Shown here in pieces: positions 1-44,565 of a stretch of DNA of 44,565 nt. Each line of letters starts with the position of its first letter. Positions within the stretch are counted from its first letter, which is position 1. The notes beneath the pieces are model-generated. The model did no database searches and had not been told where the DNA came from. It worked only from the letters and a program-made list of their open reading frames with translations. The DNA lies in the sequence record SRR20825010_2427; one strand, written 5' to 3'. A program made the position numbers and the translations under genes.

Positions 1-60
1 GCGGCTCAATAAATCAACAGCCTGCTAGGCCCTTTTCTGAATGACAGAGCTCCGAGCCGA

Positions 61-1089
61 TCAGCTTTCCAACCAGTCCTCAACATAGATCTGTTTGATC
101 CAAAGCATGCTGACCGCGAACATCGGCGTCGCGAAAACGATCCCCCAGAAACCAAAGACCAACCCTCCGATGATCTGCGCCAAAATCACCATCGCGGGTG
201 GCAGCTCGACTTGGTGTTCCTGAACCATCGGTGTGATGAGGTAGCTTTCGATCGTTTGGATCACCAGATAGAGGACCAAAACGCTAATGAGCGCGGTCGA
301 TCCCTGTTGCGATGCCAGCAACAATGCGGGCACGACGGCGGCGATGCCACCGATGTTGGGAATGAAGGTTACCAAGCCTGCGAACACGCCCAGTTCCAGC
401 GGCATTGGAACGCCAATCACAGCCAACCCGATTCCGAATACGATTCCCACCAATGCCATCGCAATCAAACGACCAATCATCCAGCGCCACAACGTGGTAG
501 ACGACTGAGACAGCAAATCTGACGTCTTCTCACGCCATCCGGTTGGCAGCATCCGAATCGCACCCACTCGGTATTTGTCGGGACTGAGAGCGAAGTAAAT
601 CGAAAGGATCAACAAGATCAAAAAGTCCGCCATCCCGCCAAACGCTGATGCAAAGAAATTCTTGGCCAACCCGATGGATTTTCCTGAAGAAGGCATCATG
701 GAACTGAGCTTGGCATCTTCTTCGAGGTGATCTTCAACGAGTGGTTGCTGCTTGACCGATTCAAAAGTTTCCTGGACTGAATTCTCAATCCGGTCTTTAA
801 ACTGAGCCGCTTTCTGAGCCGCCGAGTTCGCGAACGAGTACATTGTCAGACAGGATAACACCGCGATCGTGAAGATCACCAAACCAACTCGTGTGGTACG
901 CGATAGATCCAGCGGAACCCATCGCGCAATGAGATCTGCCAATTGGTTCAAAACAACCGCAATGAGCACCGATCCAAAGATTAGTGGCAACAAGTTGCGA
1001 GCGACATAGAGCAATCCCGCGGTCGCAACGACCAGCAAAACAATGCCGCTGGCCAAGAGAACGCGTCGTGAAAAAGCGGCGTGATCCAT
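61..1089 (-). CDS. AI-2E (UPF0118/PerM) family transporter
   Basis: 342 aa multi-TM protein with family motifs FIPNIG, QTIESYLITPMV and FGFWGIVFATP; start overlaps the upstream stop. Confidence 0.9.
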   Translation of the reverse strand: MDHAAFSRRVLLASGIVLLVVATAGLLYVARNLLPLIFGSVLIAVVLNQLADLIARWVPLDLSRTTRVGLVIFTIAVLSCLTMYSFANSAAQKAAQFKDRIENSVQETFESVKQQPLVEDHLEEDAKLSSMMPSSGKSIGLAKNFFASAFGGMADFLILLILSIYFALSPDKYRVGAIRMLPTGWREKTSDLLSQSSTTLWRWMIGRLIAMALVGIVFGIGLAVIGVPMPLELGVFAGLVTFIPNIGGIAAVVPALLLASQQGSTALISVLVLYLVIQTIESYLITPMVQEHQVELPPAMVILAQIIGGLVFGFWGIVFATPMFAVSMLWIKQIYVEDWLES

Positions 1090-2420
1090 CAGGATTCACT
1101 TTCTTCGGTTTGGGTGGGACGGTGATGGCCTGGACCATTGTTCTCAACAACCGACTCAGTCGTTTTGAAACCAACGTGTTCAGGGTTTTTAAATGTCAGT
1201 GTGCGATACGGGAATGGAATTTCAATTCCGGCGGCGTCCAAATCTCGCTTGATTGCTGCGACGACTTCATCGCGACTTCGACGGATATCCAGCGGTTTGG
1301 ATCCAGCCCACCAAGCGACCTCAAAATTGATGCTCGAGTCAGCAAACTCCTTGGCAAAAACCTCTACGGTCCGCTTCCCTTGCACCGTCTCACATGACTG
1401 CACCGCCTGCTTGATCACATCGCGAGATTGGTCGACATCTTCGTCGTAGGCAACGCCGCAAATGATGCGAACTCGCCGCTGCGGCTGGCTGGTCAACACA
1501 TCGACGTTGTTCTTGAACAGAGTCGCATTCGGCACGACGGCCAATTCGCCATCCAGCTTTCGAATCAGCGTGTTGCGGATGGTGATTTGCTTGACTTCGC
1601 CAGTCAGATCACCACATGTGATGAAGTCACCGCGATCGAACGGATATCCCCAAAGAATCAGGATTCCAGCGAAGAAATTCTCGAAGATGTCTTTGAAGGC
1701 AAAACCAATCGCAACCGATCCCAAACCCAAAACGGTCAATGCTTTGGATGGAGTCATCCCTGGAAACGCGACCACCGTCGCGATCAACAATCCCACGATC
1801 CAGATCGCGATCGAAGACAGTTGGTTGACCAAATCCTTCAGACTGGTACGCATCCCGCGATTGTCGAGGAGCCGATGAATGATCCAACTCGCAAGTTTCG
1901 ACAGCAACGAAGTCACCAACACGACGAACAGCGCGGCAACCAAGAGTGGCGATCGAACCAGAAAATCAGTCCACAACGAGTCCAATGACTTGGTTACCAC
2001 CTCACGCGTCGAGGCGAGGTCAACGGCGCTGTCAATGGAGAGCTCGTTGATCACCGCGACAACATCTTCGGTTTTGCGAGCCACATTTTCTGCCCACTGA
2101 CGATGTTCCTCCGTGTCGGCTTGCCCGCGAATTGTCACGATGCCGCTCTGCAGTTCGACTTCCGCGTCGGACAACCAACCTGCTTCTTTGGCCGAGTCAA
2201 AGATCTTCGTCAACCGATCGCGTATGGCATCGTCGTCGCTGATATTTTGCACCGAAACGGTTTCCGCCGGTGCGTTGGTGTCTTCCACCGGTTCCGCTTC
2301 ACTCGCTTCTTGCGCAGAAACTCGATTCACCGCAACTGAGATACAAAGCATGATGACTAGAACGAAGACGTACCGAATCGTCTTGTATGCCCAGTCACTC
2401 CAACGCGACTCGCCACTCAT
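1089..2420 (-). CDS. BON domain + MscS small-conductance mechanosensitive channel
   Basis: Periplasmic BON-like segment (GIVTIRG...VVAVINEL) then MscS core (IGFAFKDIFENFFAG, PFDRGD, VPNA, GIEIPFP). Start trimmed to ATG 2420; 2438 is also possible. Confidence 0.9.
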   Translation of the reverse strand: MSGESRWSDWAYKTIRYVFVLVIMLCISVAVNRVSAQEASEAEPVEDTNAPAETVSVQNISDDDAIRDRLTKIFDSAKEAGWLSDAEVELQSGIVTIRGQADTEEHRQWAENVARKTEDVVAVINELSIDSAVDLASTREVVTKSLDSLWTDFLVRSPLLVAALFVVLVTSLLSKLASWIIHRLLDNRGMRTSLKDLVNQLSSIAIWIVGLLIATVVAFPGMTPSKALTVLGLGSVAIGFAFKDIFENFFAGILILWGYPFDRGDFITCGDLTGEVKQITIRNTLIRKLDGELAVVPNATLFKNNVDVLTSQPQRRVRIICGVAYDEDVDQSRDVIKQAVQSCETVQGKRTVEVFAKEFADSSINFEVAWWAGSKPLDIRRSRDEVVAAIKRDLDAAGIEIPFPYRTLTFKNPEHVGFKTTESVVENNGPGHHRPTQTEESES

Positions 2421-2427
2421 TTGGAAA

Positions 2428-3696
2428 TCAGTTTTCATCTTCGAGGGCCTTTTCGAGATCGCGGATGGGTTCTTCAATCAGCTCATTGAGCGGCTTGCAG
2501 TTCGAGATTTCAATCACGCGTTTCATTGATTCGATGAAGTAGATCGACGCATTCCGATCGTTTCTGACATACGGAACCAATTGCCAAAGCATCGATTGAA
2601 CGAAGTCCGCACGCGTCACTTCGGTCGTGATGATTCGCAATTCGTCTTTTTCATCCATTCGGTAGCGGGTGGGGAGCTTTCGTTGTGACAACTGCACCAA
2701 TCCATCCGACAACCAGTCGATACACTGCATTGCGGTGAACGGGTCATTCACACCAGGCGACAACGCACGCGTCGCGACTTCCACAAACTCATTCAAGATG
2801 AAAAAGACATCCTGAGTTGGCGTTCGCGAATATCCGATCGCGAAACCGTGGCGTACTTTCTTCGCATGTTCTTCATTCCATTCAGCCATGCGAGTCACCT
2901 CGGCGATGATTTCGCTGCGCCGGACGAAATCGCCCGGACGCTTGATCAAACGCACAACCGCGGATTGCTCCTTTGCAAATTGGATCAGTTCATCATCGTC
3001 GATCCCTTGCAGATAGCCGGTCACATCGGAACGAACCGTGTGCAAAAAGTCGCTGGACAAACTCGGAACCTCTTGCTCCTCGTCCAACGCTTGTCCAACA
3101 GTCTCGGGATACAGCTCATCGAACTTCTCCGACATGTCGATCGCCAAACGACGCAGCACCGTCGAAATATGGATGCTGTCGGGCACATGGTGGATGAAGT
3201 AGATCAGTTCACCAACGCTCGCAATCGTCAGCACGAGACTCACGAACAGCGAAAGTTGTGGGACAAAGGCCTCAACAGATAACTCCCAACTTTCCGGCAC
3301 GGCACCGCCGCGGACGACTCGCAGCACTAAAAGGCAATACAAAAACGTCGCGACAAAGGTACCGAGCGTGATCTGATTGCCACGATCTCGCATGAAGTTG
3401 TCCAGCAACCGTGGACCGAAGTGCGACGTCGCGTGCGAGACCGCCAAGATCGTTAGTGAAAATGTCACGCCCGCCACGGTGATCATGGATCCCGCGACAG
3501 TTGCCAGCAACGCACGTGCTCCATCGGGTTGGTTCATTGATGTGAACCAGTATTGTTGCAACCAAGCGTTGCCGACGGTCCGATCAATCCAAATGGTGAC
3601 CTGCGACAGCACGATGGCGGACAGCACCATCAGCGATGGAATGAACCAATAGCTTCCTTTGATTCGATACAGTAGTTGTTGGAGGTAGGCCTTCAT
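2428..3696 (-). CDS. DUF2254 family membrane protein
   Basis: SYWFIPS, GSMITVAGVTFS, FGPRLL and RALSPGVNDPFTA motifs; ATGA overlap with the upstream gene. Confidence 0.88.
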   Translation of the reverse strand: MKAYLQQLLYRIKGSYWFIPSLMVLSAIVLSQVTIWIDRTVGNAWLQQYWFTSMNQPDGARALLATVAGSMITVAGVTFSLTILAVSHATSHFGPRLLDNFMRDRGNQITLGTFVATFLYCLLVLRVVRGGAVPESWELSVEAFVPQLSLFVSLVLTIASVGELIYFIHHVPDSIHISTVLRRLAIDMSEKFDELYPETVGQALDEEQEVPSLSSDFLHTVRSDVTGYLQGIDDDELIQFAKEQSAVVRLIKRPGDFVRRSEIIAEVTRMAEWNEEHAKKVRHGFAIGYSRTPTQDVFFILNEFVEVATRALSPGVNDPFTAMQCIDWLSDGLVQLSQRKLPTRYRMDEKDELRIITTEVTRADFVQSMLWQLVPYVRNDRNASIYFIESMKRVIEISNCKPLNELIEEPIRDLEKALEDEN

Positions 3697-5114
3697 GCAA
3701 TCAGGTTCGCCTCACCCTCGACCGTTTCATCGTCTTCCGTTGCCCGCAAGACTTCGGTTTGCTCGGCACCCAAGTCACCTTCGCCAACGGAGGTGGTTGG
3801 CTCTTCGGCCGGCTGAGACTTTTCGGGCAATGCTGGCGGTGCTGCTGGCAATTGCTCCACCATTTGAACGGGCACGCCTCGTGGGAACACCAATTCCCGT
3901 GCCTCGTCGGGCATACTGATTCCAGCTTCGGTCAGCTTCTGTTTCACCAGCCGAATCACGCTGCTGCTTACCTTCAACGGTGAATGAGTCGTTTGGTCGA
4001 ACCAGTAATACACCCGCAAGTTCACCGTGGCGGACCCGAGCGATTCAACGATCGCGATCGGAGCCGGATCGTTCACGACCCCAATGTGATCGTCCAGGAC
4101 CGACATGACGATTTCTTGAGCTTCCACAATCGAATCTTCAAACCCGATCCCGACAGTGAAGTCGCGTCGACTCAGTGGTGTTGCTGTGTAGTTGATGATT
4201 TTGCCTTTGTAGACCGTGCTGTTTGGCATTTGAATTTGGTTGCCGTCCAAAGTGTTCAGCACCGTTCCCCGAGTCGTAACTTTGCGGACGAAACCTTTGG
4301 CTCCCTCAACTTCGATCAAGTCACCCACGCGGAAAGGATGATTCAGCGATATCAGAATGCTGGCCAAGTAGTTTTCGGCGATGTCGCGGAAAGCGAAACC
4401 CAAGGCCAAACCGACCAATCCAGTGCCGCCCAACAAGGTGACCGCCAACCTGGTCAACCCGGACACACGCAACGCGACATAGACACCGATGATGAAGATC
4501 AAAACCCCGACAACATTGCCAACGACTTGCCGTAAAAGGGAACTATCGATTCGCGAACGAGTGAACCAGCGTGTCAGTCCTGCACCGGCGCGAGCCAGGA
4601 AGTAAGACAAAATCGCGACTGCCAGAGCAACCAATACCAGCGGCAACACACCGGTTGCTTCGCGGCCAAGCTGTTTCAATGAAGCGATTGCCGGTGCGAA
4701 ATTCCAAAGCGGGAGCTCCGCCACCTTCAATCGATTGACTACCGCGACCACGTCCGATGTTTTGATTGCGGTCGCCTCCGCCCAATCCCGGTGGCTCTTT
4801 GTGTCCGAGGTTCCACTTAGAAAAGCGACACCGCGATCAACCTTCACCTCCGGATCCGTGAACCAACCGGTCGCTTCCATGATCTCTTGCAACCGTGTCT
4901 CGATCCGTTGATCGCTATTGATTGGATCAACCTGCACTTCGTCTGCAACCTGCACGGCATTCTTGTCGCCTTCTTGGCCATCACCCGTCACCTCTGCGGC
5001 AATGTCATCGGCCGTCGGAGTATCGTCTTGGGCAACTGCGTTTCGTGCGTTAAGACCAACGAGCAGCGCGAGCCCCAACAGCAACCCGCGAAAACAGACA
5101 ATCGATCGAGACAT
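3693..5114 (-). CDS. BON domain + MscS mechanosensitive channel (second paralogue)
   Basis: Signal peptide, BON-like segment (GVAFLSG...VVAVVNRL), then LGFAFRDIAENYLAS, PFRVGD, MPNS. Confidence 0.9.
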   Translation of the reverse strand: MSRSIVCFRGLLLGLALLVGLNARNAVAQDDTPTADDIAAEVTGDGQEGDKNAVQVADEVQVDPINSDQRIETRLQEIMEATGWFTDPEVKVDRGVAFLSGTSDTKSHRDWAEATAIKTSDVVAVVNRLKVAELPLWNFAPAIASLKQLGREATGVLPLVLVALAVAILSYFLARAGAGLTRWFTRSRIDSSLLRQVVGNVVGVLIFIIGVYVALRVSGLTRLAVTLLGGTGLVGLALGFAFRDIAENYLASILISLNHPFRVGDLIEVEGAKGFVRKVTTRGTVLNTLDGNQIQMPNSTVYKGKIINYTATPLSRRDFTVGIGFEDSIVEAQEIVMSVLDDHIGVVNDPAPIAIVESLGSATVNLRVYYWFDQTTHSPLKVSSSVIRLVKQKLTEAGISMPDEARELVFPRGVPVQMVEQLPAAPPALPEKSQPAEEPTTSVGEGDLGAEQTEVLRATEDDETVEGEANLIA

Positions 5115-5183
5115 GAACAGACAACGGGTGCGTGAAAGGAATCAGTAAAACGCAACGATCTGGTGGACTTTTGCAGTGTCGGA

Positions 5184-5206
5184 AAAAAGGTGTCAGGTAC
5201 CTTTTT
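5184..5206. repeat. Short palindrome AAAAAGGT-GTCAGGT-ACCTTTTT (REP-like element or bidirectional hairpin)
   Basis: Perfect 8-bp inverted arms around a 7-nt spacer in intergenic DNA. Confidence 0.55.
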
Positions 5207-5405
5207 GCCATGCAACGTAAAAGCGTCTTGGGTGAGGGCGTGCCCGCCATGGGCATTTGACAAGAACTCCCCCGCCTCTCTTACCGCAAGAAGCTTGAAG
5301 AACCAGCCAAGCTCAAACAAATGTTATGGGGCGAGACAGATGCCGTGAAGCTCGGCGACGAACTTGAGCATCTCGTCCAAATAGACACGGACTCCGATCC
5401 AATGA

Positions 5406-6077
5406 TCAGAAGTCGACGCGATTGTTCTTGCTGTCAAAGCGTGCTTCGTAATCGATCTGCACCAGATAATCTTTCAGAGCAACCAATTCACGGACGTCTA
5501 ACTCATCTCGGATTGAATCGATCGCTTCTTCCATCCGTTTCACCATGCGGTGAACTTTGATAAAGTCAAATTCCTGGTACTGAGCATCGGGTTGGTAGCG
5601 TTTCGCGAGCGTTCGCTCGATTGGACGGCGGTAAGGTTCCAGAACCGGACTGTCCAAAGGTTCGGGCCAATAGATCTCTCCGGTATCTCGCTTGATTTGA
5701 TTTTCGTTCAAGCGATCAGGCTTTTGCTTGTTCGCAATCTTCATTCGATCCGATGCCGACATCCGGTCTTCTTTCAGTTGCTCCTCTCGAAGCTTCTTGA
5801 TGTCGTAGTACAGCTCGACCGATTCTTTTCGGTTTTCGAGTTGCTTGGCGATGGCTTCCTGAAAGCGTTCCGCAGACAGGGATCGCAGTACGGCACCACG
5901 TCCCAGTCCCTCCGCTAGATCGCCCCGTGATTCCAGGATGTCACCGGCCGCGGTTGATGCTCCGTCGTTGTCGAACAGCCCGTCGTCGGCACTTGCGACC
6001 GTGATCGCGAACATCACGGTCAGTGCCGTGGCCACAATCGCCACGGCGGCGTGTCGCGAGTTGGTTGAATGTGTCAT
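5406..6077 (-). CDS. Secreted hypothetical protein
   Basis: 223 aa; signal peptide ending ASA-DD; helical charged body; sigma54 motif about 50 nt upstream. Confidence 0.8.
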   Translation of the reverse strand: MTHSTNSRHAAVAIVATALTVMFAITVASADDGLFDNDGASTAAGDILESRGDLAEGLGRGAVLRSLSAERFQEAIAKQLENRKESVELYYDIKKLREEQLKEDRMSASDRMKIANKQKPDRLNENQIKRDTGEIYWPEPLDSPVLEPYRRPIERTLAKRYQPDAQYQEFDFIKVHRMVKRMEEAIDSIRDELDVRELVALKDYLVQIDYEARFDSKNNRVDF

Positions 6078-6127
6078 CGTCGATCCCCGAGTTCAGTTTG
6101 GTAGAAAGTTTGTGATGAGAGGATCTA

Positions 6128-6143
6128 CGCAAACACCGTTCCA
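6128..6143 (-). promoter_or_regulatory. sigma54 -24/-12 promoter candidate
   Basis: Minus strand TGGAACGGTGTTTGCG (GG-N10-GC) upstream of 6077. Confidence 0.7.
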
Positions 6144-6151
6144 AACTGCTT

Positions 6152-6167
6152 TGGCCTGAAATTCGCA
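6152..6167 (+). promoter_or_regulatory. sigma54 -24/-12 promoter candidate (divergent)
   Basis: TGGCCTGAAATTCGCA; about 295 nt upstream of the hydrolase start, so weaker support. Confidence 0.4.
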
Positions 6168-6462
6168 ACCCATTTGGCACTCCGCTTCATCGATGCGATA
6201 CGACGTGCTGAATAGCCTCGAAGCTGCCGGAGTGCGCGTGGTCACTAACGAAGTGATTGAAATCAACCAGCTAGTTAAGGAAGCTTTTTCCTAACGAAAC
6301 TCGGCAATCCAGACTCCTGGTGGAATCAGAACGGTGGATTCTCCGAAAGACGGATGCCTGACAACTTGAGTCCGCTCATTCACCGCGTCTTGCTTCGTTC
6401 GCACGATCTTGGAGCGAGACGCTGCGATAAATAACGAGATTCCTATCTTCGAAATCGAAACA

Positions 6463-7503
6463 ATGCCCGACGACGAAACAAACCGCGAAAATCGCGTCAC
6501 TGTGGCCGCGGATCAAATCGAGGGAATCGATTCCTTTCAGCCGCATCCGCTCTGCCGCGGCGGTTGGTTGCAAACGATCTCGGTGAAATGGCTGAATCCG
6601 CAACTCTCCTTGGACACTCGACCGGACGCGATCGGAATCTCCGTTCCCGACGACCACACTCCGCCGGATGAGCTGAGCGGTTATTACTTCCCCGCTACAG
6701 ATAAACGAGGCGACAAGCCACTCGTCACCGTCTTTCATGGGATGGGTGGTCACGCGCTGAGTCGATACATGCGTTCGCTTGGCCAGCGACTCAACACGAA
6801 CGGATACGACGTCTTGCTATGGAATCATCGTGGTGCGGGACGATCGGCTTCCAAGTGCGCTCGCTTTCATCATCCCGGGTTAACAGCCGATGTTTGCCAT
6901 CTCACCGAGCACTTGAAAGCAGATCGACCAGAGTGGACGCGAAACGGCCTGGCATGTGTTGCGTTCTCGTTGGGCGCCAACTTGTTGTTAAAGTATTTGG
7001 CCGAATCGGGAGCTGATTCGAATTTCAATGCCGCGGTCAGCGTCTCCGCTCCCCTAGACATGGAAGTCACGTCAAAGAATCTGCGAACCGGATCAAATTA
7101 CGCATTTGATCAATACCTACTGAACAAGCAACGCGATGAATTGCTAAGAAGTTCGGCCGAGCTAACAGACGAAGAACGATCCACATTGGAGTCGGTCTCA
7201 TCGGTTTGGGAACTCGATGATCAGTTCACCGCACCGCGTTTCGGATACGACGGTGCCAAAGATTACTACGCCGAGAACTCGGCAGTCGACTCCATGCAAT
7301 CGATCCGCACCCCAACTTTGCTGCTGCATGCCAAAGATGACCCGGTCGTCGTTCCCGAGGTATTCGAAGGGATCGATTGGGAAAAGAACGACGCTCTTTA
7401 CCCGATGCTTTGCGAGTCCGGCGGCCACACAGGATTTTTCGATCAAAACCGTCGACGATGGCACGAATCAGCCACAATCGCGTTTTTCGACTCGGTCTTG
7501 TGA
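6463..7503 (+). CDS. YheT-like alpha/beta-fold hydrolase
   Basis: GGWLQT, HGMGG, nucleophile elbow AFSLG, HAKDDP, GGHTGF. Start trimmed to ATG 6463. Confidence 0.88.
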   Translation: MPDDETNRENRVTVAADQIEGIDSFQPHPLCRGGWLQTISVKWLNPQLSLDTRPDAIGISVPDDHTPPDELSGYYFPATDKRGDKPLVTVFHGMGGHALSRYMRSLGQRLNTNGYDVLLWNHRGAGRSASKCARFHHPGLTADVCHLTEHLKADRPEWTRNGLACVAFSLGANLLLKYLAESGADSNFNAAVSVSAPLDMEVTSKNLRTGSNYAFDQYLLNKQRDELLRSSAELTDEERSTLESVSSVWELDDQFTAPRFGYDGAKDYYAENSAVDSMQSIRTPTLLLHAKDDPVVVPEVFEGIDWEKNDALYPMLCESGGHTGFFDQNRRRWHESATIAFFDSVL

Positions 7504-7617
7504 CGGCCCAGAGCGTGACAACGGTACGTTGGCACGAAAAAAGGCTGATCCGCCGGATGCGAATTCAGCCTCGTGCAATCTTTCGATCGCGATCGTACAA
7601 ATGAACGACGGCCTGGA

Positions 7618-8106
7618 TCAGGCTTCGTAACGTTCAATCGAAACGGGGTCGCATGTCTTCAACGTTTGAGCGGCAGTGTTGAGTTTGCCCTTGTCCCCTT
7701 CCACCACGATTAGCGACGAACCGGCGTTCAGGTTGGACTCGTAATTGGCACTAGCTTTGTCGTCCAAACCCCATGCCTTAATCGAAGCGAGCAAGCCGCC
7801 ACCCACCGCTCCAGCAGCCATGCCTGCAATCGGCCCGGCAACAAGAAATGGCCCGATCATTGTCGGTGCTGCCAACAACGCTCCGATGGCACCTCCAGCT
7901 AAAGTCGCTGCACCGGTCGTTTTTTCAGCGGGTGGCGACGAGGCCATGTCTCCGCTGGCGTTCTCGCTCGTAACTTCATGCGGATGCTCAGCCGCCGTGA
8001 TGACACTGAAGTCATCCGGCGTGTATCCATCCTTTTGAAGGGCCTCAACGGCGACCGCCAACTTTTTGCGGTCGGAATACTCTGCGACAAGGCATTGTTG
8101 ACTCAT
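7618..8106 (-). CDS. General-stress/glycine-zipper membrane protein (17M/DUF1269-like)
   Basis: Ferredoxin-like ends (AVEALQKDGY...SVI; YESNLNAGSSLIVV) around a Gly/Ala zipper; AGGAG RBS. Confidence 0.75.
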   Translation of the reverse strand: MSQQCLVAEYSDRKKLAVAVEALQKDGYTPDDFSVITAAEHPHEVTSENASGDMASSPPAEKTTGAATLAGGAIGALLAAPTMIGPFLVAGPIAGMAAGAVGGGLLASIKAWGLDDKASANYESNLNAGSSLIVVEGDKGKLNTAAQTLKTCDPVSIERYEA

Positions 8107-8168
8107 GACGTTCTCCTAAGAATTGGTCGAATCGATTTGGTGTTACGGTGGGGATGGTGCCGACGAAA

Positions 8169-8624
8169 TCAGTCTTCACGTTCGGCTTCAAACAACATCA
8201 CCTTGCTGCCCTTGGGAGACTTGAACTCCTTTGGGCGATCTGCGCCGGGCAATGCGTAACAAATTTCAAATTCATCGCCTTCTTCCATCTTGATGATCCC
8301 GAACGACTTCATGGGAGGCATCCCTTTCATCTCGGTCGTCATGTCAATGTGAACGGGCTTCTTGGTTTCGTCGAGCGTGAACAGGGCGCGATAGACTTCG
8401 CGTTGTTCTCGATCGTAGGTGACGATCATGTTCTTCTCGATTTTCATGATTGTTCCTTCCAGTTCCTTTTCAGGAATCTCCTCGCCTTGGTTCACTCCCT
8501 CCTCAACTTCCCAAACGCCCGCCAGTCGTTTCAGCATGGGCTGGGTGTGTTCGTCGGCCTGAACCGGAACAACGGACGCAAACAGGAGGCAGGGCAAAAC
8601 GGCGAGCATTGTGTAGCGTGGCAT
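8169..8624 (-). CDS. TIGR03067 planctomycete domain secreted protein
   Basis: Signal peptide, LAGVW, LDETKKPVHIDM, GII, ICYALPGADRPKEFKS; GAGGA RBS before ATG 8624. Confidence 0.85.
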   Translation of the reverse strand: MPRYTMLAVLPCLLFASVVPVQADEHTQPMLKRLAGVWEVEEGVNQGEEIPEKELEGTIMKIEKNMIVTYDREQREVYRALFTLDETKKPVHIDMTTEMKGMPPMKSFGIIKMEEGDEFEICYALPGADRPKEFKSPKGSKVMLFEAERED

Positions 8625-8759
8625 TGGGGTGGTCCTCGTTGAATGTGATTGGATTGTTTTCAAACTCGCCGAGGACATCAGAATTGCCTTCCCATCTTCG
8701 GTGAGTGAACGTTCGCGGCGAAAGCCTCTCAAGCTGAACGTCCTGAGATTGCAACCAAA

Positions 8760-8775
8760 CGCAATCGCCATACCA
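8760..8775 (-). promoter_or_regulatory. sigma54 -24/-12 promoter candidate
   Basis: Minus strand TGGTATGGCGATTGCG upstream of 8624. Confidence 0.6.
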
Positions 8776-9040
8776 CCTTGCTGCCGCAAAACCCGATTTG
8801 TTTGGACGGTCACACGAATGAACTGCAATCAGCATCATCCGTCGGGTCGGCAGCACCACTTGAACGACGACCGACCAAGATGCTCGAGAATGCACCGCCG
8901 CCGCATCGCCAACGCGGTTCACCCGACGCTTCCAAACGAATCAGCACATCGATAGCCCCATCCTTCGACCTCGTTTTCACCAACGCCGGCTATTACGAAT
9001 CCATCAGCGATCAAAACGTTTCAGAAAGACGAAAACGTTT

Positions 9041-9056
9041 TGGCCCGCGATATGCG
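9041..9056 (+). promoter_or_regulatory. sigma54 -24/-12 promoter candidate
   Basis: TGGCCCGCGATATGCG about 70 nt upstream of csbD. Confidence 0.65.
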
Positions 9057-9124
9057 TTTGTCTCCTTCCGCCATCTCAGACGAGATCGCAACCGAGACAA
9101 CACACATTTAAAGGAGTTCAACTC

Positions 9125-9556
9125 ATGGTTAATCGTCAAGAATTGCAGGGTCACTGGAACGAAGTCAAAGGCCGCTTGAAAGAGCATTGGGGCCAATTGA
9201 CCGAAGACGATCTGCAACAGGCTCGCGGTTCGGCAGAACAACTGGTCGGCGTCGTACAACAAAAAACCGGTGCGACACAGAACGAAATCGAGAAGTTCCT
9301 CGACAGCGTGCTGAACCGAAACTTTGGTGACCAGGCCTCTGAAACCGTCCAGCAATACAGCGAAGCCGCTCAGGCCGCTGCTGCTGACGCCGCCGCCTAC
9401 GCTCGCCAAAACTACCAGCGATTGGCATCGCAGTCCGGCGAGTACGGAGCCAAGTTGGCCGACACCGTTCGAACACGTCCCGGCGAATCGCTTGCGATCG
9501 CTTTCGGGCTCGGCATCGCCGCTGGTGCAATCCTGTTCTTCGGTAACAAGAAATAG
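9125..9556 (+). CDS. csbD: CsbD family stress protein with DUF883-like C-terminal anchor
   Basis: [25 protein letters not shown]-terminal [22 protein letters not shown]. Confidence 0.9.
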
Positions 9557-9558
9557 TC

Positions 9559-9945
9559 ATGGCGACCACGCTTGCAACGAAGAAACAATCCGCCGCGATC
9601 AAACAGCGAATGGCTGAGATTCGAACGGAGCTTCCGTATGAAGTTGACGACGCTCGTGTTCGAGTCCGTCAGCTAACGGATTGGAAGTATCACATGTCGC
9701 GGCACCCATTGCCCATTTTGGCAGGTGTCGCGGCACTCGGATTTCTAATCGTTCCCAATAAGCGAACGCCGGAGCGAATCATCATCCGCGAAACACCAAG
9801 CGGAACGGAGTCGACTCCCGCGCCAGCCAAGAAAGGTTTGATGGCGGGCATCGCCGGCACCGTGATGACACTCGCGCTCAGGCAAGCAAGCACCGTGGCG
9901 GCTCAACAAATCAACCGCATCCTGACCAACCGAACATCCACATGA
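9559..9945 (+). CDS. Hypothetical membrane protein (DUF3618/YqjK-like)
   Basis: 128 aa; coiled N-terminus, HPLPILAGVAALGFL TM segment; tightly coupled in the operon. Confidence 0.75.
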   Translation: MATTLATKKQSAAIKQRMAEIRTELPYEVDDARVRVRQLTDWKYHMSRHPLPILAGVAALGFLIVPNKRTPERIIIRETPSGTESTPAPAKKGLMAGIAGTVMTLALRQASTVAAQQINRILTNRTST

Positions 9946-10151
9946 TCGCTCCCGCACATTCGCGACCACCCCGACGCATCGAGTTTGACGAGGCTCTCCC
10001 CGAGTCTCGCCATGCTGATGCGGATGGCGAATCGCCCAGCAAACTGAAATTCATCAACCAATCCGTTGCCAAGTACCCAACCGCGTCACTCGTCGCGGCG
10101 GGCGTTGTCGGCATCGCTCTTGGTTGGTTCGTCAAACGCAGACCCTCGTGA
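9942..10151 (+). CDS. Small tail-anchored protein (DUF883-like C-terminus)
   Basis: YPTASLVAAGVVGIALGWFVKRR; ATGA overlap with the previous gene. Confidence 0.75.
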   Translation: MIAPAHSRPPRRIEFDEALPESRHADADGESPSKLKFINQSVAKYPTASLVAAGVVGIALGWFVKRRPS

Positions 10152-10156
10152 TTGAT

Positions 10157-10642
10157 ATGCCAAACAACGCCAGCATCCAAAAAGTCTTGCGAGACGTTCT
10201 CGACTTGTGCGAACTGCAACTGCAATTGCTGTCCGTCGACGCGCAAGCTGCGAAACGAAAGCTGACCAGCGCCGCGATCTTCACTGCCATCGCGGTTGCC
10301 TTGGCCGGATCCGCTCTAACCGTGTTGCTGGTCGGTTTTGGATTCCTACTCGATGAGTTGACCGAACTCTCGACCGGCGGCGCGTTGGTGACTCTGGCCG
10401 TCGCAACGTTTGTCATCGTCGGCGTTTTGATGCTGGTCGCGGCCAAAGCGATTCAAGCTGCGACCGCCGCGATGGCTGAGACGAAGTCCGAATTGGCCGA
10501 GAACGTCCGATGGCTCAAAGCCACGATGATTTCGCCCTCCACATCCCCTCGCAATCAAATGCGCCGCGAATCGTTTCAAAATTTTCGCGAGCCACCTCAC
10601 TACTACACACCCGATCCAGTCTCTCCCCTTTCTGAAAGGTAA
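10157..10642 (+). CDS. YqjE / 'phage holin family' membrane protein
   Basis: ELQLQLLSVD followed by two TM helices and a ..TKSELAENVRWL tail. Start trimmed to ATG 10157. Confidence 0.8.
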   Translation: MPNNASIQKVLRDVLDLCELQLQLLSVDAQAAKRKLTSAAIFTAIAVALAGSALTVLLVGFGFLLDELTELSTGGALVTLAVATFVIVGVLMLVAAKAIQAATAAMAETKSELAENVRWLKATMISPSTSPRNQMRRESFQNFREPPHYYTPDPVSPLSER

Positions 10643-10647
10643 TCGTC

Positions 10648-10917
10648 ATGAACGAAGCATCTACACAACGCAGTCAAACCGGCACCACGTCGAATCCTTC
10701 GGACATGAATGGCATGTCCGACCAGGCTCGCGTGGCTGCCGACCGAGTCGCCGCTGGTGCAGTCGAGTTCGGCAAAGACGCTGCACAGCACTACGTCAAG
10801 GAACCAGCCCAGGACCTCTTTGGTCTGGCCAAGGCATACGCCAAAGACCACCCCGATGTCGCCGCGTGCTGGGCATTCGGATTGGGCGTCATGGTCGGTT
10901 GGAAACTCAAGCCCTAG
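10648..10917 (+). CDS. ElaB/YqjD/DUF883-like tail-anchored protein
   Basis: YAKDHPDVAACWAFGLGVMVGWKLKP C-terminus. Confidence 0.8.
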   Translation: MNEASTQRSQTGTTSNPSDMNGMSDQARVAADRVAAGAVEFGKDAAQHYVKEPAQDLFGLAKAYAKDHPDVAACWAFGLGVMVGWKLKP

Positions 10918-10989
10918 TTCTCAACACGGACGCTCGCCGCCTCGTTTCATCCACGCGTTCCCTCGCGATCGCGTGACTTAACATTCGCC

Positions 10990-11020
10990 AGAGCAATCCC
11001 AAACGGTTGCTCTTTTTTTT
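10990..11020 (+). terminator. Intrinsic terminator candidate
   Basis: AGAGCAA(T)CC-CAAAC-GGTTGCTCT stem followed by a T run. Confidence 0.6.
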
Positions 11021-11035
11021 CAAGGATACATTTCG

Positions 11036-11365
11036 ATGCAAGAACAGATCGAGCAAATCAAAGACCGAGCCGTGGACTTCTTCAATGAAGATGCGGATGG
11101 TCGTAACGCAGGGATCGGCCAAACCGAGAACATGATCGCGTTTGCGGCGGCGATCGGATGCACGTTCATGGTTCGCCAAGGGTTGCAACTTGGTTGGAAA
11201 GCGGCTCTGAGACGTGATCCGCCAAAGAATCCGACTTCGCACGAAGTTGAATGGCGTGAAGCATTGCTATGGGGCGCGGTCTCCGGTGCGATCGTTGGCG
11301 CCGCACGCATCGCATCGCGTCGCGCATCGTCTTCGGCATATCGGTCGATGCGGTCGGTATCATGA
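11036..11365 (+). CDS. DUF4235 family membrane protein
   Basis: W....RDPPKNP....WREALLWGAVSG pattern. Confidence 0.85.
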   Translation: MQEQIEQIKDRAVDFFNEDADGRNAGIGQTENMIAFAAAIGCTFMVRQGLQLGWKAALRRDPPKNPTSHEVEWREALLWGAVSGAIVGAARIASRRASSSAYRSMRSVS

Positions 11366-12567
11366 TGACAGCGGAAGACGTCCACGACCGGCTCGAGAAC
11401 TTGTCGCGAAAACACACGATGAAGATCCGTGAGGTTCGTCGCTACATCCACCGGTACCCTGAGCTGTCGGGTTACGAGTATCGGACCACGGAGTTCCTAG
11501 CCGAGATCATCGCAGACCTTGGACTCAAGCCCACCCTTGCGGAAGACAATCGAGGTTTGTTCGTCGACATTGGCGAACCGAGAGAGTTGGGACGCACCGC
11601 GATCCGAGCGGACATTGACGCGTTGCCCATCCAGACGATGGTCCAGCACGAATACGCAAGCGGCACGGACCAAGTCATGCACGCCTGCGGCCATGACGCT
11701 CACGCCGCGATGGCGTACGGTGCGGCCGCAATCCTGACCGAACTTGCCAGCGAAGGCATGGCGGTCAACAGCCGAATCATCTTTCAACCCGCGGAAGAAA
11801 CCAGTCGGGGTGGCCTGCACATGATTCGCTCTGGTGCTCTGCAAGGCGTCCACTCAGCGATTGCACTGCACGTGGATCCAACTCGCCCGGTTGGCACGAT
11901 CGGAATTCGCGAAGGAGCCTTCACCGCCGGGTGCGATCTGTTCACGGTCGAAATGTCAGGGCAGGGCGGTCACGGTGCCCGTCCTCACCTCACCGGCGAC
12001 CTGGTCGGTGCCGCGGCGCAGTGGGTGACCGACATCTATCGGCGAGTCCCAAGAGCAATTGATGCTCGCGATGCCGTCGTCATCAACGTTGGCAGTCTTC
12101 ACACCGGCAACGCACCCAATGTGGTGCCATCATCTGCATCGATCAGCGGAACGCTGCGCACACTTTCTGCGGAGAGTGCTGAGAAAGCCAAAGAGATGAT
12201 GGCTGAAATTTCCCGATCGATCGCATCGATTCATTCCTGCCGCATCGATCTGGAATTTGGCCAACACACGCCTCCCGTGATCAACGACGCCGCGATTGCC
12301 CGTCGACTCCGCAATGCCGGCATCGAGATTCTTGGCGAGACCAACGTACGTGACATCGCACAACCAAGCATGGGTGCCGAGGACTTTTCATTCATCGCCC
12401 AGCAGGTTCCCGCGGCAATGTTCCGTCTGGGTGTTGCCGGAATCGACGTCGGCAGTGAACCGCTCCACACCCCGAAGTTCGACATCGATGAATCCGCGTT
12501 GCCAATCGGCGCCAGTGTCCTGGCGATGGCGGCGATCCTCGATGATCCCGGTATGACCGCCGCTTAG
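11362..12567 (+). CDS. M20D amidohydrolase
   Basis: HRYPELS, RADIDALP, MHACGHD, FQPAEE, GGHGARPH, MGAEDF, LHTPKF. Start trimmed to the ATGA overlap at 11362. Confidence 0.92.
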   Translation: MMTAEDVHDRLENLSRKHTMKIREVRRYIHRYPELSGYEYRTTEFLAEIIADLGLKPTLAEDNRGLFVDIGEPRELGRTAIRADIDALPIQTMVQHEYASGTDQVMHACGHDAHAAMAYGAAAILTELASEGMAVNSRIIFQPAEETSRGGLHMIRSGALQGVHSAIALHVDPTRPVGTIGIREGAFTAGCDLFTVEMSGQGGHGARPHLTGDLVGAAAQWVTDIYRRVPRAIDARDAVVINVGSLHTGNAPNVVPSSASISGTLRTLSAESAEKAKEMMAEISRSIASIHSCRIDLEFGQHTPPVINDAAIARRLRNAGIEILGETNVRDIAQPSMGAEDFSFIAQQVPAAMFRLGVAGIDVGSEPLHTPKFDIDESALPIGASVLAMAAILDDPGMTAA

Positions 12568-12653
12568 ATCGCTCGTCTCTTTCGTCTCATCCACTTCGTT
12601 TCTGTCCGGTCTGGTTTTCAATCGGCGGATCCTACCTTGATCGGAGAACAACC

Positions 12654-13772
12654 GTGTCCTTCCAAGTCCCCACCGTCGGCGTTGAAGAAGAGTATCAGCT
12701 CGTTGATCCCCGAAGCGGTGCGTTGATACCGAACTGCAAAGAGGTCATGCGAACGATTCGCCGGAATGGTGGATCCGAAGAAGCTCACTCCGAGATTCAG
12801 CACGAGTTGCATCTGAACCAAATCGAAATGGCGTCGGATGTTTGCAGCTCATTGGAAGAAGTCCGCGACGCCCTCACGCAGACCCGGCGGATGCTGATCG
12901 ACGCGGCGCGTTCGAATGAAACCGAGTTGGCCTCCGCGGGGACGAACCCGTTGCCGATCCCAACCGACGATGCGCTGACTCCGAAGGATCGCTATCAGGC
13001 GATGACGGATCGGTACCAGCAGATCGCTCGCGATTTGTTCATCTTCGGATGCCATGTGCATGTCGCGATGGAAGACCGCGAACTGGGCATTCAGGTCATG
13101 AATCGCTGCCGTCGATGGTTACCGATTCTGCAAGCGATCACCGCCAACTCGCCTTATTGGGACGGAGTTGACACCGGCTACGCGAGTTATCGTCGCGAGC
13201 TTTGGGCACAGTGGCCGATGGCTGGTCCTCCTGCCCATTTTGATTCGTTGGCCGATTACCAAAGTTGTGTGGATGACTTGGTCGCTTGCGGAGCGATCAA
13301 GGACGAGAGCTTCCTGTACTGGGACATCCGTTTACCCACTCGTGTTCCCACGATCGAGTTCCGAGCAGCCGACGTGATGACTCGGGTGGAAGAAACGGTG
13401 GGCTACGTCGGCATGATCCGCGCGATCGTGATGCTGGCGATCTCCGAAGAAGAGCAGGGCAAACCGATCGTCCCAATTCGTTCGTCGGTCCTGTCGTATG
13501 CGATCTGGCATGCGGCCCGCTACGGGATGAACGAACAGCTCGTTGATCCCGAATCTCGCGAAATGGTTCCTGCGTCGGAATTGCTCGATCGTCTGATGAC
13601 CGCAATCGATCCAGCTCTCAAAGCAACCGGCGAGGCTCGTCCGGTCGAAGCATTCGCAAACCAGCTGATCAAATCAGGAACGGGTGCGGATCGCCAAAGG
13701 CGAGGCGGAGAATTGAGCAGCGTGGTCGCCAACGTTGTCGCCGAAACCGTCCCATCCGCCATCCTCGCTTGA
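12654..13772 (+). CDS. ybdK: YbdK family carboxylate-amine (glutamate--cysteine-like) ligase
   Basis: TVGVEEEYQLVDP, FGCHVHV, ANSPYWDGVDTGYASYR, WDIR, TIEFR; GTG start with GGAG RBS. Confidence 0.92.
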   Translation: MSFQVPTVGVEEEYQLVDPRSGALIPNCKEVMRTIRRNGGSEEAHSEIQHELHLNQIEMASDVCSSLEEVRDALTQTRRMLIDAARSNETELASAGTNPLPIPTDDALTPKDRYQAMTDRYQQIARDLFIFGCHVHVAMEDRELGIQVMNRCRRWLPILQAITANSPYWDGVDTGYASYRRELWAQWPMAGPPAHFDSLADYQSCVDDLVACGAIKDESFLYWDIRLPTRVPTIEFRAADVMTRVEETVGYVGMIRAIVMLAISEEEQGKPIVPIRSSVLSYAIWHAARYGMNEQLVDPESREMVPASELLDRLMTAIDPALKATGEARPVEAFANQLIKSGTGADRQRRGGELSSVVANVVAETVPSAILA

Positions 13773-13776
13773 TCGT

Positions 13777-13792
13777 TGGCCCGAAAATTGCT
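13777..13792 (+). promoter_or_regulatory. sigma54 -24/-12 promoter candidate
   Basis: TGGCCCGAAAATTGCT upstream of the enhancer-binding protein gene. Confidence 0.7.
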
Positions 13793-13941
13793 CGGCCATC
13801 AACCAAACTGATCGACAAACGATTCTTCAAACGATAATCTTTCACACTGGGTGATCTCCTATGGCAGCAGGCACCGCTCTCCAAGCCCCTCACAATGAGA
13901 CGGGGGCCCAATCCGCACCTCGCTCAAAGTGGTCGAAATCC

Positions 13942-15405
13942 ATGCCCAACCTCCTCGTCATTGACGATGATCGCACCATCTTGGCTCTCGCTGAGAAAGC
14001 TCTGGCTCCCATTGCCGACGTGTCGGTCGCCGCGAATGCCGCAGATGGTTTAGGACTGCTTCGCGAAGGCGAATTTGATGCAGTGCTTTTGGACATCCAA
14101 CTTCCCGATCAAAACGGATTGGCCGTTTACTGCGAAATTCGCGAACATGATCGTCGGATTCCGGTGATCTTCATGACGGTCGAGGCCGCCAGCAACACCG
14201 CGATCGAAGCGATGCAATTGGGGGCGTTCGACTACATCGCGAAACCTCTGAACGTTGAATCACTTCGCGACCTCGTCGAAAAAGCAATCGAGCAGCGGCA
14301 AATCAGCAGTGTCCCGGTTGCGATCTCGGCTGATGACGAAGGTGGTGATCAATCCGCCGAACTGTTCATCGGTCGATCGCCAGTCATGCTGGACGTTTTC
14401 AAAGCAGTCGGAAAAGTCGCCAAGCAAGACGTCCCAATCTTGGTCCGCGGCGAAAGCGGCACCGGCAAAGAACTTGTCGCTCGGGCTCTTTTCCAATACA
14501 GCCATCGCAGCGACGAAACTTTTCTGGCGGTGAACTGCGCCGCTCTACCGGACAACTTGCTCGAAAGCGAACTGTTCGGTCACGAGAAAGGGGCCTTCAC
14601 CGGCGCCGAGTCTCGCCGAATCGGTAAGTTTGAGCAGTGCAACGGCGGGACATTGTTCCTGGACGAAATCGGAGACATGGCACCGACCGTCCAAGCCAAG
14701 GTTCTCCGCGTCCTGCAAGAACAACGCTTCGAACGCGTCGGCGGCAACAAAGAACTGACGACAAACGTTCGAATCATCGCCGCGACCAACCGACCACTCG
14801 AACAGATGGTCGTCGACGGCGACTATCGCGAAGACCTTCTGTATCGACTCAATGGCGTCACGATCGAATTGCCGCCTCTTCGCGATCGATTGAGCGATGT
14901 TCCGGCACTGATTCGATTCTTCCTCGCGCAGGCGAAGATTGAGTTCAACAAACCTGATTTAGAAGGCTTGTCGCCGGAAGCCGTCGATCTGCTGACGGTT
15001 TACGATTGGCCCGGAAACGTTCGACAACTGCGAGCGGTGATTCGCCGGTGCGTTTTGGACACGGTGATGCCCGTCATCACACCCGACACATTGCCGGATG
15101 CGATCGCTGGAACACGGCACAGCGGAGCCAAGTCAGAGTCGGGCGCGAACGAAAAACTCGAAAGCGAAGCACCAGGAAGTCAGCTCCCGCAATTGGTCCA
15201 ACGTCTGCTGAAAGAAAAGTCGACCAATGTCTACGGTGAAGCGATGGAGTACATGGAACGTTTTGTGATCCTGCAAGTGCTTCAGTCAACTGACGGGAAC
15301 CAAAGCCAAGCTGCTGAGATACTCGGAATCACCCGCGGAAAACTTCGCGACCGAATCAACTCCTACAACATCGTGCTCAAAAGCGACGTTGCGGTTGAGT
15401 CCTGA
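13942..15405 (+). CDS. sigma54-dependent response regulator (REC-AAA+-Fis HTH; NtrC/AtoC type)
   Basis: REC LLDIQLPD; Walker A GESGTGKE; ESELFGHEKGAFTGA; LFLDEIG; WPGNVRQL; HTH GNQSQAAEILGI. ATG 13861 is an alternative start. Confidence 0.95.
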   Translation: MPNLLVIDDDRTILALAEKALAPIADVSVAANAADGLGLLREGEFDAVLLDIQLPDQNGLAVYCEIREHDRRIPVIFMTVEAASNTAIEAMQLGAFDYIAKPLNVESLRDLVEKAIEQRQISSVPVAISADDEGGDQSAELFIGRSPVMLDVFKAVGKVAKQDVPILVRGESGTGKELVARALFQYSHRSDETFLAVNCAALPDNLLESELFGHEKGAFTGAESRRIGKFEQCNGGTLFLDEIGDMAPTVQAKVLRVLQEQRFERVGGNKELTTNVRIIAATNRPLEQMVVDGDYREDLLYRLNGVTIELPPLRDRLSDVPALIRFFLAQAKIEFNKPDLEGLSPEAVDLLTVYDWPGNVRQLRAVIRRCVLDTVMPVITPDTLPDAIAGTRHSGAKSESGANEKLESEAPGSQLPQLVQRLLKEKSTNVYGEAMEYMERFVILQVLQSTDGNQSQAAEILGITRGKLRDRINSYNIVLKSDVAVES

Positions 15406-15553
15406 TACTGCGATCGCGGGACGCTGTTCACTGGCGGAACCCACCGTTGCATCATCGCGAAAGAGTTCGTTGGATCGCGATACCAGCGAACTTCCCACAC
15501 CTTCCTACCATCGATCGGCGTTCGCTCGATCCATCATCCCTACCCACTTTCCC

Positions 15554-15907
15554 ATGACCGAAGCCCAACGCAAACGCTTTGCCGCGGCTCTCCAACGAGT
15601 TGCCGGCGATGAAGACATGCTCGTGATGCTTGCTAGCATCGCCGCCGAAGACGGCCCACCGATGCTGGAGCAGGTACACACTCACGTTGAAAGCCTCGAA
15701 TTAGGTGAAGCTGCTCGAGTCGGTCACGCGCTAAAAGGCCTGCTGAGTACCTTTGAAAGTGGCCCGCCAGTCGATGAGCTTCAACCGATGATCGATGCGG
15801 CGCGTAAAGACGATGGCAACGCAACACAGATCGCCCACGCATCCGTGTCACCCAAGCTAGAGCATTTACTTGGCGAGATCGAAGAACTTGCCGAGAGCGG
15901 GAAGTAG
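15554..15907 (+). CDS. Stand-alone Hpt phosphotransfer protein
   Basis: ALQRVAGDEDML...HALKG motif, all-helical, 117 aa. Confidence 0.85.
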   Translation: MTEAQRKRFAAALQRVAGDEDMLVMLASIAAEDGPPMLEQVHTHVESLELGEAARVGHALKGLLSTFESGPPVDELQPMIDAARKDDGNATQIAHASVSPKLEHLLGEIEELAESGK

Positions 15908-16125
15908 TCGCTCATGCCGCCGCTGCTTGGGGCGAGCGGTGGGCGACGCGAGCCCGAAGCCAGCATTTAGCTCGCTATAGAGGTTTGTCGCCGGCGGCGA
16001 TTGACTTGTTGATGAGTCAGCCTGCCTCGCGTAACTGCATTCCAAACGACGATGACGGCTGAGATATCGGCGATCGCAGCCTCGCAGACGATCGACGGCA
16101 GCCTCACCGGAACAAAACCGGTCGC

Positions 16126-16299
16126 CTAGTTTGACGACCACATGATCAACGCAACAACGCCGGAAACGACGGCGAGCACCGCAAGGTAGCTCAATGCGAC
16201 GAAGATGAATGGGGTTCCGGGAGCTTGTTCACCGAGCGGACGCTCGTTGTCGGTCACAGCTTTTTTTGTTTCTTCAATGATGCCAGTATCGTTGGCCAT
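16126..16299 (-). CDS. Small single-TM protein (57 aa)
   Basis: MANDTGIIEETKK...PFIFVALSYLAVLAVVSGVVALIMWSSN; AAGGA RBS; own sigma54 motif. Confidence 0.75.
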   Translation of the reverse strand: MANDTGIIEETKKAVTDNERPLGEQAPGTPFIFVALSYLAVLAVVSGVVALIMWSSN

Positions 16300-16360
16300 G
16301 ATCAAATCCTTCGTTCGAGTGCGTCCCCGCAAACTGCCGGGACATCGGACTAACGACAGA

Positions 16361-16376
16361 CGCAACGATCGTGCCA
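16361..16376 (-). promoter_or_regulatory. sigma54 -24/-12 promoter candidate
   Basis: Minus strand TGGCACGATCGTTGCG, near-perfect consensus. Confidence 0.8.
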
Positions 16377-16622
16377 TTCAGTTCCAAATACTGCGACTCA
16401 GTAAGATTTCGAACATCTAAGCCGCGACCGCCGGTCCGCATTGAACGATTTGCAACGGCTGATGATCGAGCAAATTCTTCAATTAGTCTGTCGGCTGGTT
16501 GATCAGAAACCATCGTTCGCTTTCTTCCGACGCGAAACATTCGGAATTCCGCGGATTAAAACGCCGTGAAATCGCGTGTCGGACACAACCCAAGCTCGAC
16601 TTGAACCGAAAACGCAAATTTG

Positions 16623-16638
16623 CGGCATGTCGTTTGCT
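16623..16638 (+). promoter_or_regulatory. sigma54 -24/-12 promoter candidate
   Basis: CGGCATGTCGTTTGCT about 48 nt upstream of csrA. Confidence 0.75.
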
Positions 16639-16685
16639 TACCTCAGAGGGCAAATGATTACTCCCTCGTTGCACGGAAGAAAACG

Positions 16686-16910
16686 ATGTTGGTACTGAGT
16701 CGAAAAGTTGGTGAGAAATTGCTCATTGGCGATAACGTGGTCATCACGGTATCGAAGATCAGCGGAAATCGGGTTTCGATCGCGATTGACGCTCCACGCG
16801 ATGTTTCGATCCAACGTGGCGAACTTGCCAGTGAACCAGTCGCCACGCGTTCCGCTCAACAGGGTGGAACCGCTGCTGCTTCGGTTCATGTCGCCGCGCA
16901 TCACGCGTGA
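16686..16910 (+). CDS. csrA: Carbon storage regulator CsrA-family RNA-binding protein
   Basis: MLVLSRKVGEKLLIGDNVVITV...IDAPRDVSIQRGEL. Confidence 0.92.
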   Translation: MLVLSRKVGEKLLIGDNVVITVSKISGNRVSIAIDAPRDVSIQRGELASEPVATRSAQQGGTAAASVHVAAHHA

Positions 16911-17541
16911 GCTTGTTTATTTGAAACGATTCGCAGCGTGCTTTCGCTGGGTTGACCATGTCTTCGCCGAAAAGCAACTCGGCTCCACCTTCAGCTCAGT
17001 TGTACGAACATCGCGTTCGATTCAACGTTGAAAGTGTCGACCGATCACTGCTTCCGTTGTAGCGACAATCATTGGCCGCCAACCAAGCTGCTTCGCCATA
17101 GCCTCATTTGGCAGAGGCATCAAATCTTACTGCCCGCAACGCTGGCCGCCGGCAACCATCGACCATAGAGCCGAATCGTGCGCATGTGGCGGAACGTAGG
17201 ATCGACTTGATCCAGCGTGCGCGAATGGCCAACAATTGAGTCGATCGTCGACTACTTCTGATCTCCAGCCAGCTTGTTGCCTCTGCGGCCGTCGATTTCG
17301 TCTGGCTGCGATTGATCCAACCTGAACGCTTCGGCGTCAAAACCTCGCGATGCGAGCTCAATCGGCAACGTGCCGAACAAGAAGCAGCTTTTATTCGCTA
17401 ATTGACAGCTCGCCTGTTCGCTGCCCAACTGCTGCGACGTTCGCCCAAATGGAGAACTGCAGACGGAACAGTTTGCGATCCGGTATATCCACGACGCTTT
17501 GTAGCGTAAGCAGCTCGTGTTCATGACGCTCTTCTAGACCT

Positions 17542-17557
17542 TGGCACACCGTTTGCC
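17542..17557 (+). promoter_or_regulatory. sigma54 -24/-12 promoter candidate
   Basis: TGGCACACCGTTTGCC, near-perfect consensus. Confidence 0.8.
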
Positions 17558-17646
17558 TTTGATGCTCTCCCGCGGCAATGACACGAATCACTTAACTCGG
17601 TCGGGCGACGAGCCGCTTCCTCGATCCAATCCAAATTGAGAACCAA

Positions 17647-17910
17647 ATGAACAAGACATTTTTGATGACGCTGCTTTCGCTTTCGCTGGGCTTTGCAACC
17701 GTTGGTTGTGATGTTGAGAAAACACGCGACGGTGAAATGCCCGATGTGGACGTCGATGGCGGTCAATTGCCGGGCTATGACGTTGACGCACCCGAAGTCG
17801 ACGTGACAACGGAAGAAAGCAAGATCAAGGTTCCCGACGTCGACGTGGACATGAAAGAGAAGACCATCACCACCCCTGACGTTGACATCGACCTTCCTGC
17901 GGACGAGTGA
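17647..17910 (+). CDS. Small acidic lipoprotein with P-D/E-V-D-V repeats
   Basis: Lipobox TVG-C followed by repeated PDVDV-like units. Confidence 0.85.
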   Translation: MNKTFLMTLLSLSLGFATVGCDVEKTRDGEMPDVDVDGGQLPGYDVDAPEVDVTTEESKIKVPDVDVDMKEKTITTPDVDIDLPADE

Positions 17911-17993
17911 TCAAGACGCTGATCTTTCGCAGCACGTTGAAGTTGCGAAGGGTCCCACGTTAACAAACTCTGTCCCGAATCGAGGAGATTGAA

Positions 17994-18173
17994 ATGACGA
18001 CCGTTGTAAAGAATGAAAACACTGTTCTGAAAGTGTTGCTCGCGATCCTGTTGCCACCACTTGCCGTTTACATGGACAAGGGCGTTGGAACTCAGTTCCT
18101 GCTGAACATCGTGTTGACTCTGGTTGGTTTCTGGATCATAGGAATCATCCATGCGTTGTTGGTCGTGCTGTAG
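17994..18173 (+). CDS. YqaE/Pmp3 family proteolipid (59 aa; absent from the ORF track)
   Basis: Hand translation MTTVVKNENTVLKVLLAILLPPLAVYMDKGVGTQFLLNIVLTLVGFWIIGIIHALLVVL*; GAGGAG RBS. Confidence 0.92.
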   Translation: MTTVVKNENTVLKVLLAILLPPLAVYMDKGVGTQFLLNIVLTLVGFWIIGIIHALLVVL

Positions 18174-18294
18174 GCCGCACCTTCACGTTGAAATTGAAGA
18201 AGTCGAATTGGGCGACCCGGTGGTGTGACAAATCACTTAGTCGCCCTTTTCTATTTCCACCCACACCTACGCCACTCAACCAGGATGGACTCAG

Positions 18295-18840
18295 ATGTTT
18301 GAAAAGTGGATTGACATATCGTCGACTGAGATCGCCGGCATTCTGCTCACAGCGGTCTTCGCCTACGGAGCGGTTCTGGCGTACACACGTGTGACGGGAC
18401 TGAGAAGTTTCTCCAAGATGTCGGCACCTGATTTCGCGATGACCATTGCGACCGGTTCGATTCTCGGTGCGACCATCACGCAGCCATCACCCACACTGTT
18501 CATGGGAGCACTTTCGCTGCTCGCATTGTTCGTGATTCAGTGGACGATCGCGTTCTTGCGTCGCCGATCAAGCAAGTTCAGCCAATGCATCGATAACCAA
18601 CCGGTGTTATTGATGGCCGGTTCAACCATCCTTCATGAGAATCTCCGTCGGGCCAACCTGACGGAAAACGATTTAATGGGAAAACTAAGGGAGGCCAACG
18701 CGTGCAACTTCAACCAAGTCCTCGCGGTGGTCTTCGAAACGACGGGGGACATTTCCGTCCTTCACTCATCCTCGAACACACCAGTCGATCCACGGTTGCT
18801 GCAAAACGTCTACGATGCGGACCGATTGATCTCGCATTGA
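18295..18840 (+). CDS. DUF421 (YetF-like) membrane protein
   Basis: GLRSFSKMSAPDFAMTIATGS, PVLLM, LREAN, FETTGDISV. Confidence 0.9.
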   Translation: MFEKWIDISSTEIAGILLTAVFAYGAVLAYTRVTGLRSFSKMSAPDFAMTIATGSILGATITQPSPTLFMGALSLLALFVIQWTIAFLRRRSSKFSQCIDNQPVLLMAGSTILHENLRRANLTENDLMGKLREANACNFNQVLAVVFETTGDISVLHSSSNTPVDPRLLQNVYDADRLISH

Positions 18841-18920
18841 TCACAAAATGCATCATCGATTCTGGTCAGACCCTGACCAGCGTTTTCACACCAAGTTCCT
18901 GAGACCCGGAAGGTGGCAAG

Positions 18921-20072
18921 ATGTCGTCCGCATTCAACATCCTGATCTATTTGCTGTTCGGCGTGTTGGTTTTCGGCTCACTCGCACCGCTGAGTTCGCA
19001 CCCGCATTGGTTCATTCGTGGATGGGATTTTCCCCGCGTTCAAATTGTTCTCATCGCGATTGTCGCCGCGATCGCATTCGTCAGCGTCAACATGGTCAAT
19101 TCGCGAGCCCCCGCGATCAGCTGCATCTCCATCTCCATTTTGGCAACCGCGATTGCCGCATGGCATCTGTTCCGCATCGTTCCCTATACAATTCTCGCCA
19201 AAACGCAGGCGACAACATGGGACGTTGTACAAGCAGACGAAGAATCAGTTAACCAACGTCGATTTCGTTTGTTGGTGACCAATGTAGAGATGGAGAACGA
19301 TCGTTTCGAACAATGGTCGCAAGTTATCCGAGATACCGATGTCGACATGGTGATTGCGGCGGAAATCGATGATCGCTGGAAACCCATTCTCGAAGAGCTC
19401 AAACCGATCTTCCCACACCAAATCATTTACCCACAAGACAATTGGTACGGGATGGCAATGCTGTCACGTCTGCCGATTCGCGAAAGTGAAATTCGTTTTC
19501 GAATTCAGGACGACATTCCGTCAATTGATGCGATGGTGGAACTACCCAGTGGCGAAGAGATCCGCGTGATCGGGGTTCACCCACGTCCACCTGAACCCAT
19601 TCGAGACAACGACGCGACGGCGCGAGACGCTGAATTGGTGATTTGGGGGAAGGAATTGGCGGAGGATGATCGCCCCATCGTGATTGGCGGAGACCTGAAC
19701 GACGTCGCGTGGTCTCCTTCCACCCGCTTGTTTCTTCGACTCAGTCAATTGCTTGATCCACGTCGTGGTCGCGGGTTCTTCAATTCGTTTCATGCAGATC
19801 ACATTTGGATGCGTTTTCCGTTGGACCACGTCTTTCACTCGACTCATTTTGGCGTTCGCGACTTGCAACGATTGGGTCACGTCGGCTCCGACCACTTTCC
19901 GATCTTGATCGATCTCCAACTGCAACCGGTGCTCAAACAAGAGCAGGAACCCTTGGAAGAAAAGGCCAGCGACGAAGAAGAGGCCGAGGAAAAGCTGCAA
20001 CGGGCCGTTGAGTCGGAAGAGATCAACATGTCGTCAACGCCAGTATCGATGCGAACGCCCGCGATTGGCTGA
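18921..20072 (+). CDS. Endonuclease/exonuclease/phosphatase (EEP) family protein with N-terminal TM region
   Basis: TNVEMEN, YGMAMLSR, HPRPP, GDLNDV, PLDHVF, GSDHFP. Confidence 0.9.
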   Translation: MSSAFNILIYLLFGVLVFGSLAPLSSHPHWFIRGWDFPRVQIVLIAIVAAIAFVSVNMVNSRAPAISCISISILATAIAAWHLFRIVPYTILAKTQATTWDVVQADEESVNQRRFRLLVTNVEMENDRFEQWSQVIRDTDVDMVIAAEIDDRWKPILEELKPIFPHQIIYPQDNWYGMAMLSRLPIRESEIRFRIQDDIPSIDAMVELPSGEEIRVIGVHPRPPEPIRDNDATARDAELVIWGKELAEDDRPIVIGGDLNDVAWSPSTRLFLRLSQLLDPRRGRGFFNSFHADHIWMRFPLDHVFHSTHFGVRDLQRLGHVGSDHFPILIDLQLQPVLKQEQEPLEEKASDEEEAEEKLQRAVESEEINMSSTPVSMRTPAIG

Positions 20073-20075
20073 GCG

Positions 20076-20867
20076 ATGCAAGACTCGAACAAAGATCCAG
20101 TATTGTTTCGCCACAGAGCGACCGCCTACGGAGTGCACGTGCTCACCGCCTCGGGGATCATTCCAGCATCATTGGCGATGCATGAAATCATCCAGTCCGA
20201 TTGCGATCCGCGTCGCGTATTCGTTTGGTTGCTGCTGACCACGTTCATCGACGCAATTGATGGTCCGCTCGCGCGACGATTTCGAGTTAAAACGCTCGCA
20301 CATTCAATCGATGGACGAACCATCGATGACTTGCTCGACTACCTCACCTTTGCATTCATTCCATTGATGCTAGTTTGGCGAATGAATTGGCTACCCGAGG
20401 GACTTGGTTTCACCGTCGCGATTGCGATGGGTGCCAGCCTATTCGGGTTTGCTCATCAAAATGCCAAGGACGAGCAAAACGGGTTCTTCCGCGGATTTCC
20501 TTCGTACTGGAACGTGGCCGCGTTTTATGCTGGTTTGCTGCACCACTGGTGGGGTCCCTGGCCGGTCGCGGTCATGATCTGGGTGTTGGCAGGATTAACG
20601 GTCACACCCATCTGGCTGATCTACCCCAACCTTGCACCGTCGAAGCATCGAACTTGGTTGCTAGCTGGTGCGGGCATCTGGGCGTTGTTGCTCGTCGCCA
20701 TGCTACCACTGTACCCTCAACCGCCAAGCTGGCTGGTTTTGGTCTCTCTCGTCTATCCGATTCTGTACTCAGCAGCGTCCTTTGCATTGAGACGAAATCG
20801 AACGTTCGAGTTGGATGACTCAACTGAACGGCAAACTTCTTCGCGAAAGCCTTCTGCGGCATCGTGA
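20076..20867 (+). CDS. pcs: Phosphatidylcholine synthase-type CDP-alcohol phosphatidyltransferase
   Basis: VHVLTASG; DG-x2-AR-x12-G-x3-D-x3-D (the long Pcs-type spacing); FRGFPSYWN. Confidence 0.78.
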   Translation: MQDSNKDPVLFRHRATAYGVHVLTASGIIPASLAMHEIIQSDCDPRRVFVWLLLTTFIDAIDGPLARRFRVKTLAHSIDGRTIDDLLDYLTFAFIPLMLVWRMNWLPEGLGFTVAIAMGASLFGFAHQNAKDEQNGFFRGFPSYWNVAAFYAGLLHHWWGPWPVAVMIWVLAGLTVTPIWLIYPNLAPSKHRTWLLAGAGIWALLLVAMLPLYPQPPSWLVLVSLVYPILYSAASFALRRNRTFELDDSTERQTSSRKPSAAS

Positions 20868-20922
20868 CAAGGACCGCTGTTGCGACGAATATAGTGGCCC
20901 GAACTTGGACGATAGACCGGTT

Positions 20923-20938
20923 TGGCACATTGTTCGCA
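20923..20938 (+). promoter_or_regulatory. sigma54 -24/-12 promoter candidate
   Basis: TGGCACATTGTTCGCA about 39 nt upstream of ATG 20977. Confidence 0.65.
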
Positions 20939-20976
20939 ACGTCTGTCGCAAGTTATCCCCACCCCCACGAGTATTT

Positions 20977-21471
20977 ATGCCAACCACACCGCCCCACGAT
21001 CCTGAACAATCTCGCAGGTGCGTGATTGCGGACGATGTTCGCGTCATCCGAGAGCAATTGGGACAATGGATGCGAGAACTCGGCTACTCGGTCGTGCATG
21101 CATCCTGCGGTGCGACGGCCCTGGCTGAACTCCGCCGACAATCACCGGACATTGTGATCGCTGACATCGATATGCCGCATCTCAGCGGGTTGCATTTGCT
21201 GCAAACGGTGCGATCGGACGCCGACCCGAAAGTCGCGGCAATTCCCGTCATTGTCTCCAGCAGTTTGGAAGACGGCGAGATTCAGCGGATGATCGGCACG
21301 TTGGGCGGAAGCGCCTATCTGAAGAAGCCGGTCTCGAAAGAACAGCTTTGCGCGTGCGTGAATTATCTGACTCAGGGCAATACAACGATTCCTCTGGGTG
21401 AAAACACATCGGCATCGCATTCGGTGTCAGCCCGCTTTCGCCGGATCGCATCGGAGTTTCGCGAATTCTGA
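20977..21471 (+). CDS. Single-domain response regulator (CheY-like)
   Basis: IADD, IADIDMP (phospho-Asp), YLKKP. Start trimmed to ATG 20977. Confidence 0.88.
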   Translation: MPTTPPHDPEQSRRCVIADDVRVIREQLGQWMRELGYSVVHASCGATALAELRRQSPDIVIADIDMPHLSGLHLLQTVRSDADPKVAAIPVIVSSSLEDGEIQRMIGTLGGSAYLKKPVSKEQLCACVNYLTQGNTTIPLGENTSASHSVSARFRRIASEFREF

Positions 21472-21724
21472 TATGCAGTACATGCTCTACGACGCCGAAT
21501 CCACTGGCAACTGTGTTGGCGATGGTTGAAACCATGCCACGCTGACCGAATTTCAGTCAGGCATCAGAGTTCCGCAGGCAAACCCGCAGTCACCATGGCC
21601 GCGTGCTGGAACGGCATAGTTTCTATATTTGATATCATCAGCTCGTCGCTTCCCTCGCAAGTAGCCTGATTCGTGGAAGCAGCCTGGTTAGATTGACAGC
21701 GCAGCCCGCACTCTTACACTAAAA

Positions 21725-21740
21725 CGGCACTCCGTTTGCT
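21725..21740 (+). promoter_or_regulatory. sigma54 -24/-12 promoter candidate
   Basis: CGGCACTCCGTTTGCT upstream of the hybrid kinase. Confidence 0.75.
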
Positions 21741-21913
21741 AGGGTGCCTTGTCGTTCGGACCGGTCGTTTTGCTGTCCTTAGCGACCAGGTGGTGACGAC
21801 CCTGCGATTCACTCGTTGTTGATACCAGATTCATTGGCTTCTCGCCCGGTGCACAACTCGCCATGAGTGAAGGGTGCCTGTAGACGGCAACCAGTCCTTC
21901 CACACCATCATCT

Positions 21914-24900
21914 ATGGCTGACACCAAAGCTTCCCAGAATATTTCGTTCGGCTCAGAAACCGAGGACGAAGATGATTCTTCGACCTCGAGCGGAACGCAC
22001 CAGCACGTCGTCGGCATTGGGGCATCGGCCGGCGGACTCGAAGCACTCGAACAACTCTTCGGCAAAATGCCGGTCGCCACGGGGATGTCCTTCGTCGTCG
22101 TTCAGCACCTGTCGCCCGACTTCAAAAGCCACATGGATGATTTGCTCCGGCGAGTCACAGATATCCCGGTCGAAGTCGTCGACAATGGAGTCGAGGTTCA
22201 GCCCGACACGATCTACTTGATCCCCGCCAAAAAGGAAATGGTCATCAGCAACGGCAAGTTGTTGCTGACCGACCGAGGAAGCGAAAAGATCCTTACGCAT
22301 CCCATCGATCAATTTCTGCGATCGCTGGCGCAAGATCTCCGTGAACGAGCCATCGGGATCGTTCTATCTGGGACCGGCAGCGATGGCTCCCGCGGCGTCG
22401 TCGAGATCAGCAACAACGGCGGATTGGTTGTGATCCAGGATCCGATGACATGCAAGTTCGATTCGATGCCAATGAATGCCCGAAACACCGGGCACGTCGA
22501 TATGGAACTGGCTCCCGACAAAATGGGAGAGGCTCTGCAACAATATCTCTTCGATGGGCAGCGAACCAAAGCGGATCAGCCTATCAACATGGGCGAAATT
22601 CAGCGTTCGGGATTGGAACGCGTTTTTCAACTGCTCAAGAAGAATCATGGAATCAACTTCCACCACTACAAATCTGGCACGGTTCATCGTCGCATTCAGC
22701 GACGGATGGACTTGTTGCATCTTGACACGCTCACTGAGTATGTCGCTCACATCAACGAACATGCCGACGAAGTCAACGAGCTTTATCGTGACCTATTGAT
22801 CGGCGTTACCAAGTTCTTTCGTGATCGTGAGGCATTCAGTGTTCTCGAACAACGCGTCATCCCTGAGCTGATCGAAAAAGCAAAAGATACGATTCGCATC
22901 TGGGTCTGCGGTTGTGCAACCGGCGAGGAAGCCTACACGATTGCCATGTTGATGCGTGAAGGCATCGAGCAATCCGAACGGCACGTTGACTTCAAGATGT
23001 TCGCCACCGACCCGCACCGCGGCTCGTTGCAAATCGCAGCAACAGGAAGTTATTCCGACGCCCAAATGAGCGAAGTATCGCTGGAACGCCGCGCACGCTT
23101 TTTCACAAAGCGTGAATCGGGCTACGTCGTCAAGGATGAGCTACGTCGATGTGTCGTCTTTGCAGCTCAAAACGTCATCAACGATCCACCGTTCACGCAA
23201 ATGGATCTGGTGTCTTGCAGGAACATGTTGATCTACCTGCAATCGCCGGCTCAACGCAAAACACTTTCGCTGTTTCACTTTTCGCTCAAAGCCAACGGAA
23301 TCTTGTTTCTGGGCCCGAGCGAAAGCGTGGGTGATATCGGCGACGAGTTTGATGCAATCAACACGCAGTGGAAGATTTTTCGCAAACGACGCGACGTTCG
23401 CTTGCCGATCGAGTTGCGAATGCCTTTGGCTAATCAATCGGTTTCACCGGTAATGCCGCAGACACCTTCCATCGTCGAACCGCCACCGCAGCGGCGGAAT
23501 GAAAACCTGCTGGAGATCTACAACGTCTTGCTGGCGGACAAGATGCCACCAAGCTTGGTGATCGATACGGACTACCGGATCATCCATGTCTTTCCGGGTG
23601 CCAATCGATATCTGACCGTTCCCAGCGGCACACCGTCAGACAATATCCTTCACATGGTCCCGAAGGAATTGCGTGCATCGATCGGTGCCGCGGTCACGCA
23701 AGCGATCAAGCAACAGAGCGCCGTCCACTACCAAGGCATCCCTTCGCCGGTCGACGGCCCCGACCACATTCTGGAATTGATCGTCGAGCCATATCACGTC
23801 CCAAAGCTCGCGTCCTCGTGCGTGCTGATTCAATTCAAAGCATCTGAAATGCGCACCGCATTGGGTGATGCATTGACCACAAGCAATGAGTCCACTGAAT
23901 CCGAAGGCACCTTGTTGGACTTTTCGACCGCGGCACATTCGCGAATCGAAGATTTGGAACAGGAACTCAGTTTCAATCGGCAAAACCTGCAAGCCACGAT
24001 TGAAGAGCTAGAGACTTCCAACGAAGAATTGCAAGCGACCAACGAAGAAATGGTCGCCAGTAATGAAGAGCTTCAAAGCACCAACGAAGAACTGCAGAGC
24101 GTCAACGAAGAGTTGTACTCGGTCAACGCGGAGCTTCAAGTTCGTGTGAACGAAGTGAATGAAGCAAACGCCGACATGGTCAACTTGTTGGCAACGACTC
24201 GTGTTGGCGTCGTGTTCTTGGACGACGACCTCCGTGTTCGAAGGGTCACGCCTGAAATCTCTCGTTTGCTTTCGATCGAACCAAACGACCTGGGACGCTC
24301 CTTTGAATCCTTCATTCACCCTATCCAAGACGACCAGTTTCTTGAACGCGTACGGCAAGCTCGCGATGAGCGAGTTGAATTGGAATGGGAAGTCAGCTGT
24401 CGCGATTCTTCCTACTTGGTCCGCGCCCTTCCGTATCTGCGAAACTCTGAGATCAACGGCGTCGTCATAGCGTTTGTGGACGTTGACATTTTACGCCGTG
24501 CCGAACGAGACGTATTGAAGTTCAAGTTCATGGCGGACCAGAACATCGACGCATTGGTTTTGCTCGATCAAAAAGGAAAGATCAGCTACGCCAATCGCAA
24601 GATGTGCGATCAACTGGGTTACTCAAACGAAGAAATCCTTGGACAACTACTTTCCCGTTTCAAATCAGAAACCGACCCCAAATCGTTCGACGATCGGCTC
24701 GAGAAAGCTCATGCGAAAAGTGGCAATCTTTTTGAGTCTTGGCTTCAACAACGCGACGGAACAGAGTTCCCCGTCGAGGTTGCGTTAACGCCAGTCTTCT
24801 TACAGGGCAAACAGCTTTTATTTGCATCGATCCGCGATATTTCTCTTCGCAAGACCCATGAATCGCAGATGCGATTGCTCAGCGAAGCGGTTCAGTCGGC

Positions 24901-26827
24901 TGCCAACGGAATCGTCATCACGGATTGCTCCTTGGAAGATCACCCGATCTCGTTTGTGAACAAAGGCTTCACTGACATGACTGGGTTCTCCGAGCAAGAG
25001 ATCATCGGTCGCAATTGTCGATTCTTGCAAGGAGAACACACCGACAAAGAAACCGTTCTGAGAATCCGACGGGCTCTTGGCCGTGGTGAATCGGTTCGCG
25101 AACTGATCAAGAACTATCGCAAAAATGGCGAGCCATTCTGGAACGATCTCTACATCACCCCGGTTCACGATGAAAACGGCATCCTGACTCATTTTGTCGG
25201 TGTTCAAAACGATGTGACCGAACGCATCGAAGCGGCTCGTCAAACGGAAACCAACGAGCGGACCATTCGATTGTTGCTGGATTCGACCGCCGAAGGGTTG
25301 TTTGGTTTAGACGTTGACGGCAAATGCACTTTCAGCAACGAAAAAGCAGCCCGACTGCTGGGCTACGAACACGGCAGCCAGATTGTTGGCAAGGAACTCG
25401 CGGAACTCGCGCAACCCTGCGATCCCAATGGAAATCCGTTTGAGAAAGATTCTTTGCAAATTCTCGGTGCGGTTCGTGCTGGCGAAGCGATCAACCGGTA
25501 CGACGAACGTTTTTGTCGCAAAGATGGCGAAAGCTTCCCTGTTGAATATTGGTGTCATCCAATCCAAGAGGATGGGAAGATTGTCGGAGCCGTGGTGACC
25601 TTCGTCGATATCGAAACCCGACTGCAGGTCGAGAACGAATTGCGAGAAGCAAAGCTGGCAGCCGATGCTGCTAACGAAGCGAAGAGTCACTTCCTTGCCA
25701 ACATGAGTCACGAGCTGCGGACGCCTCTATCGGCCATCCTTGGTTTCACCAAAATCCTTCAGGAAGATCCCGACGAAGGCACCATCCAAGAATACTTGTC
25801 AACGATCCAGCGAAACGGAGATTACCTGCTCCGTCTGCTCGGCGACGTCCTCGACCTGTCACGGATCGAAGCGAACAAATTCACCACCGCGACCAGCAGC
25901 GTCTCATTGGGTGAACTCCTGGCCGACATTTTCGAAACAATGAAAATGCGAACCCAGGACTACCAAAACACACTGCACTTTGACGTCAGCAAACCACTTC
26001 CAAGGACAATCACAACCGACTCCGCGCGGCTACGTCAAATCATGATCAACTTGATTGCCAACGCGATTAAGTTCACTCCGAAGGGCCGAGTCGAAGTGGT
26101 GGTGCGATCCGAAAAGATCGACGACGACTCTTTCTTGTTGTTGAAAGTCATCGATGACGGAATCGGGATTGCGGACGAGAAATTGCGAACGCTGTTTGAG
26201 CCGTTCGTCCAAGCGGACGCGACCATCTCAAATCGCTTTGGCGGCACCGGACTGGGACTCAGCATCACCAAACGCCTCACCAATGCGTTGGGTGGGACGA
26301 TCCAAGTCAGCAGTACCGAAGGCGAAGGAAGCGAGTTCACTATCCGATTGCCAGTCGATCCGATTGGCACCATGGACCAGCTGACGATCGAATTGACGGA
26401 TGAAAAGGACAACGACAATTCCAAGTCATCACTCGACCAAGACATCCAGCTCAACGCACGAGTTTTGATTGCGGATGACATGCGAGACGTTCGCTTCGTG
26501 GCCCAACACTTTTTGAAGAAAGCGGGCTGCGAAGTGGAAGTTGCTGAAAACGGAAGGCAGGCCGTCGACATGGTCGTGGCGGCGAGCAGAGATGGTAAGC
26601 CGTTCGAACTTTGCCTGATGGACATGCAGATGCCCGAACTGGATGGACTTGGGGCCGTGCGAGAACTTCGCCAACGAGGGATCGAGTTGCCGGTGATCGC
26701 GTTGACGGCTGATGCGATGAAGGGCACCCGTCGCCGTCTCATCAGTGAAGGCTTTGACGAGTACTTGAGCAAACCATTGAAGGTCAACTGTTTGCTACGC
26801 ATCGCGAAAGGTTTGCTAGACGCCTGA
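21914..26827 (+). CDS. CheB-CheR-coiled coil-PAS-LOV-PAS hybrid histidine kinase/receiver
   Basis: CheB GASAGG/VQHL/GSDG; CheR GCATGEE/SCRNMLIY; NEEL heptads; LOV GRNCRFLQG; H-box SHELRTP; N/G boxes; REC LMDMQMP. Confidence 0.95.
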   Translation: MADTKASQNISFGSETEDEDDSSTSSGTHQHVVGIGASAGGLEALEQLFGKMPVATGMSFVVVQHLSPDFKSHMDDLLRRVTDIPVEVVDNGVEVQPDTIYLIPAKKEMVISNGKLLLTDRGSEKILTHPIDQFLRSLAQDLRERAIGIVLSGTGSDGSRGVVEISNNGGLVVIQDPMTCKFDSMPMNARNTGHVDMELAPDKMGEALQQYLFDGQRTKADQPINMGEIQRSGLERVFQLLKKNHGINFHHYKSGTVHRRIQRRMDLLHLDTLTEYVAHINEHADEVNELYRDLLIGVTKFFRDREAFSVLEQRVIPELIEKAKDTIRIWVCGCATGEEAYTIAMLMREGIEQSERHVDFKMFATDPHRGSLQIAATGSYSDAQMSEVSLERRARFFTKRESGYVVKDELRRCVVFAAQNVINDPPFTQMDLVSCRNMLIYLQSPAQRKTLSLFHFSLKANGILFLGPSESVGDIGDEFDAINTQWKIFRKRRDVRLPIELRMPLANQSVSPVMPQTPSIVEPPPQRRNENLLEIYNVLLADKMPPSLVIDTDYRIIHVFPGANRYLTVPSGTPSDNILHMVPKELRASIGAAVTQAIKQQSAVHYQGIPSPVDGPDHILELIVEPYHVPKLASSCVLIQFKASEMRTALGDALTTSNESTESEGTLLDFSTAAHSRIEDLEQELSFNRQNLQATIEELETSNEELQATNEEMVASNEELQSTNEELQSVNEELYSVNAELQVRVNEVNEANADMVNLLATTRVGVVFLDDDLRVRRVTPEISRLLSIEPNDLGRSFESFIHPIQDDQFLERVRQARDERVELEWEVSCRDSSYLVRALPYLRNSEINGVVIAFVDVDILRRAERDVLKFKFMADQNIDALVLLDQKGKISYANRKMCDQLGYSNEEILGQLLSRFKSETDPKSFDDRLEKAHAKSGNLFESWLQQRDGTEFPVEVALTPVFLQGKQLLFASIRDISLRKTHESQMRLLSEAVQSAANGIVITDCSLEDHPISFVNKGFTDMTGFSEQEIIGRNCRFLQGEHTDKETVLRIRRALGRGESVRELIKNYRKNGEPFWNDLYITPVHDENGILTHFVGVQNDVTERIEAARQTETNERTIRLLLDSTAEGLFGLDVDGKCTFSNEKAARLLGYEHGSQIVGKELAELAQPCDPNGNPFEKDSLQILGAVRAGEAINRYDERFCRKDGESFPVEYWCHPIQEDGKIVGAVVTFVDIETRLQVENELREAKLAADAANEAKSHFLANMSHELRTPLSAILGFTKILQEDPDEGTIQEYLSTIQRNGDYLLRLLGDVLDLSRIEANKFTTATSSVSLGELLADIFETMKMRTQDYQNTLHFDVSKPLPRTITTDSARLRQIMINLIANAIKFTPKGRVEVVVRSEKIDDDSFLLLKVIDDGIGIADEKLRTLFEPFVQADATISNRFGGTGLGLSITKRLTNALGGTIQVSSTEGEGSEFTIRLPVDPIGTMDQLTIELTDEKDNDNSKSSLDQDIQLNARVLIADDMRDVRFVAQHFLKKAGCEVEVAENGRQAVDMVVAASRDGKPFELCLMDMQMPELDGLGAVRELRQRGIELPVIALTADAMKGTRRRLISEGFDEYLSKPLKVNCLLRIAKGLLDA
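24002..24136 (+). repeat. Degenerate 21-nt coding repeats (NEELQST heptads)
   Basis: EELETSNEELQATNEEMVASNEELQSTNEELQSVNEELYSVNAEL within the kinase. Confidence 0.8.
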
Positions 26828-26830
26828 TAA

Positions 26831-26846
26831 CGGCCTCGAATTTGCT
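26831..26846 (+). promoter_or_regulatory. sigma54 -24/-12 promoter candidate
   Basis: CGGCCTCGAATTTGCT squeezed into the gap before the App1 gene. Confidence 0.6.
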
Positions 26847-26889
26847 TTGAATGGAAGCTTTCAGTGTTTCCATTAACCACAGAGCATTC

Positions 26890-28074
26890 ATGTCTGAACC
26901 GAAACCGGAATCTTTCCAAACGGACTTGCGTAGTTGGCTGACTCGAACCGCATCTTCCGCCGATGATGTGGCCGACATGGCGATCCGTCGCATTCGCAAG
27001 CGTTGGGGACGCGCCGGCGTACCCCAGATACAAACCTACACCGGATTCGCGACGGCAGACACGATTCATCTACGAGGACGGATTCTCAACAACCCACCGC
27101 TGGATCCAGATTTCCACAACGATCGATGGTGGCAGAACCTGGCGCACACGTGGCGTCGGTTCGCCAGCGACGAGGTCCCCGGCGTCACGATCGAAGGATC
27201 CTTCGCGGGCGTGACAGGACGAACCGTCAGCGACAGCGAAGGGTACTTCGAACTCGACATCCCACGCACAGCCGACAACAGCGAATTTGCATTTTGGATG
27301 CCTGCACAACTCGCAATTGTGGACGACGATCGAATTTCACCGTTGGAATCGTTCGCTGTTTGCGACGTCATGCACGTTTCATCCGATGCGAAGTATGCCG
27401 TCGTCAGTGATGTCGACGACACGATCCTTCGAACGGGCGCGACCGACATCGGCACGATGGCAAAGCTAACTTTCTTCGGCAACGCGAGAACTCGAGCCCC
27501 GCTCGAAGGAGTCGCATCGCTGTACGAATGGATGCAACACAACGGCCAACGTTTTGGATCTCCCGTCAATCCAATCTTCTACGTTTCGTCTTCGCCGTGG
27601 AATCTCTACGACTTGCTCGAGGATTTCTTAGAACTCAACGCAATCCCCAAAGGCCCGTTGTTCTTGCGCGACCTTGGAATTGACGACGACAAATTCATCA
27701 AGCAAGGACATGATCGCAAGCTTGAACAAACTCGATACTTGATGAACGCGTTTCCCCATTTGCCGTTCGTATTAGTTGGCGACTCGGGGCAAGAAGACGC
27801 TCGTCTTTATGCAACTGCGGCAGAGGAATTCGGTCAGCGTATTCCCGCGATCTTCATTCGAGACATTGATCCAGAGACGATGAGCAACCACGACGAGAAA
27901 GTCGATCGTTACACCAAACAAAGCGCCGCGGCCGGTGTCCCAATGCATTTGGTCAAGGACAGTATCGAAGTCAGCGCGATCGCCGAAGAGCTTGGGCTGC
28001 TATCGAAAGACATTCTGCCGGCGATCGAAGAAGCAACCCGCCGCGATCACGATCGCAAAAGCGGGCTGCTCTAG
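26890..28074 (+). CDS. App1 family (DUF2183) phosphatidate phosphatase-like protein
   Basis: VVSDVDDT (DxDxT), FYVSSSPWNLY, GPLFLRD, LVGDSGQED, IFIR. Confidence 0.88.
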   Translation: MSEPKPESFQTDLRSWLTRTASSADDVADMAIRRIRKRWGRAGVPQIQTYTGFATADTIHLRGRILNNPPLDPDFHNDRWWQNLAHTWRRFASDEVPGVTIEGSFAGVTGRTVSDSEGYFELDIPRTADNSEFAFWMPAQLAIVDDDRISPLESFAVCDVMHVSSDAKYAVVSDVDDTILRTGATDIGTMAKLTFFGNARTRAPLEGVASLYEWMQHNGQRFGSPVNPIFYVSSSPWNLYDLLEDFLELNAIPKGPLFLRDLGIDDDKFIKQGHDRKLEQTRYLMNAFPHLPFVLVGDSGQEDARLYATAAEEFGQRIPAIFIRDIDPETMSNHDEKVDRYTKQSAAAGVPMHLVKDSIEVSAIAEELGLLSKDILPAIEEATRRDHDRKSGLL

Positions 28075-28120
28075 GAAAGCGAGTGCACAGGATCAATCAC
28101 ACGCAACCACGTGGGCGATG

Positions 28121-29047
28121 CTACGCCGTGGTTGCTTTGGTATCTCGTTTGATCTCTTCCACCACGCGAACGGCTTTGGGTTCGGGTCGAATCCCATCGC
28201 CATAGCGGACCGCGTAAACCTGCGTGGCTTCCGCACCGAGCAGAACGATCATGGCGGTGTAGTAAACCCACACCAACAGCACGGCCAACGAAGCGGCTGC
28301 GGCACCGAGCTGTGCCCCGGGTTCACTCATCGAAAAATACAACTGCATCGCGTAGCGGCCGACCAAAAATAGGATTGTCGTCACGGCGGCTCCAACAGCC
28401 ACATCTCGCCATTTGGTGATCGCGTCGGGCATGAACTTAAAAATGGAAGCGAAGATGACGAAGACAACCAATGCCTGAACGGCAAAGTTTGCTAGATGAG
28501 CGACCGTTTCTGACATCCCAATCCAACCACCCACTTGATCACCCAAAGCGGTCAAAACCGAAGAGACGACCAATGAAACCAGCAGCAGAAAGCCCAGACC
28601 CAAGATCATCCCAAAAGACAAAAATCGTTTCGCGATCATGTCTTTGATGCCGCTGTTTTCGGGATCGGGTTTCACTTCCCAAACCTGATTCAGTGCTGCT
28701 TGCAATGCGGAGACCACACCCGTTGCACCAACCAAAATCCCGGCAAAACTCAGCAGCGTTTTCCACCACTTCCCTGAGGTCTGCTCGTGGTTCTCCATGA
28801 TGGTCTCAATCTGTTCGACCGCCGCGGGATTACCAATCATCTGAGAAGCCTGCGTCTGCAAAATCCCCTGCGCCTTTTCGGTGGCCTGCTCACTGTCGTA
28901 CATCACCGACAAGCTGAACGTCAGCACCGTCATCATCAGATACAGCAGTGGAGGCAGTGCGAACGCGGTGTAGTACGCCAACGCAGCCGCTAGCGTGCTG
29001 CAACGATCCTTTGAAAACTCCGAAAATACTTGCTTGAGAAAACCCAC
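28121..29047 (-). CDS. YihY/BrkB family membrane protein
   Basis: AAALAYYTAFALPP, ALNQVW, LLVWVYYTAMIVLLGAE. GTG start inferred, because the track's longer start overlaps the promoter motif. Confidence 0.9.
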   Translation of the reverse strand: MGFLKQVFSEFSKDRCSTLAAALAYYTAFALPPLLYLMMTVLTFSLSVMYDSEQATEKAQGILQTQASQMIGNPAAVEQIETIMENHEQTSGKWWKTLLSFAGILVGATGVVSALQAALNQVWEVKPDPENSGIKDMIAKRFLSFGMILGLGFLLLVSLVVSSVLTALGDQVGGWIGMSETVAHLANFAVQALVVFVIFASIFKFMPDAITKWRDVAVGAAVTTILFLVGRYAMQLYFSMSEPGAQLGAAAASLAVLLVWVYYTAMIVLLGAEATQVYAVRYGDGIRPEPKAVRVVEEIKRDTKATTA

Positions 29048-29096
29048 AACTCCACCACTCGATTGAAAGGAAAAACGACCACCTCTTTCCCTTAAC

Positions 29097-29112
29097 AGCA
29101 ATCGTCGTGCCG
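29097..29112 (-). promoter_or_regulatory. sigma54 -24/-12 promoter candidate
   Basis: Minus strand CGGCACGACGATTGCT about 50 nt upstream of the YihY gene. Confidence 0.8.
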
Positions 29113-29153
29113 ATCAGCTCGCAACTAGGCTGCGAGCCCGCTGAACAAGCAAA

Positions 29154-29843
29154 TCAGTCGTTTTCTCGAAGTTCGGGGAACACGTCCAGATCGAGCTCAC
29201 GGCGTTTGATGACCGCCGAAATCCGAGTCAGGAAATCGCTCTTCAGATTCGCGACTTGTTGCTGAGTCAGGTTTAGCTGCTCGGCAACCTCGCGATTGCC
29301 ACGGCCCATCACGAAAATCAACTCGATCGCTTTCAACTTCGTAAAGTTGCCACGCGATTGCCAGTTGGCGATTTGCTCGAGGACGACTTCGACAACCAAG
29401 TCCTGCTCCAATTCCCGACGTTCCGCGCTGCGACAAATCGAACTTGGCAACCGGACACCATCGGCTTCGACATTGTCGCCGCTACCGGAACCCGATGAAC
29501 TGCCGCGTCCGAGCAACGGCAATTCAGGACGTCGCCCACACTGCCGCAAGTGATCGGTCAGCTTGTAGCTGCAGATCGAAAACAGATAACTCTCAAGCTT
29601 TCGACGCGAATCGTAGTTCGGCAGAGATACCAGAAAACCGACGAAGGTCTCTTGCACGATGTCTTCGCTGGTCGCCAGATCGCCAACCCGCCGACGGGCG
29701 TATGCCAACAAACGACCTTCGAACTGATCGATCAATTGTTGCCACGCCTGCGAATCACCTTCGCGAATCAAACCGATCAATCGAATCTCATTTTCGCGAT
29801 CAGGATCGTTGGCGGCGGACGGTGAGGGAACGGAAGCATTCAT
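29154..29843 (-). CDS. ECF-type RNA polymerase sigma factor
   Basis: Region 2 (GDSQAW...EDIVQETF...YLFSI..YKLTDHLR) and region 4 (NREVAEQLNL). Confidence 0.88.
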   Translation of the reverse strand: MNASVPSPSAANDPDRENEIRLIGLIREGDSQAWQQLIDQFEGRLLAYARRRVGDLATSEDIVQETFVGFLVSLPNYDSRRKLESYLFSICSYKLTDHLRQCGRRPELPLLGRGSSSGSGSGDNVEADGVRLPSSICRSAERRELEQDLVVEVVLEQIANWQSRGNFTKLKAIELIFVMGRGNREVAEQLNLTQQQVANLKSDFLTRISAVIKRRELDLDVFPELREND

Positions 29844-29932
29844 GAGCACCAGATTACCTGCAAATCGCAAATGCGTCGATCAACCTCAATTTCCACCTAC
29901 GAATCCAATTCCCTCAACGGTAAAATCGATGC

Positions 29933-30286
29933 ATGAATGAATCCAAAACATCAACGGACTGGTCCAGCCGCCACTGTGTTCCCTGCGAAGGCGGCATCGA
30001 TCGCATCTCCGCCGACGCCGCGAAGCGATACCTGGTCGAGCTTTCCAATTGGTCGCTCGAGGAAGATGGCAAACAAATTTCGCGAAAGTTGAACACGGGC
30101 GACTTCCAGACCGCTGTTCGGCATCTCAATGCGATCGCCGAACTAGCGGAGGCGGAACAACATCATCCCGATCTGCATTTGACCGGTTACCGGCACCTTC
30201 GCGTTGTCCTGACGACCCACGCGATCGGCGGTTTGAGTGAAAATGATTTTGTGATGGCCGCCCACATCGATCGGGTTGTCTCGTGA
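29933..30286 (+). CDS. phhB: Pterin-4-alpha-carbinolamine dehydratase
   Basis: CVPCEGG, AEAEQHHPDL, TTHAIGGLSENDFVMAA. Confidence 0.92.
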   Translation: MNESKTSTDWSSRHCVPCEGGIDRISADAAKRYLVELSNWSLEEDGKQISRKLNTGDFQTAVRHLNAIAELAEAEQHHPDLHLTGYRHLRVVLTTHAIGGLSENDFVMAAHIDRVVS

Positions 30287-30621
30287 GTGTTTCCTACGAC
30301 CGAGCCCTGGCGCTGCTGGACGAATGCAACGGCGACGATCTTTGGAGCGTCGATCACTGTCAACTCCGGCGAGTCCCTCAAGAATGGATCGACGAGCTGG
30401 CCGATGCCTTCGAAACCAGCTACCGATTTCGTGACCAAACCATTTCGGTCCCTGACCCCGCGGGCCGTCGAGTGGTGAACCAGTATCACGGTGTTCGAGA
30501 CGTTGATTTGGCGGTCAAACTTGGCCGACAACTGGGCGTCAACGTCGAATCGATTCAATCGATTTCGCTCACTCGTCAATCGCTGGTCAGAAACATCAAA
30601 GACGCGGTTTTTGAAGGCTAA
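30283..30621 (+). CDS. Hypothetical protein
   Basis: 112 aa; GTGA overlap with the dehydratase stop; normal composition. Confidence 0.75.
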   Translation: MSVSYDRALALLDECNGDDLWSVDHCQLRRVPQEWIDELADAFETSYRFRDQTISVPDPAGRRVVNQYHGVRDVDLAVKLGRQLGVNVESIQSISLTRQSLVRNIKDAVFEG

Positions 30622-30765
30622 TCCGCTTGCGGCAGTGGCACTTTAAGCAAAAGACGCAATTCTTTCGGACTTGTTGCCAAAGTCATCGATGCGGTATAGG
30701 CGTGTTCGCAAGCGGTCCAACGTACTGCTAACGACCAATGCCCGTCTTTTCAAACGCGACCCGCC

Positions 30766-32103
30766 ATGGCCCAAGCAAACCTTCCGGGAAGTCTCCCTTT
30801 CTTCTTTCGCTCGCGAATTGTTCGCGGACTTGCCTCCGCCTGTCTCTTTGCTGCTGGCACCGCCGCAACGAGCCATCATGTGTACGGCCAGGGTGGATTC
30901 ACCCTTCCGTCCAATTCAGTTGCTCGGGGCCCGTCCACGGCTGAAACACCATCCGCTTCGCAAGGCTTCGCGCCGCGAGCCGCCGGCCCGACCGCAGCGA
31001 ACACGCCGCCCAGTCTGCAAACGCCGCCGCAAACCACTGCCAACCGGAATGCATTGCCCACTGGCGGTGCCGCTCCCACCGGCCAGCTTTCTGGTGGTGG
31101 CCAACTGCCACGCGAAGCCGGCCAAGAACACCGCGTTTACAACATCAGCCCCTACACCGGCTACCTGACCAAACACGATCGCCCTCACCAAGCCATCGTC
31201 GACTGGATCGTCCGCGAAACCGGCACGGATGTCTGGCACACCGAACCATTTGGGTTCATGAGTGCCGACCGAGACGAATTGAAGGTCTACCACACCAACG
31301 AAATGCATCAGGTCATCGGCGGTATCGTCGAACGCTTTGTTGCTGGTGACAAAGAACCACAAGTCATGAACCTTCGGTTGATGACCGTCGGCAACCCGAA
31401 CTGGCGAAGCAACGCTCACATGTTGATGCAGCACGTCAACGTGCAATCGCCTGGTTTGCAAGCTTGGTTGCTGACCAAGGAAAATGCCGCGTTGGTCATG
31501 AACATGCTTCGTTCACGCACCGACGTTCGCGAAGTCCAAGCGGTCGACCTGATCACCAACAATGGACAAACCGAAAAACTCGCCAGCACTCGCGGTCGCA
31601 ACTACGTCCTCAATGTTAAGCCTTCGCCCGCCAACTGGCCTCCGTACGAACCCGAAACCGGTGAGATTCAAGAAGGTTTCCAAATCGAAGTCAGCCCGCT
31701 TCTCAGCGTCGATGGTCGCACGTTGGATTGCGTGATCAACGCCAACATCGATCAAGTCGACAAATTCGTGCCCGTCGAACTCGACCTGCCACTTCCGAAC
31801 AACCAAGTCCACCGCACCAAAATCGAAGTGCCCCAGCTCGTGAGCTGGCGTTTGCACGAACGATTCCGTTGGCCTTCGGACATGGTGCTTCTGCTGTCCT
31901 GCGGTGTGGTGGCCAGCCCCGAGCGACCTCAATCCAGCTTGCCACTGTTCAACCTCAGCTCGATCACCGGCACCACCGCGGGCCGGGCCGACGCGTTGAT
32001 GTTTGTTGAATTCCGAGGCCGTGCCTCTGACAACTTGACTACCACCCCATTGGTGCCACAGATCGGGTCCCGCGTTTCGGCTCCCAATCGCGGCCGCTAT
32101 TGA
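30766..32103 (+). CDS. Secreted protein with secretin-like C-terminal region
   Basis: Signal/TM segment, Pro/Thr/Ala linker, then LITNNGQ...EGFQIEVSPLLSVDGRTL reminiscent of the secretin domain. The ORF is solid; the product call is tentative. Confidence 0.6.
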   Translation: MAQANLPGSLPFFFRSRIVRGLASACLFAAGTAATSHHVYGQGGFTLPSNSVARGPSTAETPSASQGFAPRAAGPTAANTPPSLQTPPQTTANRNALPTGGAAPTGQLSGGGQLPREAGQEHRVYNISPYTGYLTKHDRPHQAIVDWIVRETGTDVWHTEPFGFMSADRDELKVYHTNEMHQVIGGIVERFVAGDKEPQVMNLRLMTVGNPNWRSNAHMLMQHVNVQSPGLQAWLLTKENAALVMNMLRSRTDVREVQAVDLITNNGQTEKLASTRGRNYVLNVKPSPANWPPYEPETGEIQEGFQIEVSPLLSVDGRTLDCVINANIDQVDKFVPVELDLPLPNNQVHRTKIEVPQLVSWRLHERFRWPSDMVLLLSCGVVASPERPQSSLPLFNLSSITGTTAGRADALMFVEFRGRASDNLTTTPLVPQIGSRVSAPNRGRY

Positions 32104-32323
32104 TCTGCCCATCGGCTCACCTTTGCTGCCAACGGCTAACGTTTTGCCCACTCTTATCCGCGATTACGCGGGTCCGCAGTGGGCTCCAACGTTCACGTGC
32201 ACTGCTCCGCTCCCGCTTCGCGGACGGATTTGCTATCTTCGCCGGCCCGCAAAGTCCTCCATTCCTGCTTCGATTCCATTCGGTCTGATGTGACCGGATA
32301 CGAACCAATCCAGATAGTCATCC

Positions 32324-33658
32324 ATGCCAGCTACCTCCGCCCAACGCGTCGTGATCACCGGCATCGGCGTGATCAGTCCGCTCGGTAACACTCCCGAAGA
32401 ACTCCTCAGCGGATTGCGGGAAGGCAAAAGCGGCATCGCTCCGTTCACGCAAATCCCGACGGACGTTCTGCCCATCAGCAATGGTGCCGAAGCGAGTGCA
32501 TTCACCGGCCACATCAGCGACTACGGACCACTCGAAAAATCGTTGCAACGAACGATCCGTAAAGGCAGCAAGGTGATGTGCCGCGAAATCGAGATGGGAG
32601 TCGCGGCGGCTCAGTTGGCGCTACACAACGGCGGTCACAACCCCGACGACTTCGATCGCGATCGCACGGGAGTCGTTTATGGATGCGACTACATCATGTC
32701 GCTTCCCGAAGAATACGCCGAGGGTATTGCCGCCTGCACCACCGATGGTGAGTTTGACTTCACCAAGTGGGGTGACCTGGGACTTCCAAAGGTCAACCCG
32801 CTGTGGTTGCTGAAGTACCTGCCCAACATGCCAGCTTCGCACATCGCGATCTACAACGACCTTCGCGGCCCCAATAACTCCATCACTCTTCGCGAAGCAT
32901 CCGCCGGTGCGGCAATCTCCGAAGCGGTCTCAACAATTTCGCGTGGCCATGCCGATGCGTTGGTCGTTGGCTCTACCGGCTCGCGAGTTCACACATTGCG
33001 AACGCTGCATGCTTCGATGCAAGAGAAATTGGCATCGGACACGGAAGACCCGAGTCGCATGTCGCGTCCATTCGACGCCAGCCGTGACGGCAGTGTGGTG
33101 GGCGAAGGTGCGGGCGCGTTCCTGTGTGAATCACTGGAACACGCCGAGAAACGTGGTGCGACGATTTATGGTGAAATCGTTGCTTGCAGTTCCAGTGCAG
33201 TCGGTCCTGCTGCCGGTGACCAACCCATGCGAAAGGGTTTCGCCAATGTCCTACGAGGCGTGATTCGAGGAGGCCGCGAAAACGGCTTTGCCCCTGCCGA
33301 AGGAAAGATCAACGTCGGTCACGTTCATGCTCATGGACTGTCGGACGTGGACACGGACGCGTGCGAAGCGGGTGCGATCGCTGACGTATTTGGATTCGCC
33401 GAATCCCAACCACCAGTCACCACCGCCAAAGGTCACCTCGGCAACATCGGTGCCGGCAGCGGGATGGTCGAAATGATCGCCAGCCTACAAAGCCTTGGCG
33501 ATAAATTGTTCCCGATTCGCAACTTGGAACAGCTTGATGAAAACTGCCCCATTGCGGCAGTGACCACCGACGATCAATCCGCCGGTGACAACTTCATCAA
33601 TCTCAACATCACGCCGCAGGGACAAACGACGGCCGTTTGGATCACCAAACCTCGCTGA
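32324..33658 (+). CDS. Beta-ketoacyl synthase (FabF-like) with substituted catalytic residues
   Basis: RVVITGIGVISPLG, PNMPAS, SRPFD..RDG.V.GEGAG, HAHG; the Cys site reads TLREAS. Confidence 0.88.
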   Translation: MPATSAQRVVITGIGVISPLGNTPEELLSGLREGKSGIAPFTQIPTDVLPISNGAEASAFTGHISDYGPLEKSLQRTIRKGSKVMCREIEMGVAAAQLALHNGGHNPDDFDRDRTGVVYGCDYIMSLPEEYAEGIAACTTDGEFDFTKWGDLGLPKVNPLWLLKYLPNMPASHIAIYNDLRGPNNSITLREASAGAAISEAVSTISRGHADALVVGSTGSRVHTLRTLHASMQEKLASDTEDPSRMSRPFDASRDGSVVGEGAGAFLCESLEHAEKRGATIYGEIVACSSSAVGPAAGDQPMRKGFANVLRGVIRGGRENGFAPAEGKINVGHVHAHGLSDVDTDACEAGAIADVFGFAESQPPVTTAKGHLGNIGAGSGMVEMIASLQSLGDKLFPIRNLEQLDENCPIAAVTTDDQSAGDNFINLNITPQGQTTAVWITKPR

Positions 33659-33695
33659 GCTTGGCGACACTCATACTGCGCGACGAATAAAGGGC

Positions 33696-33740
33696 GGCTC
33701 CCGGTCGCTCGAGGGCTAGTCGAATCGCGGACCGGGAGCC
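33696..33740. terminator. Hairpin between convergent genes (possible bidirectional terminator)
   Basis: GGCTCCCGGTC ... GACCGGGAGCC perfect 11-bp inverted repeat; no clear U-tract. Confidence 0.5.
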
Positions 33741-33856
33741 TCGCCGGTTTCGGAACATCCTCCACCGACTCAAGCTTTTAAGTCTCGAACTGATTGCACA
33801 CACGTTGCATTCATTCACGAAAGGCTCACGCTGCCGAAGCCAACAACGTTTCGCGA

Positions 33857-34372
33857 TCAATCGTGATCGTGACCTTCATGATCGTGTCCTTCGTGCCCGT
33901 GATCGTGCGAGATCTTTCCGGTGTAGGATTTGCCATCGATCTGCAGTGTCACGGCACCTTCCGCACCTTCTTTCATCCATCCAGCCATCTCCGTGCTGGT
34001 GATCGTGAATGATGACGCCTTGCCGTCCGTAGAGTTCGAGGCGGGCAAAGCAAACGTCTTCACTTCGTCGTCTTGCTTCAAACTGACCGACAACTCAGCG
34101 GCATCGATCGCCACCATTTCCGATGCGGCACCATTCAAGACATTCAGCGTCACCGACTGATCGTCATGAAGCATTTCCAAGTGAAAGGCTTCTTTACCCA
34201 ATTCAATCAGCTCGCCTCCATTGGGCCCGTGTTCCGGATGGCCGTGCGAGTCCGGTGGCGCTCCTTCCATCATCACCATGTCCGGATCATCTCCCGAATC
34301 CGAGACGGGTTTTGCCCCGCAACCCACCGTGAACAAACAAGCCAGTACCGCCAAGTTCCGTGCAAACTTCAT
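33857..34372 (-). CDS. His-rich lipoprotein, putative metal-binding accessory protein
   Basis: Lipobox TVG-C, HGHPEHGPNGGELIELG..FHLE, C-terminal HDHGHEGHDHEGHDHD. Confidence 0.85.
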   Translation of the reverse strand: MKFARNLAVLACLFTVGCGAKPVSDSGDDPDMVMMEGAPPDSHGHPEHGPNGGELIELGKEAFHLEMLHDDQSVTLNVLNGAASEMVAIDAAELSVSLKQDDEVKTFALPASNSTDGKASSFTITSTEMAGWMKEGAEGAVTLQIDGKSYTGKISHDHGHEGHDHEGHDHD

Positions 34373-34477
34373 CTCAACTCCAGGGACACAAAAGGGGGAC
34401 AACAATTTTTCGTCAAATGGCTCGGATCGACTCCGTTGTTTCGAACTCGCCCCAAGCCAACGTCACACTCATCTTTT

Positions 34478-37400
34478 TCACTTCTCGAAAGACTCACCGA
34501 AATCTCCGGCGGTTTCGGCAACCATCTGTTGTCCGGCGGTTCGGCCAATCGCCCAAAACAGAGCCGGACGAACAAAGAATTCAGCCAGCGTGCTGCTGAG
34601 CAATCCTCCAACAATCACGGTCGCGATCGGAAACAGAATCTCTTTGCCGGGTTCTCCCGCCGCCAACGCCAACGGCAGCAATCCAATGCCAGACGTCAGC
34701 GCCGTCATCAACACGGGTGCCATGCGTTCCTGTCCCGCTCGCACAACCATTTGGTGCGTCCATGATTCCCCTTCGTGACGAACCAAGTGCAGATAGTGGT
34801 TGAGCAACAAGATCCCGTTTCGACTGGCAATCCCACATAGTGAGATGAATCCCACCATCGCGGCGACCGTTAGGTTCTGATCCGTGAGCACCAAAGCCGC
34901 GACGGCACCAACGAACGCCGTGGGCAATGCGACCAAGACTTGCATGGCAAAATTAACGTTGCCAAACAGCGTGTAGAGAACCAGGAACATCCCCACCAAT
35001 GCGACACCCGACAAGATCATCAACCGACGAGTCGCTGATTGCTGGCTCTCAAATTGGCCGCCATATTCCAGGTAGTATCCCGGTTGAAGTTCCAGATCCT
35101 CTAGCCTTGATTGGATGTCGTTGACCACATCCACCACACCACGATCGGACACGTTTGCCTGCAACACGATTCGGCGACGCACTTTCTCTCGCTTGATCAT
35201 GTTGGGACCGTCGCTTCGATAGACATCGGCCAATTCATCGAGGGGTAGGGTTCCGCCGTTTGGCAATGGAACCGGCAATCGCATCAGCTTGTCGATGTTT
35301 TCGCGATACGGTTCATCCATTCGAAGCATCAGATCAAACGTCCGTTGGCCCATCACGATCTGGCTGACCACCTGCCCATTCATTGCAGTCTCGACCAACT
35401 CCATCACATTCGCGGGACGCAATCCGTTTTGAGTCAGTGCAACCTGATCCACATCGATTCGTAGTTGGGGGATGTTTGTTTGTTGCTCGATCATCACATC
35501 GGCCAAGCCCGGTACATCGGCGATTCGTCGCTTCATCTCCTCGGCTTTGTTTCGCAACACGTCCAAGTCATCGCCGTATAGCTTGATACCAATCTGCGCC
35601 TTCACTCCCGAAATCATGTGGCTGATCAGGTGGGCGAGTGGTTGCTCGGTACTCGATACCACGCCGGGAAACTCTTCCATCGTCTCGCGAACCGTTTCGA
35701 TCGTCTGTTCGCGATTGGCGTCATCGGCAATCTCCAAGAACATCTCGGTGACATTGACCCCTTCGGCATGCTCATCCAGTTCAGCTCGACCGGTCCGTCG
35801 AGCCACCGACTTCACTGAGTCGATCTTCATCAGCTCCTCTTGAATCGCCACACCAATCTCATTGCTCGTCGCCAGCGACGTTCCCGGGGCCAACAAAGCG
35901 TTGACCTGGACAGCGCCCTCGTTGAACGGAGGCAAGAAGTCACGCTCCAACCGCGAAAGCGCGATCGCGGCAAAGACAACCAATACTGCAGTTGCTGCAA
36001 GAACAGGAACTGCCAATCGTGTGCTGAACCGAATCGCCAATCCAGCGATCCCCTTCAATCCTTCGAGCAATCGACCTTCTTCGGCGTCTCCACCACCGAG
36101 CAACCATTCCGAGACCTGAATCACGATCCAAAACACGGGTGTTAACAACAGCGTCCAAACGAGCGTGCTCCCCGGTAATTGCCATCCTTCGATGAACCAA
36201 TGTGACAACCGAGGCAAGATCCATGTGACGGTCAATCCAGAGATCCCGAATGCCATTACGGGAACGACCATTTGCCAATTTCGCTTTCCGACCATCAGCA
36301 AAGATGCCAAAACCGGGGTCACGGTCAGCGAAACCCCCAACGATGCGATCAGAGAAACGACATAACCCATCGCCAAAGGAACAAATAGCTTTCCTTCCAT
36401 TCCCTCCAAAGCAAACAAGGGAATGAACACCAACACCACAATCGCGGTGCCATAGACCACGCTGCTGCGGACTTCGACGCTGGCGTCGTAAACCACCCGT
36501 AACACCGGGCGAGGATTGTCCTGATTCCGGTTTTCTTTTAGCCGACGAAAGATGTTTTCAACGTCCACGATCGCGTCGTCGACCAATTCGCCAATCGCTA
36601 CCGCCAATCCACCCAGCGTCATCGTGTTGATCGACAATCCAAAGATCGCAAAGACACAGGCGGTCGAAATGATAGACAGCGGAATCGCGGTGAGCGTGAT
36701 GAATGTGGTTCGGAAATTCAGCAGAAACAAAAACAGTATCACCAAAACCAACACACCGCCGTCGGCCAGAGCCTCGACCACGTTCTCAATCGCCCGATCG
36801 ATGAATGAACGTTGGGAGTAGACGTTAGCGATCCGAATGTCGTCAGGAAGAGAAACCCTGAGTTCTTCAAGTGCCTCCGCGATGGCCTGGTCCACCTTTC
36901 GCGTGTCACTACCGGGTTGCTTGTTGATCGTCAGCACCACCGCGGGACCGCCTTCGATATTGCCGGCCTCGTCTCGTAAGAACGCCGACGAGTCACCACG
37001 TTTGACTTGAGCCCCCTCCACCACTCGTGCGACGTCGGCCAAGGTCACCGGACGGCCCGCTCGCATCGTGATTGCGATCTGCTTGAGTTCGTCCAGACTG
37101 GTGATGCGCCCAAGTCCTCGAACCAACAACTCATTGGCACCTTGGTCGTCCAAGTAGCCACCCGTCGCGTTCATGTTGGATTCGTTCACCGCCGTGTGAA
37201 CGTCTTCGATCGTGAGCCCAAACTGAATCAGCTTGTCCGGATCAATCAAAACCTGAAACTGCTTCCGCCCACCGCCCATCGTGAAAACTTGTGACACACC
37301 GGGCACCGTCAGCAATCGCTGACGTACAACCCAATCGGCCATCGTCCGCACCTTCATCGGCTCCGTTTCGCCACCTTCACTCCACATCCCGTACATCAGG

Positions 37401-37816
37401 ATTTGGCCCATGATTGACGAAATCGGTGCCAGCGTCGGCTTCACACCATCGGGCAATTGCTCTGACGCGAGTTGCAGTCGTTCATTGACTATTTGCCGGT
37501 CGTTGTAGATGTCCGTGTTCCATCCGAACTCGATATAGATGACCGACAAACCGATTCCACTGCTACTGCGAACCGCCTCGACTCCGCTGGCCCCGTTGAA
37601 CGCTGTTTCCAGCGGAAAGGTGATCAGCGTTTCGACCTCTTCCGGCGCCATCCCGTGGGCTTCGGTGATGACGACCACCCGTGGCCGGTTCAAGTTCGGA
37701 AAAACATCAATCGGAAGCTGACTGGTTTGCCAGGTCCCCACGCCGAGCATGATCGCGGCCGCCACCAGTATCAGCAGGCGGTTCCTCAGCGAGAATTGAA
37801 TGATTCGGTCTAACAT
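34478..37816 (-). CDS. CusA/CzcA family heavy-metal RND permease
   Basis: PIDVFPNL, AIGELVDDAIVDVEN, RRTGRAE.DEH, RNGILL, PVLMTAL. Start trimmed to ATG 37816. Confidence 0.95.
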   Translation of the reverse strand: MLDRIIQFSLRNRLLILVAAAIMLGVGTWQTSQLPIDVFPNLNRPRVVVITEAHGMAPEEVETLITFPLETAFNGASGVEAVRSSSGIGLSVIYIEFGWNTDIYNDRQIVNERLQLASEQLPDGVKPTLAPISSIMGQILMYGMWSEGGETEPMKVRTMADWVVRQRLLTVPGVSQVFTMGGGRKQFQVLIDPDKLIQFGLTIEDVHTAVNESNMNATGGYLDDQGANELLVRGLGRITSLDELKQIAITMRAGRPVTLADVARVVEGAQVKRGDSSAFLRDEAGNIEGGPAVVLTINKQPGSDTRKVDQAIAEALEELRVSLPDDIRIANVYSQRSFIDRAIENVVEALADGGVLVLVILFLFLLNFRTTFITLTAIPLSIISTACVFAIFGLSINTMTLGGLAVAIGELVDDAIVDVENIFRRLKENRNQDNPRPVLRVVYDASVEVRSSVVYGTAIVVLVFIPLFALEGMEGKLFVPLAMGYVVSLIASLGVSLTVTPVLASLLMVGKRNWQMVVPVMAFGISGLTVTWILPRLSHWFIEGWQLPGSTLVWTLLLTPVFWIVIQVSEWLLGGGDAEEGRLLEGLKGIAGLAIRFSTRLAVPVLAATAVLVVFAAIALSRLERDFLPPFNEGAVQVNALLAPGTSLATSNEIGVAIQEELMKIDSVKSVARRTGRAELDEHAEGVNVTEMFLEIADDANREQTIETVRETMEEFPGVVSSTEQPLAHLISHMISGVKAQIGIKLYGDDLDVLRNKAEEMKRRIADVPGLADVMIEQQTNIPQLRIDVDQVALTQNGLRPANVMELVETAMNGQVVSQIVMGQRTFDLMLRMDEPYRENIDKLMRLPVPLPNGGTLPLDELADVYRSDGPNMIKREKVRRRIVLQANVSDRGVVDVVNDIQSRLEDLELQPGYYLEYGGQFESQQSATRRLMILSGVALVGMFLVLYTLFGNVNFAMQVLVALPTAFVGAVAALVLTDQNLTVAAMVGFISLCGIASRNGILLLNHYLHLVRHEGESWTHQMVVRAGQERMAPVLMTALTSGIGLLPLALAAGEPGKEILFPIATVIVGGLLSSTLAEFFVRPALFWAIGRTAGQQMVAETAGDFGESFEK

Positions 37817-37929
37817 CGTGGGCCAATTTTCATGGAATGGTTTGGCGTGGTAGCGTGACGCAGCGTGCAATGTTTGCCGTGCTGATCCGCCACAAAGAGA
37901 ATCTCAACAACAGTCGGAATGGACAGAGG

Positions 37930-39432
37930 TCAGTGGTTGTGTCCTGCGTGCGGATCGATCGCCCCGCCACCACGATTCTTCATTTCCATTTGCAACTGAT
38001 GAGCACCGCGAACCGCGATTCTCTGGCCCGGCCAAACTTGACCATCGTTCCTGATCGCGACGTGAACACTGTCGCGAGCCATCACTTCCACCGGAACTCG
38101 ATCGAAGTGATCACCGTTTTCGATAAAGACGAAACGATTCAACCCTTCCTCCGGCACCGCGTCCTTCGAAACCACGATCGCATTTTCCATTCGCGCGACC
38201 GGCAAGCGAAGTGTCAAGCGTTGCCCCGGTTTAAAACGCCAACTGACGTATCGCTTCTGGTTCCGTGTTTCATCCCGTTCGATTTCATTTTCGAGCCCCA
38301 CATAAAACGCAAGTGAGCGAGACTCGGCTTCCACCTTGTTACCGATGTAAACCACGTTCAGTCCGTCCAACAGTTCGGTTTCACCGTCCGCTCCGTTCAT
38401 GATCGCCTGTACTTCCGCGTGCGTGTCGGCCGCCTGACGAAGCAACTTTGCATCTCGCTGGTACGCTTGTCCCTCGATCAGCAACTGAGCGAAATCAGAT
38501 ATCTGCGAAATCTGCTGGCCCGCCGTCACCGATTCACCACGACGCACATCCAACTCTGAAACCACAAACTCAGCGTCGATGTGCGTGTGCCCGTGGTCGT
38601 CCAATGGAGGTGGCTGCATCGACGCGATTCGAGCGTCAGGATTGCCGGCCATTCGGTCCGTCGCCCGACTAAGTGCCTCGTGGTGTAGCGAGTTGTCCTC
38701 TTCCACCCACGGTGCCCGAACGACCAGTTCGCGAATCAAAGTTCGATCACGCTCGATCGATTCGATTTGCTGTTCAGTCAAACCATGCAACAACATTGAC
38801 TGCTTCGCCGCACGGATCCCCGCCAGCAATCTCTCTCGTTCGTACTCGCGAGCCAACCGAGTTTTCCCGGACACCGCACCCGAATTGGCGATCGCCGACA
38901 ACCGTTGGATCTCGCGATTTTCCACATCCAATTGCCCCAACTGCAACAGAAAGTTCTCTTGCGTCTCAACCAAATCTTGGTGAGTCAACCTCAGCCGAAA
39001 CATCGGTGCGCCGCTTTGAATCAACTCACCTCGCGAGACATGAATTGCGTTGATCACCCCGGTCAACGGAGACGTGATGGAAATATGCGTCTTCCCTGGC
39101 CACTCGGTCACCATACCGGGAATTTCGACATACTTGGTGTAGGGACCAACGGTGATTGGCTCGGTACGAAGCCGCAAATTGGCTCTCGCTTGCTCACTCA
39201 ACTCAATCGAGTTCGTTTCATCATGCCCCTCGTGATCGTGCCCTTCATGGCTGTCGTCCGGATGGTCGTGACCAGCGTGATCATCCGATCCAACGTTTGC
39301 CTCCGATACGGCAGCCGAACGACTCCCAAAATCGGTGAAGAAGTAGAGACCGGCTGCGACGGCGATCACGACGGCCAACAACGAAAGGATCGAAGTGCGC
39401 AACGACGCGAGCCACTGATTGGATGAAGTCAT
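37930..39432 (-). CDS. RND periplasmic adaptor (CzcB/CusB-like), His-rich
   Basis: N-terminal TM, HAGHDH repeats, lipoyl/hairpin pattern (SPLTGVI..I.V.RGE), C-terminal DPHAGHNH. Confidence 0.9.
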   Translation of the reverse strand: MTSSNQWLASLRTSILSLLAVVIAVAAGLYFFTDFGSRSAAVSEANVGSDDHAGHDHPDDSHEGHDHEGHDETNSIELSEQARANLRLRTEPITVGPYTKYVEIPGMVTEWPGKTHISITSPLTGVINAIHVSRGELIQSGAPMFRLRLTHQDLVETQENFLLQLGQLDVENREIQRLSAIANSGAVSGKTRLAREYERERLLAGIRAAKQSMLLHGLTEQQIESIERDRTLIRELVVRAPWVEEDNSLHHEALSRATDRMAGNPDARIASMQPPPLDDHGHTHIDAEFVVSELDVRRGESVTAGQQISQISDFAQLLIEGQAYQRDAKLLRQAADTHAEVQAIMNGADGETELLDGLNVVYIGNKVEAESRSLAFYVGLENEIERDETRNQKRYVSWRFKPGQRLTLRLPVARMENAIVVSKDAVPEEGLNRFVFIENGDHFDRVPVEVMARDSVHVAIRNDGQVWPGQRIAVRGAHQLQMEMKNRGGGAIDPHAGHNH

Positions 39433-39703
39433 GACAGTGCACAATCATTTGGTGAACGATCGGATCGCTCGTACGTTCAGCGGAAACGCTGTCCGTCATG
39501 CCAAGCATTTCATTTCGCGTTGGCGGCGAGACGAATACGAAGCTCTTCAAATGAGCAGACGCAAAACGTCAATCAGCACCCATCGCAAACGATTTGCTCG
39601 TTCCGATCAAGAAAATGGTTTGGGGATGAAAGCGGAACGATGCTTGAACCGTTGACGTGGATTGACCACGCTCACGGACAAATCATCGCGGGGCTTCCCA
39701 AAC

Positions 39704-40222
39704 TCAAATCACCCAAGTGCACAGCAATGCACAGTGATAACGGGATCCTATCGCAGTCCAGCCGACATCGTCAGCGACCGCCCCCGTTTTGAACGCCGCA
39801 CCCCGAAGATCATCGCAATACAAATGCGTATCGAGATAAGAGAGCGTGGGCATTTCAATGACGAATTGCACGTCATTCGAATTCACAAAACTGCAACCCG
39901 CCCCACCGTGACATCCGGGGTGGTCACCATCACAGGGGTCCGATTGACAATCGCATCCGACATCACATACCGAATCGTGAGCATAGGCTGAATGCTCATT
40001 CGGATTGGAGTCACAAACATCGCTGTGATGTTCACAAGTTCCGTGCCGTGTCGAATGATGGTGGTGCCCAGCGTGGACACTTGGCGATTCGTCCACCGCA
40101 CCGACGTGCTGACAACCGTCGTGGTCATGCCCACCGCATGCGACTGCATGATGCATCGAACACCCGAAAAACAGGTGCAGCAGCAATGCTAAGGCGGTGG
40201 TGAAACGACAGAATGCGGACAC
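39704..40222 (-). CDS. His/Cys-rich exported hypothetical protein
   Basis: 172 aa with signal-like N-terminus; about 20 His and 15 Cys by hand count; ends HCALLCTWVI. Confidence 0.78.
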   Translation of the reverse strand: MSAFCRFTTALALLLHLFFGCSMHHAVACGGHDHDGCQHVGAVDESPSVHAGHHHHSTRHGTCEHHSDVCDSNPNEHSAYAHDSVCDVGCDCQSDPCDGDHPGCHGGAGCSFVNSNDVQFVIEMPTLSYLDTHLYCDDLRGAAFKTGAVADDVGWTAIGSRYHCALLCTWVI

Positions 40223-40368
40223 GGTTTCTCTGAAGGTGAAAGGTTGACGATATTATCGGTTGTTCCGGCGACGAAGGCCAGATCGAAGAAATCATCGCGA
40301 TTGGTTTTCGGACAAAAACTTGAAACGCACGGCGATGTTTCCTGGGGATTACTCTTCCGTCGCCTTTC

Positions 40369-41976
40369 TCAACCGTCCAAGGTCACTAACAACCCTTCAA
40401 TCTCCGCGGCGGCCTGGCGAGCTTCCGCGGCAGCTGCCAAGACGCTCAAACGCGTGTTGAACAACGTTCGCTGAATGGTAAGGAGCTGGATATAATCCGT
40501 TTCACCGGCCTCAAATGCTCGCTGCGAAAGCTGATAGGTCTCTTCCGAGGTCGGCAAAACATTCTCGTTCAGACGGCGATAACGCTCGAGCGCAACTTGA
40601 TAGCGACCGGCCGCACTGGCCAACCGCCCTTCTAAACTCAGCCTCGTTCGGTCAATCGCTGCCGACGCTTCAGCGATGCTGGCGCGAGCACTTCGAATGT
40701 TGCCCTGGTTGCGATTCCACAAAGGCAAAGGCACGCTCACGCCGACGCTGGCGAACGTATCATCGGTCGATGCGTCAACTCCGACACCAATCTGGCCGGT
40801 GATATTGGGGGTGACTTGGGCACAAGCCAAACGCAGTGACCAACGTGCGCGTTCCAGCGCCGATCCGGCAGCCGTGATCTCTGGACTGGTCGCGGTGATT
40901 TCGGCGAGCAACGTCTCCCAAGGTGTTGCGACCAAACCTTCGCCGATGTCGCCCACCAAAGCATCCGGCGGCAAAGTCTGCAAACCCGCCGCTGCGGCGA
41001 GCACACCGCGATTGGCTCGCAATTGGGTTGCCGCATTTTCTGCGGTGATACGAGCTTGCTCGGCCTCGACGGTAGCCTGCAACCAAACCACGCGTGAAAC
41101 TTCTTGAGCGTCCAGCAAGTCCTGGACACTGCTCAACGACTTCTCCGCCAAATCAACAATCTGGTTGGCAATCTGAGCCCGTCGTTGAGCCACGATCGCC
41201 GCAGCAAATGCCGACCGGACGTTCGTCAGCACTCGCAACTCCGCCATTCGCAACTGTGAACGGCGTCGCTCGGCTTCGTGTGCTTGGACCTGTTGAGCGA
41301 TCTCCAGTTTGTTCGCGGTCACAAATTGCTGCGACAACTGGACCGAGTGCATTCCCGAGGACGATTCATTGCCAATCTCATCCGATTGATACTGAAGAAC
41401 CGGGTTGAATGGCAAACCGGCTTGGACGGCCTGTCCGGTCGAAAATGCAACTCGCGCTCGTGCTTCAGCGATCGCGGGGTGCGATCCCAACGCCATTGTC
41501 TCCACCGACGACAACGTCAATCCGGTTTGTTGAACTGAATCGGCCGGCGTTGACGCTGCTGACAACGGTCCGGAAAATTCGTTCTGCATCAACGATTGCG
41601 ATGACTCGAGCTCGTTTGCCGAAGCTTCCAATGCCATTGCATCACGCAGTGTTTGTGGCTCAACAACCAGCGTGAGGTCATTGTCGCTTATCGGATTGAG
41701 CTCCACGGGCGCTTTCACGGCGACCGCTTCTCGCTCTGTTTCACGCGTTAGCGAAAACTCATTGAATCCGACTTGTTCGATTCCGGCCTCCGGAATCGGG
41801 CTTACTGGAACATCTGATCCCGCTGGCGGTTTCACAATTGACTCCGAAGCCACTATCGATCGATCCGAGCGGGTTTCTCCGAGTGTCTGACAACCGCCAC
41901 TGATCCCTAATGCAGCCAGCAACAGCAAGCGTTTCGCAATTCGCGTCCGCCCACCGAGTTCCGAATGCTTTTGCAC
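40369..41976 (-). CDS. TolC/CzcC family outer-membrane efflux lipoprotein
   Basis: Lipobox SGG-C, HPAI..A, PFNP, VSVPLPLWNRNQGNI, FEAGETDYIQLL; GTG start after AGGAAGG. Confidence 0.9.
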   Translation of the reverse strand: MQKHSELGGRTRIAKRLLLLAALGISGGCQTLGETRSDRSIVASESIVKPPAGSDVPVSPIPEAGIEQVGFNEFSLTRETEREAVAVKAPVELNPISDNDLTLVVEPQTLRDAMALEASANELESSQSLMQNEFSGPLSAASTPADSVQQTGLTLSSVETMALGSHPAIAEARARVAFSTGQAVQAGLPFNPVLQYQSDEIGNESSSGMHSVQLSQQFVTANKLEIAQQVQAHEAERRRSQLRMAELRVLTNVRSAFAAAIVAQRRAQIANQIVDLAEKSLSSVQDLLDAQEVSRVVWLQATVEAEQARITAENAATQLRANRGVLAAAAGLQTLPPDALVGDIGEGLVATPWETLLAEITATSPEITAAGSALERARWSLRLACAQVTPNITGQIGVGVDASTDDTFASVGVSVPLPLWNRNQGNIRSARASIAEASAAIDRTRLSLEGRLASAAGRYQVALERYRRLNENVLPTSEETYQLSQRAFEAGETDYIQLLTIQRTLFNTRLSVLAAAAEARQAAAEIEGLLVTLDG

Positions 41977-42230
41977 AATGACACCTTCCTTGAAAATCGC
42001 GACTAGCCCGATCATTCCATCGGTCCAACACGATGCCTGTATCAGCCATCATTGCGACAACCCGAACGATTCATCCGATCGGAACGTCCGCCTGTAACGG
42101 TTATTCCGATCAACAAAGCCAACTCGCACTCGTTTCCCGCTCGCCGAACTCAAACAACAGGAGAGCGGGGTTAGTTCCTGAACCGGATCCGTCCTGGCGT
42201 CGACTCGAACGAACCGCCCGGCATGACGGA

Positions 42231-42707
42231 TCACTCATCCTCTAACTTGTTCGAAATGACTTGGATCGCATCGGGCAGTTTTGAAACGACGATCGCGTGT
42301 GTCGGATAAGTCATTGCCATGCCGACGGGCCCATTCCCACGCGGCGAACCTTCTCGCAAATAGATGTTTAGAACATCCTCGCTGAGTGCGATGCCGACGA
42401 TTCGGATTGAATAGCCAGTCGTACTGCACTCCCCGCGGGCGGCGATCACAACCGATTCGCTCGTAAAATCAACCGATTGAAAAGCTCGCGAGGCTGCATC
42501 AGCAGGCTGGCCTGTCAGTTCAACAAAGTCGTCGACTGAATGAATCACGTGAACGCCCGCCGACATCACCCGACCGACGTTGATGGTTTGACGAACTGGA
42601 ATTGGCTTCCCGTCAACAATTGGAAGAACATCCACCTTCGACTGGACACATCCGCTGGCGAAACAAAAAAGGATCGTAAGAACTTGGCACGCAATGGAAT
42701 TGGTCAT
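42231..42707 (-). CDS. PrcB C-terminal domain lipoprotein
   Basis: Lipobox ASG-C; VDFTSESVV...GECSTTGYSIRI...AMTYP. Confidence 0.8.
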   Translation of the reverse strand: MTNSIACQVLTILFCFASGCVQSKVDVLPIVDGKPIPVRQTINVGRVMSAGVHVIHSVDDFVELTGQPADAASRAFQSVDFTSESVVIAARGECSTTGYSIRIVGIALSEDVLNIYLREGSPRGNGPVGMAMTYPTHAIVVSKLPDAIQVISNKLEDE

Positions 42708-42850
42708 GGGAATTCGATTGGTCTGAGTGGGGAATCGTGAAAAGCTTCTGCCGTTGTCTTCGCTTTTTGCACTGATCGCATGAAAGCGTCGTCACTCGAA
42801 TCTTCGCAAGCGACACGGACGACCGTGCCGCTCGTCATCGAACGCAAAGA

Positions 42851-44062
42851 CTATTTCAGGCCTTGTTCACGCAGCCACTTGGCAACTTCGGCTCGTTCGT
42901 TCTTCACTTCCTCCAACGGGTTGCTTCCATTACCGATGCCACCAAACGGCATCCGCTTGCCATAGTGCGCATACGTCGGAGCACCATACCTGGATGGCCG
43001 TGGCTCGGCAGTTGCAAACTCCAGTGCGTTCTTGCCAGCCAAGCCGCCGTAGAAGTCCTGCAACACGTCCGCGACAAATGCACCACGGACGGTTTGGTAG
43101 ACGCGACCTTTCCCGGCATAGCGATCTCCTTTTGTCACTTGTGTGGATCCATCCCACCGCACTTCGAACCGTGAATGCTTTTCACCTTTGCCAGTCTCAT
43201 CTTCGTCGCAACCCAAAGTCGAGACTGCATTCAGATCAGCTCCCATCTCCACCAAACGCTTCACCAGCTTCAAGTCACCCGCCGCGGCGGCGATGTGCAA
43301 AAGCGTCTTGCCTCCACAGCGGCTTTCAACCTTCAGTTCACCCTTTTCCAACGCCTCCAAAACGGTGGACGAATCACCCAAAATCAATGCTTCGATCTCG
43401 GACGGATACTTGATGGTTTGACTGTTCATTCGATACTGATAGTGCGGTTGGATCAACGCGAGTTCTTCGATGCGAAGCCCCGACGCCAATTGCCACTCCC
43501 GCAGTCCATCAGTTGTGATCGCACCAAGCTCATCTAATCGGTGCTCCTCGTTGATACGACGAGCCAATCCGGGGTAGCCTGACGTCGCGATCAAATGCCC
43601 AACCGCACAGTGAGTTCCCCATGGGTCGATGAACACCGGACGACGTCCGGCCACGAAAATATTTTGCGGGAACACACGATCCACCGCGTATTCGCGAAGC
43701 CGCTGAATATTCGCCCGACGCTGCTTCGTTTGCGACGCGTTCAAGTCATCGACCTTCGCATTTTCAAGTCGCTCGATCACCAACTCGAAGTGTTTTTGAA
43801 GCAACTGGACTTCGCCAACCTCGGATTCGCCATCAAGATCAAACGTCTCCGAACCCAAGATCGAAACCCAGTTTGGATTCACATCACAAAGCCGTTCGTG
43901 CAACGATGTGGACGCCGCCTGTTCAGATCCAATCGTCGATGCATTCGCTTCCACCGAAATGGGGGCTGAAATAGCCAGGGTCGGTTGCAATGCCGCGGCC
44001 GCAAAAGCCATTGGAAGCACAGACGGGATGAGTGTTTTGAGGAATCGTTTCGCGAAAAGCAT
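42851..44062 (-). CDS. Secreted ankyrin-repeat protein
   Basis: Signal peptide; GKTLLHIAAAAGDLKLVKRLVEMGADLN ankyrin unit; N-terminal FPQN...HCAVG domain. Confidence 0.8.
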   Translation of the reverse strand: MLFAKRFLKTLIPSVLPMAFAAAALQPTLAISAPISVEANASTIGSEQAASTSLHERLCDVNPNWVSILGSETFDLDGESEVGEVQLLQKHFELVIERLENAKVDDLNASQTKQRRANIQRLREYAVDRVFPQNIFVAGRRPVFIDPWGTHCAVGHLIATSGYPGLARRINEEHRLDELGAITTDGLREWQLASGLRIEELALIQPHYQYRMNSQTIKYPSEIEALILGDSSTVLEALEKGELKVESRCGGKTLLHIAAAAGDLKLVKRLVEMGADLNAVSTLGCDEDETGKGEKHSRFEVRWDGSTQVTKGDRYAGKGRVYQTVRGAFVADVLQDFYGGLAGKNALEFATAEPRPSRYGAPTYAHYGKRMPFGGIGNGSNPLEEVKNERAEVAKWLREQGLK

Positions 44063-44296
44063 TGGTTTGGTTCCGTCACAAAAGAGAAGAAAGTTGGCGG
44101 TACAGTCCCGCCTCATTCCCTCCTGCGAATTCCCGCTGCTTTCCCCTCAATCAAAAAGCAGAATTTTTCAAACCAGACCCATACCGTTCTTCCAAACCAG
44201 GCCAAAGAACAACGAAGCAATTTTCGTGACTCTCAATGGTGGATCCAATTTTCCTGACGAATCTCGACGCAACCACGATGTCATTCGTCTGGCAAA

Positions 44297-44565
44297 TCAC
44301 CATTCCATCACGCGAGGTTGCCACCAGACATCAGATACCAAAACGGCTAAAAACCACGAAATGGTTAGCCAACGCAGGCGAGTAGTCAGTCCAGCGGCGT
44401 CATACTTTTGCGCACGGAACGCGAAGACGGTGGAGACGAGAAGTGGGGGCCAAAATGGTGCCGTGTTGGCAACAAAGACCCAGTACATAAACCATGCGGC
44501 GAAGTGAAGCAGGTCGGCAGGAATGATCAGGTACAACGAAGTGAGCCGTTTGGGCGTTAGCCCCG
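44297..44565 (-). CDS. Partial membrane protein (5' end outside the window)
   Basis: The frame of the 44297-44536 ORF stays open to the window edge; hydrophobic, Trp-rich. Confidence 0.5.
   Translation of the reverse strand, partial: GLTPKRLTSLYLIIPADLLHFAAWFMYWVFVANTAPFWPPLLVSTVFAFRAQKYDAAGLTTRLRWLTISWFLAVLVSDVWWQPRVMEW

Follow-up and report, generated by a model that had tools for sequence, protein, structure and literature searches.

How are the many small stress-protection genes on a planctomycete chromosome controlled when they lie clustered with sigma-54 promoters, a transcriptional activator, a phosphotransfer protein and a light-sensor kinase? This arrangement, read from sequence, suggests an unusual wiring of stress control. 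The DNA analysed here (hereafter the window, the whole stretch of 44,565 nucleotides) is chromosomal Rhodopirellula DNA with 97.4% identity to genome G001, and the host is a marine planctomycete. A preliminary description had proposed that the island at positions 61-29112 is a blue-light-responsive general stress system driven by sigma-54. A sigma-54 stress cluster driven by a LuxO/LuxU-like relay is well supported in silico, and we assign a probability of about 55% to the full reading, namely that this is a chromosomal Rhodopirellula stress-protection cluster with at least ten sigma-54 promoters, governed by a LuxO/LuxU-like phosphorelay encoded mid-cluster.

The regulator around which the cluster is built is encoded on the plus strand by a long ORF at 13861-15405, with an annotated start at 13942. 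Pfam and motif reading give it a REC-AAA+-HTH_8 architecture (Response_reg, E 1.9e-25; Sigma54_activat, E 7.9e-70; HTH_8, E 2.1e-10), and its sequence reads both GAFTGA and the acceptor-Asp motif LLDIQLPD, in agreement with the enhancer-binding protein described earlier at this position. By domain criteria it is an NtrC-type (group I) sigma-54 enhancer-binding protein. Named orthologues (NtrC, AtoC, ZraR, LuxO and others) were considered and rejected, the protein falling below every NCBIfam equivalog cut-off: the best equivalog, NtrC TIGR01818, scores 454.9 against a cut-off of 558.6, and LuxO scores 343.6 bits against 800. A sample of 120 other genomes of the family yielded activator orthologues, at 59-82% identity, in 13. 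G001 encodes 16 strong activators, this being the only one within the 120 kb examined, and a single rpoN (one Sigma54_DBD match, E 1.7e-62).

Directly after the activator gene lies a plus-strand gene for a 117-aa protein (15554-15907) with the His motif GHALKG, a stand-alone protein that had been called an Hpt. Its match to Pfam PF01627 is below the gathering score (E 0.09, 13.5 bits versus 24.6), and PF01627 is precomputed on 2 of 13 homologues; motif, profile and fold nonetheless agree with the assignment. His58, Lys61 and Gly62 of the H-x-x-K-G motif are invariant in all 12 homologues aligned, the family profile also matches a PF01627 domain of G001 (E 4.5e-7), and the best five matches among PDB profiles are all Hpt or CheA-P1. 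The AF2 model is all helical with a pLDDT of 95, and its ten best Foldseek matches are all Hpt proteins (TM 0.49-0.70, E 0.04-0.11). Together, these data support an Hpt identity despite the sub-threshold Pfam score, with phosphotransfer as its predicted activity. Two queries found it to be the sole stand-alone Hpt in G001.

The standard reading of the domains orders the relay as kinase His, REC Asp, Hpt His and activator Asp, and the adjacency of activator and Hpt genes in 10 of 11 related genomes analysed supports its second half. In the mechanism that we infer, from each phosphotransfer step to the pairing of activator and promoters, one or more hybrid histidine kinases would autophosphorylate and then transfer the phosphoryl group to the receiver at their own C terminus, from there to the stand-alone Hpt and on to the receiver of the activator, which would then remodel sigma-54 RNA polymerase at the cluster promoters. 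Predicted outputs would comprise small membrane and stress proteins (CsbD, YqjE-like, DUF1269, Pmp3, YetF, YihY and small TM proteins), lipid remodelling enzymes (EEP, CDP-alcohol transferase, APP1), M20/GCS2, CsrA, probably the MscS channels, and the signalling genes themselves, the last of these giving feedback.

This logic has a precedent in Vibrio quorum sensing, where the hybrid kinases LuxN, LuxQ and CqsS signal through the Hpt protein LuxU to LuxO, a REC-AAA+-HTH sigma-54 activator. The island appears to share the four-step relay, here read from domains, as well as the small stand-alone Hpt gene immediately after the activator gene, and one Hpt could receive from several hybrid kinases. 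Unlike in Vibrio, the activator is no LuxO orthologue, protein-coding stress genes take the place of Qrr small RNAs as predicted outputs, and the candidate input is a LOV/PAS sensor rather than autoinducer receptors. The HptB relay of Pseudomonas aeruginosa, in which several hybrid kinases feed one Hpt, is a second parallel. Among the fold matches of our Hpt, the HptB structure 7c1i ranks fourth (18% sequence identity), and the small stand-alone protein may likewise be a hub for hybrid kinases; HptB, however, feeds a partner-switching module and not a sigma-54 activator.

The genes of the island were largely as previously described, with Pfam placing AI-2E, MscS, CsbD, YqjE-like, YbdK, activator, Pmp3, REC, kinase and YihY where they had been reported. 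At the left end, on the minus strand, an AI-2E transporter gene (AI-2E_transport, 61-1089) and a DUF2254 gene (2428-3696) flanked by two BON-MscS genes (1089-2477 and 3693-5114) likely form a four-gene operon (61-5114), directly upstream of which the window holds no motif of at least 8/10. The remaining minus-strand genes of this part encode a secreted 223-aa hypothetical protein without a family match (5406-6077; putative promoter motif TGGAACGGTGTTTGC at 6129-6143, 51 nt from the start), a DUF1269 protein (7618-8106) and a TIGR03067 protein (8169-8624), the latter two with motif TGGTATGGCGATTGC at 8761-8775. On the plus strand, motif TGGCCCGCGATATGC (9041-9055) precedes the csbD operon, which runs to 10917 and encodes CsbD (CsbD-extended, 9125-9556) together with 128-aa, 69-aa, YqjE-like (Phage_holin_3_6, 10124-10642) and 89-aa membrane proteins; of the earlier label DUF883/YqjE-like only the second half stands, since no small ORF matches DUF883 at E <=1. 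Genes for DUF4235 (11036-11365), an M20 peptidase (ORF 11269-12567) and a GCS2/YbdK ligase (12654-13772) follow on the same strand, and then the activator gene with its own motif TGGCCCGAAAATTGC (13777-13791, plus strand).

Beyond the Hpt gene, a 57-aa small membrane protein (16126-16299, minus strand) has a perfect motif, TGGCACGATCGTTGC, at 16362-16376 on the same strand, and a plus-strand gene for CsrA (16686-16910; Pfam E 3.9e-21) has motif CGGCATGTCGTTTGC at 16623-16637. Another perfect motif, TGGCACACCGTTTGC (17542-17556, plus strand), heads a group consisting of a lipoprotein gene (17647-17910), Pmp3/YqaE (17994-18173) and, up to 20867, YetF/DUF421, an EEP-family phosphatase/nuclease and a CDP-alcohol phosphatidyltransferase, all on the plus strand. 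A single-domain receiver (20977-21471, motif TGGCACATTGTTCGC at 20923-20937) and the hybrid kinase (21914-26827, motif CGGCACTCCGTTTGC at 21725-21739) come next on the plus strand, with an APP1-type phosphatidate phosphatase (26851-28074, plus strand) after the kinase. The island ends with a YihY/BrkB membrane protein on the minus strand (28121-29101; motif CGGCACGACGATTGC at 29098-29112), and an ECF sigma factor gene (29154-29870) abuts it.

Are these motifs real promoters? A strict scan of the window (TGGCACN5TTGC, at most one mismatch) returned 14 sites, 8 of them within 61-29112, against 3.86 +/- 2.16 in shuffled sequences, none of 100 shuffles reaching 14; at the rate of G001 as a whole, 690 sites in 7.15 Mb, a stretch of this length would hold 4.3 (Poisson P 1.6e-4). 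A relaxed scan requiring GG and GC plus at least 8 of 10 bases gave 25 sites, 11 of them intergenic although intergenic DNA makes up 15.6% of bases (binomial P 7e-4), compared with 22 sites and 2 intergenic for the reversed pattern. All 11 intergenic sites are co-oriented with the next gene, and because 10 of them lie in the island we count ten well-placed -24/-12 motifs, 39-174 nt from the next gene's start, and not the 12 reported before.

Conservation in related genomes points the same way. In 6 of 11 relatives the csbD operon neighbours the activator, each time with the motif, and alignment of the upstream regions shows no other conserved block. Homologues of yihY carry the motif at 14 of 22 loci (6/6 close orthologues) and MscS homologues at 7 of 14, compared with 2 of 30 for the KAS control gene, and none of 15 operon-internal genes has it. 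A DUF1269 homologue in G050 has a 10/10 motif 101 nt upstream, the M20-GCS2 pair of G011 a 9/10 motif 38 nt upstream, and motif-bearing homologues of the 57-aa membrane protein adjoin the activator in G050, G015 and G119. Near the activator, csrA has an 8/10 motif in G067 and none in G064 and G078; the motif before the activator gene itself recurs in just 2 of 10 relatives. Gene content around the activator recurs in other genera with its order shuffled: MscS and DUF2254 homologues adjoin it in G064 and G067, G067 gathers LOV kinase, REC, APP1, MscS, csbD operon, DUF4235, activator, Hpt and CsrA in about 21 kb, and G064 holds MscS, the csbD operon, DUF2254-MscS, activator and Hpt together. This comparative evidence supports a real regulon, and the placement, orientation and cross-genus conservation of the motifs support a sigma-54-dependent stress-type gene cluster with predicted promoter function.

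It is against these patterns that a chance origin of the motifs, or a relation to sigma-70/ECF promoters, has to be judged. The genes would then be read by other sigma factors, such as the ECF factor at 29154-29870 that abuts the cluster or those of group 2/3. Consistent with this, the motif is not enriched across G001 (exact matches, 34 versus 26 for the control; at most one mismatch, 690 versus 786), so that single sites are weak alone; several island motifs are imperfect at 8/10, and one TGGAAC...TGC match that recurs within the activator gene in relatives is accounted for by conservation of the coding sequence. Chance does not readily account for intergenic enrichment, 11/11 co-orientation and narrow spacing, for a motif kept across genera in otherwise unalignable upstream DNA, for its frequency at yihY and MscS loci relative to the control gene or for its absence from operon-internal genes, and we regard this explanation as very improbable. 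No shared upstream activator-binding dyad among the promoters stood out above controls, so that the ten promoters are not tied to any one activator out of the 16 in G001. Relay and promoters might also be real and serve a specific programme (envelope, osmotic, desiccation, growth-phase or attachment), in keeping with outputs that are mostly membrane proteins, MscS channels, BON domains and lipid-head-group enzymes, with the in-silico tie of sigma-54 to MscS in Planctomycetia (available part of PMC12316311) and with a proposed link of sigma-54 to the cell exterior (available part of PMC3162934). Neighbouring motif-bearing ORFs argue against such specificity, which we think distinctly unlikely, since they fit genes induced by heat, cold and salt alike. 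Those ORFs include Dps/ferritin, a short-chain dehydrogenase and a pyridoxamine-oxidase-like protein. Proteins of these three kinds are typical general stress proteins of Bacillus.

The light input is less well supported. Pfam resolves the 1637-aa hybrid kinase into CheB_methylest-CheR-PAS x4-HisKA-HATPase_c-REC, and the LOV domain attributed to it earlier is borne out by GRNCRFLQ at residues 1032-1039 (nt 25007-25030) within a PAS_9 match spanning residues 999-1103, the adduct-forming cysteine being Cys1035. Further downstream the sequence reads FWN and QNDVT, strings that we take to belong to LOV domains. A PAS fold carrying GXNCRFLQ with the adduct-forming Cys is thus present, a flavin photocycle is predicted, and the module order becomes CheB-CheR-PAS-LOV-PAS-HisKA-HATPase-REC. 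Lying 6.5 kb downstream of the activator, this kinase would be the most likely input in this lineage, with the single-domain receiver beside it acting as a sink or modulator.

LOV histidine kinases feed the alphaproteobacterial general stress response through PhyR-NepR-EcfG, as described in the available parts of PMC4844311 and PMC11580852 for LovK-LovR of Caulobacter and the LOV-HKs of Brucella and Erythrobacter. Like those kinases, ours is encoded beside a single-domain receiver gene and linked to stress-type genes; unlike them, it has a HisKA rather than an HWE/HisKA2 core, includes CheB and CheR modules in a hybrid of 1637 aa, and would act through sigma-54 rather than an ECF sigma factor. 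In Bacillus and Listeria, the blue-light LOV sensor YtvA stands, via the stressosome, upstream of the SigB regulon with its csbD-type genes (PMC4844311, available part), a parallel to the LOV sensor proposed here, except that YtvA-SigB works by partner switching on an anti-sigma factor, without a phosphorelay and without sigma-54.

These precedents also suggest how the kinase could serve a different output: in a LovK/LovR-like pair with its receiver, or in another pathway, it would leave the Hpt to other kinases, and light would then not control the cluster. The kinase adjoins a single-domain receiver here, in G067 and in G011 (receiver homologues with 8/10 and 10/10 motifs, respectively), and each genome has several CheB/CheR hybrid kinases. 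Five of 11 relatives (G025, G011, G067, G068 and G111) encode a hybrid kinase no farther than 12 kb from the activator, and GRNCRFLQ is found in those of G025 and G067; kinases without the LOV motif adjoin the module in G011, G068 and G111 and as a second kinase in G025, and elsewhere none is nearby. The LOV-bearing CheB/CheR kinase is thus near the activator in only three lineages (window/G001, G025 and G067), and nine genomes searched (G078 of the same genus, G062, G064, G050, G029, G015, G119, G063 and G111) have the activator-Hpt module but lack a close orthologue of the kinase in its vicinity. As a partner of the activator, the LOV kinase is not conserved. On the other side, four lineages (window/G001, G025, G067 and G011) place a CheB/CheR hybrid kinase no more than 12 kb from the activator, in four different arrangements, a closeness that we estimate to arise by chance in about 2% of genomes given a few such genes per 7-8 Mb; kinase and receiver genes share the promoter motif of the outputs, and a hybrid kinase needs an Hpt, of which this is the sole stand-alone one found in G001. 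An unconnected LOV kinase is in our view somewhat unlikely. The synteny comparison suggested in the preliminary description favours the activator-Hpt pair and, in part, the csbD operon; a stress cluster centred on an NtrC-type activator and the Hpt that belongs to it is supported, and the LOV kinase as its input, with a close orthologue or LOV-bearing relative near the activator in only two other lineages, is more weakly supported than relay and promoters. The inducing signals, and a role for light if there is one, are likewise matters of inference.

Expression data bear on the wider role of the cluster. According to the available part of PMC2754498, RB4347, RB4429, RB4433, RB4438 and RB4510 are induced by heat, cold and salt, the histidine kinase RB4511 is up in heat, and rpoN itself is unchanged or down under stress. 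In G001, ORFs fitting the first four are found 8-50 kb to the left of the window; the motif directly precedes those fitting RB4347 and RB4429, with RB4433 and RB4438 downstream of RB4429. RB4511 is probably the LOV-bearing kinase of the window, before which stands a minus-strand ORF of 49 aa, just as RB4510 would stand before RB4511. A general stress regulon would be expected to have a dedicated sigma-70-family driver, and the cluster promoters are of the -24/-12 type. As to the earlier proposal that sigma-54 may stand in for a dedicated stress sigma factor, G001 has no RpoS or SigB/F/G equivalog above cut-off, but it does have other candidates by sequence in five full-length genes of the sigma-70 family, among them one RpoS-like (355 aa) and one SigB/F/G-like (274 aa). 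Tentatively, sigma-54 may even run the common stress response of Rhodopirellula and other Pirellulaceae related to it, one Hpt collecting from many hybrid kinases, the LOV blue-light sensor included, and passing to one NtrC-type activator of a super-cluster of about 85 kb (G001, 2.23-2.315 Mb) that holds the classical general stress proteins CsbD, Dps, DUF2383, Pmp3, YihY and MscS. Such an arrangement, if true, would add a third architecture to the two ways in which bacteria control general stress, partner switching (SigB, EcfG) and RpoS.

The idea, of which the preliminary description knew no account for planctomycetes, is not wholly new. In-silico work on Planctomycetia already predicted sigma-54 promoters before MscS, CsrA, UspA, NtrC-like regulator, receiver and kinase genes (PMC12316311, available part); the same part of that source is silent on the activator-Hpt module, on csbD, yihY and pmp3 as outputs, on the LOV kinase and on any tie to the published common stress response. 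The csrA gene of the island, with its own motif, had been overlooked in the preliminary description, and a sigma-54 promoter of csrA is reported for Pirellula sp. strain 1 within this in-silico work (PMC12316311, available part; Studholme and Dixon 2004, FEMS Microbiol Lett 230:215).

The window is colinear from end to end with positions 2,286,001-2,330,566 of G001, a complete genome of 7,145,576 bp in one contig, at 97.4% nucleotide identity over the 44.6 kb. Together with an even GC content (51-58% throughout) and near-identical public proteins that carry the name Rhodopirellula (baltica, europaea and bahusiensis groups), this indicates ordinary chromosomal Rhodopirellula DNA; a mobile island was rejected on the colinearity and the even GC content, and "cluster" is a better term than "island" for the gene group at 61-29112. 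Pfam searches placed the following genes where the preliminary description had located them: an AI-2E transporter, two BON-MscS channels on either side of a DUF2254 protein, CsbD, a YqjE-like Phage_holin_3_6 protein, GCS2/YbdK, a REC-AAA+-HTH_8 sigma-54 activator (13942-15405) with a GAFTGA sequence, Pmp3/YqaE, a single-domain receiver (20977-21471), a 1637-aa hybrid histidine kinase (21914-26827; CheB-CheR-PAS(x4)-HisKA-HATPase-REC), an APP1-type phosphatase and YihY/BrkB. No window ORF matches DUF883 in Pfam. Cluster members that are additional or newly assigned to a family comprise CsrA, DUF1269, DUF4235, YetF/DUF421, an EEP-family enzyme, a CDP-alcohol phosphatidyltransferase, an M20 peptidase and a TIGR03067 protein. 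NCBIfam holds no family for the putative phosphotransfer protein Hpt (15554-15907), the 223-aa, 128-aa, 69-aa and 89-aa proteins or the small TM protein.

Matches to the sigma-54 consensus TGGCACN5TTGC with at most one mismatch number 14 in the window compared to 3.86 +/- 2.16 in shuffled sequences, none of 100 of which reached 14. Across G001 the motif is not enriched, either as exact sites (34 versus 26 for the reversed pattern) or at one mismatch (690 versus 786), and most single matches in that genome are therefore noise; its genome-wide rate predicts 4.3 sites per window, making the 14 observed an excess (P = 1.6e-4). Motif placement is more telling than motif count. Restricting the search to sites that keep the invariant GG and GC and match at no fewer than 8 of 10 bases left 25 sites, 11 of them intergenic where 15.6% of bases are intergenic (P = 7e-4), compared to 2 of 22 for the reversed-pattern control. 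All 11 are oriented toward the next gene, and the ten that fall inside 61-29112 lie 39-174 nt before its start. The sigma-54 motifs claimed previously are thus present, but ten rather than 12 are well placed in the cluster. These predicted promoters precede the 223-aa secreted protein, TIGR03067-DUF1269, the csbD operon, the activator (perhaps also serving Hpt), the small TM protein, csrA, a lipoprotein-pmp3-yetF-EEP-transferase unit, the receiver, a kinase-APP1 unit and yihY. The MscS/AI-2E operon has no motif of at least 8/10 of its own in the window, its G001 counterpart having an 8/10 site with a poor -12 element 214 nt upstream, and the hydrolase gene has no good motif of its own. An exact-dyad search of the 290 nt upstream of 14 motifs found no common activator-binding dyad above controls; the best, TCGC-N11-GCGA, occurs at no more than five promoters, two of which lie in a single intergenic region, compared to up to 4 in control sets.

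A 246-nt intergenic region (16377-16622) is common to the divergently oriented small-TM and csrA genes and has one sigma-54 motif per strand, which may represent a bidirectional enhancer arrangement. An ECF-type sigma factor gene (Sigma70_r2, Sigma70_ECF; 29154-29870, minus strand) sits immediately upstream of yihY in the same orientation, and the yihY motif falls between the two. In the right part of the window, 34478-42015 (minus strand) encodes an RND efflux set (AcrB-type pump, membrane-fusion protein, outer-membrane factor) and an ankyrin-repeat protein, with no well-placed sigma-54 motif. A TGGAACG..TATGTGC-like match falls within the 3'-terminal part of the activator gene (approximately 15290-15310, 155-229 nt before Hpt) and recurs in G015, G050, G064, G068 and G119; it coincides with conserved codons (Met-Glu-Arg-x-Val), so coding conservation is likelier than a promoter, which urges caution over motif counts within coding DNA. 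Four exact copies of TGGCACTTACTTTGC occur in G001 (G001:C1 2221288, 2226771, 2765868 and 5759808; L023 5287-5302 and 10771-10786), and two inverted copies flank 457-aa ORFs. The copies look like part of a repeated insertion element, and 4 of the 34 exact G001 consensus sites thus belong to an apparent repeat.

G001 encodes one rpoN and 16 strong sigma-54 activators, and the closest paralogue there of the window activator is 48% identical to it. Activator orthologues (59-82% identity; next best match 54%) were found in 13 of 120 other family genomes sampled, and the activator-Hpt pair is conserved in at least 14 Pirellulaceae genomes. We analysed 30-40 kb around the activator in 11 of these 13 genomes, leaving out G029 and G063, whose orthologues sit on short contigs or close to where a contig ends. 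In 10 of the 11, Hpt adjoins the activator; in G011 it was not found with the Hpt query used. An operon of csbD, 128-aa, YqjE-like and 89-aa genes adjoins the pair in six (G025, G067, G078, G062, G064 and G111), and in each, as in the window, csbD is preceded by a GG-N10-GC motif, 61-109 nt away in five and in the corresponding position in G111. When the csbD upstream regions were aligned (six regions, without G111), the -24/-12 motif was the sole conserved block, and none of 15 operon-internal genes has a motif within 330 nt. G111 (L029/L030) also carries a perfect motif, TGGCACGGGCTTTGC, on the minus strand approximately 200 nt upstream of the activator and directed away from it; on that strand, the closest gene with a homologue in the window is of the AI-2E family (29% identical to the window's), its aligned part starting approximately 900 nt beyond. 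In the window, the AI-2E gene is the last of the MscS operon.

The motif also recurs before other cluster genes when scored within 350 nt upstream of homologues. It precedes 14 of 22 yihY homologues at all loci, G001 included, all six close yihY orthologues outside G001, and 7 of 14 MscS homologues (two strong), compared to 2 of 30 for a KAS control gene from the right half of the window; the Fisher P values of 1.4e-5 (yihY) and 2e-3 (MscS) are overstated since kin are not independent. Individual matches precede DUF1269 in G050 (10/10), M20-GCS2 in G011 (9/10), the receiver in G011 (10/10) and G067 (8/10), and small-TM homologues in G050, G119 and G015. Cluster genes reappear around the activator in varying order. 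G067 holds the LOV kinase, receiver, APP1, MscS, csbD operon, DUF4235, activator, Hpt and CsrA within approximately 21 kb; G064 has MscS, the csbD operon, DUF2254-MscS, activator and Hpt; G025 has yihY, the LOV kinase, a second hybrid kinase, Hpt, activator and the csbD operon; and in G011 the activator is accompanied by a CheB/CheR kinase and a receiver, with M20-GCS2 and a yihY copy approximately 24-28 kb off. That linkage is kept while gene order is shuffled argues for functional coupling.

The product of 15554-15907 had been called an Hpt protein, and although its Pfam score (13.5 bits) falls below the cut-off of 24.6, we accept this assignment given its motif, profile and fold. Of 13 homologues, two carry a precomputed PF01627 match, and His-x-x-Lys-Gly is invariant in an alignment of 12. 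The alignment profile gave five matches in the PDB, only to Hpt and CheA-P1 domains (E 0.0012 to 0.6), and matched one bona fide Hpt domain of G001 (E 4.5e-7). The AlphaFold model is a helical bundle (pLDDT 95), and Hpt proteins take the first ten places among its Foldseek matches (TM 0.49-0.70), with the weak E-values (0.04-0.11) usual for small bundles. Two queries, PF01627 and the Hpt family profile, found no other stand-alone Hpt in G001, where the seven PF01627 matches reside in six large multidomain ORFs.

Collectively, the genomic data strongly support a predicted sigma-54 stress cluster organized around an activator-Hpt core. Sigma-54 cannot fire without an ATP-driven activator. In the proposed relay, the hybrid kinase His would phosphorylate the kinase's own receiver Asp, from which phosphate would pass to the His of the stand-alone Hpt and then to the receiver Asp of the activator, and the phosphorylated activator would act at the sigma-54 promoters of the cluster. 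Because three of the ten motifs precede the activator, receiver and kinase, such a circuit would amplify itself. The receiver beside the kinase, an arrangement that recalls LovR, may drain phosphate or carry a second output. In Vibrio, LuxO-LuxU likewise runs from a hybrid kinase through an Hpt to a REC-AAA+-HTH activator and sigma-54 promoters, and in both systems the Hpt gene directly follows the activator gene; however, the window activator scores below every NCBIfam equivalog cut-off, so it would work like LuxO without being a member of that family.

The preliminary description had made blue light central to this system. The kinase does carry the canonical LOV string GRNCRFLQ (Cys1035), and a hybrid kinase lies less than 12 kb from the activator in 5 of the 11 relatives. 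G025 has a full kinase orthologue (57% identical) and G067 a 1743-aa CheB/CheR kinase, both with GRNCRFLQ; the kinases of G011 (2055 aa, CheB/CheR, directly adjacent to the activator), G068 (684 aa) and G111 (1324 aa) are without the LOV motif. In G078, which belongs to the genus of G001, and in G062, G064 and G050, the best genome-wide kinase match is 34-37% identical and away from the activator. No CheB/CheR-type kinase orthologue was found near the activator in G029, G015, G119, G063 or G111; strong kinase matches, where present, are located on other contigs, and none reaches E <= 1e-120 in G111. The synteny comparison thus bears out the activator-Hpt core and the csbD operon, which recur, but the LOV kinase adjoins the module in three lineages only and is not a conserved partner. 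Since the neighbouring kinases differ by genome, activator-Hpt represents the conserved core and the kinases its variable part, which fits a hub accepting several hybrid kinases. Light is plausibly a lineage-specific input rather than the defining one, and we have moderate confidence that the LOV kinase is one input of the cluster. The related genomes each encode several CheB/CheR-fused hybrid kinases of 1000-2300 aa, and we know of no characterized role for the CheB and CheR modules in such kinases.

It had further been proposed that RpoN takes the place of a dedicated stress sigma factor. No RpoS or SigB/F/G equivalog exceeds its cut-off in G001, but the five full-length sigma-70-family genes of that genome leave replacement unproven.

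Published expression data connect the circuit to genes known to respond to heat, cold and salt. To the left of the window in G001, the motif again precedes stress-type genes: a 156-aa DUF2383 ORF has a perfect TGGCACGGTAGTTGC 67 nt upstream, TGGCCCGGCGTTTGC stands 33 nt ahead of an 89-aa Hva1_TUDOR ORF that heads a row with a short-chain dehydrogenase, a 162-aa ferritin/Dps and a 160-aa ORF, and a perfect motif precedes a PLP-dependent enzyme, likely a cysteine synthase. By length, strand, order and pI, ORFs of this flank fit four R. baltica SH1T genes, RB4347, RB4429, RB4433 and RB4438. All four appear in Table 1 of Wecker et al. 2009 among the 62 genes that heat, cold and high salinity each induced; that array study terms RB4432-4438 a general stress cluster, includes several transposases among the commonly induced genes, and describes many co-induced genes with no regulator found (PMC2754498). 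It also reports that heat shock raised expression of histidine kinase RB4511 and that all three stresses induced RB4510, which is 49 aa long and on the minus strand (PMC2754498). In G001, a 49-aa minus-strand ORF lies between receiver and kinase (G001:C1 2307508-2307657; window approximately 21511-21660), a place like that of RB4510, so RB4511 is probably the window's LOV kinase; the match to RB4510 is inexact, with a computed pI of 7.8 versus a published 9. Rather than encoding a protein, this ORF may reflect antisense transcription or read-through. The array study also reports that rpoN itself is unchanged or down under stress (PMC2754498). As sigma-54 is regulated through its activators, this is compatible with sigma-54 control. 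Within the literature searched, RB4511, RB4433 and similar tags appeared only in that paper and one unrelated match, and no usable life-cycle transcriptome paper was found.

LuxO/LuxU-type relays and LOV-linked stress signalling are known in kind, and the cluster has partial in-silico precedent. A 2025 in-silico survey of Planctomycetia describes predicted sigma-54 promoters enriched before MscS, CsrA, UspA and chaperone genes as well as NtrC-like, receiver and kinase genes, and credits Studholme and Dixon 2004 with a sigma-54 promoter before csrA of Pirellula sp. strain 1 (PMC12316311); a sigma-54 promoter was proposed before thioredoxin RB10378 (PMC2754498); and a survey figure counts LOV proteins in Planctomycetes (PMC4844311). 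The literature searched, with subscription journals mostly outside its scope, contained no description of the activator-Hpt module, of its link to csbD, yihY, pmp3 or a LOV kinase, or of a sigma-54-based general stress response in the planctomycete phylum. The cluster offers a testable circuit of one activator, one Hpt, approximately ten predicted promoters and a candidate light sensor. If the proposed relay is correct, families that are under SigB, RpoS or EcfG elsewhere can sit under sigma-54, and the cluster would contain a natural LOV-to-sigma-54 switch; if the sigma-54 part alone holds, a function would be assigned to an uncharacterised activator-Hpt pair.

Finally, low-depth contigs of a sequencing run, X1, whose type was guessed as RNA and may be DNA, cover csbD (9105-9481) and parts of M20, the activator and EEP at 99% identity or more. 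One X1 contig bridges the lipoprotein-pmp3 gap (17855-18149) at 100% identity, which would point to co-transcription of the lipoprotein gene and pmp3 provided that the run is RNA.
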